From Basidiobolus meristosporus CBS 931.73 (lineage: Eukaryota; Fungi; Basidiobolomycota): a stretch of DNA of 64,000 nucleotides. Made by a program: the position numbers and the translations under genes. Below, piece by piece: positions 1-64,000 of this stretch. How positions within the stretch are numbered: position 1 is the first letter of the stretch; the number at the start of each line of letters is the position of its first letter. Under the pieces are notes generated by a model. That model had not been told where the DNA came from. It searched no databases and worked only from the letters and a program-made list of their open reading frames with translations. The stretch covers positions 1 to 64,000 of the forward strand of contig MCFE01000087.1 in the NCBI GenBank assembly GCA_002104905.1, written 5' to 3'.

Positions 1-2155
1 AACGGATTCCTGGTTCGTGCTACGTGCTATTAGGCAATTTACCACATATGTGGGAGATTCTAAACAAATACCCGGCATTCATTGATAAGACAAATGAATA
101 ATTTGAACATCAGCCTGGCATTACCTCAGTACATCCTCCCAGCAGTATCTGCAATGCATGACCAAATAGCATAATTGCAAGGGACTTTCATTTGGAAGGT
201 GAATGCAAGTAAGCATTAGGATCAACGGATATACGTCACCCCAGGTCACATTCCAGCCAAGAAGAAAGCCACAAGCAGATTGCACATATATAGTGGATGT
301 GTATTGCTTGCGACAATAAGCCGGCTTTTCCTTGAGTAAGAAATCAAAAACTCCGCAACAGATAATGTCAGTTGAAGATTAACCGATAACAAGCAAATAC
401 ACCGGAAGCATGGCCAATAAGGGCTCTTAAGGCTCCATCAACAAACCAAGTTCCTAGCTTGCATAGGACTCGGTAGAAGATCAAAATACCCCAAGTTCCT
501 AGCTTGTGATCAGGATTTCCTAATATGATCCCATGCCACTCAGTCGCAAATCATCACCGAAGATCAATCGAATCAAGATCACTAGCACGGCTTTCCGCCT
601 CTCGAAACACATCATTGGCCTCAATACTTTGTCGGGCAATTAAATCTGAGATTGGCTGCCATTCAACACCGAGAAACTCCCAAATCAAGACTCGGCTCTA
701 CGTTTTTCTCAGTCCAAATGAGCCAAGATTACGTGAACCCTCTTCATTTGGATCGTTCTCCTGCTTCTCGATTGGCATGTTTGCTCGGTGGGAAAATATG
801 GCTTGGTGAGGTCTATTATGTACCGTTCTGTAGCATCAAGATGGTTGGGATGAGACTGAACTTTGTTAAATTAACGATATATGTATTCGTTTGGGCGGTC
901 TGGATGAATTTGAAATTTCTGTTAACATGGAGTAATAGCGCTTGGTTTAGGCCATTGAGCTAGATAATTTTAACCAATGTTGCTAAATATACCATCATGC
1001 CAGAGTACGCTCTCTGAATCTTACTGTGGTTTCAATAGCGGTTGTTGACAACACAAGTCCAAGTTTATACTCGGAAAATTTCAACTGATTGTTTGTTACA
1101 TTACCAATAATATTATAACTGGGCTGAGCACTTTTGAGTTATCATTAGACCTAAGTCAATGATAGTATTGTAAATAGTCTGAGAATGGTAGAAGTGCTAC
1201 AGAGAGCTGAAAATTCTGCTTATATCTACTTGGACATATAGATTCATAGTTTCAGAAAACTAATAATAACAATGCTTTGAAAGGAGTCCCAGTAAGTGAT
1301 TTGCCAATTTTACAGTCATATGGGAAAGTTTAAAAGTTTTACTTACTTTCATGGCTTCATTAACTCAAAGAGGCTTTGAACAGAAATATACATGACTTAC
1401 CAGAGTGAGCCATATAAATACTTGGCTCGCATATTATGTTATTTCTATCAAACTTTCAGTCAGAATTTTCTTGGAATATATCTTACCAAAGTGCCAGGTG
1501 CCCAGATTATGAGAGCTTAATGAGCTGTCCGAAAGCCCCTGAATGTTGCAAGCATGTTTTTGGGACCTTGCTTGTAATCGCTTAAATACTACTTTTATAT
1601 TCAATAAATCATCAAGCAAAAAACCACATACTCAACTTGTTCCCCAATTCACTTCAATATCTGCAAGACTCTCTCAGCAGGCTATGAGCATCAGGCTGTC
1701 ACTGCGATCTTTTTCTTTGCTGAGGAGTTGGATACCTACAATTATCAAACAATCTACTAGTACACTCAATCACTTCCAATATCTCCAAAACTTTCATAAC
1801 ATTCTCTTGACAAATCAGCTATCATTACAACATAGCTGAGGTGACAATTGGAAAAAGGGAGTTTTGCGCTTATAGATTTATTTGTTTGAAGTAGGGTATT
1901 TTCCCCTACGGTTCATGATTTTAGCTTGTAGGATATCAATTTTGTATTCTATCACTACATACTAAGATTGGATTCCAAAGGGACAATAATCAATATATTT
2001 ATCAAAGATATACCAAGAACTAAGTTTTTGCATAAATATGTGTTATTTATCTAAGAAGTAATCAAGCTCATAATGCATGCCATTTGGCCGTGGCTCTCTA
2101 GTTGTAAATATAGTGTCGGGAACCACATAACAAAGGAATATGTACAGGACTTTGA

Positions 2156-3736
2156 TTATATTCTAGAGTATCTGTCTTGCTTGCATGCTGCAAAGAATGG
2201 CTTATCAGAAGGAACATATATCCAAAGAACCATCATCATTGTGGACATGGCAATAGCAGCTAGAGGTAAGACAAGAATGCCGAATCCACCAGCAATCTGA
2301 CCAGTTAAAAACGGAAAGAGGGCAGCACCACCTGCGCCTAGTCTAATATTGAAGTATTAGTAAATCAAATGAAATCCATAATGAAGGAATACTTACGCAG
2401 ACATAAATCCAATCGAAGTAGCGTGATACTTCCTAGCAAGTACTCGAGAAGCTAGGGCAATCGTTGTGGGAAACATTGGGCCCAACAAAAAGCCATTGAT
2501 GATGAACACTATCAGGAAAGGACGGTTAAAAACCATTCACACGCAAATCAATCACATAGTTCATACCTGTTGAATTGACGACAGCATCAGCAGAAACCAT
2601 CATAAGGACAAGCCCTCCAATAATAGCCATGGTAAACAAAGTGATCATGAACTTCTCGCCATATCTACCAGACATATAGCCTAGCACAATTCGACCGGCC
2701 GCCAGAGCTGCCCAGTATCCCGACACAACCCGGCCCATGGAAACTTCATCACCATGTCTTCCTTCCGTCAAAAAGGTATAGCCCCAGCCGCCCATAGTAA
2801 CCTCCACGCCAACATAGATCAAGATGTAAGCTGCGCCTACAATAGTCATGCGGTTGAAAATGGCTGCACGGGTAAGCTCAGCATGAGTTTCCTTGATACT
2901 GTCATTCACACCAGGGCCGTTGCTCAGTAGTTGAGCTCCTTCGTCTTCTTCACTTGCAACCACTTCTTCAGCTACCGCCTCAAAGTCAACATGGTAGTAT
3001 CCAACAGTAACACAAATAATATTCACAAGTGCACCCAAAGCCATGAATACATACATGCCCTTCCATGAAATGTCGTGTTGCAGTAAGATGGTGGCAACCA
3101 AGGGACTTAACATGGCGCCAATCCCATAGACGGCTAACAATATTACCCAGAAAAGAAATCATTAATTCAGGAACAAATATAGAAGTATTGTTATGACGCT
3201 GGTTACTTACAGTGCAAGATGTTGAGCATAACGGTTGCAAGGGGTATATTGGCGATATAGACATTCATCGCCGCGGCCAGCAATGCCATCCCGGCACCGG
3301 TGAATACGATGAATCCACACATCAACGGAAACGGAAAGCCAAACATAAGGAAGGAATACGAAAAGAGCATCATACCAGCACCGAGATACAATGTTCTCAA
3401 TTGGCCTAGACGATGAACGATATAACCATTGATACTTGCACTAGAGAAGAATCCCAAAGCACTGCATAAGAAGAGTAAAGAGATTGTCTCGTTTGGAATG
3501 TTGTAGTACTGCTTCATTCGGGGGATAATAGCACCTAAACTACCATCATTCAACCCGGCCACAAGGCTGATGAACAAGGAAGCAAGAATAGGTTTAACGT
3601 GTCCTTTAAGATCTCTAAAGGATTCGGGTGACTTGCCATCCTTTTGAGCATTCACTTCTTCATTGTGTGGCTTCAAAAGTGTAGTATTCTCATTGGGATG
3701 ATCCGTAAAGGAGCCTTCTTGGTTGGGCCCGGTCAT
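2156..3736 (-). CDS. Major facilitator superfamily transporter (multi-exon)
   Basis: ORFs 3203-3736 and 2526-3140 have multiple hydrophobic helices and MFS-type motifs (GLNDGSLGAIIP, GVEVTMGGWGYTFL). Downstream exons joined via GT-AG introns end ...DRYSRI-TAA at 2156. Confidence 0.85.
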
Positions 3737-4972
3737 TGATTAGATATGCAAAAGGAAAATAGGCAGTATATATTGAAGAAACAACAAAAGGACGGATGGG
3801 CTCAAACAACATTTTCAGAACCTGTCAACCTTATATAAGGAACATTTTTAGGATGAATTAAATTGCTCTTCAAACGTTGTACAGGATACAAATTTTCGTA
3901 GAGCCAGCCAGTCAACAGTAGAAGTGGAATCCAGAATAATTTAACTTTGGTTGGATTTGTCAGATGATCGTCCCAAACCGTTAAGCTGATGCGGTTGGAT
4001 CAACCTTTTCCCAAAATACTGGCATTCAATGAACAGTGAAATCGATATCTTTTACTGGATGTGATGGGGGCCTTCTATGCCCCTCTGCCATGCTATATTA
4101 CGACCAAAGAGGTCACACTGCCTGGTTGCTGGTGGGTGTGGTCGGTAGATTTGATACTACCATGTTGGTTAGTGAATGCTAAACCCGTGTAAATTGCACA
4201 ACTCTACTCCTCATTATGACACATTTGACTTATTAATCACCGGTTTCTTTGTGAGCCGACACTCTGTATACGAGTTGCTTTGATCTGGTCAAGTAGAAGG
4301 GGACTCGAGCCGTCTATTGATTGTTTTTCATGAATGTTTGGTATGAAAACAAGGCGCACCAAGCAGATAGTCGCTACAAAAGCAGATGCACAACGGGTTT
4401 CAATACTCTGATACGATGAAGATTATCGCCATTCCCGCCCCTGCCATTAACCCACGCGCCTTTGCTATCTGAAAAGCTCAGTATGTTAGCCAACATGTAA
4501 CATAACCCACATACGCACAGACACACAATTGATTCCAATGTTGCATTGTAAATGTACCATGAAGTTGGCCAACCACATGGTAAACTAAGCAAGAGTTATA
4601 ACGCCAGCTTGAGAATATACACATAACACCTCAAACGATTCTGCGAAATCGTCGAGGAAACACATGCATCTACAACCTCGGTGTCAACGGCAATGAGATA
4701 TTCAGATGCTACGTAAATCTCCCTGGAATTGGTGGATGGGTGAAAATAGCCAAATGCGAGCCGGGAAAGAAGGCGTCGTGTGGTGCATGTGGTGGATAAT
4801 TAACTAAGAATGTTGTGCTGTCTGTCTATGATTCCCATCCCGATACCTTGTAGCCCATCAATAAATCAATTAGATGAAAGTGATAATTGGATCAGAGGCG
4901 TTTTCATTAACAAATTAAGGTTTTCATACTACAGTTTGAAGCAATAATTCATCTATTGTATGGATCTAAAGA

Positions 4973-5995
4973 CTAACTATCCTCGACAAAGTTGCCCATG
5001 AAGAACTCCACTATTTTGGTGGCAAACCAAATGCTGTCATCAGGGAGTGTGAGTTTTGAGTAAACCGAGCTCGCCATTTCCGGGGTGAACTTTCCTTGCT
5101 GCTCCCGCGAACGGGTTATTTCCTCCACAATACCGGGGGTAAACTCTGGATGTGCCTGCACAGTCAGGATATGATTGGGCTTCAACATGGCCTGAACTTC
5201 GCACAAATCTGAGGAGCATAACACCTCCAAACCCGGTGGGCTATAGGATACAACATCCTCGTGCATTTGCTGCAATTGCTATGAGCAACGTGCCAAAGTT
5301 AAAACACTGGCTGTATTGAAGCGAATGACGGGGAACAGGCTTACCAGAGTATCCTTGTTGGTTTTCAACAACTTCTTTCCGGCGTTGTTGAGCTTTACCT
5401 CGGTGTGTCCAATCTAGGAAGAATAGTTTGAGAACAATTGCGAGGACCACCGTGATTATTATCGGTACATACCTCCCACCCCTTCTTGTTTTTCGCAACG
5501 GTACCGCCAAGAGCACGTGCAATAAGCTGATGCCCGAAACAAACACCAACCACTTTACACTCTGGAACATCCTCAATCAGTTGCTTGATGTACTCGTTAA
5601 AGTGGAAGATCCAGGGTTCGTTGCTAGCAGCAGAGGAGGCTGCGGAGGTTCAATAAAGCATAAATGGTTTGATTGGGATAGAACTGCAACTCTTGCCACT
5701 TACCTGAACCAGTGATGATCACACCGTGGAATGCTTCATGTTCTCTGGGATATTGCATTTGGGTGACATCAAAGCATTCAATCGAAAAATCAATGTTTCT
5801 TTTGGAATGGGCGACCGCCTTTTTCAACATAGCCGGGAATATTTGGGTGTAGTCACCAAATTTCTCGACTACCGGTTGAGATGGAGTGTCTGCTACGAGG
5901 AGAGCGATCTTTAGTGTAGTTGTGTGCTCGGAGATATTAGTAGTAGGCTTGAGCCTCTCCATTTTGGATTCAAGGTTCATCAGGTCAGCTTCCAT
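4973..5995 (-). CDS. Class-I glutamine amidotransferase-like protein (multi-exon)
   Basis: Motifs IALLVADTP, GVIITGS, nucleophile GVCFGHQL (5500-5540), QQMHED and C-terminal QAHPEF (His-x-Glu of the triad). Confidence 0.85.
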
Positions 5996-6669
5996 ATTGC
6001 TAGGCTCTTGTAATACTCCAACTTTATTACTGGTGTGTATATATATATACGATTTGAGCAGGAGCTTCCTGTCTCGAGGACGCGCTCTTCGAAATCGCTT
6101 TCGTAATCAGTTATTTGATAGGTATCCTGGATTCAGTTAGATTGCAAAAGGAATTAAACCAATAATCTGCTCAATCTGACGCCTCCTTCTATTATCCGAT
6201 GTGATGTTTGGATACTGTTTACTGACTGATCATCTTCATTCTAGAACGTCAAGATTCAAACTTATATTTCACACCCATTCTGGATGAGAATTCAGACCAA
6301 GAAAACTGGATTCAAATATCAGATTGAAAGTTCAGAACAAAGCCGACGGCTTTGTTTAGGTGGTATTCCGGTTAGTCTCAGGGAGTATTTCGTAAGTGAC
6401 CTTGTGTGGGTATCCTTGACATAATGAGTGTTTGCATTGTTTGGGTTCATCAGAAGTGCAAATAACCCACAAGCCAATAGTGGAGCTTCCTGCTGAGATC
6501 TAAGCCACTCCTCATGAAGTAATCTGGTGAACCGCTACAATATTGGAAATCTATGGATGGCTTAGCTCACTGTGGAGATATAAATTACTCGGCGATCATT
6601 GATCCCCTCAGTGGAAATAAAGATTTCAGTTGTTGCACACCTCTGCCATTCTACAAAGTCCAGTACGTA

Positions 6670-7908
6670 ATGAGATCCCTTTTGTTCCTGCAACTAGCTC
6701 TGCTCTCGAGTGCCACCGTCCTTACGTCCCCGCGTTCTGGACGCCCTCGTAGAGGCAACAACTCCGTTTTAGATCTCTTGGCCGAGGACAATCGCTTTTA
6801 TGACTTCATGGATGTTCTATCCAAAGAACGTGGCTTGACTGATGATTTGCAGGACAATAACCAAGAGGTGACCGTTTTTGCTCCGACAAACCAGGCATTC
6901 CAGAAACTGAGGAATACTTATCAAGGCCGTATTCCTCGCGATGAGCTCCGGGACGCCGTCCGCTACCACTTTATCCCCGAATGGTACGAGTACGAAGACC
7001 TGCGCGAAGAGAAGCTTATAGATACTCAGTTGACCCCCCGCGGGTTAGACGGAGAATCCCAAAAGATCCGTGTCGTTCGTAGAGAAGGCCACGTCGTGTT
7101 GAACAATTTGGTTTCAATCAGCGAGGCGGACTTGGAAGCAAGAAATGGGATCGTTCACGCCGTAGATGAAGTCCTACTTCCTCCGCCAAAGGTGACCGAC
7201 TTGATTTATCGCATGGCGAACAAATTCTCCACTTTCAGTGCTGCTTTGCAGAGGACTGGTCTGAACGAAGAGTTTGAGGGAGAAAGTAGCATTACTGCTT
7301 TCGTACCAACCAACGCGGCTTTCCGGAAACTCGGTTGCCGTGCGCTGAACTATCTGTTTAGCGAAGAGGGTGAAAAGGATCTGAGAAGGGTACTTGAATA
7401 TCATTTCTCCCCCGAACTCGTCTATGGTACCGAGATCGAGGAGCAGTCAGGTCATCGTGGCGGAAACAAAAATCGTGGTAGGTGGGGAGATCGTGATGAT
7501 GATGACTACGGTCGTGGCGGAAACAAAAATCGTGGTAGATGGGGAGATCGCGATGATGATGATGACTACGGTCGTGGAAGACGTAGAAGTGGACGTCGGG
7601 GTGACGACTGGGAGGCGAAGCTTAATTTGCAATACCCACGTGGAGGCCAAGGCAGGAGAAGACGTCCAGGCTATGATGATATCACCGAGTTACCATCATT
7701 CTTGCGTGGCGAAAAACTGTATCTCGAAGTGAAGAAAACACCCAGCCGAAGAGTCTTCATCAATGTGAACGACGAGGCACGAGTGATATTCTCCGACATC
7801 CCAGCTGAAAATGGAGTATTCCACGCCATTGATGAAGTATTATTACCAGAAAATCTAGATATTCCTGAGTACGACTGGTTCGATAATGATGACCAGTGCG
7901 ATTTTTGA
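6670..7908 (+). CDS. Secreted fasciclin (FAS1) domain protein, two FAS1 domains
   Basis: Signal-like MRSLLFLQLALLSS at 6670. Two TVFAPTN/TAFVPTN and two NGIVHAVDEVLLP/NGVFHAIDEVLLP FAS1 motifs. Confidence 0.9.
   Translation: MRSLLFLQLALLSSATVLTSPRSGRPRRGNNSVLDLLAEDNRFYDFMDVLSKERGLTDDLQDNNQEVTVFAPTNQAFQKLRNTYQGRIPRDELRDAVRYHFIPEWYEYEDLREEKLIDTQLTPRGLDGESQKIRVVRREGHVVLNNLVSISEADLEARNGIVHAVDEVLLPPPKVTDLIYRMANKFSTFSAALQRTGLNEEFEGESSITAFVPTNAAFRKLGCRALNYLFSEEGEKDLRRVLEYHFSPELVYGTEIEEQSGHRGGNKNRGRWGDRDDDDYGRGGNKNRGRWGDRDDDDDYGRGRRRSGRRGDDWEAKLNLQYPRGGQGRRRRPGYDDITELPSFLRGEKLYLEVKKTPSRRVFINVNDEARVIFSDIPAENGVFHAIDEVLLPENLDIPEYDWFDNDDQCDF
7455..7571 (+). repeat. 57/60-bp coding tandem duplication (RGGNKNRGRWGDRDDDDYG x2)
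   Basis: Two near-identical adjacent units, 7455-7511 and 7512-7571. Confidence 0.9.
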
Positions 7909-8316
7909 ATTGTTCTCAATTAATACCAAATTTGACGAACCCCAATTGTCATGAGCGTGCGACAGAATGAAATAAAGGCTGCAGGTATCAACTAACATAC
8001 ACCAGAACTGGAAATGACTAGTTTAGATATTCTCCTCGACCAATGTTAAATACAATATATGGCTCAACCTGCAAAGTGTCTGAAACGGCCACGCTACATG
8101 CCATAATGTGATGTCAGCACGAGATTTATCGTGTACCTCAGAAGCATTCCACACTGATATTTCATACATCATGATTAAAGAGCCATAAAAAATCATGGAA
8201 TTCAATAATTAATATACGAAGATTTCCTATTAACACCCTGCTCATGCTCACTTCTCCAGTGAAGCTAAATATAGAGGATTGCACTTTCGACAATACTTGT
8301 AGCGGCGCTAAAAAGA

Positions 8317-8387
8317 TGCGCCGTCCGGGAATCGAACCCGGGGCTAAAGCTTGGGAAGCTTCAATTCTACCACTGTACTAACGGCGC
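8317..8387 (-). tRNA. tRNA-Gly(CCC) copy 1
   Basis: 71-nt cloverleaf GCGCCGT...ACGGCGC-A, anticodon arm GAAGC-TTCCCAA-GCTTT, T loop TTCGATT, T5 terminator just downstream. Unique upstream flank. Confidence 0.95.
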
Positions 8388-9346
8388 TCGGCTTGGCAAA
8401 ATCAATTTGGATATTTTGTAATTCCCCAAGCTCTTCGGTTGAAAATAGCTTAGATTCCCATCGACAGGGCCTTTGTACTATTCATTTATTTGAGGCACCA
8501 ACTCCAGTTTTGTAACCACGCATAATTCGTGGATGCATTATTGTAACTCTTCAAATCTTTAGCCAACTTCACGCAACTGTATGTACTCTAGGGTTTGGGC
8601 TAATGCAGGGCTTCCCTCCCGACTAAAAATAAACTTATTGATAACAATGTGTTCAGATTGATTTGAAACAATCATCATCGGGATTCATTGGTTTATTAAC
8701 AGCTAGATCAGCTTATTGGTGATGTGATGTTGGGGACGGTAATTTCCCCATGATTGTTTATGGGAGTTCGAAATTCGCCATTATCTAGAATTATGATCGG
8801 TCATGTAAATAGTCAAGAAAACACCCAATAAACCGATATATTCCTGGGAACTCTAGATCCAATAAATTGTGTACAAATCAAAACCATCAAGGCAAGCTGG
8901 ATGGGAATTTCTCAAGAAAATCAACCAAGTAGATCAAATTGATTAGGTGTTCGAATTCGCTTTTTCAGGACTTCAACTTTTTTTTGTACTTAGCAATTGG
9001 GTGGATACTCCCCTGCTTATTAGGCAGCCCCAAAATTTCGTTTTTTAATGAGTTGGTATTGAAAGGTAAATGAAGTCTTAGGTGAAAATCGGTCACCCAA
9101 AACCGTTGGCTGCATCAAATAGTTAGGTAGGTTACGACTTGTGTTTTTTTTATATAATAGCCGCCCTCATCATCAAGGACTTAGAATTTTTTACCCTCCT
9201 TCTTCTACCTGCATCGGACTTTTCCTTTTTACTGAAATTGTTCTGTAGAAGTCCACCCTACTTGACTTATTTCGCCCATCTTGTTCAACTCCAAATTTGT
9301 TTTGTTGAAGTTCCAAGTCGTCCCCTAGGCTAGTTGGGTTCTCATA

Positions 9347-12204
9347 ATGGTTGATTCCGAAGACGATATCCCTCTTGGTCGTAGAGCTCAAAGGAAGCTT
9401 CAGGTTTCCTCAGATTACGATTCTGATGACGATGTTCCGCTTCAAAAACGCTCCCAAGGCGAAGCTGCTATAAAACAAGAAGGTACCTATATCCTGAATT
9501 TTCCTTCCCAAATGGTCATTTGCTCTAGGATGCGGGTTTACCACAGTTCAATCGATCTTGATGCTAATTGCTAACGCGCTTCTTTTCCGTAGGGAGAGCT
9601 TCTGACAATAAAGGTCAGAATCTTGCCAATGGCACTAACGGTGTGAAGAGAGGTACAGAGGAGGAACAGGTAATACCTTATGTTTTGCTTTGTGATGACT
9701 TTGGGAGATCCAAATTGGGAAATCCCTTTATTTGTCAACCGATTGCTAAGGATACACCACATCCCACCAATGAAATTTCAAGCAGTATTAATACGAACTC
9801 TACTCTATACACCTGCTAATTTCCATTTCTAACCAAACTAGGCTACGCGTAAAAAAATCAAAACCGAAGATTCTTCTGATGACGAGCCTTTGGTAAGCGC
9901 ACGTCATATTTCCTCGCGGTGGCGCGTTTCGAGGTGTGCTAACCGAGTGACGTTTAGGTCAAACGCGTGTCCAAAGCTAAAAGCAAACCTGTCAAGACGG
10001 AGCCGGGTTCCAACACACCCGTTAGAAAGCGTGCCGCCAAGGTTAAGCAGGAGTCTGATGATGAAGACGTACCTTTGGCTAAGAAGTCTGCCACTAAAAA
10101 ATCCGAGCCTCGTGTAAAGAAAGAATCCACGCCATCCACTCCCACTGCTCGCGGAAGAAAGAAGAATGAAACCACCCCCAGTAAAGATAAGGGCAAGGTT
10201 AAAGAAGAAGAGGAGGAGGAGGTATACAAGTGGTGGGAAGCTGAAAATCAGGATAATACTATCAAATGGACCTCTCTGGAGCACAATGGTGTATTGTTCC
10301 CTCCGGACTATGTCTCACACGGAGTAAAGATGAAGTACGACGGCAAACCTATCGAGCTGTTGCCAGAAGCCGAGGAAGTGGCCAGTTTCTTTGCTACCTT
10401 ACTCGGCTCAGATCATGGCAACAATCCAACATTCCAAAAGAACTTCTTTAACGATTGGACTGAGTTGATGAAGAAGGTTTATGAGGAGAAAAAGCTACCA
10501 CCGCCACCCATCAAGGAGTTCGCCAAGTGCGATTTTACTCCTATGTTTGACCACTTCCAAAGAGAGAAAGAGGCCAAAAAGGCAATGACCAAGGAAGAGA
10601 AGGCAGAAATCAAGGCCCAGAAATTGGTCATTGAAGAGAAATACGGTTATGCAATTCTAGATGGTAGAAGAGAGAAGGTTGGCAACTTTAGAATTGAACC
10701 CCCTGGTCTATTCCGTGGACGTGGTGAGCATCCCAAGACGGGATGTTTGAAGCAGCGTGTGCAACCAGAGCAGGTGACCATCAATATCGGCAAGGATGCC
10801 AAAATCCCCGAAGCACCTCCTGGTCACCAATGGGGCAAGATTATTCACGACAACACGGTTACATGGCTTGCAATGTGGAAAGAGAACGTCAACGACAACA
10901 TCAAGTATGTTTTCTTGGCAGCTGGCAGCTCCCTCAAGGGGCAGAGTGATCTAAAGAAGTTCGAGAAGGCCAGAAACCTCAAGAAACTGGTCGGAAAGAT
11001 CAGACGTGATTACATGGAAGAGCTGAAGCACAAAGTGATGGCCACCAGACAGCGCGCCACTGCATTGTACCTTATTGATCGATTGGCACTCAGAGCTGGT
11101 AACGAGAAGGGTGATGATGAAGCCGATACCGTTGGTTGTTGCTCGCTTCGATATGAGCATATTGAGCTAGTCCCCCCTAATACCGTCGTGTTTGACTTCT
11201 TGGGTAAAGATTCTATCAGATACTACAACGAAGTCAATGTCGACGAACAGGTATTCAAGAACTTGAAATTGTTCAAGAAACCGCCCAAGGGAGAGGGTGA
11301 CGATTTATTCGATCGTCTTACTACTCAGTCACTCAACAAGCATTTATCTTCCCTTATGCCTAGTCTTACTGCTAAGGTATTCCGTACCTACAATGCGTCC
11401 TTCACCTTCCAAGATGAGTTGAAAAAGACCCCTGTCGATGGGACCATTGCCGAAAAGTTGTTAGCTTATAACCGCGCCAATCGACAGGTTGCAGTTCTAT
11501 GTAACCATCAACGGAGTGTCAGTAAGGCTCATGGTGCTCAAATGACTAGAATCCAAGACAAGTTACGAGCCCTCAAGTACCAGCGCCGTCGTCACAAGTA
11601 TCAGCTAGCTGCTATGGACCCTAAGCTGAAGAAAAAGCGGCCCGAGCTTTTCGAACCCGAATCGGACCTTGAGGAGGATTGGATTGAGGAGTATGAAAAA
11701 GATATGTTGGAAAAGGAGCGTGAAAAGATCAAAGCGAAGTTTGAAAAGGATAACCAGGCACTGAAGGACAACAAGGAGAAGCCACTACCACAATCTGAAC
11801 TGAAGGAATTACTCTCCAAGGTTGACGAGAAGGCCAAGGAGCTGAAGCAAGAAAAGAAAACTGGGGAAGTTTACGCTATCAAGAAGAATGCTACGGTTGA
11901 AAGACTTGAGACCGCCATCAGTAAACTTACCGAAAGGATTCTGACGACGAAGACCATGATGGTCGACAAGGATGAGAACAAGACTACTGCTCTTGGTACC
12001 TCGAAAATCAACTACATCGACCCTCGTATTTCTGCTGCTTGGTGCAAGAAGTACGATGTGCCTTTGGAGAAGATTTTCAACAAGAGTTTGAGAGAAAAGT
12101 TCAAGTGGGCCATGGACGTTGATGAGGATTGGGTAAGTCTCCATTGGTACGATGTGTTTGAATCATCCGATCTAACCTATTCTTTGTCATTTTAGGAATT
12201 TTAA
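9347..12204 (+). CDS. TOP1: DNA topoisomerase I (type IB), multi-exon
   Basis: KWTSLEHNG, EPPGLFRGRG, ALRAGNEK, AKVFRTYNAS and catalytic SKINYIDP motifs. Short 5' exons; terminal exon EF-TAA at 12196-12204. Confidence 0.97.
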
Positions 12205-12568
12205 AATGAACTTCTCGATCATCGGCTCACTCCACCCCGACCCTCCCTCAATTTTCCTTCTATTCCTTTATCTTTGACACCAACAGTTTTTAGAAACAGT
12301 GATTTATTCATCTTCAAGATCTCTACACCTCCGTTAAGTGATTCCCATCTTTTTTTTATACATAGTATTTATATTTGTTGTAGAATAAATCTTCACCACC
12401 TCGTCAACAAGACCCTACCTACGTGGAATGTTCGAAATGCGGCACCTAAATGGTAAAGAAATTCCTCGGCTGAGTAGAATACGTGATCCCATACTTCGAT
12501 TCACGGCGGGGGACGAGGCGAATCACAAGATGTCCACTAATTCCGCCGAAATCATGGGTGATCCCACA

Positions 12569-13065
12569 TGTGATGGGATTTCGCATGGAGTATATGTTGG
12601 CCCCATCCATCCCAACCACTCCTTACAACGCATTTTATTCACAATTTATCTAAAAGCACCTGTGTGAGGATGGTTCCGTGTAGGAAGTCGTCGATTAAGC
12701 ACTAGGCCGTATATAAATTGAAGATTCAAGGATCGAGTTGGGTGCGGTACTCTCACAAACTAGGCCTTCGTGTCTGTTGATGGGGAGGAGCGCAATAACT
12801 TGACCTACAACAAATACAATATGACTACAATCAGAGCAAATAGCCAACCAGATGGGATAAAAGAAAGGGATAATGGCAGTAAATCGAAAGAGTGCACGTG
12901 AACCATAAGGCAAGAGTGTATGTGGCTTTAACACTCAACATTGTGAGTAAGTGTGGGTTGTAGGCTATGGTTGCGAGGGTAGGATCATAAGAGTAACCAT
13001 AATATTGGGAAAGAGAAAAGGAAGATGTGCATGGGGTGAATGGGAAAAAATGCCCAAGAATTACA
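12569..13065 (-). mobile_element. LTR-like element, type G (497 bp)
   Basis: TGTGAT...ATTACA termini (consensus TIR TGTGAT/ATCACA). Ends 11 bp upstream of tRNA copy 2. Orientation inferred from the order TATA, AATAAA, TGG-starting flank. Confidence 0.65.
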
Positions 13066-13076
13066 CGAATATAGAG

Positions 13077-13147
13077 GCGCCGTTAGTACAGTGGTAGAAT
13101 TGAAGCTTCCCAAGCTTTAGCCCCGGGTTCGATTCCCGGACGGCGCA
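13077..13147 (+). tRNA. tRNA-Gly(CCC) copy 2
   Basis: Identical 71-nt sequence to copy 1. Confidence 0.95.
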
Positions 13148-13395
13148 TACCTCTGAACCATAATTTTTGAGAAACTCTAGGACCTCATACGGCCAAGATA
13201 AGGCTAGGCGCATGCACCATTAAATCTGTCATCATTTCATACAAGTTAGATCAGACCTCATATGACTAATGGACACGAACTGCCGGAAATCGGAAATCAT
13301 TCAACTAATGATTCACGGACGCATGCACCAACTTCGGCTCTTCGAAAATGATTTTATGCGGTTGATGCATATGATTAAAGAATTAATATTAGCTC

Positions 13396-13519
13396 TAACA
13401 CTCAACATTGTGAGTTTTAGGCTAAGGTTGCGGGGGTAGAGTTACAATAACAAAAATATCGGGAAACAGAAAAGGAAGATGTGCATGGGGTGAATGTGAA
13501 GAAATGCCCAAGAATCACG
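13396..13519 (-). mobile_element. Truncated LTR type G remnant
   Basis: Homologous to the tRNA-proximal end of LTR-G (12928-13065); ends AATCACG 11 bp before tRNA copy 3. Confidence 0.65.
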
Positions 13520-13530
13520 CGAATATAGAG

Positions 13531-13601
13531 GCGCCGTTAGTACAGTGGTAGAATTGAAGCTTCCCAAGCTTTAGCCCCGGGTTCGATTCCCGGACGGCGC
13601 A
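13531..13601 (+). tRNA. tRNA-Gly(CCC) copy 3
   Basis: Identical 71-nt sequence; T5 run downstream. Confidence 0.95.
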
Positions 13602-14661
13602 AAACCCCTTCATTTTTCACATTCTTATTCCTCAATTCTCTGTTACGCATTCCAATTTTGTGAAACTTTAGAGGTTACTGAGAGTGGGATCCTCGGCTTG
13701 AGGTGTCAATAAATCCTAGAAAAGTTATTCATCACATGTATATACCAACACTGTGTATTATATATATGTCTTTCCTGGCATGAGATGGCCATCTCCCTAA
13801 CTTCGATTTAACACCGCTGATCTCAAATCCATTAATTGCCAATATGATAATTGAAAGTTTGTTAATCCTGGTTAACTGTATTTCAACAAATCTAGTTTGC
13901 GTATTCATCCAGGCATCTTCGCACTTGGTTAGAGTTACAGAATTCTTAAGCTAAAGAACGGTTCACCTGAATGTCGAATGAAACGCTTCAGCTATAAACA
14001 CTGGACTCCCTTTGTGCATATATAGGTCTATATTTTCTGCTTACACTGATAGTGATTGTATTCTACATATATGGATCCACTTGCGAATATGAGAAAATAG
14101 GGAACGTTGGTGATTGCGAATTTATTGGTGCTTTTGGTCAAGGATTAAATTACTCAAAACTTTCTAAATCTTCTAAAGCTTGGAATATGCAATGCAGATT
14201 TGGAGTAATTAGAAAAGCATCAAAGTAATATTAGGAGTATCTTGATGAAGGGAAAACGAATGGTACGGCTGCATTGTTGGCATGATGAAGTTGTCTATGT
14301 CTGGAATTCGTCATTGACCAAGATTTGTGCATTTTATTCCACCAATTTTGTCTCAGAATAGGTAACTTGCACTTGACCTTCACTAATTCCAAGAATTAGC
14401 CAATATTTCATAAACGAAGTCTTAAGTAAATAACTCATAGCTTAGCAATAAGCGAAGTAGAATCTTGCGTTACATGAATGGTATAGGTGTAAACTGAATA
14501 TTTACAACAGTAAACTCGCAATGTGTGCCCAATTTTTGCAGTATAAAGGCCACGGTGAAAGTTGTCTGATATATGACAAATTTGGTTGAGTGCATATTTG
14601 TAATCCTTGGTCAGTGATTACCCATACATGTGGATGATTCCACTACAATAATAGTGCAGAT

Positions 14662-14731
14662 TTATCATTGGTAAGGCGGAGAAATTGAAGTTTCCCAAGT
14701 TTAAGGCCACACATGATTGCTGGATGGTAGA
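14662..14731 (+). pseudogene. Heavily decayed tRNA-Gly(CCC) relic
   Basis: AATTGAAGTTTCCCAAGTTT (about 14683-14702) aligns to AATTGAAGCTTCCCAAGCTT. Flanks are collinear with many transitions; acceptor and T arms are destroyed. Confidence 0.55.
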
Positions 14732-15337
14732 AGTTTTGCATTTCCCTATGAAGCATTGTTCCTTACTATGTAAGTGCTTGTTCGATCAAAACCTTGTACA
14801 AGTATATATACTACCTTTACACCCAACAGATCATCAAGTAAGAATAACATAATCTTCTTGCTCCTCAGTCAATCCAGTATCTCCAATACTGCCACAACAG
14901 GCCCAACGTCGCTGTCTGTCCAACATGGAAATGTAATCTAATTGTAGGAAAGAAAGACATGTAGCATGCATGTGAATATAATATAGTGAATTCATTCACT
15001 TTTAGATAGAAGTACATTCTTTAACTCAAGAAGTTTGTAATTGCAAAAAACAATCAAGAGTGAGAGGATCAATGCAGATAATGATAATCATCAGGTTAAC
15101 AGTTCTCATATTGGCAGCAATCCAGTTTGAGAGGTATGGTGTAAGATAAAATATCAGGGACATGACTATTGTATTTCCAAAAATATTACTGTATAAGGAG
15201 CATAATTTCAGATGGGTAAAGATTCTTCTAGTGTTGAAACATGTAGTGAATACGCATTCTAAAAATGAAGCCATGGGTATACAAATCATTACATCCTTGG
15301 AAAATTACCACAGTATTGGTTCAAAAAAGAAATGATT

Positions 15338-15408
15338 TGCGCCGTCCGGGAATCGAACCCGGGGCTAAAGCTTGGGAAGCTTCAATTCTACCACTGTACT
15401 AACGGCGC
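15338..15408 (-). tRNA. tRNA-Gly(CCC) copy 4
   Basis: Identical 71-nt sequence; T6 terminator. Confidence 0.95.
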
Positions 15409-16454
15409 CTCTGTATTGATTTTTAGTTCTCTGAAATAAACAATTAATATATGGCCAGGTTTGCGCGATGTTCCTTTCAGTGGAGATCATGAATATCACC
15501 AGTCCTATCCTATTGATAAAGATGATTTGAGGTTTGCTTTTCATTGCTAGCTGATTTTGGCTACTTCTACCTAGTAGGCTTTGTTCAATAATACTTGACC
15601 TCAGTTAAATTCCATATCACAGCAGCATTGATGTAAAATTTTCGAGATTTTTAAACGTATGAGCCAGCAAACATCCTAATATTGTACAAAATACTGTATC
15701 AACGCACAAACCAGACTTCTTGTAATCACACGTATTGTTTAATAAAGCTTCATATTTACTGCATGGACAACAGATAGTCATGATCAGAGTATGTACTCAT
15801 TAGAAAGGTTGACAGAGAGAAGGAATGCATTGACGTATTTCTATTCACTAGATGAGGCGAATTACAAACGAGGTTTGTTGAAATCCTGGTGAACATGAAT
15901 GTCGAGTAGCTTTACCAGCTGATGATACTGATATATTTGTATTCAGGAGAACAAAAGGCATTTATATATAGCTATTACTGATAAATCGACGTTCAAATTT
16001 ACTGCTATTTAAAGTTGGGTATTCAATCGTTTGGACGGTGTTTAGAATATGCGAGGAAAATTTGGCAAAGTTAGTATGAAGATGATATAATGAGATATAT
16101 TGGACAAAACAGACCCACTTCTTTTTTCTTGTTGTCAATCTTCCCCTTACCAACCTGGTATGCTAGATCAAGTTGTTACTCGACCTCGATATTTCACACT
16201 AGATTTCCGGAAACCCTAACGAGCATGCTATATGGGACCATTATCCATCCAAATAGGAAATCATGCTAAACCAAAAGGATTGACAAAAGTAGGCTGACAA
16301 ATAGTTGGAAATTGTCTAAAAACATGAAGACTTACTGATCCTGCAACATGATTCCTTCTATTGAAAATTCAGAAGCTCCTCTAAAAAATCAGAGTAATAT
16401 CGGAGAAACTGCATCGAGCTGAGGTTTGCCATCGAGGAAAGAAAAGGAAGACGT

Positions 16455-16525
16455 TGCGCCGTCCGGGAATCGAACCCGGGGCTAAAGCTTGGGAAGCTTC
16501 AATTCTACCACTGTACTAACGGCGC
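16455..16525 (-). tRNA. tRNA-Gly(CCC) copy 5
   Basis: Identical 71-nt sequence. Confidence 0.95.
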
Positions 16526-16535
16526 CTCTATATTT

Positions 16536-16856
16536 TGTTATAGAGTAAGGAGTCAGTCGATGTCAAGTGACATCAACGCGTACAAAGACGACTTAGCAGC
16601 CAGGGAAAAGCAAAACAAGACAAATCACCAGACTCACAATAAGGTATAAATACCAATCAAACAATCAAATAAAGGGAGAAGTTTGGTTAGAAGCAGGAAG
16701 AGCGGTAGAAACGAATATTATTTTGAATATATTTCTACTAGTCACCATCCTAAACTCTGAAGAGATATTCTTACACTACTCCATCGAATCTACGAGATAA
16801 CATACACGTTATCTAATTCCGTACTCTTTAAAGGCATTACTCTTCAGGTACGTAAC
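16536..16856 (+). mobile_element. LTR type A (about 320 bp)
   Basis: Starts TGTTATAGAGTAAGG 10 bp upstream of tRNA copy 5; collinear with 40155-40476. Confidence 0.85.
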
Positions 16857-17601
16857 GAATCGATTAACGACCACGATAGACCTTAACCAAAATATGATGA
16901 TTTCAAAACCGAATTTTACAGTGCATTAGGATGTAGCGCCTATATCTTTCAGTTTATGTAAAAGATAGTAGTTCTCACTATACGTAGTATAAATTGGTGC
17001 TCTGAGTGTGGCTCATAAGTAGCTGCAATAAGCAAGGAGCTACACCATTGCTATCTCTGTGTGAAGTTTTGTAGTAGCTTAGATACATAATTCTGGCATT
17101 TTTACACATGTTATAAACTATTTTGAATGGCAAGTTCTCTTCTGCATTAGTTGAAGGTTTAACGATATCCCAATACGGTGTAACAATGGTTGGAGCATGT
17201 TTTAACTGACTTGTAATCCACTTCATATTCACACTGTGGAAATCTAGCTGAGAACAAATCAATAAACCTGCTGGCCATTCATTGGTCGAGCTAAGGGCTA
17301 TGGAAGTTGTGGAGTAGATCATTGTTGATGGCTGATCATAGCCCCCAGAGTACATTGGTGTTACTAAAAGGAGATTTCCAATTTCCAAATAATGGCCGCT
17401 TAGTACCAGAACCCTCTATCACCAGTTTCAAATAGACAGCGTGAGCTAAGACTCATGAACCCAGGGTTTATAAATAGGATTCGGATTAATGTCAAGAAAC
17501 ACACAAAGATTCATAGTGCAAAGAAATATATGTATAACGATGAAAAAATTGACAAAAAACAACACAACAGGGTGTTGACTGGCTGTGGTAGCTTTGTATA
17601 A

Positions 17602-18791
17602 TTATTGAAAGGAGTTTTTCATCTCTCTCAACGCAGACATGACCTCGACAGGATTGGTAGAGCCTACGTGCTGCTGAATTGCTGGCTCACTGTCAAGTTT
17701 GTTAGAGAAGCTCTCCTCGCAAAGGCTCACTCGTGGATACTTACTGAACTCGCATGAATGGATTGAACATCAACTCCTCGCCAATTGTACTAGGAACTGT
17801 AATGAGGTTGGATTGACACCAGGTTATCTTGTTCTACAAAACGGATCAGAATCGTCGCATCAGCTTTGTTCGTCACTCGACTTACCAGCAGAGCTGCGTT
17901 GTTAGGTTCTATGGAGAGTGCGAACTGGTAAATCAGAAGCAAGGTTAAGATGGATAACAGATAATGGTCTGGATGTGCAAGCTCACTCTAAGATTTGCCC
18001 GTGTGTATTCGTGCCCACAGTACACCTTTGTCTCGGATGGTAGGGTAGCCAAAACATTGCACAATGAATTGTACATATCTTCAGCGGTCCCTTCGAAAAA
18101 CTTCCCACATCCAGCTATATTCGGTCTAGAGTAAGAAGATATTTGGCAAAGATGAACTGGTGGGCTCGGCACTAACCAACGAACAATGTATCGCCTGTAA
18201 ATACTGCCGTCTCGTTTCCATCTTGGATGAAGTATGATACGCTTCCCTTGGTATGCCCGACGGTGAGTAAACCCTTGACTGTTAAAGAGCCCACCTATAG
18301 TAGTACCGGTTAGTTTCGAGTTGAATCTACACATGTACATATATTTAAAAGTTGTATTGACCTGAAATTCTTCGTTACTCTTTACTACATAATTTATTTG
18401 AGGTATACGTGCATCAGCACCATATACCAATAGACCAGGTTTTATGGACAACAGTTCCACATTACCACCTGCATGATCCCTGTTCAAAGTGAAAAGACTT
18501 GTTACAAAACCTGCTATTGAATTTAGGCTGAGCTATTCCCCTTTACCAATGGTGGTGTGTTGTGAACACGCTTTTAATATTAACACCCGCTTGTGCTGCT
18601 GCTTGTAGAACTTTGGAGGGCTCGGCTGGATCTACAGCTATAGCTATTTACAAGAAAGGTCAAGTTGAAATGCAGAACAATAGGTCGAATTAATTGATAA
18701 GGATGGAGCGCGTCTTACCCTCGCCAGTTTTATCATCTATAACCAAATACGAATAGTTGTCTTCTAATACAGGAACAGCGATTACTCTCAT
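17602..18791 (-). CDS. GLO2: Hydroxyacylglutathione hydrolase (glyoxalase II), multi-exon
   Basis: [41 protein letters not shown], and [14 protein letters not shown] in a downstream exon. Confidence 0.92.
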
Positions 18792-19785
18792 TGTTGCGAC
18801 TAGGTGTGGATACGTTAAAGGATTTTCATTAATTCGTTGACATTTGTGGTGTGTCCAGGAGCGATTTACCTGACTTTGAAGAACGTCTATAATAAACAGG
18901 TAGACAACAATAAATAACAAGCAGGAAATTGAACGCGTTGCAAGCGATAAAAACCAATACGAGAGCTGGATAGTAGTGACTTCAGTTACCCAACGCTGTA
19001 GTATTAATTAGCGCAATCAACTACAAAATCGAGAAAATCATTCAACAATGGCTACGTTCTGGGAGTATATTATGGAAAATGGCGCTCGTAGAATGGGCTT
19101 TTATGGAATTCACGTGATAGATTGATAAAACAATGTAATCAGATTAGACAATTGGGGAGTTTTCGCAGCAAGTCCATATTCAAAAATTCCGAAACTATTG
19201 CAAATTAGTTAGCTTTAAGCTCACAATACGCTAGGGACCCAAACATTCCTTTACTAAAAATCGACATTATCTCCTCGCATCTTTCTATTTGGAGAACATG
19301 ATCACGAAGGTATTATCTTCGTAAACGATCGTTATCTGAGCATTTGTTTTGAGCATGGAAATATGAGCCGATGGGTTTAACCAACGAAAATGCCAAGAAT
19401 TGTTATGCTGGACATGCAGTGCCTTATGACGTGTTGATCAACATGAAGTCTGGAGCCTGGGATATGAAAATGCTACGAGATCCACCACTCAGACATCACA
19501 ATTGTTTGGTAAGCATTTGTGACACGAATTTGAAAGCAGTGAAAACACTTCATAATCAGTCGCACATGTCTATGCCAATACTGCGAATCTCCCTATTCAT
19601 GTGACCGTTACAATTTGCTCATAGCTTGCCCTGATTGGCGAAAGTCACATTTAATATGATGAGTGGTTTTGAGACAAGCCCAGCAGTATAAAGCCACAGC
19701 TCTGACGCCATCACTGTCATTTTAAACCTAGCAAACCTGCCCATACAACCTATTCCCTCTCCTTCCTCACTTGAGCTTCCAACTT

Positions 19786-20337
19786 ATGGGTAACTTATCT
19801 TCGGAGGGATGCACCATGTTGCTGATATTAATGGATTATTGCTTGCAGCATCCCCTGATCACCAGAAAAAGCTAGAGCAATTCCTCGCTAATCGCCCCGG
19901 AAGCAAGGAGTTGGTAGACAAGAATATCATTAGAGGTAACAATTCTGACTGAATCCAATCCGGGTTCCCTCGCTCACTACGCCTCATAGACCCGAATGTT
20001 GCACCCACCCTTCAAGCCGCCATGAAGGACCTTGAGCGAGCCAAAATTAATGATCAGTTAGGCCACAAGATCCAAAATAGACCAACGAAGGATGACTTGG
20101 TCCAACATAACATCCTCAAAGGTTTGTATTGATCCATTCCGAGTTGTTGGGTATCACCATCGCTGATACAGTTTCTTAGATTCCAAAGCTGCACCTTCAT
20201 TACAGGCCCAGGAAGTGAGATTGGCCAGAAGCCAGCTACAAGATACACTGGGAGATAAAATCAATCGTCGGCCTTCTGCCAATGAATTGCTGGAGCAACA
20301 CGTTTTGAACGAGGAGGATCTCGAGCGTCTTCAATAA
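19786..20337 (+). CDS. Small RPEL-repeat protein (multi-exon)
   Basis: Spliced product carries three RPEL-like units: LANRPGSKELVDKNII, IQNRPTKDDLVQHNIL, INRRPSANELLEQHVL. Confidence 0.85.
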
Positions 20338-20718
20338 TGATCGACTGTAGTATATATTTCTACCAAATGCACACTTGTTGTTAAATATGTCCCTGGTTTA
20401 TAAATAATAAATGTCAATGCTAGTCCTAAGATTCGATGTGTAAATCATAGAGGGGCATGCCGGGCGCATACAGAAAACATTGGTTCTTTAATAATATGCA
20501 TCAACCGCATAAAATCATTTTCGAAGAGCCGAAGTTGGTGCATGCGTCCGTGAATCATTATTTGAATGCTTTCCGATTTCCGGCAGTTCGTGTCCATTAG
20601 TCATATGAGGTCTGATCTAACTTGTATGAAATGATGACAGATTTAATGGTGCATGCGCCTAGCCTTATCTTGGCCGTATGAGGTCCTAGAGTTTCTCAAA
20701 AATTATGGTTCAGAGGTA

Positions 20719-20789
20719 TGCGCCGTCCGGGAATCGAACCCGGGGCTAAAGCTTGGGAAGCTTCAATTCTACCACTGTACTAACGGCGC
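20719..20789 (-). tRNA. tRNA-Gly(CCC) copy 6
   Basis: Identical 71-nt sequence. Confidence 0.95.
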
Positions 20790-20800
20790 CTCTATATTCG

Positions 20801-21297
20801 TGTAATTCTTGGGCATTTCTTGCCATTCATCCCATGCACATCTTCCTTTTCTCTTTCCCAATATTATGGTTACTCTTATGATCCTACCCTCGCAACCATA
20901 GCCTAAAACCCACACTTACTCACAATGTTGAGTGTTAAAGCCACATACACTCTTGCCTTTTGGTTCACGTGCACTCTTACGATTTCCTGCCTTTAACCCT
21001 TTCTTTTATCCCATCTGGTTGGCTATTTGCTCTGATTGTAGTCATGTTGTATTTGTTGTAGGTCAAGTTATTGCGCTCCTCCCCATCAACAGACACGAAG
21101 GCCTAGTTTGTGAGAGTACCGCACCCAACTCGATCCTTGAATCTTCAATTTATATACGGCCTAGTGCTTAATCGACGACTTCCTACACGGAACCATCCTC
21201 ACATAGGTGCTTTTAGATAAATTGTGAATAAAATGCGTTGTAAGGAATGGTTGGGATGGATGGGGCCAACATATACTCCATGCGAAATCCCATCACA
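20801..21297 (+). mobile_element. LTR-like element, type G (497 bp)
   Basis: TGTAAT...ATCACA; begins 11 bp upstream of tRNA copy 6; followed by tg-TGGGATCACCCATG. Confidence 0.65.
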
Positions 21298-21595
21298 TGT
21301 GGGATCACCCATGATTTCGGCGAAATTTGCTGATATCATGGAGTTATGGATAATATCCGATTTTTGATAAACAGATAGGCGTATGTTTTTCTCAGCATTA
21401 TGATGAAGTAACGCTTTATGGATTAAACTATTATAGGCTTCTCCACAATTTGCTGGCCGGCGTAACTGTTAAAACTGTAGACAACAGCCACTAGCTCTAA
21501 CATTGATATCCATCTGGCCCGATCAAGAATCAGATGGCTATAATAAGGGCAAGCCTCCTTACAAGAGAGGATGATACTATCAATTGGTATTTATT

Positions 21596-22022
21596 TCATT
21601 TTTTTTCTATAATAGTAAACGCCTCAATAGACTCCTTATGTGGCTCCAGACGAAGATACGTAATGTCGGTGCTCAGGTATAATTTATCCTCGCTCTCTCC
21701 ATGTTCGTTGACCGCTTTGAAAGCAAAAAATTCACCTCCAGTATGATCAACCTTAAAGTTATATTTCTTTCCCTCCGAATGCAGTATGGTCTTCTTTCCT
21801 TCCTTGGTGCACAGGAAGCCATCCTTAAACGAAAATACCGACTCCTCAGAGCTAGCGATATCTAATTCTCCATCGCTTTTGTATCCAATGTAATGGCCGT
21901 CGTGGTGGCGAATGAGTCCAGTTTTGGGAAGTGCTACAGATTCGATCAAAAGCAAAAGCTCGATTTAGTCTTTGTAGGAATATACACTATGTGTATGTAC
22001 ACTTACAAGTAGCAGAACTCAT
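21596..22022 (-). CDS. Small hypothetical protein (about 115 aa, probably 2 exons)
   Basis: ATG-AGT-TCT-GCT-ACT-T|gtaagt...ctgtag joins in frame to ORF 21596-21955; globular beta-rich composition. No family recognised. Confidence 0.55.
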
Positions 22023-22720
22023 CTAATCAGTGGGGGCGAATGGATATCTATCGTCTTGTATAATCTCCTGTTGTTGCTATCTATCGTCTTTTATAATCTC
22101 CTATCTTCTCTACTTACGTCAACTTCTGCCCATGACGAAGCATTTGTGATGTAAGTGAGAAATAGATTCTAGTGAAGGGTTAGGGTAAATCATAGCTATG
22201 TGGCTTATGTATTGATATGGGATGACGTAGGGAAACTTGGGCTGGGTAGATGGGGTCTTACTCGAAATATAAAGAGCTGACATTGGGAGATTTGCAATCT
22301 TTCACGTTCAGCTTTTCCCAGATTTCAATTGGAATATAATCTGATACCTATGCTACGCTATATAAATAGGTGGATCAAAGGCGTATCGCTTAGAGTCAGA
22401 AAAAATTCCTCGGCAACTACTATTTTGGGACTCCATGAGTGACTCTCACAACTGCTGGCCAGTTTGCCGCGATCATAGGTTGGATAGCATGGTTTGTTGG
22501 CAATTGTTACCTTCATTTCTGACATACAATATGGATCAATCATAACGGAGGAAACTCGGCTTGACGACATTCCCAAACCGAAAATGGAATTTTATCAACT
22601 GCTTAATTAATCTCTTATTTTAACTCACCACGCCAATGCTATCACATTATCTACCATGATTGGGGTTTCAGCTATATAAGAGAAGAACGGTTGAGGGATG
22701 TTTTTCACAGCATCGTCAGA

Positions 22721-25093
22721 ATGAAAAATTTACACTCAGTTACTTTCTTCTTACTAGTCATAGGAAACACTGCGTTAAGGAGTGCATCTGCTCCATTTCC
22801 AGGTAAGGGAGATTGGCTTTTCCTCCTCAAGAGTTTCGATCATAATCTGTACCTTGCAGGAACTAGCGATGTTGTCAACCCTTTGAGAACTGACTCAACT
22901 CTAAGTCAAACCGATTCATCTGATAAGACCGATACATCGTTTGACTCTACTGATCGCCAAACTTCCGAACCAACTTGGACTTCACGTACCTCAAAATCGG
23001 TCGTTGACTCAACAACCGATGTCCTCACTACCTCGTCCACATCTGAGAGACCTTCTCAAATTTCTACCACAGGCAACGAAACCCCTACCTCGACATCAAC
23101 AACTCAAGACCCAACAGACAAATCTCCCACTCCTTCAGCAACTGAAGAGCCAACCGCTACCACCTCAGATCCACCTACAAGTCGTATGACAACAGACACA
23201 CATTCGGTTTCTTCAGTAGACTCTACTACATCAGCTTCACCCACCAGCCAGGATCCAACAGATATTTCCACTCCCGCGACAACCATAGAGCCGACCTCTA
23301 CCACCTCAGACCCACCCACAACTCAGGTACCAACGGACCCTACTACCTCAGCTTCACCTACCAGTCAAGATCCAACAGATATTTCTACCCCTATCACGAC
23401 CGAAGAGCCGACCCCTACCACCTCAGACCCACCCACAACCCAGATGCCAACGGACCCTACTACCTCAGCCACACCCACTAGTCAAGATCCAACAGATATT
23501 TCCACTCCCGCAACAACCATAGAGCCGACCCCTACCACCTCAGACCCACCCACAACTCAGATGCCAACGGACCCTACTACCTCAGCTTCACCTACCAGTC
23601 AAGATCCAACAGATATTTCTACCCCTATTACGACTGAAGAGCCGACCTCTACCACCTCAGAACCACCCACAACTCAGATGCCAACGGACCCTACTACCCC
23701 GGCCTCGCCCACTAGTCAGGATCCAACAGATATTTCCACTCCCGCAACAACCATAGAGCCGACCCCTACCACCTCAGACCCACCCACAACTCAGATGCCA
23801 ACGGACCCTACTACCTCAGCTTCACCTACCAGTCAAGATCTAACAGATATTTCTACCCCTATTACGACTGAAGAGCCGACCTCTACCACCTCAGAACCAC
23901 CCACAACTCAGATGCCAACGGACCCTACTACCCCGGCCTCGCCCACTAGTCAGGATCCAACAGATATTTCCACTCCCGTAACAACCATAGAGCCGAACCC
24001 CACGACCTCAGGGCCGCCCACCACTCAGGTACCAACGGACCCTACTACCTCAGCTTCACCTACCAGTCAAGATCCAACAGATATTTCTACTCCTATCACG
24101 ACCGGAGAGCCGACCACTACCACCTCAGACCCACCCACAACTCAGATGCCAACGGACCCTACTACCCCGGCCTCGCCCACTAGTCAAGATCCAACAGATA
24201 TTTCCACTCCCGCAACAACCATAGAGCCGAATCCCACTACCTCAGGGCCGCCCACCACTCAGGTACCAACGGACCCTACTACCTCAGCCTCACCCACTAG
24301 CCAAGATCCGACAGATATTTCCACTCCCGCAACAACCATAGAGACGACCCCTAGTACCTCAGATCCACTCACCAGTCGCAGTCCAACAGTAATCTCCACA
24401 CCTTCAGTGACTGAGGAGCCAACTCCAACCACATCAGGCTCACCTACAACTGAGGTACCAACAAATACTCCATCAATTTCATCAATTATATCTATCACCC
24501 CAGATCCATCTATCACTCAGAGTCCTACAGAAATTACTGTTACTCCCTCAACAACACTAGAGCCTACACCCACTACATCGGTACCAACAGATACTTCAGA
24601 TATATCCACAAATCCGTCTACTACACTTGACTCATCTTCAACTCAAGAACCCTCACCAAGCCCCTCTGATACGTCTAAATCTGATATCTCAACAACTGAG
24701 GGCACAGAAACAGTCACATCCAATACTTCGATTTCAACAAACACACAGCCTTCAAGTACAACATCGCTAGAGCCGAGCACCTACTCTGCTTCATATACCA
24801 CGCCAACGTCAGAAACAAGTATAGAAACTAGTAATACTCCCACTAGCACGTTGGTCACCACCGCATTGAGTTCGTTTAGTGGAAGACCTGTGAGCACTCA
24901 ATCCGACGGACAGGTTGTGAATGAGGTTATCGTTACAGCCACCACGACCATTGATGGAGTACAAACGGTTGTATATTCAACCAGTAGAGTGACCGGGCGT
25001 CCATCTTTTCAACTAAATAGCGGCAATACTCACCATCTCTCACAAATCGCATTCACCATTTTTATTGTGGTTTCGATGTACTTTACCATTTAG
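22721..25093 (+). CDS. Secreted Ser/Thr/Pro-rich mucin-like protein, probable GPI anchor
   Basis: N-terminal signal-like segment, probable in-frame 57-nt intron 22803-22859, long T/S/P repeats, hydrophobic C-terminal tail IAFTIFIVVSMYFTI. Confidence 0.85.
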   Translation: MKNLHSVTFFLLVIGNTALRSASAPFPGKGDWLFLLKSFDHNLYLAGTSDVVNPLRTDSTLSQTDSSDKTDTSFDSTDRQTSEPTWTSRTSKSVVDSTTDVLTTSSTSERPSQISTTGNETPTSTSTTQDPTDKSPTPSATEEPTATTSDPPTSRMTTDTHSVSSVDSTTSASPTSQDPTDISTPATTIEPTSTTSDPPTTQVPTDPTTSASPTSQDPTDISTPITTEEPTPTTSDPPTTQMPTDPTTSATPTSQDPTDISTPATTIEPTPTTSDPPTTQMPTDPTTSASPTSQDPTDISTPITTEEPTSTTSEPPTTQMPTDPTTPASPTSQDPTDISTPATTIEPTPTTSDPPTTQMPTDPTTSASPTSQDLTDISTPITTEEPTSTTSEPPTTQMPTDPTTPASPTSQDPTDISTPVTTIEPNPTTSGPPTTQVPTDPTTSASPTSQDPTDISTPITTGEPTTTTSDPPTTQMPTDPTTPASPTSQDPTDISTPATTIEPNPTTSGPPTTQVPTDPTTSASPTSQDPTDISTPATTIETTPSTSDPLTSRSPTVISTPSVTEEPTPTTSGSPTTEVPTNTPSISSIISITPDPSITQSPTEITVTPSTTLEPTPTTSVPTDTSDISTNPSTTLDSSSTQEPSPSPSDTSKSDISTTEGTETVTSNTSISTNTQPSSTTSLEPSTYSASYTTPTSETSIETSNTPTSTLVTTALSSFSGRPVSTQSDGQVVNEVIVTATTTIDGVQTVVYSTSRVTGRPSFQLNSGNTHHLSQIAFTIFIVVSMYFTI
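23224..24393 (+). repeat. Coding minisatellite: 10 x 117 bp (39 aa)
   Basis: Unit TTSASPTSQDPTDISTPxTTxEP...PTDP recurs every 117 bp (e.g. 23341, 23458). Confidence 0.95.
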
Positions 25094-26002
25094 CAGCAAC
25101 ATCCAGATTTCAGATCAAGCAATTCATCACTATCCATACTGACTAGCATAAAATGAGCAAAATACAAAATTAGTGAATTCAACCAAATACGACTTGGGCT
25201 TCCCAATTCGGATAATCTCATGTGATAGTGTTAAGCCAGGATGGGAGGAAAAGACGTAAACATCGGAGATACATGGTACCTGAGAAAATACTGGAACAAA
25301 ATCGACACAACTATTTATAGATATTACATAGTTGTAGAATTAGTAGCTATACACACTACAAACCACACCTCACATACTAGAAATCCGCTTGATGGTCATT
25401 GGTTTCCTTGGAGATTATTCATTTATTGCAATTGCTTTTCTCAATGCCCTGTAGATCCCGGCTTATTCTTCATTAGTCGCAACCATCAATAGCAGCGACG
25501 ATATTTGAAATCCCTTCGCCATTCACTTTGTGACAGCCATACAGATTCCAAATCAGAGAGCCAAGCCAATATCCATACTAAGAATGATCCATTCCGCTTT
25601 TGGCTGAAACTATCCAATTTTTGAGAGTTAAACATGGGAGATCCATCGCACAGCCATCAAATCGATGGAAGCAGGGACGGCCATTGGTGGATGAGCCCAC
25701 AATTGTCAAGCCTCGCATGACAAAAAGAAGATTCCAATGCCAGGCTGAGCCGAGATTTGAATTCCGAAAGGGATTTTTTATCTGAGTAATCGGTTGGGAT
25801 AGCTCATTAACCACTATTTAGGTAGTGATTTTGTAGGAATCCTGGTAATAAGTCTCTTTTTTTTGGATAAGGAAATTGGTTCATTCTCTGCGGCATTGCT
25901 TCTTTGAGTGTCTGATCTACGATATACATTGGATGCCATATTTGACTAGCCGGCGGGTATATAAGTGCCTTGCAGTTGTAATCGAAACACTTTCATGACA
26001 TC

Positions 26003-28114
26003 ATGAAACATCAATCTTTCATTCTACCGCTTATTGCACTATACTGTCTAGGGTCTTTGACGGCCGTTGATGCCCGTCCACAGTTTCTTCGTAGAGATGT
26101 TAACAGTAAGTTCATACCGATGCTTAGATGGGCATGGTGATATTGATTCTAGATAAGCATAAAGATATTGATTCGTTGTTATCCAGGCACAATTCCTTCT
26201 TTACACGATTCCACCAGCGTTAGCCACACTGTTGCTGACAAAATGGTATCCAGTGTAGAGCCTAAAAGCGTTCATTCCGAGGCAACAATCTCCCCACGTA
26301 AAGCCTCAGTTGAACCTGAAAAGTCATCTGAGGAAGTTATCGCCACAAGCGATAAAACCGAAGGACCAAAGGAGACGCCAACTGTATCCGCTGACAAAAT
26401 AGCCCATTCTACCAATAAAGATGTAGATCACACTTCGGCAGATGAAAAGCACATCGAGAATACAGTGGTATCAAGCAAAGACCACGAGTCCCCATCTTCT
26501 ATCGATAAGGCGGTTGTCCCTACCGAAAAGTCTACTGCTAACAAGGTATCGCCAACTTCAGTCGAGTCAGACTCTCCTATCCATAAATCTACCGTAGCTT
26601 CAGAAAAACCGGAGGATACCACCACTCATGCTGAGAAATCAACCATATCAGCAGCATCCACTGAATCGACCAAACATACCGATAAACCGTCCCCATCGAG
26701 TCAAAAGGAATCCACTGTGATCAACCAATCGTCCACTCCTACCAAGAAGACATCAGAAACGTCAACCACACCTACTAGTCAAGCAACTGCGCAATCCGAA
26801 TCTTCGTCAGAGCAACACAGTACTGAAAGTAAGGAAACAGCTGGTAAGTAGTCACCTCGTACGCATCTTTATAGTCAGTTGATCAAATGTAGCACGCTCG
26901 TTTCACCCATCCAGCCAACCTCCCATCTTGTAATCCCACCTCAACTGTTGTGTTTCGCTTACTGATATACTTCCGAACTCACAGATCATATCTCTGTTGT
27001 ATCTCATTCTTCACCCAAAATCCATCCCTCCTCTCAAGCCCCCATCACCTATCCTTCACACACTCACTCCACGTCCACACCCACATCCACACCCACGTCC
27101 ACACCCACGTCCACACCCACGTCCACACCCTCGTCCACACCCTCGTCCACACCCTCGTCCACACCCTCGTCCACACCCACATCCACCACCAACACCCCAT
27201 CCACAAAACCCTCACCATCAATTGAATCTACCCACACTTCGTCCCCCTCTCATATAACATCAACTGATTCTCATTCATCCGTAGATACTTCTACCAAAAC
27301 CTCACAAACTCAGTCCTCCCAAATCTCCAGTTCGGTACTCCCTAAATCTACCAATTCCACCCCCAGTCTCCGATCATCTACCTCCAACCCTACCAGTAGC
27401 GGTTCGGTGAAACCAACTGCTGGTAAATCCTCATTGCTATTGTTGAATACTTTCAGCCTCACTGGTGCCTGACAACTGACATTTCCCATTTATAGATACA
27501 ACATCCTCCACCGAATCGACTTCTCCCAGTAGTGCTTTATCCGTTTCCACCACCGGTAAGATCTCATCTCTCGCAGTAGTGTTAGAACCCTACCAACACG
27601 TACTCCTCTAGGGAGTTCATCTCTCGCAACCCCAGATCACACTAGTGTTGTTTCAATTGAATCCACCGCTAGTAAGCTCGTTTCTATACTTCATCACATC
27701 GTTGATGTATCACTAAGCCCCATCCCACTCAGAAACGACTTCGTCCACCTCAGTTATCACCAGTAGCAGTTCGGTCGAACCTACTGATGGTAAACTTCAC
27801 ATGACATTATGCCCTCCTAAGCTGAGCAAGAGACTAACCCCAGTTTCACGATAGATACCGATTCTTCCACGTCCCACAGTATTTACTCCTCCACCTTCTC
27901 GTCCGCCGTGCCAGTGACCACCCAGCCGGATGGTCAGGTAGTGAAGAACAAGATTGTGATTGCCACCAGAACCATCGATGGAAGACCCACGGTGGTACTC
28001 GCCACCACCAGAGTTACCGGTCGTCCGGAAATCAACGGAATGCCCCGCGTTCAGTGTAACCCCGGGCTCCTTGGGGTGCTGACACTGGGTCTGTCATTGT
28101 TGGTATTCGGTTGA
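26003..28114 (+). CDS. Second secreted Ser/Thr-rich mucin-like protein, multi-exon, probable GPI anchor
   Basis: MKHQSFILPLIALYCLGSLTAVDA signal, many short GT-AG introns, S/T-rich exons. C-terminal module homologous to the upstream mucin, plus a hydrophobic tail. Confidence 0.8.
27074..27181 (+). repeat. 12-bp coding tandem repeat x9 (STPT/STPS)
   Basis: TCCACACCCACG/TCCACACCCTCG units. Confidence 0.95.
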
Positions 28115-28393
28115 TGGAACCACCAACACCTATTCTATCCAACGTCTCGGTGGTGCTTGACGCAAGTCGCCAGCCTGCTACCCACCAAGTAGTCCATTTC
28201 CCTAGATCAACAAGCCAATCATTATATATAAAAAACTTATGAAACTGCTCTACATCATGGGCGTAACATGGAGGTGTGCAACATTAGGTGAATAGAGTTC
28301 ACAGGTGTTTACTACATAAACATGAATAGACTTCTATTTCTATGATAAGGTGGCTGTACAGTGATGAATGAGGTGCAGGGCGGGAGTGGGAAG

Positions 28394-30152
28394 TCAAGGG
28401 CTGCCGTAGAGTATTCCATAAATCGTCTCCATATCTAAGGCGAGCGGGTTCTGGATTCGCTTGGCAAATACATAGTGCTTGTCGACCAGCGTGATCAGCT
28501 CCGGACTTAGGCCATCGCAGTCGTTGCGGGAGGTGATGTTCAGTTGTCGTAGTTTACATGATTTCATGACCTTTTGAAGCAGCGCGTCCTTCAGCTCCGA
28601 GTTGTTTTCGAAATCCAGCTCCTGCAGATTGGTCCCATACCGCGCCAAGCTATCGAGAAGGCCGTTCGTCGTTCTCCAGCCTCGGACGCACAGAGATCTC
28701 AGTAGATTCCCGTGCTCAGCCATGTATGCGATGAGTGGTGTGGTGTCCAGCGGCTGGAGCCAATGCTCAGTTCGAAAAAGGACCAGCTCCTCCAATTGGG
28801 TGCACTCTTCACAGATGACACGTAACGATTGCTCGGTGAATGACGTATCATACAGCTTTATCTTCTTCAATGTGCGGCCCCGTTGTTGAGCAACGGCCAC
28901 GATGGATGTGTCGGTGAACTTGCACGAGCGTATGACCAACTCCTCCAAACGAACACAGTGCCTAGCGATGACATGGCCTAATCGGGGAGGTAGTAGGCTA
29001 TGAGATATGGAAAGCGAGGTCAGCTGCTTGCCACAGCAACTGAAGAAATCATCCCAAATATCAACGCTGCTTGCATCCACCACCGAGATGGAGCAAAGAT
29101 CCAGCGTCTTCAGGTTTGAGTGGGGCGTTCGCGACCACGAGGAGATGATGGTGTCATTTAGATCCACTCGCCACAGACGAAAACTTTCCACCGAGTTGAG
29201 TGATCGCCATAAGGTATCCATCCATTCCTCAGGCACATCGTACAAAATCTCATTGTAGATCAATGAAAAGTGTTTCAGCTGCGAGACAATGCTCTGGTTG
29301 TTCTCGTTGTGGAGCTCCCATAACACGTCATCCTCCGCATACTCACACTCGATATGAAGGTGCTCTAAGCGCTTACAGTAATTCGTCACGACGTGGACAA
29401 AGTGGATGGGGGTGGATCTGGTGAATACTTCCAATCTCTTCAAATTCGGCATTATGCATAACATGGACTTCAACAGTGTCTCGGGTAACTCGAGACCCGC
29501 CAACTCCAACCACTTCAGAGAGGGTATCGGTTGAATATCCTCCGGAAACTCCCAATCGCCTATATTCTTCAGGATTAGTCCCAGCTTCTCAAGATTGTGA
29601 CAGTTGCGAAAGATGGTTTCGAGGTAGCGCAGATCCTCCGCGTCGGAAGAATATATCTCGATATAGCTCAAGATCTTTACGTTGCTACACAGGCTTGAGG
29701 AGGACAAAGCGCTCTTCGATATAGGTATGGCTTGAGGGAACCGAATCGAATGAAGGTTTGGAAGGTGCTGCAGCAAAGTGGACGCATATTTTAGGACGAA
29801 ATACCGGTAGTCTTGCAGGTCCAACACCTGAACTAAGCCTGCCACTAAACTCAACCAATCAGAAAAGATGAACTACGCATACTCTGCTAGGCTCTTCGGA
29901 CTTACGGAATTGGCTTTGGGAAATGGTCTGTTTGAAGAGTCGAAAGCTGTCTTGCGTTTGGAAGACCGGTTCTCTCCAGATAATGCGAATTGCTTCCGAA
30001 TACCAACCGCTACTCACGAGGCAATATTTCAACAGCTCGGAGGTATCCTTACTAGAAAAGGAGAAGATCAACTGCAGGATATCTGGAATCCATGGAGATT
30101 TGTTTATGGTTGCATCGTACGAAAGTAAGGGACGTTGTGGTATTTTATCCAT
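28394..30152 (-). CDS. F-box / RNI-like leucine-rich repeat protein (2 exons)
   Basis: F-box-like WIPDILQLIFSF...CLVSSGWY..AIRIIW, followed by many LxxLxL repeats (ORF 28394-29854). Confidence 0.85.
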
Positions 30153-30503
30153 GAACTTCGACACAAAAATGAAACGAATAAGGGCACAAAGATTATTTTC
30201 TATTAAATAAAGTATATATTAAGTCGGAATATTACAACTATTGACCGAAAGGGAGTAAAAGCTAAACAGGACAAGAAAGAACGTTCGAGGCCAAGAGAAT
30301 GAGATTCAATGCCAGGATAGTACCGTATATAAATATCCCATGGAATATCTGTGACTCCACAAAACAATGGGAATTTATATTCAATTGACTCCCAATAGAT
30401 CAGTGGGGGTGGCCGGAGAGTATGGGGTGCCACGGACAGGGTATGCATGGATAGGGTATGATGGAATACTTTATTACTGATGTTGATCTATCACCCATTT
30501 AAC

Positions 30504-32257
30504 CTAGGTCTCCTTCGAATAAGCACCTGCAGCTGATGCGTTCTTCGACGCATCCTCATCCAAATGATCAAGTTTCACTCGGCGACGGGAGTCCTTCCTG
30601 AGGTATGGCTTGGTTAGTATGTTGCCGCCCATGGTTCTTCAACCATCATCACTTACTTTCGCGGTAACCCTTCCTCTGACAGCTGATTGCTCGTAGATCG
30701 CTCCTTGCTGGAGATAAATTTGGGCGCGCTGACTCCTTTCAATAAGGGATTTTGTGCGTAATAACCGGAGCCTTTGGAGGATTGCGACTTTCTGGCCTCC
30801 TCCAGCTTGAGTTTCTCCAGTTCTTGAAGGGTTTCCTTCACTCCATCGTCAGGTGCCTCAATGACCGGCCCAGTGACAACCTTCCGACCAAGCAGGTCGA
30901 TGGTGATCGAGTGGGTTCCACGCTTTCTCCGGTCTTCCTCGAATGCTTTGCGCTTTTCTTGCTCTTGGTACAATTTCAGTGCAAGCGCCTTTTCTTGAGG
31001 GGACAACCATTTATCGCTCGGGTCCACTGGCATATTGAAGTCGGCTGCTTGATCGATGACATGACTTCTTCTGGCGCTGGTTCGGTCGTATTCCAGCAGT
31101 TGGTCCTTATGAGCCTGGGCCTTTGCCAGCGCTTCGGCATCCTCCGCATCACTTCGGCTGTGGGTACTGAGCCCAGTTACCTTATCAAGGTAAAGCATGT
31201 TGGATTTCTGCCCAGCTGGTACTTTGCGTCGAAAGTTGCTTTTCGACTTCGCTTTCTTGGCTTTTTTCAGCTCCAACAGAAGTTCAATCTGCTGTTCTTG
31301 TGAGAAAACGGGGGTATTGCAAAACATGCACGGACCAGGGCCCTCTCTAGCGCAAATGATCTTCCCACAGTTCAGGCAGTTGGTTAGTAACGGATGTTTG
31401 GTGGCTAAATGGTCAGCGAGGGATTCGTTAGTTTAACGAGACGCGAGGTTATTCCAAAGCTACTTGGACCCTACCAAGGCAATCACATGGCGCTCTGGTG
31501 GCTGCAGTTTCTTTCATCAATTTGTTGTATTGCTCTTCCCACTCAGCAGTGGTCAACCCTTTCTTTTTTTTCGAGTTCTTCGAATCCTCTTCCTTGAGCG
31601 ATGCAGAAGCCTCGGGGAGAACCTGCCCACTGGAGGCTTTAGAGGGGCCCAGCTTATCGGAAATGAGGAGGGATTGCTCCTTAGCTTTCTTTTTGGACTT
31701 CTTGGTGGTTCTAAAAGGCACAGTTTCAGTATCCCCGCCTACAAAAACCGCTCCGTTGAAAACTCAGCTACCTCCCGGGCATGTAAACCTCGTCTTTGTC
31801 GGATTTCCGATACACGTTGTTCTCATCTTTCCAAAGTTTTGTTTTTGTTGGTTCGTTTGCCTAGTGGGTTTTAGTAAGGAACTTCCTCGCCGCGAGGGCT
31901 AGACGTAGTGGGTGCCTACCTTAAAGGGCTGTGTGTCTTGGTTGGTGGAATTGATGCCACCTTTGCTTGGGAATCGGTTTTCGATGAACTCCTGAATAAA
32001 TGCGGTGGCTTCCTGTGAGACGCCCAGCATTTCCTAACGGGTTCAAAAACAGCCGGTTCCAAGTTTAGTGAATCGCCGATCTGTGGGTGGGCGGATTGGG
32101 CCACCGAAAGGTGCCTTACCTGTAAATGGCCAGCCAACTCGTCGGAAGTTTGAAACGTTAGCAGATATTGTACCATGGGTACGGCGTCCTCCGGGCCGAA
32201 CCCAAGGAAATCCGCGATTCTAGTGCTAGCCCAGTCTTGGAGAGTATTTTGGTTCAT
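30504..32257 (-). CDS. C2HC5 zinc-finger protein, TRIP4/ASC-1 (Rqt4-like)
   Basis: N-terminal PWI-like helices; spliced CDCL...HPLLTNCLNCGKIICAREGPGPCMFC; downstream RSHVIDQAADF and KHSITIDL-type segments. Confidence 0.85.
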
Positions 32258-32506
32258 TGTGGGTGTATCTAATAGTGAAGCAGCAGTAACCTTGTCTGGC
32301 TGGATTGAAATCAACCACCCAAAAAATTCCGTAGTTGATCTGATGCAATTCGCTCGAATGTGCAGGAATTGATGGACCGCCGCTGCTTGTCCGATAAACA
32401 TCGAATTGATTTGATGGTTTATTTCATGTTACGACAATTATGTGGGCTTAGTAGGTTGGTCATTTGGGATGCTATCCTGTCTAGTATATGGTTTCCGTGG
32501 TTCCGT

Positions 32507-35322
32507 TTACTCTGAGGGATTCTTGGATTTCAGCCTCTTGAACAGCCATTCAACCATGATTGGAATACTTCCACAGGTACGTAGAACCTTGGTCATCTTT
32601 TCTTCATTGTATACATCCGTGTCTGCTTCCATAGCATTCATCGCTGAGTATCTCTTGACTAATGGCTGCGCCGAGTGCTTCTCAATGTTGATCTCTAACG
32701 TAACAATGCTGTGTGTGAACGGCTCTGCGAAGGAGGCGATGATACTGTATGGAGGATTGGGTGTGGAGATTTCTATTTGCATCAATGGATGGTCTATATC
32801 ATCTGTTATGGAGAGGCGGGTTAAGATAGCTCGGTTGATCGAACGAGAATCGAGTGGTTCACTTACTCTGAATCAAGGCTTCCAGAGTGATCTCTTCGTT
32901 TTCTTGTTCGATGGAATATGAAGAGGCGTTGAAGCAGGATTGGAGTAGGCTGTTGAATACGATGTGGTGTCTCAGAATCTAAAACAAATCGGATAGTTGA
33001 GTTGACGGCGCTCGTGCTGTGTGAAATTCAATCTCACCTGTAGAAAGCCGAATATCTGACTAGGGTTGGTGAAGGGAATTCTACTTATTACCAGCCCCTC
33101 ACTCAACTGGCTAACATAGGAGTATCTTTGACGTAGTTTGCTGTCTTCCATTTGCTTGTAAAGGGATTAGCACCGAATCTGGAACTAGTCGAAAGCCAAA
33201 CTTACCACTCTCCATTTGAACGAAGCATCCAGTGCCTTTTTGATAGTATCACGGGACGCGTTCTCTGGGTTACAGGCCAAGATTGCTTCCTTAATCTAAT
33301 GTGATTGAGTTAGTAATTTTTGGTGGGATGGGATAGAGCCATGCTGCTAACCAAGAGCTCTTGCAAAGATACGGGACTGCCACTTGTGTTGGAATCTAAG
33401 CCCAAGGCAGGAATAACAGGTTGGGGGATTCCAACTACATTGGCAATTTCCCTCAAGAATGCCGGTACAACTGGTACGGGTGGCTCAAGCCAAGCAACAA
33501 AGCGTGCTGGAGCAGGCAGGGTCAGTGGCCCTATGGGTTTTAAAAACTGAGCAGGCATAGGCAACAAGCTTCCAACTGATTCGGTCAAAACGCCATATTC
33601 CCTAATAGAATACATAACATCTTAGTGGACCGATCATATAGACATCAAGTGGGTTGAACAATACCCCGACTCTTCTTCTAGAACTTTGGTTGCGGATTCC
33701 TGATCTGAAAGCAAGTATTGTGCTTTGGTGTTCGGCAAAAATAGCCCCGAAGTGTCAGAGTCCTCCATGCTAAAGCAAGCACGGTGAAACTTCGCAAGCG
33801 TTTGCCGGTTATCTACTACATGGTAAGGCAGTAAGACTCCAATGCTCGATTCACTAGAATGCCGGCTCGTTTATAATACCTTGATCAACCCAACTTTCAA
33901 AATTCGAGAGGTCGACATCTATCAAGGTCTCTTTAGATCCCCAGTATATTAAAGATGGCCCGGGCCAGCCGATATTGGATAGCGGTATGCCATGGCCAAC
34001 CAAGAGTACAGCCTCAATATCATTTGAGCTGCTAGACCTAGAGATAGAGTCACGTCAGATCGGAAGAATCGTGTATGGCTGGTGGGAGAAAAGTACATTT
34101 CTTGAGCAAATATGCTTTTCATGTCTTTGTATATAGAGCTGATGCAGTGCGGGAAGTCCACCTGTGGGCAGTTGTTTGCAAATCGGTCGAGAACGGCCAA
34201 CGCAGACAGGTTTTTCTTGAATCCTTGGATGTTCTTCGTCCTTTGGGGGAAAGAGGTGAGTATGCGTAGAATGGTGCAAATAGAGTAACTAGATGGGTAC
34301 TTGAGGTTATTAGCAAGCAATTGGTCCACCTGAAGAAATATTATTCAGTCTACAGAATAATCTAGGCTTGTGATCACAAACCCGAACCTTTTCATCTTGG
34401 TTGGTCTCCACTGCGTACGAAACCTTGACTTTCAGAATATCTCCGGTGCTGGTAATATCAATCTAAAGCGAGGTTAGTTGGTCAAGCTATATCTCATCAA
34501 GTCGTTTTCTTCTACATACATCAACTACGATAATAGATCCACTCAACGTAGCGGTCGTGATTGTTAGACCGTTTCGGTTGGAAGTCTCCAGGTAGCATTC
34601 CAACCTATTCAACAAAATTTAGCCGAGTATCATAGAATACCGTTACAACAACAACGGTACCCTAAAGAATGGGCTATCTCTCGCAGCTTCTCCACCATAT
34701 ACATCGATTTCACCACTCTGTTGGTGCACGACTGTTTAAGCATACTGGCGCATTCCTTTAGTAAATCCGAGGCACCGCTCAATTGCGCCTTGACAATGGT
34801 TTCCTCCTACAAGCCCAGAGGGGCGCATTAGTTTCGACCGAATATGAGAGATATTTCTTTTCCGAATACTTGCTTTACTTGTTGTAACTAATTTTCGTAA
34901 AGCAGGCTCACCTGCGGCCCCCATACCCTCTATTTCCCCCAACGTAGTGCTCTTGTACTGGCTTAATATGTTCTTTACCGAAGCTAGCAGTTGGGAGAAC
35001 TCGGTTTGTATTTTGCTGATATTGACCGGGCCGTACGGATGCAAACCTACGAGATCAACAGCGAAGATTCTCAATCAGCCAGGATCTTGAAAAGAATCCG
35101 ACGCCAAGCTTGACCAATCTGGCCACCCTTAGTGCGAAATATTTTGAGCATACCGTCGGTGACACACTTGGATTGCGCATACAATAAATCGGCGGGCGTT
35201 TCGGGGCATTCAATGTTTGAGGTGTATTGATTCAGGGTGCATTCTTGCAACATGCCTCGTAAGAGCTTTTTCACCTCTCGCAGTTGCTCACCAACTGTGA
35301 CTGACGGTTGGGAATGGATCAT
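32507..35322 (-). CDS. MED1: Mediator subunit Med1 (multi-exon; start uncertain)
   Basis: IDITSTGDILKVKVSYA, VDQLLANNL, FKKNLSALAVLD, VDFPHCI, GPSLIYW and C-terminal SIPIMVEW segments fit the fungal Med1 pattern as I recall it. Confidence 0.7.
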
Positions 35323-35962
35323 TCTTGCGGCAGATTGCTCAATCTTGGCTTCTCTATGTTAGTGGGAGACTGGAGGTTTTCGCGACAATTCCCAACACCG
35401 CCAAACATCGTCCAATCGCATTTAATCTCACCAAAGAAAACGATGGAAATCCTATCCCATCCATCCCACCCATCCGCACGTACAAAAGTGGATTCATCGA
35501 TCGACTAGGATCCATTTCACATTTTTCACTCCGCATGCTCTCACCTCCAGCCATGGTTCGATCAGGCTAGCATTGCATTAACCTTTTTTATTACCCAAAT
35601 GGACTCGTATTCGATGACGTTGACGTTGCCGTGGCATGACTTTACGCTTGCGTCTCATGCCGCTGAATCCTGTTTATGGACGTTTCAATGACAAGTGATG
35701 AATAGGTTACAGCAGAGGACTGATGTCATCATTCGAGAGGATTCGTTTCAAAGGGAATTTCGTTTCTGATCAGGATGACTATGAACAAACTAAGCTTATT
35801 CTATTGGTAGAGATGGATTTGTGACTGTTTTGAATGGCAATTGCTGACTGTTAACATTTCTAGGCTACTCATCAGTATCTCTATCGCAGTGCCCATGAAT
35901 TTTGCTACATAAAAGGCGGCCAAGGAGGTTGATCAATAATCATTCATTCCTTCTCTTCACAA

Positions 35963-36713
35963 ATGGCTCAGGTCAACACCAACGCTTTACGCTTTATTCT
36001 TATGGGACTTAATGTCCTCGGGGCGGTATGTATCTCTCATCGTCCTTGATCTTTGGGAACTGTCTGCTTACGCGTTTCTGTAGATCTCCGGGATCATCTT
36101 TATAGGGATGGGCCTGTACACCTGGACTGAGACAGCCTTTGCCTCAAAGGCCATCGTTATCACCATGATAGCCACAGGTGCATTTGTGTTCGTTCTCTCG
36201 TTCGTCGGAGGCAGCGGCGCATTCTTCGAAAGCCGCAAGACTTTGCTCCTCTACTTTGTACCTCTAGCTGCTCTTGTTACCACCCAAATTGTCTTGGCCA
36301 TCATTGCTTACTCTAACAGACACAATGTCGACAACTACTTGGACAAAGCATGGCAAAAGGCTTATGACAGCCATCCCAGGGCAATCCGTGATATTGAAGA
36401 GGAATACAGCTGTTGTGGTTTCCGGGATGTTATGGACCGTGCCTATCCCAAGAGCAAGAAGGACTCCTGCGTGACCAGCCCCTTCTACGGCTACCATCAA
36501 GCCTGTTATGATGCACTCTCGGCCGCCGTGGTAGATAACCAAGGCTCTCTTGCTAGCACTGGAATCATTCTAGCCGTCATCCAATTGCTTGGATTAATCA
36601 CCGCCTTCCTGCTCATTACCTACCTACCCAATGAGGAAGAGAGAGATGAGGAATTACTTGCTGAACACAGACGCTTGGTAAATAACGGTAGAAACAATTA
36701 TGGTTCTAGCTAA
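35963..36713 (+). CDS. Tetraspanin
   Basis: Four TM helices, CCG motif (SCCGF) and further Cys in the large loop; intron at about 36026-36083. Confidence 0.9.
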
Positions 36714-37015
36714 ATTGATTGCGATTTTCGCTGAGTTCGTTGATGTAGCTCACTTCTAAAGCAAATTGGGCATTGCTCCAACTTGTTAATACTGTTGTTG
36801 TAGGATATATAAATAAACCAACCAGAAGAATTTATTCGATCGTCCATTTCGAATGATTCGTGACATGTACATCATGCTGACCCTGAAATAACTTGGCGTG
36901 TGAAGTTGTATTTATTCAGGTCATCAATGAATGACATCAATCATATATTCGAAGTGAGATTTACATGCATGAAATAATCGATGTGGAAAATTCATGGTTA
37001 CAGCTCGGTGGTTGT

Positions 37016-38207
37016 TCAAGTGGTCTTCATTGGCGCTTCGGGGAGACCTAGCAATAAGACAAGCTTAGGAAAAGACCGAAGCCTTACCACCTAGAAAATA
37101 AACTTACCGTATTCATCCAACTTCACTTCTTGCTTTTTAGTTGGGTCGGTCAGTTCGTTAGTCTCTGGGAATTCAGGTTCAGGTGCGTTTTCTTGAAGAT
37201 AGGATGGGGTTTCTTCTTCGTCCTCCATCAAGAGCTCGTCCCCTAACGCTTCCAATTCTTGCGAACAAAAGTGAGCTTCTATGTCAGGGTCAGTCCATCA
37301 CAAAACCTACCTGCGTCAAGATCCGCCTCATCAAGGTCATCTGGAAGTCCGTATGTACGTCCCAAAGTTTCCTGGACATCGTTGGCTTGCTCCAACAAGT
37401 CAGCCATCTCATCTTGAAGGTCCTGAAAATCACTGTGGTTAACTCCATGGGAACGTATATGTTGGCTTTCATTCGGACTCACCTCGATCTTATCAATGTT
37501 CACTTTCTTGTATTGATTCTTCAACTCTTTGTTGGCAAGTTGCATCGCCTCGACAGTTACTATAGTGTCTCGCAGATTATCCGTCGCAAAGCTAGCCTGC
37601 TCCATATTAAATACATGTTGCTGCATCTGGTCCCGTTGGCCTTCGTACCTAAGCAAAACCAAAGGTTACCGAGTGTCTCGAACGACTCAACGTCCCTTAT
37701 CTCATTTCTTCCGTTCCCACAGCCCCACTCCAAATAAACGTGAAAATAGAAGAGAGAATTACATTTTCTTTTGCTTCAGGACTCTCATCGCTCTGGCTTT
37801 TACAGCGTTCTATTCAAACAAAAGATAAGTCATTTGATATAGATCGCACTGCCACAAAGAGTTGTTTGTACCTTGGCCGGTCCATCCCGCATGGCCTTCA
37901 TCTGATCTCTGTATTTTGCTAGCTCGACATCTAGCGCCTTGATTTTACCATCCATAGAGCCAACCCTAAGATCCGCCTGTACATTCGACGGCAACGTGTC
38001 AATAAAGCGAAATCGAACGCTAAAGATTACGGGGGAAGGAGGAAAGTGCAAACAGAGCCACCAATTCCGCTATTGAGCTGGCACCTTCCACTCCACATGC
38101 CTCCATTCCCACCCCCCACCAAAACCGGGGAAAATACTAACCGTGGTTATGGCCCCAGTTAAGGTTGGCTTTTCCTTTTTTTTGTTTGAACCGAACAAAC
38201 GATGCAT
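37016..38207 (-). CDS. VPS60: ESCRT-III Snf7-family protein Vps60/CHMP5 (multi-exon; 3' end approximate)
   Basis: MHRLFGS..., [61 protein letters not shown]. Confidence 0.9.
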
Positions 38208-38444
38208 CGTTTCCGTGCTTCTATGGTGCTGTCAGAGGGAATGCAAGTGATAGTAGTGAGGATATCTTATTGCAACTCCCAAATAGTTCGATCCTAGAGA
38301 ATTATCGATCTTTCTACACCTATTGTGATCCAGTATTCCTATATATCGTATCATTTGATCAACATTGCTTGATTATTCAACTAGATAAACAGTGTCAACT
38401 TAACTTACATAGGTAAAAATCCCCAGATAGAACAAAATATAGAG

Positions 38445-38515
38445 GCGCCGTTAGTACAGTGGTAGAATTGAAGCTTCCCAAGCTTTAGCCCCGGGTTCGA
38501 TTCCCGGACGGCGCA
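38445..38515 (+). tRNA. tRNA-Gly(CCC) copy 7
   Basis: Identical 71-nt sequence; T6 terminator. Confidence 0.95.
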
Positions 38516-39005
38516 AAACTTTTCTTTTTTATACCAATACTGTGGTAATTTTCCAAGGATGTAATGATTTGTATACCCATAGCTTCATTTTTAGAATGCG
38601 CATTCACTACATGTTTCATGAGGCCCACTAGAGGACATCTTAGGTAAGCTTGGCAACCAATTTTGATACGTAATATGTTTCATATACGTTGATAGATGTA
38701 CTGACAAACCAATTCTGACAATATGATTATTCCATCTAGAGCCGGACCAAAAATCTGGGTTGGTTCGGAATGTAAGTGCAGAGTGAATTCTACCTACTAA
38801 GAGCAGTATCCATACTACTTGAGTAAAGAACCATTATCAGGAGAGACCGATTGCACAAATCCACATCCAAACCTTACCACGGCTAGCAAAAATCTTGGCT
38901 TGCCATATTTCATGACCATGGATTCTGTCCATACCTCTGGGTCCATCGACATATTTGGGTGAAGCCCACAAAAATCCCGCCTCCCAAATCATGGGTGATC
39001 CCACA

Positions 39006-39500
39006 TGTGATGGGATTTCGCATGGAGTATATGTTGGCCCCATCCATCCCAACCATTCCTTACAACGCATTTTATTCACAATTTATCTAAAAGCACCTAT
39101 GTGAGGATGGTTCCGTGTAGGAAGTCGTCGATTAAGCACTAGGCCGTATATAAATTGAAGATTCAAGGATCGAGTTGGGTGCGGTACTCTCACAAACTAG
39201 GCCTTCGTGTCTGTTGATGGGGAGGAGCGCAATAACTTGACCTACAACAAATACAACACGACTACAATCAGAGTAAACAGCCAACCAAATGGGATAAAAG
39301 AAAGGGATAACGGCAGGAAATCGAAAGAGTGCACGTGAACCAAAAGGAAAGAGTGTATGTGGCTTTAACACTCAACATTGTGAGTAAGTGTGAGTTTTAG
39401 GCTATGGTTGCGAAGGTAGGATCCTAAGAGTAACCATAATATTGGGAAAGAGAAAAGGAAGATGTGCATGGGGTGAATGGGAAAAAATGCCCAAGAATCA
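39006..39500 (-). mobile_element. LTR-like element, type G, with about 200 bp of adjacent internal sequence to about 38800
   Basis: Collinear with 12569-13065; ends about 10-12 bp upstream of tRNA copy 8. Confidence 0.65.
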
Positions 39501-39512
39501 AGCAATATGGAG

Positions 39513-39583
39513 GCGCCGTTAGTACAGTGGTAGAATTGAAGCTTCCCAAGCTTTAGCCCCGGGTTCGATTCCCGGACGGCGCA
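39513..39583 (+). tRNA. tRNA-Gly(CCC) copy 8
   Basis: Identical 71-nt sequence. Confidence 0.95.
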
Positions 39584-40074
39584 CATTATTTTCTTTTCCC
39601 CGATGGCACTCCGCGTCATAGCTGTACCTTGATACACAAACATCCTTTTTCCCACATTGTCAGCCTTTCCCGTATCAAAGTAGTAAGCCAAGTCAGGTTA
39701 CCTTTCAACTTCGATCATGCTCCGCTCATAACAAATCCACCAACTGTCAGTACGTACTTATGGGCTTGTCATGGCTAGTACAGCCGCTCAACTTGGTAGG
39801 ATTTTATTAGCTCCAGTGTGAATCTGGTCTTAGCTGAGCCATGTCATTCGAAGTGGCACAATGGGGTGTTGAGAATTCAACCGATTGGCAAATAGAAGAA
39901 TGTTGAGAGGTTTCGACGGGACATTAATCAACTCGAGGATTTACTTATCCCCTATCATAAATATCGTTCATTGAAGGTTCTGCATTTACTCCAAATGTTA
40001 CAATATGATGAACGCAGTTTGCTTATGAAGGTACAGCTATGATGCGGAGTGCCATCGGGGAAAAGAAAATAATG

Positions 40075-40145
40075 TGCGCCGTCCGGGAATCGAACCCGGG
40101 GCTAAAGCTTGGGAAGCTTCAATTCTACCACTGTACTAACGGCGC
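40075..40145 (-). tRNA. tRNA-Gly(CCC) copy 9
   Basis: Identical 71-nt sequence. Confidence 0.95.
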
Positions 40146-40154
40146 CTCTATATT

Positions 40155-40804
40155 TGTTACAGAGTAAGGAGTCAGTCGATGTTAAGTGACATCAACGCAT
40201 ATAAAGACAACTTAGTAGCCAGGGAAAAGCAAAACAAGACAACTCACCAGACTCACAATAAGGTATAAATACCCATCAAACAATCAAATAAAGGGGAAGT
40301 TTGGTTAGAAGTAGGTAGAGCGGTAGAAACAAATATTACTTGGAATTTATTTCTACAAGTCACCATCCTATCCTTTTAGCAGATATTCTTACTCTACCCT
40401 GTCAAATCTACAAGATAACATACATGTTATCTGTTTTTGTACTCTCTAAAGGATGTTACTCTTCAAGTACGTAACAGAATTGGTGCTCACAGCAGGGGTA
40501 GTATTAAACAAAAGTAATCTACCTCTCACAAGAAGAACGGGAGATGATCACGCTACAATGGGAACAAAGATTGGCCATGATTAGCAATTTCTCCAGATAC
40601 CAGACCAAGGATCCTTTTGCTTGGCTACGGGAATGTGAAGTCGGTCAAAAGGCAAATCAATGGGATCTAGTAGAACTTCCAATGATGGCAGGTGCTTATA
40701 TGAAGGATCTGGCAGCTACTTGGTATGAAGAAAACAAAGGACTTTTGACAGATTGGGAAACCTTTCAGCAAAGATTTAAAGAAAAATACATCACAATGGC
40801 AAGA
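40155..40804 (+). mobile_element. 5' end of LTR retrotransposon type A: LTR 40155-40476, putative PBS, gag fragment
   Basis: TGTTAC...GTAACA LTR 9 bp upstream of tRNA copy 9; TGGTGCTCACAGCAGGGG at 40481; gag-like DPFAWLRECE...AATWYE...DWETFQQRFKEKY. Confidence 0.8.
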
Positions 40805-41088
40805 AAAAACGGATAACATGTATGTTATCTTGTAGATTTGACAGGGTAGTGTAAGAATATCTATTAAAAGGCTAGGATGGTGACTTGTAGAAATATATTC
40901 CAAGTAATATTTGTTTCTACTGCTCTTCCTACCTCTGACCAAGCTTCCCCTTTACTTGATTGTTTGATTGGTATTTATACCTTCTTGTGAGTCAGGTGAT
41001 TTGTCTTGTTTTGCTTTTCCCTGGCTACTAAGTTGTCTTTGTATGTGTTGATGTCACTTAACATCCAGCAACCCCTTACACTGTAACC
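40805..41088 (-). mobile_element. Inverted, truncated LTR type A
   Basis: Reverse-complement homology to 40155-40430. Confidence 0.8.
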
Positions 41089-41882
41089 ACATTGAATAAA
41101 TATAAGCAAGAAAAAGTTGCTAATCTCATTTATTGAGTTAGGTACAAGAATAATATCAAGTAATATAATGAATATATTTATTGCTCATATCAACCCAACC
41201 TCATGAGAAGTCATTCTGGAAAGTAAAAATGATCTTTGGACTAGGCTAGAGTGATTGCTGTAAATTTTGGGGTCTTCCTAAGCATATTTTACATGTGCTT
41301 TTTGCCAAGACCTAGTAAAGGGGCTTTTGGACAGTTAATCAAGTTCTCATTCTGGGCACCTGGCATTTTGGTGAAAAAATATTCATAACAGCAACAATGA
41401 AACATAGCTTTGCAATCTCAGTACAATACTGTGAGAGCTAGGGCCCTGCAGTCAATGCACCTATTTCTTGATTTCTTTTCAATGGCATCTTAGATGTAAA
41501 TTGAGACCAAAGACCAACTGGTAATATATGAATGAATAAACACCAGTCTATTTTGCAACAATAGTTGCTAATAGGTAATGAAGGATTTGTATTCATTTCG
41601 GTTAGTGTTATTCAGAATGTTTAGTAATCATAATTGTTCGCACTTTCTCTAGCTTACATCAAAGGTAAGTATACTTAGGGGTTAAGACAGACCAGGGAGC
41701 GGTGGTTCAAATTTGACACCAGTTCCCTTAAAGAAACACTGGACCTCTCTTATGGCTTATTTCCCAAACCCTCTACTTGAATAAAACCATTCTTAGTACC
41801 CACTATCAATATCTACTTGCGCTGGGAACCACAACACATCCTCATCTGTGATTGTGTACTTGCACAAATGAACACCCATTCT

Positions 41883-42248
41883 CCCCTTCTCTTATCTCGT
41901 GTGATTGGCTATTTACTCTGATTGTAGTCGTGTTGTATTTGTTGTAGGTCAAGTTATTGCGCTCCTCCCCATCAACAGACACGAAGGCCTAGTTTGTGAG
42001 AGTACCGCACCCAACTCGATCCTTGAATCTTCAATTTATATACGGCCTAGTGCTTAATCGACGACTTCCTACACGGAACCATCCTCACATAGGTGCTTTT
42101 AGATAAATTGTGAATAAAATGCGTTGTAAGGAGTGGTTGGGATGGATGGGGTCAACATATACTCCATGCAAAATCTCATCACATGTGGGATCATCCATAA
42201 TTTGGGAGACGGGATTTTTGTGGGCTTCACCCAAATATGTCGATGGAG
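41883..42248 (+). mobile_element. Partial LTR type G plus adjacent leader
   Basis: Matches 20995-21297 and, reverse-complemented, 38942-39005; no adjacent tRNA. Confidence 0.7.
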
Positions 42249-44300
42249 CTCTCCTTGGTGATCTTGAAAAAGTACTGCCCCAACTGCTACATCTGATGCA
42301 TCCGTTTCCACCGTAAATGGTTTGTTTAGACATGGAGGTTTTAGGACGGAGGCACTGGTGAGGGCTTCCTTCAGTTGACTGAATGCCGTTTGACATAATG
42401 CTCATTACACCGGTCTTTTCTTTGGGTCCAACCCTCTAATAAAGTTGGACAATGGTGCAGATATGCCTGCAAAACCTCTTATGAACTTGCGATAGTAGGA
42501 TGCCCACCCCAGGAACTGTCAAGCTTGTACATTGCTTGTGGTTGGCCACTCTCTAATGACTTGTACTTGGTAAGGTCTAGTTTGATCCCTTCAGCTGACA
42601 CTATACGGCCGACAAATTTTAGGGAGGTCTTCCCAAACCCATATTTCTTCTTTTTTGTATACAGACGGTTTCTCTTCAAGATTTCCAGGATTTGTCTGAC
42701 ATGACCTTTGTGACTTGCCTGGTCTGGGCAACAAATTAAAATATCATTTAGGTATACAATTACATATGAGTCTAGATATGAGTTCAACACCCGGTTCACC
42801 ATTGCCTGGAAAACTGGGGGAGCATTTACCAATCCAAAAGGCAGCGCCTCGAATTCAAAATCTCTATAACATTTGTAACCTCACATTCTGGTGGTGTGGG
42901 AAGGGCGCAGAACACCCAGTTATCATCATAGGTGTTAATTTCCAATGTGACTTTAGCCACTTGGTTGGTTAATTCAATTTGGGCATTAGCCATTTCCACT
43001 TAGAACTGGTCACTTGTTTCTAATAGAATATCATCGAACTTCAAAAACTTTCGATCAATGTAGCTGATACTGGCTCCGCTATCAATCAGAATTCTGGCTG
43101 GTCTTGCTGCCACCGAAGCCTTGATGAGTCTCAACCAGTGTGGGTTCACATGCAGGTGCTCCGTTGTCCTTTTGATCCTAGCAGGATTGCTACTGCTTAA
43201 CTTTGGTGTGTGATAAGGTATAGCTGTCACTGTTGCTATGGCATTATCATTTGGATTGTCTGTTATGCTTGGGTGGTCCTACTTACTTTCTTTGAGGGCC
43301 TCGTACATCTCGTTCATAACTAGTGGAGAATTATGCATCATATCTTCCGCTCTGGGGCAGTCTAGGGTTTTGCTTGGTCTCATTCTATCAGCTCTAAGGG
43401 GTTCTAATAGTTGGGGTTCGAGGGGTTCATAGGCTCTTGGTAGTCGTAGTCCGCCAAGTTCATAGGGCTTGCTACATTTTCACTGTTTGTCTTCAATATA
43501 TTTCTATGGGCCATAGGGTCACTGGGGGCATAATCATCAACAATTCTTTCCTCTCGGGGTCCTGGATATATCTCCCTCTTCTGCTTTTTTGGGCGCAGTC
43601 ATAACTAGGCCATCTATGGCTGCCTCCTTCAGTTTTTTTGTTTCTTAGGACATTCTCTTGAGATGTGTCCTGGCTGGCGACACCGGAAGCATAGGCATTC
43701 CCTCTACATTCTTCACATAAATCTTTGCTTAGTTTGGGCAGGTTTAATTGCGCTGTCTGCAAATCTACCTCCATAGGATCAAGCTGATTATACAGGCTGG
43801 ATGGTGCTGTGGACACTTGAGGTAGCGTGTTGATTCTGTTTGTCTTTGATTGAAAGAGCATCTGATCAACTGTTTCTACCATTCGAACGGCCTCTTCAAA
43901 TGTCAGGGGATCTTGCAGCTTGACTTGTACTTTGGCGCGTGGTTTCAGTCCACATACAACTCGGTCAAGCTTTTCATCCTCCGTCATTGTTGTAATCTGT
44001 AGAACAATGTTCCTGAATTCTGTAACATATGCAGCAACTGACATTGTTTGTTGCGTGACAGCTAATTTATCCCAAGCCAGTTGTAAGTAATTTGATGGCT
44101 TGAATTCTGCACATAACTTTGTTTTGAAACGCTCCCAACCCTTCTGACGGCCTATTGGTTGTTCACATTTCCATTATATGGCTGCATCATCCCGTATAAG
44201 TGATATAGCATAATTGACCTTCGGTACGAGTGTTGATTGCATAGTTTCACCGTAATGGTCTACCACAAATAACCACGCTTAATTGGACTTTGAAAGGTCT
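42249..44300 (-). mobile_element. Degenerate Ty3/gypsy internal region (gag, PR, partial RT, RNase H start)
   Basis: gag EDEKLDRVVCGLKP; protease ILIDSGASISYI; RT NAPPVFQAMVN...VYLNDILI; RNase [16 protein letters not shown], truncated at about 42249. Confidence 0.85.
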
Positions 44301-44409
44301 TGATGGATTGGTTTTTGTCAAATACTCTTGTATAAGGTTCTGGGTGTTGAGCAACTGTTGTACAATATCATTCTTGCTCATTGTATTATATGGTTCTCTG
44401 GCAGTCGCT

Positions 44410-45346
44410 GTGCAGTTGAAACTTCTTGTGATCTTCCTTTTGTATTAGCACTTTGGTTCCTACTTCTGGTTATTGGTCATCTACGTTTTTGTCATATCTT
44501 AATTTCATTTGTTGACCTTGGTCTTTATGCCGTTTTAAAAACCTACTCCCGCTTGTGACCTAACTTCCATTTCTCGTATCCTCCATTCTACTTTATCATC
44601 ATCGTCTTCAGGATTCCACAGATTTGGTTGTGTTGTGGCACCTGGCATCTTTGGCTCTTGTCTTTATACCACATAGAATGGTGAATACGCAACAAGTCAC
44701 ATGGGCTCGTATTCTGCATGCAAAGAGTACCTGCTGAACAAAATCATTTCACTTGTGGTGTATACCTTGAACATAGGTTGCTAGCATTCGGTAAAGCAGC
44801 CCGTTAAAACGTTCATTCACCCCATTTTTTCTAGGATGAATAGCTGAAGTCTTAAATGTTTGATTCCTTGTAGTTTAACGTAGCTTCCCATTACCCCTTC
44901 AATGAAGTTTTGCCAGCACTGGATGGGTCCATTCGTTATAAGTAAAAAAATACCGTTCTCAATGTGTCAGATCGTACATACAAGTGGCGAGATGCATAGA
45001 ACGTTAATCTACTGAGACAGACTAAAAATAGCTTTACAAGATGGGTCATTCCCGAAAAAAGGGGTTGATACTGTAAAGACAAAGATTCTTCCTGAGAAAA
45101 ATCAGTTGAAGAAGGGGAGAATGTTGTAATAGTTTGAAAGCTGTCCTGAACGAACTGAAGATCTGGGCATATACAGAGGCGTCAGCACCAAATAACACCT
45201 AAGTATATGCAAATAGATGGCCAGATATGAAACAAAACTGTTTGCATGTATTCGGAAAATGTGTTAAATAGCTGATCGCAGGCCAAAATAAAGGCAGACT
45301 TGGTTACACCAAACAAAGGAACAGGAATAACCCGGATCGCATAGCA
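44410..45346 (+). mobile_element. 3' end of gypsy element type E: integrase (core inverted), PPT, 3' LTR 45122-45346
   Basis: rve motifs on minus 44410-44915; HWMGPF tail on plus from 44916; PPT GAAGAAGGGGAGAA; LTR TGTTG...ATAGCA. Confidence 0.75.
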
Positions 45347-46273
45347 TTTTCATCTCTCTTCTGTTTTGGACACTCGTAATTTGGTCGTATCTTTCTGCAA
45401 TCATGTAGGTCTCCTTAAATGAGCTAGGATTTTGAAGCTCTACCTCTCTTCTAGTTGCCTTCATAAGTCCACGTGTGTACCGATCAAGTATCTCATCTTC
45501 AGCAATTCCCTCAATATCCAATAGAATACTCTTGAATTGGTTAGCGAAATTATTAATTGTTTCCTTCTGAACTAGCCGTACAAGTTTGTCTCTGGCACGC
45601 TTAGTTGCTGTTACGAGCTTGAATTCGGTCCTCAATTTTTGTTTGAACCAATTCCACTGTTCAACTTCAACTTCATAACCTTCTTGGACTCTCTTCAAGT
45701 GAGACCTCCATGATAACAACGCTTGTCCCCTGAACAGACTTGATGCGTAATCCACCATTTGTGACTTACTAACGTTTGTAAATTTCAGGTGCTTTTCAAC
45801 TTGGAAAATCCAAGAATCCACATTTGATTTTCCTTCAAACGTGTCAGGCTTTACTAACTTTGCGTGATCGGACCCCATACTTCCATATGCCTTCCAGATA
45901 TCTTCTGTTGTAGGCAAGTTCTCTTGCGCACCATATTGCGCCTTTAGCCACTGGTTTCCTTCATTTAATTCTTGCTATTGCTCGCGTAGCAATGCATTGA
46001 TGTCTTTTCCAGAGCTACATCCTTTGGTACTCTTGCTATTGGGAGAACCGCCTTTTGTGTTGCTGCTATCCAAGTGTTATGAACTCCGGGTTGTTCCTAT
46101 TCCTTTGTTTGATGTAATCAAGTCTGCCTTTATTTGGCCTGCGATCAACTATTTAACACATTGTTTCATATCTGGCCGTCTATTTGCATATACTTGAGTG
46201 TTATTTGGTGCTGGCGCCTCTGTATATGCCTAGACCTTTAGTTCGCTCAGGTCAGGTTTCAAGCTATTATTAC
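45347..46273 (-). mobile_element. 5' end of gypsy element type E: LTR 46075-about 46273, PBS-like TGGATAGCAGC, gag fragment
   Basis: gag KLVKPDTFEGKSNVDSWIF, homologous to elements B and C; LTR is the reverse complement of 45122-45346. Confidence 0.8.
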
Positions 46274-46279
46274 TTGTAA

Positions 46280-46499
46280 TGTTACGCTCGTAGAGGGAAA
46301 TCCCGGCTAAACAGTAAATCTCTTGGGATTCCGGTGAGAGTAAGAGTTGATCCAGGATGCAAGGGAGAAGATACTTTATTCGTGTACAAGTCTATCTGTA
46401 ATAGTTATTCATGGTGTGCTTTATATGCAGTGTGCTAAATTAAGTTTTAGTGATAAATTAGTAATGGATAGGGTTTCTGGTATACTTTACCCTGTAACA
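46280..46499. mobile_element. Solo LTR type D
   Basis: TGTTAC...TGTAACA; homologous to 46828-47136. Confidence 0.7.
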
Positions 46500-46501
46500 A
46501 G

Positions 46502-46824
46502 TGTTATGTGCTTAAAGAGTAATGTCCTTTAGAGAGTACAAAAATGGATAACGTGTATGTTATCTCGTAGATTCAACGGGGTAGTGTAAGAATATCTCTT
46601 CAAAGGTTAGGGTGGTGACTTGTAGAAATAAATTCCAAGTAATATTTGTTTCTACCGCTCTTCCTGCTTCTAACCAAACTTCTCTCTTTATTTGATTGTT
46701 TGACTTGTATTTATACCTTATTGTGAGTCTGGTGATTTGTCTTGTTTTGCTTTTCTCTGGCTACTAAGTTGTCTTTGTACTCATTGGTGTCACTTAACAT
46801 CAAGTGACTCCTTACTCTGTAACA
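46502..46824 (-). mobile_element. Solo LTR type A
   Basis: TGTTAT...TGTAACA; reverse complement of 40155-40476. Confidence 0.85.
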
Positions 46825-46827
46825 AGT

Positions 46828-47136
46828 TGTCATGCTCATTGAAGAAAATCTTAGTTAAGCAGTGTATCTTTTGGGATTCTGGATAGGGTAGAGTTGATCC
46901 AGGTTGCAAGTAAGAAGATACTTTATTTGTGTACAAACCTGTCTGCAATTGTTATTCATAGTGTGCCTTTTATACTGTGTGTGCTAATTAGGTTTCAGTG
47001 ATAAACTAGTGATAAATTGATGCTAGATAGGGTTTTGGTCAGAGTAACTCTATTTGATTGCCTTATATCCATACAGATGGTTGTCTTTTGCAGGGGGCCT
47101 ACCACTTATCCTAGTGGTATATTTTACCCTGTAACA
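46828..47136. mobile_element. Solo LTR type D (longer variant)
   Basis: TGTCAT...TGTAACA; shares the GAGTTGATCCAGG...GATACTTTATT core with 46280-46499. Confidence 0.7.
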
Positions 47137-47139
47137 AGA

Positions 47140-50100
47140 TGTTATGATATTCAGGTCTGGTTCTCCCACTTTGCTGGTGTAACAAGACCTGTCTTTATTT
47201 TTACCACAGGATCTGCTTTTAACACAATTCCCAATTGCTTGCATAGACTATTGTCTCAAGTTTGCCCAACAGTGAGCATATAATGAAGCATTATCACATG
47301 GTGACATAACTATATATGTTGTGATCATCTGAATGTTCTGGTTGGGTTTCAGACTGATAACATTTTCCCCTTCTTCAGTTGATTCTTCTCCTAAAGAATC
47401 TTCAACTTTAAAATACCAAATTTTCTTTTCAGGAAATGGTCCCCCTTGAAGGGCTACTTGGTGGACCAATGTTATCTGTATTTGCTCATCAAGGTCTACT
47501 AGCTGATATGTTGAAAACAGCATAACTCTTCTAATTGTGAATGGTCCCATCCAGTATGGTTGAAACTTCTTGTGGTCTTCCTTACGCATTAAGACTCTTG
47601 TTCCTATCTCAAATTCTTGACTGCTTGCATTCTTGTCATTGTTGTAAAATTTTGTAATTCCTCCTAAATACTCACCTAACTTAGTCACTTAGAGCATTAC
47701 CTTCAAATCCTAGAGAATACTGACCAAATTCCTTGTTGGGATTTACTTCAAATATTTTCACCAAAATATCAGGTACCCAGAATATGAGAATTAGAAAAGT
47801 TGTCCAAACAGCCCCAAACTTTGCACAGATGTTCTTGAGACCTTCCTAACCCTATTTTACATGTTTGTTATGCCAAGACCATGTAAAAGTATTAATACTA
47901 CTTTTACATTCAATAAATCATCAAGTGAAAACCACATAATCTACTTGTTCTCCCAATCACTTCCAATATCTCCAAGACTCTTACAACAGTCATAACATAA
48001 GATCATTTGCTGGCCTTGGTTTTCAAGTTGCTTCAGCACTTCTTCCCTCCTATGATCTAGACTTTCCAATTCTCTGATCTTTCATTCTGCTTCATCATCT
48101 TCATCATCAAGGTCCCAAAGATCTGGATGCAATGTGTCACCAGGTATCATGGGTTCCCTCCCATAGACAAGATAAAAGGGCAAGTATCCTGTAGCTATGC
48201 AAGACTGTATTTGACATGCAAATAGTGCTTGCCGTACAAAATCATCCCATTTATGTTGTGCCCCCTGAACATAAATTGTCAACATTTGGCTAAAGAGTCC
48301 ATTGAAGTGTTCATTAACCCCATTTGTTCTGGGGTGAAAGGCAGATGTTTTTAAATGTTTGATCCCCTGTAATTCTATGTAATTCTTCATGATTCCTTCA
48401 ATGAAGTTTTGTCCTCTATCTGTGAGAATTTCCTCAGTGCATCCAAACTGTAAAGTATTATCTTATACAGAAAAATTGCTACTTCTTTTGCGGTAGCTTT
48501 TCTTATTGATTGGGCAATTGGCCACTTTGTTGTGTGGTCAATTGCCATTAATATCCCCTTGTTACCTCTCCTAGTGTTTGTAAGTCTTCCAATGAAGTCT
48601 AAACTCCAGCTACTAAATGCTGGGACTTGGGGTAACAAATGTAGTGATGCAGCCTGCTGCTTCCTGCTTTTTATTAACTGACAGTTAGGGCAGAATTGTA
48701 TGGCCAGTGCAATATTTTCTGCCATATTTGGCCACTGGTTAGCATACACAGACAATACAGAATTTCTTGGTCTTGATATTTTCTGCACAATACTTCTTCA
48801 TTAACTTGGAACTTATCAAGCTCTTATAATACTAACTCATTGACTTCTATAGTTGTTCCCTCAGGGAAGGTCTGGTTGCAACAGTACTCCACCTACTGCC
48901 CAAGATAAGGCATTTGTTGTCAAATAAAAGATTCTTGTGAAATCAGTACTTTTCAATACTGGTATGTTCAATAAAGCTTGCTTCAACCCTTGGGATGCTA
49001 CTTTACAGTTTGCTTCTGGAATTATTCTTGCCACTACATCATCACTGAATGTAGGTGTACTCCATGAGACATAAGTTTTCTTTTTAGCTAAGACAGTGTT
49101 TTATGCTGCTAATTTGACATCTTGGCTCTTTGTTGGTTGGATTAATAACTTGAGTGTCTTTACCAATACTTCAGAGATGTAATTATCACTTGATCCAATG
49201 TCTAAAATAACTTTCACTGGTTGACTACTAATTTCCACCAGCCACTGAATTACTGGCTTTGTTGGTTCTTCTATTTGCCAATTAAACTCTTCTACCATGT
49301 GTAAGATATGTTGTTCTTTTATTGCATTCAACATTTCTGCAGAGTCTTCTACTTCCACTTTGAACAGGTTATCCTTCTTACACTTAGAACATTCATAAAA
49401 TTGATGGCCTTCTTTTTTGCAATTGGAACACAGATTGTGTTTCATGCAATATTCTTTAGTTTTTTTCTTATTTTGATCCAATGTTTTGGCAGATTCTTGT
49501 CCTTCTTTTCTACCTGCTTAGATATTGCCAAACATAATCTGTTTATATCTTTCTGCCATCATATGTGCTTCTCTAAATGTTTGTGGGTCATGAAACTCCA
49601 CTTCTTTTCTTGTTGATTTTTTTAAACCACAAACATAACAATCAAGTATCTCATCCTTAGAGATACTGTCAATATCCAACAGCAGATTTTTGAAGTGGCT
49701 AGTATAACTACTAACTGTTCCTTTTTGGACTAACTTAGCAAGTTTATATCTGGCTTGCTTTGTAGCTGTTATTGGTTTAAACTCTGTTACTGATTCTTGT
49801 TTGAATTCCCTCCATATCTCAATTTCATCTTCATGACCTTCATTAGACCTTCTTAAATACAATCTCCACCACAATAATGCTCTTCGGATCAGACTTGAAG
49901 TGTATTCAACTTTCTGAGACTGACCAACATTTGTGAACTTCATATACTTCTCAACTTGAAATATCCAAGTGTCCACATTTGATTTTCCTTCATAAGTTTC
50001 AGGCTTTGTCAACTTTACCCAATTAGATCCTGGACTTCCATATGCCTTCAAAATATCTTCTTTTGTAAGCAAATCTTCTTGTGCACTATATTGTGCCTTC

Positions 50101-50473
50101 AGCCACTGGTTCTCTTCCTTTAATTCTTGTAATTGCTCTCTTAGCAATGCATTTAAGTCTTCACCAGGGATACTACCTTCAGTACTTTTACTAGTACTCA
50201 TCTTCTCTTCTTTTTCCAGAGGATCTACAATGAATTGTTGCTACCAAATGCTATGATATTCAGGTCCGGTTCTCCCACTTTGCTGGTGTAACAAGGTCTG
50301 TTTTTATTTTTAGCGCTGGATCTGCTTTTAACACAATTCCCAACTGCTTGCATAGACTATTGTCTCAAGTTTGCCCAACAGTGAGCATATATTGAAACAT
50401 CATCACACGGTGATATAACTACATATGTTGTGATCATCTGAATGTTCTGTTTGGGTTTCAGACTATTGTAACA
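47140..50473 (-). mobile_element. Degenerate Ty3/gypsy element B (LTRs 50249-50473 and 47140-47362; gag, Zn knuckle, PR, RH remnant, IN; RT deleted)
   Basis: Paired LTRs of about 225 bp; PBS TGGTAGCAACAA (iMet-like); PPT before the 3' LTR; CSNCKKEGHQFYEC; VILDIGSSDNYI; WSLDFIG; WMGPF. U3 end lies 11 bp from tRNA copy 10. Confidence 0.9.
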
Positions 50474-50484
50474 AAAATGTAGAG

Positions 50485-50555
50485 GCGCCGTTAGTACAGT
50501 GGTAGAATTGAAGCTTCCCAAGCTTTAGCCCCGGGTTTGATTCCCGGACGGCGCA
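50485..50555 (+). tRNA. tRNA-Gly(CCC) copy 10, T-loop variant (TTTGA), possibly impaired
   Basis: One C>T at the invariant B-box C56. Confidence 0.85.
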
Positions 50556-51121
50556 TCACCTTTTTCATTTAATCAATGGCATTCCTCGAACCGTCACACT
50601 ACCTCCCAAATTTTGGAGCAACTTTAGAATTTCCAGTAGAAGGGAATCCATGCACTTGTACCATTTCAACGCCGGTTTTCCGTACCATCAAAGTGAAGAG
50701 ATTTAAATTTATGAATCATCAATCTTCCGAAAACACACTGGACCAATTGAAATAATAGGTCGAAATGTGTATGTTTGTAATAGAGTAGTAAGTTAAAGAG
50801 CGGAGTGGCCTTGGTATTCCGGTAAACTTAAGGATCAACTGAGCACAAGTTCCATCAGAGCCCTAAAACTAGGAAATATTGTGGAAACCCACAATAATAG
50901 CAGAAATCATTCCAAATCTTGAAGGAGCTATGTAATTGACAAGAAAAATGAAGTTGGTGTATTTTGAGCACAAACGGGTCAATGCTGAGATCACCCAACT
51001 AGGCTTTGATCCACTGGTGATTTTACAGTTTCTCCAAATGTTGTGTTTTGATGGATATGATATACTCTTGGTTGTACGGTATTCATTTTCGGAGTGCCCG
51101 TAAACGGGAGCAAAAGATTGT

Positions 51122-51192
51122 TGCGCCGTCCGGGAATCAAACCCAGGGCTAAAGCTTGGGAAGCTTCAATTCTACCACTGTACTAACGGCGC
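51122..51192 (-). tRNA. tRNA-Gly(CCC) copy 11, two C>T changes, possible pseudogene
   Basis: Sense AGCCCTGGGTTTGATT versus consensus AGCCCCGGGTTCGATT. Confidence 0.8.
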
Positions 51193-51203
51193 CTCTGTAT
51201 TTG

Positions 51204-54200
51204 TGTTATGAAATCCAGGCCAGTTCCCCTCCTTCTGTTTGGTGTAACAAGGTCTGTCCTTTATTTTAGCGTAGGATCTACTTTTTATACATTTCTCAAT
51301 CATTTGCATACAACTTGTCTTACTTTAGCCCATCAGTCTTTGATCATCTTTGATGATTTTTGGTGTTGACGCATCTCTATATGCAACAACTTGCTGCCTG
51401 TTCTGGTTGGGATTCAGACTTTCATAACATTTTCCCCTTCTTCAATTGATTCTTCTCCTGAAGAATCCTCGTCTTTATGGTACCAAACCTTCTTTTTGGG
51501 GAATGGTCCGCCTTGCAATGCTATTTTTAGTCTGTCTTGGTGGACTAGCGTTTTCTGAACTTGGCCACTCATATCTACGAGCTGATATGTTGAGAATGGC
51601 ATTATTCTACTTACAACAAATGGGCCCATCTAGTACGGTTGAAACTTCTTGTGGTCCTCCTTTTGTATTAGAACCTTTGTTCCAACTTCCAGCTCTTGGT
51701 CACCTACATTTTTATCGTATCGCAATTTCATTTGTTGACCTTGACTTTCAAGTCTTTTTATCACTTCCTCTTGCTTGTGGCCTAACGCCTCCAATTCTTG
51801 TATTCTCCATTCTGCTTTATTGTATTCATTGTTGAGATTCCAGAGGTTTGGCCGTACTGTGTCACCTGGGATTTTTGGCTCTTGTCCATATACTAAGTAG
51901 AAGGGTGTATACCCTGTAGGTACATGGCATCATATTTGACACGCAAAAAGTGCCTGTTGCACGGATTCATCCTGTTTGTGGCATGCACCTTGGACATAGG
52001 TTGTTAGCATTCTACAAAACAACCCATTAAAACGTTCATTCACCCCATTAGTTCTAGGGTGAAATGCCAATGTTTTTAAGTGTTTAATTCCTTGCATCCT
52101 AACATAGCTTCCCATTACGCCTTCAATAAAGTTTTGCCCTCTTTTGGTAAGTATTTCTTCTGGGCAACCAAACTGTAACAGTATTTCTTCATACAGGAAC
52201 GTAGCTACCTCTTTTGCTGTAGCTCTTCTTATTGCTTTAGCAATTGGCCACTTTGTGGTGTGGTTTATAGCAGTTAGTATCCATTTGTTACCCTTTTTGT
52301 TTCTGGCAACCTTCCAATGAAGTTTAAACTCCACCAACTAAATGCTGGGACTTGTGGTAATGGGTGAAGTTGTGCCTCTTGTTTTCTTCCCGGCGTGGCT
52401 AACTGACAGTTGGGGCAGAACCAAATAACTTTTGCAATATCTTGAGTCATATTTGGCCACCAGGCTTGAGGCTTCAGTTAGTTTAAGACTCCTTGCACTC
52501 CTAAATGGCCATATGCCTGATGATATTTGCAGATTAGATCTGCGCGCAATATATGTGGGCAAAACAGGATTTCTGGGTCTTGTATTTTTCTGTACAAAAC
52601 TTCTTCATTTATGCAAAACTTGTCTGCTTCCTGTCTTACTAATTCTTTAACTTCTGCAGGGATCTCTTCTGGGAAGGTTTGCTCCTGTAGGTATTGAGGT
52701 ATTAGAGTTGGCCAATCCAACACATCTATCATGAGGATTGTGCTTTCTATTATCTGTTCTTGTGTCTCCTCTTCCATCCTGGAGAGTGCATCGGCTACTT
52801 TATTTGAGCTACCTTTTATGTAGGTGATCTCAAAATTGAATTGTTGCAAGTATTCTATCCAACGCAGCATTCTTCTTGATAAGGTTTTTTGTGTATTAAC
52901 AAATCTTAGACTTGCATGATATGTCTGGATAATACACTTTTTTCCTTCTTGGTAGCATCGCCACACTTTCAAACAAACAATTATTGCCAATAACTCTTTT
53001 TCGTGTGTTGGATAATTATGTTCTGCTGCTGAGAGTTTTCTACTTTTGAACGCAATTGGATGCTCCTGTTTGTCCTGATATTGTGACAGTACTCCCCCTA
53101 CGGCCCATAGTGAAGCATCGGTTGTTAAATAGAAGGTTTTTGAATAATCCGGGCTTTTCAACACTGGGGCGTTTACTAATGCAACCTTCAACTGTTGGAA
53201 TGCAACTTCACATATTTTTGACCAAGTGCACATCCTTTCTTGCTTTAGTAAGTCCATCAGTGGCGCTGCTATCTGTGCAAAGCCTGCTATAAACTTTTGG
53301 TAATATGATGCTAACCCTAGAAACAATTGTAGCTTGGTTATCGAGTTTGGGTATGGCCACTCTTCTATTATCTTTACTTACTTATTGTCAACTTTCAGGC
53401 CTTCTGTGGTAATCACATGTCCTAAATATTCAATTTCTTTTGTATTGAACTGACATTTTTCCTTGTTTGCTACTGATTTTTCTCTTTGCAAAATATCAAA
53501 GACAATTCACAGATGGTCTTGATGTTCTGCTAGTGTTTTGCTATATATTAATATATCATCTAGGTATACTAATATAAATTGATCTAGATATTGATGAAAA
53601 ATGCTATTCATCAATGTCATAAAGGTGGCTAGTGCGTTGGTGAGTCCAAAACTCATTACCACAAACTTGTAATGGCTGTAGCATGTGCAAAATGCTGTTT
53701 TCTCAATATCACCTTCTTGAATTCAGATTTGGTAGTAGCCACCTTTCAGATCTATCTTTGAAAACACCCTTGCACCATTCAGGTTGTCAAACAGTTTGTC
53801 AATTTGGGGGAGTGGGCACTTGTTTTTGATTGTTGCTGAATTTAGGGCTTGATAGTCCACACACAAACAAAGAGACCCCTCCTTCTTCTTAACAAACAAT
53901 ACCGGTGCTTCAAACAGCAATTTACTTGGTCTTATATAACCTTTCTCTAACAATTCAGCTAATTGTTTTTTTAATTCTTGTAGCCCCAATGGACTCATCC
54001 AGTAAGGCTGTTTTGACACCAGTGAGCTGTTTTCTAGATAAATCTTGTGATCCACACTTCTTTTTGGTGGTGAGCCTTTGAGTACTCTGAACACATCTTG
54101 GTACTCATCCAAGATACTTTGGATATCCTGCATGTTGTTGGTTTACTTGGTGTCTTCATCTAGAATGCTGTATATAAATTCAACATTGCTTTTGTCTACT

Positions 54201-54901
54201 TTCCTTGCTGCTTTAGAAAGTTGTGACTTTCTAATTACAAGTACCTCCTCTTCTTTTAGCAGTTCTGTGTTTGGTTTACAGATTACCTGCCACCTCCCTT
54301 CCTTATATACTGCCACTTCTTGCATTTGCCAATTGATGACAGGATTTTGTTTGTACAATTTTAGAATTTTAGGTATTTTTCAACCTGAAAATCCAAGAAT
54401 CCACATTTGACTTCCCATCAAATGTATCAGGCTTAGCTAACTTTACATGACCGGATTCCAAACTTCCATATGCCTTCAGAATATCTTCTTTAGTAGGCAA
54501 CTCTTCCTGTGCACTATACTGTGCTTTTAGCCACTGGTTCTCTTCTTTCAATTCTTGTAATTGCTCTTGCAGCAATGCATTAATGTCTTCACCAGGGCTG
54601 CTTTCTTTAGTACTCTTGCTAGTACTCATTTTCTTGTAGTTTGGAGGATTATTTGTTGTTTTGCTGCTACCAAATGTTATGAAATGCAGGCCAGTTCCTG
54701 TCCTTCTGTTTGGTGTAACAAGGTCTGTCCTTTATTTTAGCGTAGGATCTACTTTTTATACATTTCTGGATCATTTGCACACAACTTGTCTTACTTTAGC
54801 CCATCAGTCTTTGATCATCTTTGATGATTTTTGGTGTTGACGCATCTCTATATGCAACAACTTGCTGCCTGATTCTGGTTGCAATTCAGACTTTCATAAC
54901 A
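51204..54901 (-). mobile_element. Degenerate Ty3/gypsy element C (LTRs 54675-54901 and 51204-51429; gag N-term, RT, RNase H, IN; gag core and PR deleted)
   Basis: Paired LTRs of 226/227 bp; PBS TGGTAGCAGCAA (54661-54672); PPT GAAGAAGGGGAAA; RT YLDD region; RH TDASLWAVGGVL; stops and frameshifts. Confidence 0.92.
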
Positions 54902-54907
54902 AAAATA

Positions 54908-55234
54908 TGTTACATACTTAAAGAGTAATGTCCTTTAGAGAGTACAAAAAGGGATAATGTGTATGTTATCTTGTAGATTTGATGGGGTAGTGTAAGAATA
55001 TCTCTTTAAAAGGTTAGGGGGGTGACTTTGTAGAAATATATTCAAGCTAATATTTGTTCCTACTACACTCTTCTGCCTATAACCAAAACTCCCTTTTTAT
55101 TTAGTTGTTTGTTTGGTATTTATACCTTATTGTGAGTCTGGTGATTTGTCTTTGATTTGCTTTTCCCTGGCTACTAAGTCATCTTTGTATGCGTTGATAT
55201 CACTTAACATCGAGTGACTCTTTACTCTGTAACA
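54908..55234 (-). mobile_element. Solo LTR type A with 5-bp TSD AAATA
   Basis: AAATA at 54903-54907 and 55235-55239; ends 10 bp upstream of tRNA copy 12. Confidence 0.9.
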
Positions 55235-55244
55235 AAATACAGAG

Positions 55245-55315
55245 GCGCCGTTAGTACAGTGGTAGAATTGAAGCTTCCCAAGCTTTAGCCCCGGGTTCGA
55301 TTCCCGGACGGCGCA
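55245..55315 (+). tRNA. tRNA-Gly(CCC) copy 12
   Basis: Identical consensus 71-nt sequence. Confidence 0.95.
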
Positions 55316-55881
55316 ACGATCTTTTGCTCCCGTTTACGGGCACTCCAAATGTTGTGTTTTGATGGATATGATATACTCTTGGTTGTACGGTATTCATTTT
55401 CGGAGAAACTGTAAAATCACCAGTGGATCAAAGCCTAGTTGGGTGATCTCAGCATTGACCCGTTCGTGCTCAAAATACACCAACTTCATTTTTCTTGTCG
55501 ATCACATAGCTCCTTCAAGATTCGGAATGATTTCTGCTATTATTGTGGGTTTCCGCAATATTTCCTAGTTTTAGGGCTCTGATGGAACTTGTGCTCAGTT
55601 GATCCTTAAGTTTACCGGAATACCAAGGCCACTCCGCTCTTTAACCCACTACTCTATTACAAACATACACATTTCGACCTATTATTTCAATTGGTCCAGT
55701 GTGTTTTCGGAAGATTGATGATTCATAAATTTAAATCTCTTCACTTTGATAGTACGGAAAACCGGCATTGAAATGGTACAAGTGCATGGATTCCCTTCTA
55801 CTGGAAATTCTGAAGTTGCTCCAAAATTTGGGAGGTAGTGTGACGGTTTGAGGAATGCCATTGATTAAATGAAAAAGGTGA

Positions 55882-55952
55882 TGCGCCGTCCGGGAATCGA
55901 ACCCGGGGCTAAAGCTTGGGAAGCTTCAATTCTACCACTGTACTAACGGCGC
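55882..55952 (-). tRNA. tRNA-Gly(CCC) copy 13
   Basis: Identical consensus 71-nt sequence. Confidence 0.95.
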
Positions 55953-55963
55953 CTCTGTATTTG

Positions 55964-58356
55964 TGTTGCAAAATTGTTTATTGACGTCAAGTTAGGTGTT
56001 CCAAAATTTTCAAGAGTCAAGAGGGTTGTTCTGGGTTTCTGGGCATCTGTCCTAACGGTACCTTGAGTTGGTTAATAAATACTGTGTTACTTGGCTGAGG
56101 CTTGATCCTAATCTGGCTTGCATGCTAAGCCCTTAACGGGCGATATTGTAACATACCCCCAATCTTGAGAGGATTCTACTTCGTAAGAATCATCCGCAGG
56201 ATACCAGAACTTGGAGGGCAACGGCTGGTTCTGGTCTAAGCACGCTATCTTGAGTTGTTCCTGGTGAACAAGGTCTTTCTTAACTGCTCCTTGTGGAGAG
56301 GCCAGCTGAAAAGTATGAAATGGTCGAGCCTCTTTGATGATGTAAGGTCCTGTCCAAAGTGGGTCGAATTTCTTGCGCTTGTTGTTCTTTAGTAGTACCC
56401 ATATTCCTGCTTTGAGTTGTGCATTGTTGACTTTTTCTTCTTGTCGTTTCTTCATGTTTGTTGCTTGATTTACAAGGTTTCTTGTGGCGTCGAACCTTGC
56501 GTGTCCCAATGCATCCAGTTCGCGTCTTCGAAATTCCTCGTAATCTTCGTTATTGTCTAGCTTCCATAGGTTGGGTGGTAATAAGTCTCCCGGGATCTTT
56601 GGCTCTACTCCGTAGACTAAGTAGAAGGGCGACTTGCCTGTGGCATAGTGATTTCGAATTCTGCAGGCAAATAGAGCTTGGTGGATGAACTCGTCCCATT
56701 TGTGCGTGGCGCCTTGCACGTATGTGGTTGGTATTTTTCCAAATAAGCCGTTAAAACGCTCGTTAGCTCCATTGGTTCTAGGGTGGTATGCGGATGTCTT
56801 GAGATGCTTAACTTTCATTTTTTCCAGATAGGAGTTCAGTACTCTGTCCATGAAATTTGTCCCTCGGTCTGTCAATATTTCTACGGGGCACCCAAATTGC
56901 ATGAAGATTTCGGTGTAAATAAAGTTGGCTACGGTTGTTGCATAGGCATTGGGGAGAGCCTTTGCAATACACCATTTGGTGGTGTGTTCGATTGCCGTAA
57001 GGATCCATCTGTTTCCTCTTTGTGTTGTGGGTAATTCACCAATAAAATCGAGGCTCCAACGCGTAAAAGCTGGGACGGGGTTGAGAGGATGTAACGGTGT
57101 TACAACTTTGTTCAACGGTTTGGCGAGTTGGCATTGCTGACATGTTTGAATCGCTTGTGCAATGTCTTTTCGCATTTGTGGCCACCAAGCTCGTCGTTTG
57201 ATAATGTCATAAGTTCCCTGTGAGCCTAGGTGGCCAAATCCGTTGTGCATCTTATTGATAGTATCGGCTCGAAATACATGCGGAAGGTATGGTACGGGGC
57301 CGATGTTTTCTAGATGTCGATACAGTACTTCATCTTCTCCAAACGAGAACTTGTGGGCTTTGCTTTTTAGGATATCTTGTATCTCCGTAGGTAGGTCAGC
57401 TGGGATGGTACCGGACGACAGGCATTCTGGTAGGTAACTGGGCCAATCGTGCCGTTGGTCAAGGGTGTTAATAGGTTGCAGGTTGTGGTGTCGTGATAAG
57501 GCATCTGCTGTTGTCATGGCTTCAATGAGGGTTTTGGGGTCCCGGTATTCTACTTCGTGTCGCGTCTGAGGTCGGAGTCCTTGGAGGTAGTATTCTTTCT
57601 GCTCGGCGTCTGGCATGTCGGGAATTTCGAGCATTAGCAGACTGAATTGTTGGTTGTATTCTGTTACTGATTTTGTTTGGTTTAATTTGTACAACTTGTC
57701 ACGGGCGTTCTGTACGGAGTTGACAGGTATGAATTGTTTACGTAAGGCCGTGGTGAATTCGTCCCAGGTATTGATACTTGGGAGTATTCTACGACTAATT
57801 CCTTGGTTATGGAGTTTCCACCATAGTGTTGCTTCTTTTCGAAAAAAGGAGGTTGCGTACTGAATTTTGAATAAGTCAGGGTCATTTGAAAAGGCCAGAT
57901 ATTGCTCCATCTCAAAGATCCAAGTTTCGAGTGTCATGGCTTGCTTTGTTCCATCAAAAGTGTTTGGTTTTGCTAATTTCAAGGTGTTTCCTACAACTGG
58001 TCTGTTCACTGGTTGTGTACTAGATGTAGATAGTCGGAATAATTGTTTTTCCATCTGATCAATGTATGCTTCCATATCTTCGACCGATTCAAATTTGGGG
58101 CGGGACATGTCTGTTGTGCTAATTTCAAGGCTTGGGAGGTGTCAAGAAGGTAATGTTTGTCGCTGCTACCAGTATGTTACGGAATTGTTTATTGAGGTCA
58201 AGTCAGGTGTTCCGGGATTCTCAAGAGTCAAGAGGGTTGTTCTGGGCCCCTGTCCTAACGGTACCTTGAGTTGGTTAATAAATACTGTGTTACTTGGCTG
58301 AGGCTTGATCCTAATCTGGCTTGCATGCTAAGCCCTTAATGGGCGATATTGTAACA
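55964..58356 (-). mobile_element. Short LTR retrotransposon F (LTRs 58175-58356 and 55964-56153), non-autonomous gag-IN type
   Basis: TG...CA LTRs; PBS TGGTAGCAGCG at 58161-58171; G-rich PPT GATTGGGGGTA next to the 3' LTR; 11 bp from tRNA copy 13. Confidence 0.92.
56108..58108 (-). CDS. Intact 666-aa Gag-integrase fusion ORF
   Basis: Gag (KLAKPNTFDG, QTKSVTEYNQQF, YYLQGLRP), then HHCC (HNGFGH...CQQC), WSLDFIG / ILTDRGTNF / NGANERFNG (D,D35E) and WTGPY. No PR, RT or RH motifs. Confidence 0.9.
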   Translation of the reverse strand: MSRPKFESVEDMEAYIDQMEKQLFRLSTSSTQPVNRPVVGNTLKLAKPNTFDGTKQAMTLETWIFEMEQYLAFSNDPDLFKIQYATSFFRKEATLWWKLHNQGISRRILPSINTWDEFTTALRKQFIPVNSVQNARDKLYKLNQTKSVTEYNQQFSLLMLEIPDMPDAEQKEYYLQGLRPQTRHEVEYRDPKTLIEAMTTADALSRHHNLQPINTLDQRHDWPSYLPECLSSGTIPADLPTEIQDILKSKAHKFSFGEDEVLYRHLENIGPVPYLPHVFRADTINKMHNGFGHLGSQGTYDIIKRRAWWPQMRKDIAQAIQTCQQCQLAKPLNKVVTPLHPLNPVPAFTRWSLDFIGELPTTQRGNRWILTAIEHTTKWCIAKALPNAYATTVANFIYTEIFMQFGCPVEILTDRGTNFMDRVLNSYLEKMKVKHLKTSAYHPRTNGANERFNGLFGKIPTTYVQGATHKWDEFIHQALFACRIRNHYATGKSPFYLVYGVEPKIPGDLLPPNLWKLDNNEDYEEFRRRELDALGHARFDATRNLVNQATNMKKRQEEKVNNAQLKAGIWVLLKNNKRKKFDPLWTGPYIIKEARPFHTFQLASPQGAVKKDLVHQEQLKIACLDQNQPLPSKFWYPADDSYEVESSQDWGYVTISPVKGLACKPD

Positions 58357-58358
58357 AT

Positions 58359-58515
58359 TGCCACCGAGTAAAGAGTCACTCGATGTTAAGTGACATCAAG
58401 ACGACTCAGTAGCCTGGGAAAAGTAAAAGAGACAAATCACCAGACTCACAATAAGGTGTAAATACCAATCAAATAAAGTTCAAGTTTGGTTAGAAGTAGG
58501 AAGAGCGGTAGAAAC
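58359..58515 (+). mobile_element. Truncated LTR type A
   Basis: TGCCACCGAGTAAAGAGTCACTCGATGTTAAGTGAC matches the LTR-A start; 2 bp from LTR-F. Confidence 0.75.
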
Positions 58516-58757
58516 GATTATGAGTTGTGCAGCTACTGCTCGCCTTGTATTTCAGATGGCAGGAATCGAACAAGCAATTCGCGAGGTAGTGGTACAGTGT
58601 AAAGATGAAGATTTATTAGGATGGATATCAGGCATTGACAGGCTACGTCGTGAGTATATATATAATATGAATGTTCGTCTGCAAGTATACAAGTGATGTA
58701 TACCCAGGTTGATTGGTTGAGATGCTACAAGAATTACATACTCAGTGGTGAGAGGAA

Positions 58758-61186
58758 TCAGTCGGATCCAAGGTTACTAGCACCCAAAGTGGTGATCACC
58801 TTGATGATATCTTCGGGTGAATCCACATGCCACAAAGCCTGTGTCTTCTTGTTAGCACTACCAATGGTGACTGGGAAGCTTGCCGACTCGGGTAGCTCAG
58901 CTTTCCTCAATGCACGGAACATATCCTCGTCTGTTTTGTCGTCACCCGCACAGAAAACGAAGTCGCAATCGGTGGTCGCTTTGACAAGCCGCTTAACAAT
59001 CTCCCCTTTGTTGATGGATACAGGTCGGACCTCCAGGTTCTTCTTCCCCACCAGGATCTCTACTGGCAATTTCGATACGACCGCGTTTTCAAGGTGGTTT
59101 TGGCATTCTTTAGCTTGGAAGGAGCCATACTCCGGGTCGGCCATTCTATAATGCCATGTCAGAGAGCACAGCTTATGCTCAATGAATGAGCCTTGCGTAC
59201 GCTCAGTGTAATACGTGAAGATCGCCAGCACATCGTTTTTCCAAGAAAGGTCCAAGTCTTCGGTCAGGTTAATCCATTTACTCTTGTTTTCCGGGTCCGG
59301 ATACTTAATGAAGCAACCGTGTTCCGCACTCAATCCAAGGTTGGGGACGCCACCTAGCCATTCATCCAATGCAGCCTGATCACGTCCAGAGATGACCCAG
59401 ACGATATTGTGAGGGTCGCTTGTCAGCTTCCGCAGTCCGTCAAGCATCTCTGGGGACGGGAGAGCAGCGCCAGGCGTCTTACGAATAGCAGTCAAAGTAC
59501 CATCGTAATCGAAGAGAAGGAGTCTCTTCTTGGAGGACTGGTATTGCTTCACCACAAGGTCTACGTTTAGGAATGGTGTAGGTGCGGAATGGTCTCCAGA
59601 GGCGGAGAGAATCCGGAGTTCCTTGATGAAGTTATTGGCCCAGAACTTGGCAGTGTGTGAAGAGACGTGATTATAGAGGAGCAAGTGTTTGATTTGCTTG
59701 TCCTCTGAGGACATTGTGAGTGCCTCGTTGATCGAGTCGGCGACTCCCGCGTAGTCCCATGGATTAACCAAGATCGCGCCGCTGAGAGACCCGGCGGTAC
59801 CGGTGAATTCACTTAGAATAAGAGGGCCATGGTTCTCTTTTTGGCAGATAACATATTCTTGCGAGGTGGTATTCATGCCATCTCTGACCGAGGTGATCAG
59901 GCCAATGTCCGACAGTCTCAGCAGAGCATAGAACTCCTCTCGATCGATATGAGAGTTGAAGTGATGGACAGGCGTGAACTCCAGAGAGCCGTAGGTGCCG
60001 TTGATCCGCGAGATCACCTCGGAGACCTTGGACTCCAGCTTAGGAGATTCCCGTTGAGGTGGTGTGGTGATTTGGATTAGGACCACCTCGTTTCTCCACT
60101 GGGGATATCTTTCCAGGAACTTCTCGAACGCATAAAGCTTCTGTAACACCCCGGTAACCCTGTCCATCTTGTCTCTGCCAATAATAATCTTCTTGTTCTC
60201 GTACATCTCCCGAATGGCCTTCATCTTTTCAATCACCCCGGGAGAGTTTCGGTTGGCCTCTACACTCTTGACGTCTATACCAATAGGGTAGGTTCCCACA
60301 GTAACATAGCCGCCATGGTAGTCGACCCCAGTGGGAGTGGACTCCAGGCCTAGCACTCTTGTACAGCTACTGATGAAATGTCTGGCATAGGAATACGTCT
60401 GGAAACCAATTTGGTTGGCCCCAAGCATGCCCTCCAGAATTTCTTGGCGCTTGGGAGAGCTACGGAAGATCTCCGAACTAGGGAATGGTGAGTGAAGGAA
60501 GAAACCAATGATCGCATCTGGAATTGCTTGGCGGATCATCCTGGGCACAAGGATTAGATGGTAATCATGAATCCAAATAATGTCGCCTGGCTTGTAGATC
60601 TCCTTGACAGTATCGGCGAACTTTTGGTTGACTTTGACATAATTCGCCCAGTCCTGTGCTTCGCGCGTACCGTGGCCTACGGAGTCCCATAAGATATAGT
60701 GAAGTAAGGGCCATAAATCTAGGAAAATCAGTTAGAAATCGGTTCGCTTGCCAGAGACGCTCAACTGCACGTACCGGTTTTGCAGTACCCCTCATAATGG
60801 CCTGCCGCTTCCTTTTCATCCAGGAATACGGGGAGTAGTTTCTCACTCTCCCACAAGAATTTCTTGAGGGTCTGTTGGTGGTTAGGAGACAAGAAATTCG
60901 AGTCCAGTATATCTCCGTTGACGTCCTTTATATCGCCAACACAGCCTACGTGGATGCATTCTTCGGTCTCCTCAAGTGACCGTAAACCAGCATACATGGC
61001 GCTGTGGCCTCTTCTGGGAGCAATTTTCCACTTTGTCTCAGGTGGAGAGGTGGAGAGGACCTTCTCATCCCCGTGTTTGCTCTCCTTCTGGACCTGCCCC
61101 TCGAAACAGCATGCGTGAGGTAGGAAGTGTGTTAGGGTGATAATGCGGCCCTTGGGTTGGTCAGGGAGGGTTTTTTTGGCTGTCAT
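58758..61186 (-). CDS. TPS2: Trehalose-6-phosphate phosphatase (TPS-like + HAD domains), 2 exons
   Basis: WIHDYHL, FFLHSPFPSSEIFR, RDGMNTTSQEY, LLLFDYDGTL, SAEHG, AGDDKTDEDMF. Confidence 0.95.
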
Positions 61187-61880
61187 TTGGTAAAGTGTAA
61201 GGAGATTAGGGAGGAATAATTAGAGCAGAGACAAGAATAGTAACCAACGTCAGCAGCAGCAATGGTATATATATCGGTAGAGGCAGATGCCCTCGACTTG
61301 CCCAAACTGGATCATTTATCAAGTTAAATTTCTCGGTTTGTTGGAATCCTTTCTAGATTTGGACTAATAATTGTGGCATTTGGATGGGATTCCATTAGCG
61401 CTCATCGAGATTTTGCTCGCGACGTCTTTGAAAGCACGCTCACGTCATTTATCTAAAAGCGCATCAACGCCAACGTCACTTTGAAAAGCCACCCCGGACT
61501 ATCATGCTAATCAGAGCTTATCCAGCATCGATACTGGCATCGAAATGGGCACAAACAAATCCATCTCTTTCCTCAATCGTATCACTTGCAGTTGTACTCC
61601 ACTGCTCTCTGCTACTACACTACCTTGCTAAATAAGTCACACCAATGACATCAGGGAGGTTCGGAGTTTGGGTGTTGATTTTTCATTCTAGCAAGATCTG
61701 GAAGTGATTCCTGACTTACCCAAATTGGCCAGAACTAGCTTATGTCATAGTAATTTATTATCATCATCTTGGAATGATGTAAAGACAACCTTAAAATGTA
61801 GGCTGCTGGGATAAGTGCCATCCTTACATAACCCAACATCATAATTGATCCCCAGAACATTAACCTTGGTTGGGATTTCG

Positions 61881-62224
61881 CTAGTCTTTGGCGCTGGTGA
61901 CTTTTTGTACGGCCTCCTTGATCTCCTGCTTGAAGTCTGAGGCGGTGTTTGAAATGGCGTTCTTGGCCTCGGCAGATCCTTCTTTCAAGTTGTTTCGAAC
62001 CTTCTCGAAAGTCTCGCCTTGTTCTTTTAATGCTTTGTCGTGGGCCTCCTGTGCCTCTCTGGAGTAGGTGGTTAGGGTTTTAGCGGGCCAGGTGGACAAG
62101 GGCTAGTTTAGGAATGGACTGACCTGGCCATGTGTTCCAAGGGGGGTCCGAATATGTAAAGGCCTGAAAGAACACCAACACCGCCCGCCATCAATACTGC
62201 ACCATACCTCCTAAGGAATTCCAT
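61881..62224 (-). CDS. Small single-TM protein (about 90 aa), PIGBOS1/Ecm19-like
   Basis: Spliced MEFLRRYGAVLMAGGVGVLSGLYIFGPPLEHMAR|EAQEAH... via gtcagt...ccag intron; family assignment from remembered motif only. Confidence 0.6.
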
Positions 62225-62643
62225 TTCTTGTCGTTAAGGGAGAGGATACGTGGATTTAGTGTTCGCGAGAATGTGTCTCTTGGAAATGAAGTTTTTGGGG
62301 GAGGGGAGCCTCATAATCCTTAAAAAGATTTCCACCTACTTTGCTCCGCCAGTTGACGTCACATCGCGTGGCCACCTTGGATCACCTAAACCATGCTAAC
62401 ATGGACTCTGGATAATCCGCGCTAAATTGGGTTATGCTGGCTAACAGATTGATTTCAATGACTTTTACTATGGGAAAAACTCCTGTGATCCAATAGGAAT
62501 CCATGAAAATACTGGATTTGATAGTGGGATTAGTCTTATTACTATGAATACGAAAGGGCACGGGATACATGAGGGAAGCAAGTTCACGGTTTACAGCTAT
62601 TTTCAGGGTTTTTACAATTGGATCAATGTGATTCATGATTGGT

Positions 62644-64000
62644 TCACTCGACTTGATCGACGGGTTCGGTAGTAGTAGCATTGGGCTCTGCCTCGACCGG
62701 TGCTGGTGCCTGTGCCTGTGCCGGTGGTGGACTTGGCTGCGAGGAAGAGGCGGATAGTTTTTGCTGCTGTTGCTGACGTAGCATGGCGGTCAAAGTTTCC
62801 CGGTTTCTCTTTTCCCTCATACGCTCCAGCTCTTCAGTGCCACCGGTCTTTCGAAGTTTCTTGGAGCCTACGAAATCATTCAGTTCAGCCTCGAACTCGT
62901 CCACTTTGTTTTCCAGCTCCCAGCGACGCAGTTTTTCCGACTGGGCCATCGCCCGCATACGCCGATCGGAGTTGGGATCGACGCAGGCAATCTCTTGGAA
63001 CACGTTCCCCAGGACATCATGCTTCTCTTCGATCGACGCCACATCGATGGTGATCGGCTTCACGGCGGTTTTGGCCTTCAGCTCCAATATCTTACCCAGC
63101 TGCTCCAACAAAGTCTGGGACTCCTTGTGTTCATCCTCGAGGTCGTTCAGTAGAGCCTGATGCTTCTTCAGGAACTCTTGACAGCTGATGATATGCTTGA
63201 GCTCCTCCTCGAAATTCTTCTTCCATCCAGGAGTCACCTCGTCCACGTAATTCCTTTGTCCAACCAATTCCTCCGCAATGGCTCTGGATTCCTTAAACGC
63301 GAAATCCACCTGGAACTTGCTAGGCTTACCATTCTTGATCACAAGGGCTTTCATGTCGTCGATGATGTCCTGAAGATCGTGCATCCTGTCGTACACTGAG
63401 ATGGCCTTTTGCTCGAGCTTATTGATCCCGGCGTCGATGACTGTGCGGGAGCTCTGTGGGGTTTTCTCCAACTTCTCTTTGAATATCTTGGTGCTGGTGG
63501 CCAGGTTGGTCAGCATGCTGTTGGCCTCCGTTTGGTATTCGCTGTAGAGTTGCTTGACCACGCTGAGTTCGGTTCGCAGGGAACGGATCTCATTCTGAAA
63601 TTGACGCACCTTCTCTTGCGGCAGGGTGGAGCTGTTGGAGACAATGCCGCGGCCATTCCCATTACCTACTACCAAGCGGCTATCGACTGACCCTATGGCA
63701 GCGATCGTGTTGCTTCGATGGAGGCCTCCTTCGGGAATTACCGCGGCAAGGTTTCCCGGTTTACACAGGGACTTCAGTTCCTTCAACTCGTTGGCAACCA
63801 TGGCAAATCCGTCATCCACCTGTTTCTGAAGTGAGTCGACTTTCGATTCGGAAGGGGCTGTTCAAGATAGAGTGAAGACAAGACGTTTAGCGAAGGTTGA
63901 AGAATCCCGACGGCTCCTGCGGTTTACCTGGTAGGTGGAATCTCAAGTGGGACTTGTCCATCAGATCCTGCACATCCTCAAGTTCGTACCACACACGAGC
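62644..64000 (-). CDS. BUD6: Actin-interacting protein Bud6/Aip3, 3' part (gene continues beyond the window)
   Basis: EIRSLRTELSVVKQ, TPGWKKNFEEEL..I...QEFL, DEFEAELNDFVGSKKLRKTGGTEELER. Confidence 0.88.

Follow-up and report, generated by a model that had tools for sequence, protein, structure and literature searches.

We analysed a 64 kb window of Basidiobolus meristosporus CBS 931.73 DNA (contig MCFE01000087.1, bases 1-64000). Both ARAGORN and the Rfam tRNA model RF00005 identified 13 tRNA-Gly(CCC) genes, on both strands, within 48 kb. These genes start at positions 8317, 13077, 13531, 15338, 16455, 20719 and 38445 (t1-t7) and 39513, 40075, 50485, 51122, 55245 and 55882 (t8-t13). They score 53.8-59.2 bits against RF00005, for which the cut-off is 29 bits. 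Neither program found any other tRNA gene in the 64 kb, and a low-stringency search found no further decayed tRNA copies. Alignment of all copies showed that 11 of the 13 bodies, each of 71 nt, are identical. The exceptions are t10, with a single change from the consensus in the B box (C56 to T), and t11, which has C48 to T in addition to the same B-box change. All of these substitutions are of the CpG-to-TpG type. A T4-T6 run begins 3-17 nt past the 3' end of every gene, and the A box, B box and terminator are intact in 11 copies. Judged by their sequence, individual copies may be active. The preliminary description had reported the same number of genes, two of them near-identical to the rest, in both orientations and each with a nearby T run; ARAGORN, Rfam and the alignment agree with it.

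The t1 gene (8317-8387, minus strand; ARAGORN, alignment, Rfam) has the consensus sequence, a unique leader and unique flanks. It lies between fasciclin and Top1 genes. In Basidiobolus ranarum, tRNA-Gly(CCC) is present at two syntenic positions, in the orders fasciclin-tRNA-Top1 and TPS-snoRNA-tRNA. Since the first of these matches t1 in position and strand, t1 is the ancestral copy. The B. ranarum flanks could not be aligned with those in the window; hence, orthology of t1 and t13 was assigned through gene order alone. The B. ranarum tRNA is identical to the consensus at 71/71 positions, despite Top1 coding DNA being only 78.5% identical between the species. Under neutrality, 71 nt would stay unchanged with a probability of 3e-8 if they diverged like Top1 coding DNA, or of 1e-4 if they diverged by 12% like the older paralogue flanks. 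Hence, the comparison shows purifying selection keeping tRNA bodies identical within diverged flanks.

One duplicated unit is called module S here. In both Basidiobolus species, an snR10-like H/ACA snoRNA is followed, 183-266 nt downstream and on the same strand, by tRNA-Gly(CCC). The snoRNA retains two hairpins, with two compensatory pairs and no broken pairs. The preliminary description overlooked this conserved gene as part of the shared flank. The first copy of module S (12526-13390, plus strand) comprises the snoRNA (12620-12811), a 265-nt spacer, t2 (13077-13147) and a 243-nt 3' flank. It is 97.2% identical, over 865 nt, to an inverted copy at 20476-21340 (minus strand), which carries a snoRNA at 21056-21247 and t6 at 20719-20789. 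Abutting the first copy is an older, partial tandem copy (13392-13601, plus strand) that is 87% identical, lacks the snoRNA and ends in t3 (13531-13601). A third copy (38942-39583, plus strand) contains a snoRNA (39056-39247) and t8 (39513-39583). The fourth (41876-42247, minus strand) has the snoRNA (41942-42133) without a tRNA.

Other copies are related by shorter segments. The t4 gene (15338-15408, within 15235-15417, minus strand) has a 9-nt leader and 103-nt 3' flank in common with t7 (96%). The latter (38445-38515, within 38436-38618, plus strand) carries this t4-type 3' flank, and the proximal 36 nt upstream resemble module S. The t9 gene (40075-40145, minus strand) is convergent with t8, about 490 bp away. 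The t8 gene is a mosaic, with the 5' flank of module S and a t9-type 3' flank, and no LTR accounts for the mismatch. Thus, selection or gene conversion on the Pol III unit, as proposed in the preliminary description, is borne out on both counts: selection by the B. ranarum tRNA, recombination or conversion by t8. The 3' flanks group as 2/6, 4/7, 8/9, 10/13 and 11/12, with 1, 3 and 5 single. We could reproduce this grouping but the groups had been called unrelated, which is overstated; four of them, {5}, {8,9}, {10,13} and {11,12}, resemble one another weakly but significantly (z = 4-7 against shuffles). In particular, the 3' flank of t5 (16455-16525, minus strand; consensus sequence by ARAGORN, placed by flank comparison) is a distant relative of the t8/t9 and t10/t13 flanks. 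By flank divergence, the copies fall into three or more age classes (about 3-4%, 5-7% and 12%), and still older copies have residual 3'-flank similarity only. A 10-nt leader with the consensus AAATAYAGAG is conserved in t2-t13 beyond expectation from the diverged 3' flanks. This could reflect extra constraint or conversion tracts.

The last four genes form two cassettes. Cassette 1 (50474-51203) contains t10 (50485-50555, plus strand) and t11 (51122-51192, minus strand), convergent across a 566 bp spacer. Cassette 2 (55235-55963), an inverted copy of cassette 1, contains t12 (55245-55315, plus strand) and t13 (55882-55952, minus strand). Only t12 has a 60-nt inversion in its 3' flank. There is one tRNA copy beside TPS in B. 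ranarum, two in a second B. meristosporus contig (MCFE01000759.1) and four in the window. The three cassettes are about equidistant and give a star-like tree. Private changes in the t10-t11 arm are of the CpG type in 6/10 cases, three of them within the tRNAs, compared with 2/17 elsewhere (p = 0.025).

The preliminary description suggested that these genes may be retrotransposon landing pads, and LTR elements do land at them. Ty3/gypsy LTR termini lie 9-11 nt upstream of 6/13 genes, in stacks up to four deep, and at least five LTR families end just upstream of these tRNA genes. We confirmed Ty3/gypsy domains in the elements. Solo copies of one family, LTR-A (termini TGTTAC...GTAACA), are found 10 nt upstream of t5 (16536-16857, minus strand), 9 nt upstream of t9 (40155-40476, minus strand) and 10 nt upstream of t12 (54908-55234, plus strand). 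The copy at t12 has a clean 5-bp target-site duplication, AAATA. A further LTR-A (40805-41087, plus strand) is inverted with respect to the t9 copy and is not adjacent to a tRNA gene. Upstream of t10, the outer stack layers (46280-47136, plus strand) abut in the order LTR-E (46280-46499), LTR-A (46502-46824) and LTR-E (46828-47136). The next layer is element B (47140-50473, minus strand), a Ty3/gypsy remnant with a gag ORF (49518-50201) and LTRs that are 92.6% identical; it ends 11 nt upstream of t10. Element C (51204-54901, minus strand), also a Ty3/gypsy remnant, has an RT-RNase H ORF (52478-53326) and LTRs 96% identical. It lies between the leaders of t11 and t12, which are in mirror orientation, and has no target-site duplication. 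This arrangement is a recombination signature. Element D (55964-58356, minus strand) is an internally deleted Ty3/gypsy element 11 nt upstream of t13, with a Gag-integrase ORF (56108-58108) and LTRs 89% identical. It displaced outward an older layer of the t13 stack, an LTR-A fragment (58359-58527, minus strand).

The region from 40155 to 55234, which runs between the 5' sides of t9 and t12, is a transposon-rich domain with decayed CpG (o/e 0.0-0.5) and an excess of TpG/CpA. Its left edge is at t9, its right edge is at cassette 2 (t12), and it is interrupted by cassette 1 and the fourth snoRNA copy. Cassette 1 is a CpG-retaining island that is beginning to decay. The CpG o/e of element B is 0.06. 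Conversely, element D is undecayed (o/e 0.78). Ancestral CpGs of LTR-A are kept in 12/13 cases outside the domain and in 8/38 inside (p = 8e-6). For single copies, the figures are 9/10 at t5, 3/10 at t9, 0/8 for the inverted copy, 1/10 at t12 and 3/3 for the fragment beyond element D. Note that CpG decay is a historical proxy for methylation only.

We consider it likely that the locus holds a multicopy nuclear tRNA-Gly(CCC) family evolving through local birth and death. Inflation of a few genes to 13 by repeat misassembly has a negligible probability. The region is repeat-rich, and the assembly contains two near-identical contigs for part of the locus. However, each copy has its own diverged flanks, paralogue flank identity ranges from 87% to 97% and is never 100%, part of the locus recurs in independent form on the second contig, and an independent B. 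ranarum assembly confirms gene order and two tRNA positions. Hence, the assembly artefact that the preliminary description named as a possible refutation is contradicted. It is scarcely more credible that the genes are retroposed tRNA transcripts or the heads of a tRNA-derived SINE. Conservation of the 10-nt leader, with differing sequence further upstream, would fit such an origin, but copies are homologous over up to 865 nt (97% identity), far more than the Pol III transcript. Shared DNA lies on both sides: it takes in the snoRNA gene 265 nt upstream and continues past the terminator for over 100 nt. Trailers up to the T run differ between groups. SINE bodies, A-tails and flanking duplications are absent, and every copy folds as a full cloverleaf (54-59 bits). 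We also regard it as very unlikely that tRNA-targeting LTR elements, through LTR exchange or aberrant integration, were the main cause of amplification, in a self-reinforcing loop where duplicated targets offer more safe landing sites. The stacked LTRs, and element C joining two tRNA leaders without a target-site duplication, speak for it. So does the extra cassette of the window: with elements B and C on either side, it occupies precisely the insertion site of the gene that corresponds to t12 in the other contig. Conversely, the youngest and largest duplications (module S at 96-97%, t4/t7 and t8/t9) have no border LTR, duplication ends differ between pairs, and B. ranarum already possesses several snoRNA-tRNA modules, none of which has an LTR at -10 in the contigs covered.

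Fixation of copies through high demand for tRNA-Gly(CCC), for instance from highly expressed GGG-rich genes or a Gly(UCC) tRNA that reads GGG poorly, is distinctly unlikely. Perfect A and B boxes and terminators in 11 copies under purifying selection would be expected of it. However, among the glycine codons of the window's five host ORFs, GGG is used least (13% of 138 Gly codons, 95% CI 8-20%; 6.7 per 1000 codons), copy number is unequal between two versions of one locus in the same genome, and two copies are decaying. Those 138 codons suggest that copy number follows a duplication-loss dynamic more than the need to decode GGG. Even so, the earlier proposal that landing-pad or boundary functions, and not decoding, may be what the cluster exists for is unsupported, 11 copies being intact and selected as tRNAs. 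It is unlikely, too, that the genes, and convergent pairs especially, are kept since bound TFIIIC/TFIIIB stops the spread of transposon-directed cytosine methylation or heterochromatin into neighbouring host genes. In favour, barrier activity of tRNA genes and TFIIIC sites is well established in yeasts (PMC4502379, PMC12409998), and the decayed domain (40.2-55.2 kb) stops within about 11 nt of the t9 and t12 5' ends. CpG is retained by cassette 1 within the domain and by LTR-A outside it, element D beyond t12-t13 is undecayed in both contigs, and the t10-proximal LTR of element B keeps three CpGs while its distal twin keeps none. However, LTR insertion at -10 makes transposon junctions fall at tRNA 5' ends regardless. 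The fourth snoRNA copy keeps all of its CpGs with no adjoining tRNA, as expected if methylation is restricted to transposons. Decay has affected the LTR-A copies that lie 9-10 nt from t9 and t12; therefore, there is no upstream protection. Furthermore, the transition at t11 is soft and the t10-t11 island is itself eroding. Thus, the decay edges at tRNA 5' ends hint at a barrier role, short of proof, and transposon-directed methylation explains much of the pattern.

Under local birth and death, the founding unit, an snR10-like snoRNA with tRNA-Gly(CCC), was present at several sites in the region before the divergence of B. meristosporus from B. ranarum. In B. meristosporus, tRNA-bearing segments of 0.2-0.9 kb were copied repeatedly within the 48 kb, in tandem (t2/t3) or inverted (t2/t6, t8/t9 and cassette t10-t11 versus t12-t13). 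The copying route may have been unequal exchange, replication template switching at inverted tRNA pairs or LTR-mediated exchange. Flanks were reassorted later by recombination or gene conversion, with the identical 71-nt bodies as the crossover zone. Ty3/gypsy-type LTR elements insert at a position 9-11 nt upstream, presumably where Pol III starts, and accumulate there. These LTRs may provide dispersed homology that favours more rearrangement, as element C between two leaders suggests. Buried between silenced elements, t10 and t11 are starting to die by CpG-to-TpG decay that has reached the B box.

The locus documents known processes well and does not represent a new type of system. Multicopy tRNA families in primates and Drosophila evolve by local duplication, birth-death and concerted evolution (PMC4981973). 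As here, mature paralogues are identical while flanks diverge, origins are local, turnover is fast, pseudogenes decay and orthology is traceable only through synteny anchors, in our case fasciclin/Top1 and TPS (PMC4981973). Unlike those families, B. meristosporus has 13 copies of one isoacceptor in 48 kb, which is unusual for a fungus, its founding unit contains a linked snoRNA gene, and its copies die by CpG decay beside silenced transposons. Ty3 of Saccharomyces cerevisiae and Tj1 of Schizosaccharomyces japonicus insert no more than about 12 bp upstream of tRNA genes (PMC4600332, PMC5911963). The B. meristosporus elements similarly have TG...CA LTRs ending 9-11 nt before the mature tRNA 5' end, strike the same site repeatedly and, in preserved cases, are flanked by a 5-bp target duplication; clustering of transposons with tRNA genes is another feature shared with S. 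japonicus. The differences are a Zoopagomycota host and at least five LTR families in whose sequences the upstream habit is seen.

Chromatin barriers at tRNA genes or TFIIIC sites are described in S. pombe and S. cerevisiae (PMC4502379, PMC12409998), and the human 1q23.3 tRNA repeat is a proposed boundary with variable copy number (PMC4041453). Likewise, in B. meristosporus, tRNA genes lie at the edges of a CpG-decayed domain that looks silenced, and tRNA copy number is polymorphic, as at 1q23.3 (PMC4041453). Unlike the yeast barriers, our locus offers a sequence footprint, confounded by transposon targeting to the same sites, and one non-transposon island in the domain has no adjoining tRNA. 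The Ser/Tyr tRNA gene cluster of Arabidopsis, in heterochromatin, is also a redundant array partly within silenced repeats (PMC12308677). It is a regular tandem repeat, whereas the genes of the irregular B. meristosporus array face both ways and are scattered among host genes and LTR elements. Physical coupling of a small RNA gene to tRNA-Gly is a classic plant case. In B. meristosporus, the snoRNA has also multiplied along with its tRNA gene but the order is reversed; with the snoRNA upstream and a non-conserved spacer of 183-266 nt, the tRNA promoter would be unable to drive the snoRNA.

ARAGORN identified thirteen tRNA genes in the 64-kb window; all are tRNA-Gly(CCC) and no other tRNA type was found. 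We number them t1 to t13 from left to right (8317 to 55952). All passed the Rfam RF00005 tRNA model, with scores of 53.8–59.2 bits against a cut-off of 29 bits, and the same 71-nt sequence was found in 11 of the 13 upon alignment. The count of 13 genes, 11 of them identical, made in the preliminary description is thus confirmed. The two divergent genes are t10, with a single change (C56 to T, in the B box), and t11, with C56 to T and C48 to T. In both genes the changes are C-to-T within CpG dinucleotides. Read from the alignment, the internal A box and B box are intact in 11 copies, where the B box is a perfect GGTTCGATTCC. In t10 and t11 the change at C56 alters the B box to GGTTTGATTCC, and these two genes do not have an intact B box. 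A T4–T6 terminator run, noted previously near each copy, begins 3–17 nt 3' of the gene in 13/13 cases. An encoded CCA follows the gene in none of the 13 copies. A search of the window for more decayed tRNA copies (blastn-short, word size 7) returned only chance matches of ≤17 nt beyond the 13 genes. The genes are arranged in three sub-clusters. These are t1–t6 (8.3–20.8 kb), around and 3' of the Top1 gene, t7–t9 (38.4–40.1 kb) and t10–t13 (50.5–56.0 kb). The interval between 21 and 38 kb is a block of host genes without tRNA genes.

We compared the region with that of Basidiobolus ranarum. The Top1 ORF of the window is 91% identical to B. ranarum Top1; the next match is 68% identical. B. ranarum has one tRNA-Gly(CCC) gene flanked by the fasciclin and Top1 genes and a second immediately after TPS; their strands match those of t1 and t13, respectively. 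Hence, synteny in a related species, a check proposed in the preliminary description, places tRNA-Gly(CCC) at two syntenic B. ranarum positions. Both B. ranarum tRNAs are 71/71 identical to the window consensus. Between the same two species, Top1 coding DNA is 78.5% identical and a snoRNA gene, described below, is about 84% identical. The 3' flanks of the B. ranarum tRNAs did not match the window flanks, with scores under the shuffle threshold. Were the 71 sites neutral, the probability that all stayed unchanged would be about 3e-8 given the Top1 coding divergence, and about 1e-4 given the 12% divergence seen in older paralogue flanks. Because the genes are unchanged despite their diverged surroundings, purifying selection suffices to account for identical genes in diverged flanks. 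This upholds the earlier suggestion that such a pattern reflects selection. The cross-species identity also argues that at least some of the copies function as tRNAs. Synteny with B. ranarum stops at a Snf7-like gene, where the contig ends, just short of the t7 position. On B. ranarum contig L004, a called 259-aa gene (8426–9589) separates the tetraspanin gene from the Snf7-like gene; it is without a counterpart at the syntenic window site, 36.7–37.1 kb.

Duplicated segments were defined by comparing the window with itself. The tRNA copies sit in duplicated DNA of varied size and age. A segment of up to 865 nt, which we call module S, contains an snR10-like H/ACA snoRNA and a downstream tRNA-Gly(CCC) gene. 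Module S is found at t2, t6 (inverted, 97.2%) and t8 (96.4%), and a piece of it without a tRNA, about 95% identical, is at 41876–42247. The t3 gene is an older tandem copy (87%) of the tRNA-proximal part of module S. A segment comprising the tRNA and 103 nt of 3' flank is common to t4 and t7 (96%). The t8 and t9 genes form an inverted repeat of leader, tRNA and 58 nt of 3' flank (96%). Finally, the convergent pair t10–t11 is an inverted copy of the convergent pair t12–t13; we refer to these pairs as cassettes. Their identity is 92.7% by BLAST, or 94.7% without a small inversion. The inversion, of ~60 nt at about 55345–55405, is in the t12 3' flank between short inverted repeats. It is private to that arm, relative to both the t11 flank and the allele on a second B. 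meristosporus contig (L003; see below).

The preliminary description sorted the 3' flanks into groups, and we reproduced the grouping. The groups were said to be unrelated; this did not hold throughout, since several are distantly related (z = 4–7 versus shuffles). The distant similarity therefore reveals an older layer of duplication too. Homology between copies reaches as far as 550 nt on the 5' side of the gene and 240 nt on its 3' side. As this is hundreds of nucleotides beyond the Pol III transcript, the copies are DNA-level duplications and not retroposed RNAs or SINEs. The alternative of a tRNA-derived SINE or retroposed copy was also rejected because the terminator is directly after the tRNA, with no body or tail. 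The 38942–42247 region contains two nested inverted-repeat pairs, symmetric about roughly 40,621. The outer pair is from the snoRNA module (38942–39313 and 41876–42247) and the inner pair is from the LTR family LTR-A (40156–40438 and 40805–41087). The DNA between the nested repeat pairs is unrelated in the two arms, and no tRNA relic was found in the right arm of this apparent palindrome around 40.6 kb.

The 192-nt RNA encoded by module S is a full-length match (1–195) to the Rfam family Afu_182. Three window copies score 66.0–66.1 bits, where the gathering cut-off is 65 bits. The copy at 12620–12811, with one substitution in the 195-nt alignment, is just under this cut-off. There is also a weak secondary match to the H/ACA snoRNA snR10. 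The RNA has a hairpin-hinge-hairpin-ACA arrangement, with two hairpins, 49 pairs and the ACA close to the 3' end. Across four window and three B. ranarum copies, a small sample, the hairpin pairs show two compensatory changes, several one-sided G-U changes and none that are broken. Taken together, the snoRNA match and the kept hairpins identify module S as a snoRNA gene with a tRNA gene, not a transposon. The snoRNA is itself locally multicopy. There are four copies in the window, at 12620–12811 (+), 21056–21247 (−), 39056–39247 (+) and 41942–42133 (−). At least five are on two B. ranarum contigs, at 281–472, 4743–4928 and 9001–9186 of L001 and at 11948–12133 and 16133–16235 of L005.

Both tRNA genes seen in B. 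ranarum are preceded, on their own strand, by the snoRNA, at a distance of 183 or 225 nt. Other B. ranarum snoRNA copies are located after Top1, which is the position of module S and t2 (at the contig end), and in two other places. The occurrence of snoRNA-then-tRNA in both species indicates that the module is older than the species split and was already dispersed in the region. In the two species together, the snoRNA is 183–266 nt upstream of tRNA-Gly(CCC), on the same strand, and the spacer is not conserved. Hence, we rejected a dicistronic tRNA-snoRNA gene, in which the tRNA comes first and the passenger RNA is directly downstream. In known genes of this type the order is opposite to that seen here. 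A further possibility, which we consider unlikely, is that the conserved order reflects the tRNA gene ending, or processing, the snoRNA transcript.

The t8 gene is a mosaic. Its 5' flank groups with those of t2, t3 and t6, in the snoRNA module and not an LTR, and its 3' flank groups with those of t9 and t5. The switch point is inside the leader and tRNA. A weaker form of the same pattern is evident for t7. These mosaics indicate that the identical tRNA bodies act as sites of crossover or conversion, which is why the two flanks of one gene can have different relatives. Gene conversion was raised previously as a possibility; recombination or gene conversion among copies is borne out by t8. A 10-nt leader (consensus AAATAYAGAG) is conserved in t2–t13 and is similar in both B. 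ranarum genes; that of t1 differs. Conservation of the leader could reflect either constraint or conversion. The C56 to T change common to t10 and t11 was considered as proof of gene conversion and rejected; the two changes are transitions at CpG sites, the arm is decaying, and parallel hits would have a chance of about 0.14 by a rough estimate.

ORFs between 44 and 58 kb encode Ty3/gypsy gag, RT-RNase H and integrase domains (Pfam Ty3_capsid, Retrotrans_gag, RT_RNaseH_2, Integrase_H2C2 and rve). The LTR termini are of the TG...CA type, TGTTAC/GTAACA or variants. The length of LTR-A is about 325 nt, and its termini are TGTTAC...GTAACA. Copies of LTR-A end 9–10 nt upstream of t5, t9 and t12. 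Three Ty3/gypsy elements have paired LTRs: B (92.6% identity), C (96%) and D (89%). Each ends 11 nt upstream of a tRNA gene, namely t10 for B, t11 for C and t13 for D. The L003 gene equivalent to t12 also has an LTR end in the 9–11 nt range; here, a complete 5.1-kb element of another family, LTR-E, occupies the same site. Ty3 and Tj1 behave in the same way: their integration sites are no more than about 12 bp upstream of tRNA genes (PMC4600332, PMC5911963). Among the LTR-A copies at t5, t9 and t12 and elements B, C and D, a clean 5-bp target site duplication (AAATA/AAATA) is present only for LTR-A at t12. The picture is ambiguous for elements B and D and for LTR-A at t5 and t9. At some tRNA genes the LTRs are stacked. 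Reading outward, the order is B, LTR-E, LTR-A and LTR-E at t10, D and an LTR-A fragment at t13, and LTR-A and the element C LTR at t12. The outer LTRs are older and have been pushed outward. Element C lacks a target duplication and is bordered by the t11 and t12 leaders in mirror orientation. This structure is what recombination between elements, as opposed to a simple insertion, would be expected to produce.

Module S, t4/t7 and t8/t9, the tRNA duplications that are largest and youngest, have no LTR at their borders. Thus, LTRs contribute to amplification and are not its sole cause. Use of tRNA-Gly(CCC) as a retrotransposon primer was rejected, because the sequence beside the LTRs contains no stretch of ≥10 nt matching the 3' end of the tRNA.

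A locus designated L002 matches the window at 100%, and its coordinates place the window at MCFE01000087.1:1-64000 (GCA_002104905.1). The TPS ORF matches a protein of B. meristosporus CBS 931.73 with 100% identity; the identical TPS protein has two NCBI locus tags. The SDF-AIP3-PIGBOS1-TPS block is also found, with 99.7% identity, on MCFE01000759.1 (L003), which belongs to the same assembly. Given this identity, L003 is either a haplotig or a recent large (segmental) duplication. On it, the third sub-cluster can be examined independently. The comparison covers MCFE01000759.1:21489-38906 and 48.7–64 kb of the window. L003 departs from the window by an indel of ~875 bp (window position 58521), by a single tRNA pair in place of two and by the full 5.1-kb LTR-E element. 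Beside TPS, B. ranarum has a single tRNA, L003 has one convergent pair and the window has two. When the three cassettes are aligned with each other, the resulting tree is nearly star-like. The t10–t11 arm has 10 private substitutions, the t12–t13 arm has about 10 plus the 60-nt inversion, and L003 has 7. Such a tree makes the extra pair about as old as the split between the contigs. The difference in pair number could be either a gain in one contig or a loss in the other.

CpG observed/expected (o/e) is about 0.7–0.9 over host genes and tRNA modules. From 40.2 to 55.2 kb it is 0.0–0.5, with a matching excess of TpG/CpA. Values along this part of the window are 0.76 for the t7–t9 block, 0.40 for LTR-A at t9, 0.06 for element B, 0.79 for cassette t10–t11, 0.26 for element C, 0.22 for LTR-A at t12, 0.92 for cassette t12–t13 and 0.78 for element D. 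The transitions are at the 5' sides of four tRNA genes; those at t10 and t12 are sharp, the one at t9 is clear and the one at t11 is soft. LTR-A provides a within-family control. Ancestral CpGs were kept at 12/13 positions outside the domain (at t5 and in a fragment at 58.4 kb) versus 8/38 inside (p = 8e-6), which supports position-dependent CpG decay. CpGs on L003 are intact in the D-like element (o/e 0.81) and in the cassette (0.89); past the pair, the LTR-E element shows decay (0.29). Over 3.3 kb at 46800–50100, element B and the adjoining LTR-E have an o/e of 0.00–0.09, far below C and D. Neighbouring elements of the same superfamily thus have very different decay histories. A small CpG-depleted patch between t3 and t4 (14400–15000, o/e 0.22–0.45) has no repeat partner in the window and may be an old transposon relic.

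Barriers formed by tRNA genes are established in yeasts (PMC4502379, PMC12409998). The CpG pattern is what would be produced were the tRNA genes a barrier to spreading methylation. Some of the coincidence between transposon ends and tRNA 5' ends is built in, because insertion is targeted. In addition, the non-transposon snoRNA copy at 41876–42247 is inside the domain, with no tRNA alongside, and has kept all 13 CpGs. This contradicts methylation spreading uniformly over the domain. The t10–t11 island is also eroding: CpG-type changes account for 6 of its 10 private changes (three in the two tRNAs), against 2 of 17 in the remaining cassettes combined (p = 0.025). For these three reasons we treat the barrier role of the tRNA genes as a hypothesis with some support from the sequence.

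GGG is the rarest Gly codon, at 13% (95% CI 8–20%) or 6.7 per 1000 codons, in a small sample of five host ORFs of the window (2,671 codons, 138 of them Gly). The rarity of GGG does not point to high demand for tRNA-Gly(CCC). We found no tRNA census for Basidiobolus in the literature.

The locus is best read as a birth-and-death family of functional tRNA genes. On this reading, the family was founded on the ancient snoRNA-tRNA module, expanded via short local duplications and reshuffled through recombination inside the tRNA bodies, with purifying selection keeping those bodies identical. LTR elements that target tRNA genes colonise the family, and copies caught between silenced elements are lost through CpG decay. 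A bolder proposal, which we consider unlikely, is that in this early-diverging fungus the tRNA genes, the tRNA-targeting LTR elements and cytosine methylation make up a self-organising unit, with the cluster maintained as a safe haven and insulator and not for decoding. Under that proposal, elements would land at the Pol III start site, become methylated and decay. Pol III complexes, especially at convergent pairs, would keep silencing from host genes, and exchanges mediated by LTRs and tRNAs would keep making new tRNA copies. A selected insulator or landing-pad function, or a functional snoRNA-tRNA coupling, would raise the importance of the locus if true.

The processes described here involve no new principle; the locus is a rich new example of known ones in a little-studied fungal lineage. 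One 48-kb stretch displays all stages of tRNA-gene turnover: ancestral copies fixed by synteny, young duplicates of 96–97% identity, recombinant mosaics, unequal copy number in two versions of the locus, and two genes dying through CpG decay. Targeting of Pol III start sites, of the Ty3/Tj1 type, is extended to a Zoopagomycota fungus. One LTR family occurs on either side of tRNA pairs, with CpG decay that differs greatly between the sides; this amounts to a natural experiment, one that asks whether transposon silencing is contained by tRNA genes. The locus is hence convenient for testing both barrier function and tRNA gene birth. An 800-aa ORF at 22691–25093 (+) has no Pfam match and contains about 11 tandem units of 117 bp (39 aa) at 23085–24454. 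This repeat ORF sits within a region of strongly negative GC skew (20–28 kb).

Follow-up and report, generated by a model that had tools for sequence, protein, structure and literature searches.

Probable Pol III-steered integration of several LTR retroelement families at tRNA-Gly(CCC) genes of Basidiobolus meristosporus

Integration at genes transcribed by Pol III is the textbook safe harbour of transposons. To our knowledge, its dissection has so far been confined to ascomycete yeasts and Dictyostelium. In Ty3 of S. cerevisiae, the long linker and CTD of the integrase form a platform for TFIIIB (PMC8632968). In S. japonicus, 13 of 17 Tj1 insertions lie no more than 12 bp ahead of a tRNA gene, and ten LTR families cluster with the tRNA gene clusters (PMC4600332). 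DGLT-A of Dictyostelium discoideum, a Ty3/gypsy element, inserts 13–33 bp upstream of tRNA genes (PMC5911963), and its RNase H domain contacts the TFIIIC subunit Tfc4 (PMC6101501). Other Ty3/gypsy elements, namely Tyl3, Ylt1 and Tyl6 of Yarrowia lipolytica and beta/Tca8 of Candida albicans, are found a few bp upstream of the transcription start sites of tRNA genes (PMC5911963).

Outside these groups, the Rhizopus oryzae genome paper (2009) reported frequent co-localisation of Ty3/gypsy LTR elements with tRNA genes (PMC2699053), in a chromosome-scale figure that specified neither the element families and their orientation nor junction distances and target duplications. The original prediction for the locus described here, that such targeting had no description beyond yeasts and dictyostelids, holds at the nucleotide level in the literature searched and gives way at the coarse level to the R. 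oryzae co-localisation (PMC2699053).

LTR termini in the tRNA-Gly(CCC) cluster

We analysed a 64-kb window, the whole stretch of DNA under study, from Basidiobolus meristosporus CBS 931.73. ARAGORN and Rfam agree on 13 tRNA-Gly(CCC) genes within it (Table 1). When measured from the ..ACA terminus to the mature 5′ end, all ten junction distances of the original prediction were reproduced exactly. The upstream sequence common to tRNA copies 2–13 extends only about 9–10 bp, and homology stops exactly at the LTR start.

Table 1. Positions of tRNA genes, LTRs, elements and unit G in the window; distances run from the ..ACA terminus to the mature 5′ end of the tRNA
Feature	Coordinates	Strand	Remarks
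tRNA-Gly(CCC) copy 1	8317..8387	-	upstream flank unique, without LTR
tRNA-Gly(CCC) copy 2	13077..13147	+	11 bp; most likely native G flank, not LTR
tRNA-Gly(CCC) copy 3	13531..13601	+	11 bp; 122 bp of G proximal end; tandem duplicate
tRNA-Gly(CCC) copy 4	15338..15408	-	copy 7 paralogue; sequence unique beyond -9
tRNA-Gly(CCC) copy 5	16455..16525	-	10 bp; LTR-A
tRNA-Gly(CCC) copy 6	20719..20789	-	11 bp; copy 2 and G flank, inverted duplicate
tRNA-Gly(CCC) copy 7	38445..38515	+	36 bp native flank, G-like, diverged
tRNA-Gly(CCC) copy 8	39513..39583	+	10 bp; most likely native G flank
tRNA-Gly(CCC) copy 9	40075..40145	-	9 bp; A element 5′ LTR
tRNA-Gly(CCC) copy 10	50485..50555	+	11 bp; element B 5′ LTR
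tRNA-Gly(CCC) copy 11	51122..51192	-	11 bp; element C 3′ LTR (U5 end)
tRNA-Gly(CCC) copy 12	55245..55315	+	10 bp; solo LTR-A, then element C 5′ LTR
tRNA-Gly(CCC) copy 13	55882..55952	-	11 bp; element F 3′ LTR (U5 end)
Unit G	12539..13065	+	
Unit G	20801..21327	-	
Unit G at tRNA 8	38942..39502	+	Afu_182 match 39056-39247
Unit G	41876..42247	-	truncated
LTR-A at tRNA 5	16536..16857	+	U3 end toward tRNA; then GAAT.., resembling PBS region of copy 40155
LTR-A 5′ LTR and internal fragment	40155..40816	+	LTR 40155-40476; U3 end toward tRNA 9
LTR-A, truncated	40805..41089	-	
LTR-A in stack (D, X, A, X′, B)	46502..46824	-	2 bp from LTR X end; no adjoining tRNA
Solo LTR-A	54908..55234	-	perfect 5-bp duplication AAATA; U3 end toward tRNA 12
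LTR-A remnant	58359..58515	+	U3 end 2 bp from element F outer end
Element D 5′ LTR, then LTR X	46075..46499	-	D 46075 to ~46279, PBS-like on inner side; X 46280-46499
Element B	47140..50473	-	LTRs 47140-47363 / 50249-50473, 92%; PBS TGGTAGCAAC; gag-PR and IN remnants
Element C	51204..54901	-	LTRs 51204-51429 / 54675-54901, 96%; PBS TGGTAGCAGC; PPT
Element F	55964..58356	-	LTRs 55964-56153 / 58175-58356, 91%; PBS TGGTAGCAGCGAC

Four of the ten junctions belong to unit G, which had been counted as a fifth LTR type. At copies 2, 3, 6 and 8 we rejected G as an LTR: it lacks a distal TG, a partner LTR and an internal region, its distal end reads TCCATCG.. in two copies with differing flanks, and it carries no coding remnant of its own. 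G holds a full-length match to Rfam RF01496 (Afu_182, H/ACA-snoRNA-like; 66 bits against a gathering score of 65), which lies on the same strand as the tRNA and about 265 bp upstream. The unit is most likely the native upstream flank, host DNA with a snoRNA-like gene; for annotators, the pattern "..ACA + 11 bp" ahead of some copies would then mark such host sequence and not an LTR. The other four types are real LTRs, with TG..CA ends, PBS/PPT and, for B, C and F, gag/pol remnants. With G removed from the count, the LTR types at the locus fall from five to four and the tRNA genes they occupy from ten to six.

At 6 of the 13 tRNA genes, termini of LTR types A, B, C and F lie 9–11 bp upstream, with the elements facing either way. 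Chance alone would place about 0.015 LTR termini in this slot, and the probability of observing six or more is about 1e-14. The orientations are as originally read, with U3 toward the tRNA for A, B and the copy of C at tRNA 12, and U5 toward it at copies 11 and 13. The AAATA duplication that had been noticed around the solo LTR-A at tRNA 12 is likewise present, with the element C LTR 6 bp farther out; it is perfect over 5 bp and is the only clean Basidiobolus case. Target duplications were also sought at B, C and F; they are absent for B and C, and the pair at F reads ATTTG versus ATTGC.

LTRs are stacked at two of these genes, A beside C at tRNA 12, while at tRNA 13 F lies between the gene and an LTR-A remnant that is older. 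Because the U3 end of this remnant adjoins the outer end of F, the arrival of F probably pushed it away from tRNA 13. Other loci on contigs from this organism show a B-like LTR end and, 5 bp on (either 5 unmatched letters, or 4 unmatched letters and one flank base), the start of a C-like or A LTR. The claim that several families share one slot stands as regards a narrow, repeatedly struck and stacked site used by several LTR families; the families number four instead of five, and B, C and F are related to one another.

Two further features of the window weigh against targeted integration. Every insertion target belongs to one tRNA species in a single rearranged cluster, and LTR-A (46502), X, X′ and D lie in a stack without an adjoining tRNA.

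Element lineages and integrase architecture

B, C and F fall within Ty3/gypsy by their LTR pairs with TG..CA ends (TGTTAT/TGTTGC..AACA), by the PBS TGGTAGCA(A/G)C located 0–3 nt past the 5′ LTR and, for C, by gene order and a PPT (GAAGAAGGGGAAAA) ahead of the 3′ LTR. The Pfam domains found are Ty3_capsid, RVT_1, RT_RNaseH, Integrase_H2C2 and rve. Element C, which has a tRNA gene 11 bp away on each side, retains a decayed PR-RT-RH-IN region that is colinear with residues 432–1383 of a full Gag-Pol (P0242). Element B lacks RT/RNase H, and its 3′ LTR adjoins the same tract as the PPT of C; element F carries an intact 666-aa Gag-integrase ORF (56108-58108). B and F are deletion derivatives that keep gag plus IN. 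The internal regions of B, C, D and F are 72–81% identical at the nucleotide level and have the TGGTAGCA.. PBS in common, and the four form one related Ty3/gypsy lineage. The habit of occupying the tRNA slot is for the most part a single inherited trait rather than five separate arrivals.

LTR-A (TGTTAC..GTAACA, about 322 bp) is present as four full and two partial copies. Past the LTR at 40155-40476, a PBS-like TGGTGCTCACAGC begins after 4 nt and is followed by a 90-aa ORF fragment (40544-40816), whose gag-like alignment is weak and not significant (E 0.36). A is known in the window from this 5′ LTR and internal fragment, and the order gag-PR-RT-RNase H-IN is read for the B, C and F lineage. 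Only A, with its different PBS, stands apart from B, C, D and F.

An AF2 model of the F integrase (467-aa query, pLDDT 82.8) predicts the order NED-NTD-CCD, with a helical linker of 40 residues leading to an SH3 CTD; the helix lies at 321–360 and the beta-barrel at 371–422. Foldseek matched this model to the Ty3 integrase (7q5b_B; 445 columns, TM 0.62) and also to PFV; the sequence is about 20% identical to that of Ty3, and Ty3 is no nearer than PFV. The elements had been described as apparently chromodomain-less, and this is borne out on three counts: they yield no Pfam Chromo match even at E <= 1, the modelled F integrase continues past its SH3 domain only as a 45-residue disordered tail (mostly pLDDT below 50), and in B and C at most about 20 codons separate the SH3 domain from the LTR start. 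The vestigial chromodomain of Ty3, which follows the CTD and contacts Brf1, was not found in the modelled F integrase either. Membership of the chromoviruses was rejected, the integrase having no C-terminal chromodomain.

Relatives in other hosts and alternative explanations

A family of Entomortierella parvispora, a member of another fungal phylum, has an IN 41% identical to that of F. In all four copies fetched, the 5′ LTR lies upstream of a different tRNA gene, at 15 bp from Leu(AAG), 34 bp from Asn(GTT), 14 bp from Leu(CAA) and 15 bp from Ser(AGA), and each copy has a perfect 4-bp duplication (GGAA, TGGA, ATTT and AAGT). The LTR pairs are 99.8% identical in the two copies compared, and at least some copies hold an intact Gag-Pol ORF; the family is young. 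On a soil-metagenome contig (L044), an LTR TGTTATGG..CACAACA terminates precisely 11 bp ahead of tRNA-Gln(TTG). Other relatives speak against such a habit: one from ENA ends 92 bp from a tRNA, and for relatives in Rotaria-labelled contigs and Lichtheimia no tRNA was found within up to 10 kb.

These relatives bear on whether the elements might be guided by DNA sequence or structure and not by Pol III factors. The integrase might favour the A/T-rich motif (A)AATAYAGAG, which would stand ahead of this tRNA family by coincidence, or else the termini of LTRs already in place. The Basidiobolus targets are indeed all A/T-rich (AAATA, AATAT, AAAAT and CAAAT) and fall within one conserved 10-bp leader. 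The E. parvispora duplications and flanks, however, have no common motif, yet three of the four copies sit at 14–15 bp, and the 11-bp spacer of the soil contig (GAAATCGTAAT) is unrelated to the Basidiobolus leader. LTR ends also abut 2–6 bp apart in the stack without a tRNA, but such abutment is expected from repeated insertion at one fixed site. We consider guidance by sequence or structure very unlikely.

A further question is whether the junctions are independent, or whether they descend from one or two ancestral insertions, with units of tRNA plus LTR copied by segmental duplication and reshuffled by recombination. The cluster is rich in duplications: tRNA copies 2 and 6 are a single duplicated event, as had been proposed (an 844-bp inverted duplication, 98.1% identity), copies 8 and 9 are an inverted pair, and the cassettes 10-11 and 12-13 stand in inverted orientation with 93% identity. 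Moreover, the four G junctions represent one duplicated native flank, and the LTR-A copies at tRNAs 5 and 9 have about 28 bp of similar downstream flank in common. Duplication does not, however, account for homologous tRNA copies that bear different LTRs: tRNAs 10 and 13 are homologous yet carry B versus F, and C is found at tRNA 11 whereas C plus A are found at tRNA 12. Because paralogous tRNA copies bear different LTRs, at least five insertions are independent; four unrelated LTR sequences in one 3-bp slot already require at least four. In addition, the A copy at tRNA 12 is flanked by a duplication of its own and neighbours the older C LTR, the spacing varies (9, 10 and 11 bp), and the E. 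parvispora and soil-contig relatives do likewise at five other tRNA species. Multiplication of one or two ancestral insertions is, on this evidence, a highly improbable account.

Passive co-accumulation without insertion specificity, in a gene-poor, recombination-poor and possibly pericentric region, is scarcely credible: although 40–58 kb is a retroelement graveyard of decayed and nested copies, and S. japonicus centromeres hold tRNA clusters and LTR elements, it offers no route to single-nucleotide spacing (P about 1e-14), leaves target duplication at the exact spot unexplained, and appeals to an S. japonicus clustering that has itself been attributed to targeted integration (PMC4600332).

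Proposed mechanism and comparison with known systems

Ty3-like integration of at least four LTR families, steered by the Pol III transcription complex at tRNA-Gly(CCC) genes, is in our judgement the probable explanation, and we hold it with good confidence. Most likely, intasomes would dock on the Pol III pre-initiation complex at the tRNA gene, with TFIIIB as the leading docking candidate, as for Ty3, and element ends would be joined to a 5-bp target at about -11 to -5 relative to the mature tRNA 5′ end. Insertion could occur in either orientation and would leave the tRNA gene intact. New arrivals would push older LTRs outward, generating LTR stacks, and recombination among elements and among identical tRNA genes would then rearrange the cluster. 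Targeted insertion would account for the local layout, in which tRNA-Gly copies lie between LTR stacks and inverted duplications. We infer the contact with TFIIIB or TFIIIC, the site at which transcription starts, and the extension of the pattern to the whole Basidiobolus genome; tethering by TFIIIB and 'competition' between the families are likewise presumed. The Ty3-type contact would not be fully transferable, because the integrase is without the Brf1-contacting vestigial chromodomain.

More tentatively, and with less than even confidence, we suggest that position-specific tRNA targeting by a chromodomain-less Ty3/gypsy lineage may be old and widespread among early-diverging fungi, extending over Zoopagomycota (Basidiobolus), Mortierellomycotina (Entomortierella), probably Mucorales (Rhizopus) and uncultured soil fungi, with an integrase that has a Ty3-like linker and SH3 platform. 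If so, it would represent either the state from which the Ty3 mechanism descends or a third solution, reached independently of both Ty3 and DGLT-A, and the tRNA clusters shaped by these elements could flag chromosome regions of a special kind, as at S. japonicus centromeres. The Basidiobolus and Entomortierella cases bring nucleotide-level Pol III targeting to early-diverging fungi. It can now be tested whether fungi inherited Ty3-like targeting from a common ancestor or evolved it convergently, and how an integrase without a Brf1-binding chromodomain finds its target.

The Basidiobolus elements resemble Ty3 in being Ty3/gypsy in the case of B, C and F, in the 5-bp duplication in the case of LTR-A at tRNA 12, in using a few-bp window upstream of tRNA genes in either orientation while leaving the gene intact, and in a TGGTAGC..-type PBS, which we take to be initiator-tRNA-Met-like. 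They differ in spacing, the LTR lying 9–11 bp from the mature 5′ end here, whereas Ty3 LTRs lie at 16–19 bp. The integrases are alike in NED-NTD-CCD, a long helical linker and an SH3 CTD (PMC8632968), but that of Ty3 has the Brf1-contacting vestigial chromodomain that the Basidiobolus F integrase lacks, and targeting here is read from sequence and a model. Tyl3, Ylt1, Tyl6 and beta/Tca8 are similar by position, and their hosts are all ascomycete yeasts. DGLT-A has an amoebozoan host, and its 13–33 bp range fits the 14–34 bp of the Entomortierella family. Tj1 is Tf1-like with self-primed reverse transcription, whereas the elements here have a tRNA-type PBS beside the 5′ LTR, and S. japonicus belongs to Ascomycota while Basidiobolus belongs to Zoopagomycota; even so, S. 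japonicus provides the closest parallel to several families occupying one tRNA-cluster niche.

Junction distances and the identity of unit G

The 13 tRNA-Gly(CCC) genes identified in the window by ARAGORN were all confirmed by Rfam (13/13). We took their upstream regions in tRNA orientation and matched them to family-specific LTR termini, where the LTR types had been defined by self-comparison of the window and by reading of their ends. The ten distances from LTR terminus to mature tRNA 5′ end put forward in the original prediction were matched exactly (11 bp at copies 2, 3, 6, 10, 11 and 13, 10 bp at copies 5, 8 and 12, and 9 bp at copy 9).

Further analysis shows that the unit upstream of copies 2, 3, 6 and 8, previously taken for an LTR and called G, must be rejected as one. 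Its distal end reads TCCATCG.., not TG, and is the same in two copies with different flanks. G is never paired or beside an internal region of its own, and tblastn detected no coding remnant within it. Instead, G contains a full-length Rfam match to RF01496 (Afu_182), spanning model positions 1–195 of 195 (66 bits versus a gathering score of 65, E = 1.6e-9). Therefore, G is best interpreted as native sequence upstream of the tRNA-Gly(CCC) family, copied by segmental duplication. An alignment and a minimum free energy (MFE) fold give the Afu_182-like region the hairpin-hinge-hairpin-ACA arrangement of an H/ACA snoRNA; the fold is no more stable than those of shuffled sequences (z = −0.55), and the identification is based on the score of the covariance model. 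The region appears to be a conserved H/ACA-like snoRNA gene upstream of tRNA-Gly(CCC) that was multiplied together with the tRNA.

Other remnants of G occur in the cluster. Copy 3 is preceded by 122 bp of G, and copy 7 by 36 bp that are homologous to the proximal end of G but diverged. As originally proposed, copies 2 and 6 represent one duplicated event, an 844-bp inverted duplication with 98% identity. An inverted duplication of G, tRNA and downstream flank seems to have left copy 8 and a truncated G at 41876–42247 as its two arms. tRNA 9 has an A element inserted 9 bp upstream, and we infer that the G at 41876 is this gene's displaced flank.

Because G is not an LTR, four of the ten junctions drop out. 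Of the five LTR types that had been placed at tRNA genes, four (A, B, C and F) thus stand, at six tRNA genes. With about 24 termini in 64 kb, the chance expectation for the 3-bp slot is only 0.015 (P for six or more is ~1e-14), and passive co-accumulation of LTRs and tRNA genes fits worse than position-specific targeting.

Structure of the inserted elements

The LTR-A copy at 40155 is a 5′ LTR, followed after 4 nt by a PBS-like sequence, TGGTGCTCACAGC, and a short ORF; the tRNA-facing end of LTR-A is consequently U3. The ORF has no Pfam match and no domain that would place A in a superfamily, and by BLASTP it reaches only E = 0.36 against the F gag. In each of B, C and F, a PBS of the form TGGTAGCA(A/G)C adjoins the 5′ LTR, and a polypurine tract adjoins the 3′ LTR of C. 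The elements B, C, D and F are related, sharing 72–81% nucleotide identity across internal regions and a common PBS type, while the PBS of LTR-A is different. The expected orientations were all recovered: the tRNA-facing end is U3 for A (copies 5, 9 and 12), B (copy 10) and C at copy 12, and U5 at copies 11 (C) and 13 (F).

Pfam and tblastn with a full Gag-Pol query identified Ty3/gypsy coding remnants in B, C and F. Protease, reverse transcriptase, RNase H and integrase are kept in C, while B and F are gag-plus-integrase deletion forms. F encodes an intact 666-aa Gag-integrase fusion ORF (56108–58108, minus strand) that lacks protease, reverse transcriptase and RNase H; B has the same gag(-protease)-plus-integrase layout, but is decayed. 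F and B are possibly non-autonomous derivatives that are mobilised in trans. Exact database look-up of two proteins from the window returned no record.

Elsewhere in the window, an 800-aa ORF (22691–25093, plus strand) has no Pfam match, carries tandem 117-bp (39-codon) repeats at 23219–24372 and lies within a strongly C-rich-skewed stretch (GC skew −0.24 to −0.35 across 22–28 kb).

Positions of LTR elements, duplications and other features in the window
Feature	Position	Strand	Remarks
LTR-A	16536-16857, 40155-40476, 46502-46824, 54908-55234		~322 bp, ends TGTTAC..GTAACA
LTR-A fragments	40805-41089, 58359-58515		
Element B	47140-50473	-	LTRs 92% identical
Element C	51204-54901	-	LTRs 96% identical
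Element F	55964-58356	-	LTRs 91% identical
LTR stack	46075-47139		D 5′ LTR, X, A, X′, then B; ends 2-3 bp apart; no tRNA gene adjoining
Inverted tRNA-cassette duplication	12539-13382 vs 21327-20484		98%
Inverted tRNA-cassette duplication	39504-39641 vs 40154-40017		96%; tRNAs 8 and 9 with ~60 bp of downstream flank
Inverted tRNA-cassette duplication	50466-51208 vs 55971-55230		93%
RF01496 match in G (Rfam)	39056-39247	+	on neighbouring tRNA's strand, ~265 bp upstream of it
RF01496 match in G (Rfam)	21056-21247	-	on neighbouring tRNA's strand, ~265 bp upstream of it
RF01496 match in G (Rfam)	41942-42133	-	in truncated G copy, no adjacent tRNA
Further unit G copy	12539-13065		
Trehalose-phosphate synthase ORF	58761-60548	-	100% identical to Basidiobolus meristosporus CBS 931.73 protein

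Independence of the insertions and rival explanations

Duplication is evident in this cluster, including the tRNA 10–11 cassette, which is an inverted copy (93%) of the tRNA 12–13 cassette. An account in which a few ancestral junctions were multiplied by duplication nevertheless fits worse than repeated targeting: the homologous tRNA genes carry different LTRs (B at copy 10 versus F at copy 13, and C at copy 11 versus A plus C at copy 12). At tRNA 12, the proposed displacement of C by A was borne out. LTR-A, bounded by a perfect AAATA duplication, lies 6 bp from the end of C's LTR on the tRNA side, and before A's insertion the LTR of C was 11 bp from the tRNA. The outer end of F and the U3 end of an LTR-A remnant are separated by 2 bp, and therefore F landed between tRNA 13 and an older A. 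C itself has tRNA genes 11 bp away on either side and no target duplication; the simplest account would be that C inserted at each of the two paralogues, after which the two recombined. The LTR stack at 46075–47139 may record successive insertions in front of tRNA 10 that were pushed outward.

We also placed contigs from sequencing runs of the same organism on positions 50201–56200. Many pieces fell on LTR-A, and the summed contig depth was far higher there than on unique spacer; such depth does not equal copy number. The contigs are short, and we used only their joints as evidence. Joints from other loci contain a B-like LTR end, 5 bp and then the start of a C-like or A LTR, which is the signature of stacked insertions elsewhere in the genome.

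A preference for a sequence motif or for LTR ends likewise fits worse than targeting by position. The leader common to copies 2–13 comprises only the last 9–10 bp, (A)AATAYAGAG, and the sequences diverge further upstream. The possibility that the tRNA genes were carried or retro-copied by the elements was rejected, as the flanking LTRs are of four different types, the terminator is not where homology ends and the PBS does not match tRNA-Gly. Growth and rearrangement of the tRNA-Gly(CCC) cluster seem to proceed through palindromic duplication and through recombination between elements.

Altogether, we consider it likely that these elements are targeted to a specific position in a Pol III-linked manner. 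In the most likely mechanism, the Pol III pre-initiation complex of the tRNA gene would tether the intasome, and strand transfer would proceed into a target of 5 bp located at about −11 to −5. The intasome could contact TFIIIB, the factor used by Ty3, or TFIIIC, which DGLT-A contacts (PMC6101501).

Relatives in other genomes and comparison with known systems

We found no relative of the F integrase with more than 50% identity. A Ty3/gypsy family in Entomortierella parvispora (GCA_020891255.1; 12 annotated members, 41% integrase identity to F) encodes a 1626-aa Gag-Pol and is young, with 608-bp LTR pairs that are 99.8% identical in the two copies compared. All four copies examined have perfect 4-bp duplications (GGAA, TGGA, ATTT and AAGT), and each places the U3 end of its 5′ LTR upstream of a tRNA gene, at 15 bp from Leu(AAG), 34 bp from Asn(GTT), 14 bp from Leu(CAA) and 15 bp from Ser(AGA). 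Their orientation is fixed, with transcription divergent from the tRNA in 4/4.

Scanning metagenome contigs with an integrase alignment yielded 80 loci, one of which has a tRNA: an LTR (TGTTATGG..CACAACA) terminates exactly 11 bp upstream of tRNA-Gln(TTG). This scarcity is not evidence of absence, because most contigs stop at or near the LTR and 5′ flanks are almost never covered. Among six other relatives, with up to 50% integrase identity to F, the tRNA context is mixed. In Parasitella parasitica, the element abuts, with its 3′ side, the downstream side of a tRNA gene; an ENA locus has an element terminus 92 bp upstream of tRNA-Phe; and three Rotaria-labelled loci (L002–L004) and one from Lichtheimia lack a tRNA within up to 10 kb. 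In the Parasitella locus, the putative 3′ LTR (14258–14525) ends ~1 bp from the 3′ end of tRNA-Gly(GCC), with the tRNA's T-run terminator inside the LTR. Among full-length relatives, the one closest to the F integrase (47% identity, with LTRs that are 99.4% identical) is found at the loci labelled Rotaria sp. Silwood and could come from a contaminant fungus or horizontal transfer. Tree analysis of the integrases scattered the tRNA-adjacent rows and gave weak support to F plus the E. parvispora family (81/89); it does not separate a single origin from several.

A 2018 review lists tRNA-upstream-targeting elements in ascomycete yeasts and Dictyostelium only (PMC5911963), and our full-text literature searches on early-diverging fungi, Basidiobolus and Mortierella found no nucleotide-level description. 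At that level, and within the literature searched, the claim that such targeting is undescribed outside yeasts and dictyostelids stands; however, the Rhizopus oryzae genome paper had stated frequent co-localisation of Ty3/gypsy LTR elements with tRNA genes (PMC2699053). The sharing of one niche by many families was already described in S. japonicus (PMC4600332). The present elements bear on the age of Ty3-like targeting and on how targeting works without a Brf1-binding chromodomain.

An AF2 model of F residues 200–666 (pLDDT 82.8) contains, in order, the NED, NTD, CCD, a 40-residue helix and an SH3 CTD. Only 45 residues follow the CTD, most with pLDDT <50. The E. parvispora integrase has ~165 extra C-terminal residues, for which a single-sequence fold was uninformative (pLDDT 47) and an Atlas look-up scored ≤0.77. 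Foldseek with the F model returned PFV integrase first and then the Ty3 integrase of the TFIIIB-bound intasome (7q5b_B, 445 columns, TM 0.62); in sequence, Ty3 is no closer than PFV. The elements had been described as apparently chromodomain-less, and indeed the F integrase has no chromodomain, nor is there room for one in B and C. In Ty3, the CTD is positioned on TBP by a long linker, and Brf1 is bound by a vestigial chromodomain (PMC8632968). Like Ty3, the F integrase is predicted by the model to have the linker and CTD, the first part of Ty3's TFIIIB platform; unlike Ty3, it lacks the vestigial chromodomain that contacts Brf1.

Follow-up and report, generated by a model that had tools for sequence, protein, structure and literature searches.

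Ty3 of Saccharomyces cerevisiae (Metaviridae) inserts within ~11 nt upstream of tRNA genes with a target-site duplication (TSD) of ~5 bp. Its integrase (IN) binds Brf1 and the tDNA via a vestigial chromodomain (PMC8632968). In plants, TR-GAG, LARD and other non-autonomous LTR elements have kept the LTRs, the primer-binding site (PBS) and the polypurine tract (PPT) and lost the replication enzymes, with gag alone remaining in TR-GAG. Non-autonomous families that retain some of the domains, integrase remnants among them, are reported from sugar beet (PMC13570524). The partial-pol families described are decayed and multi-copy. Host genes have also been derived from these domains, as in the capsid-related Arc, PEG10 and PNMA and the integrase-derived GIN1 and NYNRIN, which no longer have LTRs, occur conserved in many species and evolve under purifying selection. 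Literature searches returned no description of a gag-integrase class of non-autonomous element. Here, we analyzed an LTR element of the zoopagomycete-grade fungus Basidiobolus meristosporus CBS 931.73 whose single ORF joins a Ty3-type capsid (CA) to a full integrase. It shares with Ty3 the capsid fold and the insertion site, with the plant elements the retention of LTRs, PBS and PPT, and with Arc, PNMA2 and PEG10 the predicted capsid structure. The evidence favors an ordinary defective copy over a novel type of parasite or a gene of the host.

The element occupies 2393 bp on the minus strand of contig MCFE01000087.1 (55964-58356), within a window of 64 kb, the whole stretch of DNA that was analyzed. 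It is delimited by a direct-repeat pair consisting of a 182-nt 5' LTR (58175..58356, termini TGTTACA...GTAACA) and a 190-nt 3' LTR (55964..56153) that abuts a tRNA gene, and the TGTT...AACA termini in direct orientation are of the TG...CA type seen in Ty3/mdg4 LTR retrotransposons. The PBS, TGGTAGCAGCGA, lies 3 nt downstream of the 5' LTR (58160..58171, minus strand; TGGTAGCAGCG(A)). We take the corresponding tRNA to be initiator Met, and Ty3 presumably has the same PBS start, TGGTAGC, at a similarly short distance from its LTR. The internal region is wholly occupied by one ORF of 666 codons (56108..58108, minus strand), whose stop codon lies within the 3' LTR. A PPT-like tract, AGATTGGGGGTA, falls inside the ORF and abuts the 3' LTR (56154..56165, minus strand). 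An earlier reading made from the sequence alone had described a 2.4-kb element with both LTRs, a PBS, a PPT and an uninterrupted 666-codon ORF. This was borne out, except that the PPT, although present, is only a G5 run. The cis elements, namely LTRs, PBS and PPT, are all kept.

Between the two LTRs there are 12 mismatches, a divergence of 6.6% (12/182 positions), and one 8-bp indel. The differences are unevenly placed, with 11 of the 12 mismatches in the last 75 nt and a single difference in the first 107 nt. This clustering raises the possibility that a conversion-like event has inflated the LTR 'clock'. Proximity to the tRNA gene was considered as a cause of the clustering and dropped, as neighboring elements B and C show none.

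Pfam assigned to the ORF a Ty3_capsid domain (aa 44-202), Retrotrans_gag (84-180), Integrase_H2C2 (276-331) and rve (349-443), and found no protease (PR), reverse transcriptase (RT) or RNase H (RH). Of the PR-RT-RH-IN order typical of Ty3/mdg4 pol, IN alone is present, and the element is thus a deletion derivative rather than a complete member of that group. Lacking PR, RT and RH, it is necessarily non-autonomous. The Gag part (aa 1-201; 57506..58108, minus strand) comprises an N-terminal helix followed by a two-lobed Ty3/Arc-like capsid, without the zinc knuckle of nucleocapsid (NC). An AF2 model (pLDDT 82.6) placed helices up to residues 194-208, and Foldseek matched it to dArc, PNMA2, PEG10 and the Ty3 capsid (6r24) with 152 of 155 residues covered. 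The capsid is therefore predicted to fold as a complete two-lobed CA, although it is only ~20-25% identical to that of Ty3. In the absence of the NC zinc knuckle, the proposal that the element supplies its own capsid holds at best in part.

Full-length relatives encode gag-CCHC-PR-RT-RH-IN in one ORF of ~1350-1510 aa, and compared with one of them, P0242, ~745 residues are missing here. The fusion is in frame, as the sequence-only reading had claimed, but not at the proposed aa 215-220. BLASTP to P0002, P0087 and P0242, together with alignments of the gag and RH ends, placed the junction ~15-20 residues upstream, at codons A201/D202 (57503..57508, minus strand), where the gag consensus PxTLxEAIxIA stops and the terminal RNase H motif (v)ADALSR starts. 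This final conserved RNase H motif is retained. Both breakpoints lie at domain ends, the junction falling within the last predicted capsid helix (194-208), and in the AF2 model the hybrid helix across it remains helical.

The remainder of the ORF is integrase. Residues 202-275 (57284..57505, minus strand) comprise the last 5 RNase H residues and a linker or N-terminal integrase extension including DWP, and they align to the RNase H-HHCC interval of full-length relatives. The HHCC zinc-binding domain follows (aa 276-331; 57116..57283, minus strand; Pfam PF17921, E = 3.7e-18) with H288, H293, C323 and C326 conserved in the alignment. The catalytic core (aa 349-510; 56579..57064, minus strand; Pfam rve) carries D354/D414/E450 and matched PFV integrase and the Ty3 intasome structure 7q5b in the PDB. 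A C-terminal SH3-like domain with GPY/F (G587-P588-Y589) extends from aa 560 to aa 636 (56201..56431, minus strand), the point reached by the alignments to P0002 and P0242. Across the integrase, 70 of 72 positions conserved at ≥80% are kept. A Ty3-type capsid with an HHCC, D,D35E and GPY/F integrase is the combination found in Ty3/mdg4 elements, and Pfam, sequence and alignment agree with the earlier claim that these integrase motifs are intact and that PR, RT and RH are missing.

Unlike Ty3, the element has no C-terminal chromodomain, only a short acidic tail of ~30 residues past the C-terminal domain. The absence had been noted correctly, but it is not a loss, because the tails of the relatives are equally short and none carries a chromodomain. 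The tails of the relatives (..GGENV..) also run through the PPT into the LTR, and the crossing of the PPT by this ORF is therefore usual for the lineage. A remnant chromodomain in the C-terminal '..SYEVES..' was considered and dropped, since an equally short acidic tail and PPT read-through are found in the relatives. Ty3 integrase contacts TFIIIB through its C-terminal domain plus the vestigial chromodomain. The chromodomain part of this contact would be lacking here and in the relatives, and, judging from the sequence, targeting would have to use other contacts.

The insertion site nonetheless resembles that of Ty3. The element ends 11 nt upstream of the mature 5' end of a tRNA-Gly(CCC) gene (55882..55952, minus strand; ARAGORN). 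Comparison with an empty paralogous site identified TSD copies, in element sense, of CAAAT downstream (55959..55963, minus strand) and CAAT upstream (58357..58360, minus strand), imperfect by one base. The empty site is the upstream flank (55105..55244, plus strand) of the tRNA-Gly gene at 55245-55315 and was recognized from inverted repeats, being an inverted copy of 58358-58476. Element C is inserted at the identical offset, at the tRNA-Gly gene 51122-51192. This is the narrow insertion window upstream of tRNA genes that characterizes elements targeting Pol III genes.

Another contig of this assembly (GCA_002104905.1), MCFE01000759.1, carries the same element with the same flanks and the same LTR-LTR differences. 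Its 5' LTR is identical (8695-8876 of that contig) and its ORF is intact (8943-10943). The two copies share the 2393-bp structure; 12 point substitutions separate them, and there is no indel between them. Within the ORF, 8 non-synonymous and 4 synonymous changes give a dN/dS of 0.56, which does not differ from neutrality (p = 0.25), 12 changes affording little power. The flanking TPS and AIP3 exons have 1 non-synonymous and 7 synonymous changes at similar dS, and the Gag-IN ORF is significantly looser than these host genes (Fisher p = 0.028). Furthermore, the window copy has changed radically at two conserved sites. It has C229 where homologues have Y/F (68/116) and P460 in the catalytic core (L460P) where 113 of 116 homologues have L/I, and the second contig copy keeps Y and L, respectively. 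At the rate of LTR divergence, the chance of a stop-free ORF is ~0.05 (range 0.01-0.30). The open ORF, the 70 of 72 conserved positions, the breakpoints at domain ends and the dN/dS point estimate below 1 hint at past constraint, but these hints are weakened by the clustering of LTR mismatches.

We consider it fairly probable that the locus is a defective, in-frame internal-deletion copy from an undescribed, chromodomain-less Ty3/mdg4 ('gypsy') lineage that inserts upstream of tRNA genes, and that its ORF is under relaxed constraint. A single deletion of ~2.2 kb would have cut out of the gag-pol ORF everything from the terminal turns of the last capsid helix, through the spacer, the NC zinc knuckle, PR and RT, to almost the end of RNase H. 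Being by chance in frame, it would have placed the ADALSR tail of RNase H and the complete integrase directly after A201. Its most likely origin is either a template switch while a full-length parent was being reverse-transcribed or illegitimate recombination once the element had inserted. With a template switch, the deleted cDNA would have been integrated by the parent's own proteins, so that no parasitism in trans is needed. Since the split of the two homologous contigs, the element would have evolved in a near-neutral, relaxed manner, with transposition of its own impossible.

The neighboring elements show that deletions of this kind are common in the island. In element B (47134-50464), RT is missing and gag-NC is fused to an RH fragment plus IN; element C (51204-54871) lacks most of gag; and element D (~44410-46031) has gag beside an IN core. 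Like the Gag-IN element, all three are tRNA-targeted, Ty3-like and internally deleted. C in addition shares its PBS, the 10-mer TGGTAGCAGC at 54662-54672, 2 nt inside the 5' LTR, as well as its insertion offset. They are nevertheless members of another family, with 47-54% identity in integrase and 33-36% in gag as the best values elsewhere in the window, and their deletions have other end points. As B, C and D carry different internal deletions, central deletions that leave gag and IN behind are common here. Their ORFs, in contrast to that of the Gag-IN element, are broken. The claim that this is the sole undamaged TE ORF of the island was confirmed, the longest of the others being 282 aa, but in an island of decayed TEs, an ORF that has stayed intact is not in itself evidence of function.

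We regard as unlikely the alternative that the element represents a working non-autonomous family, in which a full-length partner would package the Gag-IN RNA and reverse-transcribe it. Through its CA moiety, the fusion would bring the element's own integrase into particles of the partner, in the way that Gag carries Gag-Pol, the partner protease would free the integrase at the retained RH/IN boundary, and the integrase would insert the cDNA at tRNA genes. Consistent with this, the cis elements are complete, including a PBS common to element C, and the CA is predicted to be whole. All catalytic and zinc-binding residues of the integrase are present, the RH tail and the entire linker before HHCC are kept, the ORF is open in both copies, and tRNA sites across the island are occupied by defective elements. 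Against it, Gag lacks NC, its RNA-packaging part, dN/dS is not significantly below 1, and the window copy bears L460P in its catalytic core.

The searches likewise gave no sign of such a family in the sequences they covered. Sensitive blastn detected no further copy of the LTR (LTR-F) and no solo LTR-F in the 64-kb window and the 17 kb of the second contig, although these 81 kb contain 13 tRNA-Gly target genes. The earlier proposal to look for copies with the same junction at other tRNA genes thus yielded none over this region, which holds a single insertion event present on two homologous contigs. An autonomous partner sharing LTR-F, whose identification had also been proposed, was found neither in the window, where other integrases and gags have the identities given above, nor in the second contig, protein databases or metagenomes, TE ORFs being unannotated in the deposited genome. 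No protein with >50% identity or with a Gag-IN architecture was detected among 5.8 billion clusters or 1.84 billion representatives. The best matches of a word-based protein search had 47-50% identity and covered the integrase part only, none having gag and IN alone, and HMMER on the 1.84 billion representatives gave the same result. Short two-stretch HMMER matches, examined as Gag-IN candidates, proved to be RH-IN or IN-only. The 666-aa protein had no exact match in the assembly index, and metagenome scans with a junction-spanning peptide and a 33-nt LTR word were empty. The dN/dS comparison was confined to the two copies, since the nearest relative is ~50% identical and synonymous sites are saturated at that distance. 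Of the suggestion that the element is a non-autonomous parasite, the non-autonomy stands, but one insertion event was found, with no partner and no other Gag-IN. More specifically, it appears improbable to us that capsid and integrase, fused, make up the minimal working module of such a family. Here the capsid would dock the element's own tRNA-targeting integrase into a virus-like particle of a partner providing protease and reverse transcriptase; in a variant, the fusion would be a capsid-poisoning regulator.

That the host or the element family has kept Gag-IN as a protein, as a domesticated or regulatory gene, seems very unlikely. Such a protein could be a capsid-binding, dominant-negative factor restraining related elements, by analogy with Ty1 p22 or Fv1, which act as such factors. 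An ORF that is open despite 6.6% LTR divergence, retains conserved residues and is present on both homologous contigs would be in keeping with this role. However, LTRs, PBS and PPT are all still in place around the ORF, unlike in Arc, PEG10, PNMA, GIN1 and NYNRIN, and purifying selection (dN/dS well below 1) was not seen. With a dN/dS indistinguishable from 1 and a sequence looser than that of adjacent host genes, the earlier suggestion of a domesticated Gag-IN was not supported by the two copies compared. The radical changes at conserved sites in the window copy also speak against it, the deposited annotation has no gene model at the ORF position, and no orthologue was detectable, no homologue with >50% identity being found in annotated proteomes, B. 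ranarum proteins included. Finally, an assembly artefact in which reads of a full-length element were mis-joined is hardly credible: nothing specific favors it beyond the error-proneness of repeats in draft assemblies, and the same 2393-bp structure, with 12 point substitutions and no indel, occurs in two independently assembled contigs.

If Gag-IN were functional, whether as a module or as a capsid-poisoning regulator, its architecture would be one undescribed for LTR elements, distinct from Ty3, which has PR, RT, RH and NC, from TR-GAG, which lacks the full integrase found here, and from the decayed, multi-copy partial-pol families of plants, in contrast to which an intact CA-IN fusion ORF is seen here, albeit as one insertion event. 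Were it also propagating, it would define a new route to non-autonomy, in which capsid and targeting integrase are kept and the polymerase is borrowed, and would offer a natural system for the delivery of integrase into particles. On present evidence its value is more modest: the locus represents a new Ty3-like lineage of an early-diverging fungus, low in copy number, without a chromodomain and targeted to tRNA genes. Its in-frame deletion is precisely mapped, the paralogous site is empty, and the slight divergence of its two copies permits selection to be tested directly.

The element at 55964-58356 on the reverse strand (element F) is a genuine 2.4-kb Gag-integrase element, as the sequence-only reading had proposed. 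Its 5' LTR (58175-58356, 182 nt) and 3' LTR (55964-56153, 190 nt) align with 12 mismatches, 10 of which are transitions, and one 8-bp indel. A candidate primer-binding site (PBS), TGGTAGCAGCGA, lies 3 nt inside the 5' LTR, and the identical 10-mer at the equivalent position of element C, a neighbouring Ty3-like element, supports its being real; the primer is presumably initiator tRNA-Met. The 3' LTR is adjoined by a short G-run, AGATTGGGGGTA. The whole internal region is filled by one 666-codon ORF (58108..56108, reverse strand), in which Pfam detected Ty3_capsid and Retrotrans_gag (aa 44-202), Integrase_H2C2 and rve (aa 276-443) and no other domain, in agreement with the claimed lack of PR, RT and RH. 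The integrase is full length, and the HHCC (H288, H293, C323, C326), D,D35E (D354/D414/E450) and GPY (587-589) motifs were all found. The missing chromodomain had been thought notable, as had the extension of the ORF through the PPT into the LTR. However, relatives' integrases end ~15-40 residues past an ...FWY motif with no chromodomain, and their ORFs often extend via the PPT into the LTR, so both features are traits of the lineage.

Full-length relatives from an exhaustive database search, such as the 1452-aa protein P0242, encode gag, a CCHC knuckle, PR, RT, RH and IN in a single frame. In pairwise and multiple alignments, the gag consensus ...YRxPxTLxEAIxIA ends at A201 of element F; from this residue on, the ORF matches the conserved RNase H end (v)ADALSR, and the DWP linker and integrase come next. 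This puts the junction at A201/D202, and not at aa 215-220 as first placed. By P0242 numbering, ~745 residues are absent: the final capsid helix has lost about ten residues at its end, and the spacer, NC, PR, RT and nearly the whole of RH are gone. For aa 1-240, an AlphaFold model (12-sequence alignment, mean pLDDT 82.6) predicts a helical, two-lobed capsid whose last helix (194-208) spans the junction uninterrupted and is followed by disorder. Foldseek matched this model nearly full-length to the Ty3 capsid (6r24), which has the same fold, and to the capsids of dArc, PNMA2 and PEG10.

Most economically, element F is a single in-frame internal-deletion derivative from a new low-copy, tRNA-targeting Ty3-like lineage. 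Related Ty3-like elements in the island at 40-55 kb have internal deletions too, a different one in each. Element B (47134-50464; LTRs of 222 nt, 92% identical) lacks RT and has gag-NC fused to part of RNase H and to IN; element C (51204-54871; LTRs of 197 nt, 97% identical) has PR-RT-RH-IN and almost no gag; and in element D (~44410-46031) gag adjoins an integrase core fragment. These differing deletions show that central deletions are frequent in the island, with gag and IN remaining, and one-third of deletions are in frame by chance. The ORFs of B, C and D are all broken, which bears out the description of the element F ORF as the only undamaged TE ORF. Elsewhere in the window, the TOP1 ORF (9967-12195) had its best database match in B. 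ranarum (91%). A fully identical B. meristosporus model was missing from the results despite the contig's origin in that species, perhaps because the database lacks the gene model or the length window of the search left it out.

It is unlikely that element F instead represents a propagating Gag-IN family. Further copies were sought in the window, databases and metagenomes, and no other LTR-F (the LTR of element F) or gag-IN layout was found. Nothing else in the window resembled LTR-F, even at low stringency, and the closest other integrase and gag there were 47-54% and 33-36% identical to those of element F. In a word-based search and the exhaustive search (1.84 billion representatives), the best identity was 49-50%, with matches confined to the integrase part or to polyproteins of full length; metagenome scans for element F were empty. 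This absence is weak evidence, since TE ORFs are unannotated in the B. meristosporus genome and the searches covered only the window, databases and metagenomes. A few short database matches with a possible gag-IN layout proved to be RH-IN or IN-only. The closest integrase relatives (41-47%) included proteins labelled Rotaria sp. (rotifer; hits P0002 and P0017), together with others from Mucoromycota and an aphelid. The rotifer label may point to contamination or to horizontal transfer within the Ty3-like lineage.

The TPS exon (trehalose-phosphate synthase/phosphatase) beside element F matches K493DRAFT_211498 of Basidiobolus meristosporus CBS 931.73 at 100% identity, and the window belongs to contig MCFE01000087.1. 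The exact protein is also encoded on MCFE01000759.1 (L002), another contig of the assembly. L002 2176-11831 duplicates window 64000-55220 (TPS-AIP3 and element F) at 99.5-99.75% identity (host genes, 99.75%). Its copy of element F (8695-11087) has the same flanks and LTR-LTR differences and differs from the window copy by 12 substitutions and no indel, with the ORF open in both. The two copies are one insertion event seen twice, and the contigs are either alleles or a recent duplication. In L002, TPS is separated from the element by 875 bp more than in the window (7655-8530; insertion point 58521 in the window). A 5.1-kb LTR element of a distant family (L002 11815-16962; LTRs of at least 300 nt, 98% identical; gag and RT-RH-IN, frameshifted) fills the partner tRNA-Gly upstream site. 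In the window this site (55105-55244) is empty, so insertion differs between the homologous contigs.

Between the contigs, the Gag-IN ORF shows 8 non-synonymous and 4 synonymous substitutions (dS 0.0092, dN 0.0051). The dN/dS suggested earlier as a check was 0.56 over the whole ORF, which is below 1 without departing significantly from neutrality (p = 0.25, binomial test). Constraint was looser than on the long exons of TPS and AIP3, which, at similar dS, have 1 non-synonymous and 7 synonymous substitutions (Fisher p = 0.028). The window copy also carries radical changes at two conserved positions: C229, which is Y or F in 68/116 homologues and Y in the L002 copy, and P460, which is L or I in 113/116 and L in the L002 copy. 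Taken together, these sequence comparisons indicate relaxed, near-neutral evolution since the contigs split.

Three signals point the other way and hint at past constraint. If the 12 LTR mismatches record the time since insertion (0.033 per site per lineage), ~66 substitutions are predicted in the ORF, with a chance of zero stop codons of ~0.05 (0.01-0.30, Poisson range); 70 of the 72 integrase positions conserved at ≥80% are kept, both exceptions being conservative; and both deletion breakpoints fall at domain ends. A domesticated Gag-IN protein is very improbable. The LTR mismatches are not uniform, however: 11 of the 12 and the indel fall in the last 75 nt, with one difference in the first 107 nt (~4e-4, binomial by hand; ~0.01 with runs as single events), which suggests a conversion-like event and not age. 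Judged by the 5' part of the LTR alone, the insertion appears young and the open frame unremarkable. The differences (55964-56040 versus 58175-58250) cluster at the U5, tRNA-proximal end and are mostly transition runs (CCC/TTT, CC/TT), the tRNA-adjacent LTR being more AT-rich; an AA/GG run is also present in flank paralogues. The cause may be conversion, a deamination-like process or selection on the sequence upstream of the tRNA; a tRNA-proximity effect was not found in elements B or C.

The window contains 13 tRNA-Gly(CCC) genes (8317-55952), often in convergent pairs with spacers of ~490-570 nt. Element F is separated by 11 nt from the mature 5' end of its target (55882-55952, reverse strand), on the upstream side. 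The sequence flanking its outer edge (58358-58476) repeats, in inverted orientation, the region upstream of the partner tRNA (55245-55315), a site that is unoccupied in the window. Compared with this empty site, the target duplication CAAT/CAAAT is imperfect by one A. Element C, of a different family, lies beside tRNA 51122-51192 with an identical offset and in the same orientation, showing that targeting is Ty3-like and precise. Both inserted at exactly the same base (51189-51210; 55953-55970), after ...CTCTGTATTTG, 11 nt upstream of tRNA-Gly, and have the PBS TGGTAGCAGC in common, though their integrases are only ~50% identical. The tRNA-Gly pair at 55235-55962 has 81-nt arms of 100% identity. 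The L002 pair unit is closer to the window unit at 50466-51208 (97.4%) than to its syntenic unit, which suggests ectopic conversion among these units.

Under the preferred reading of element F as a deletion derivative, the deletion probably arose while a full-length parent was being reverse-transcribed, or else later, in the inserted copy, and the element would now be in slow decay.
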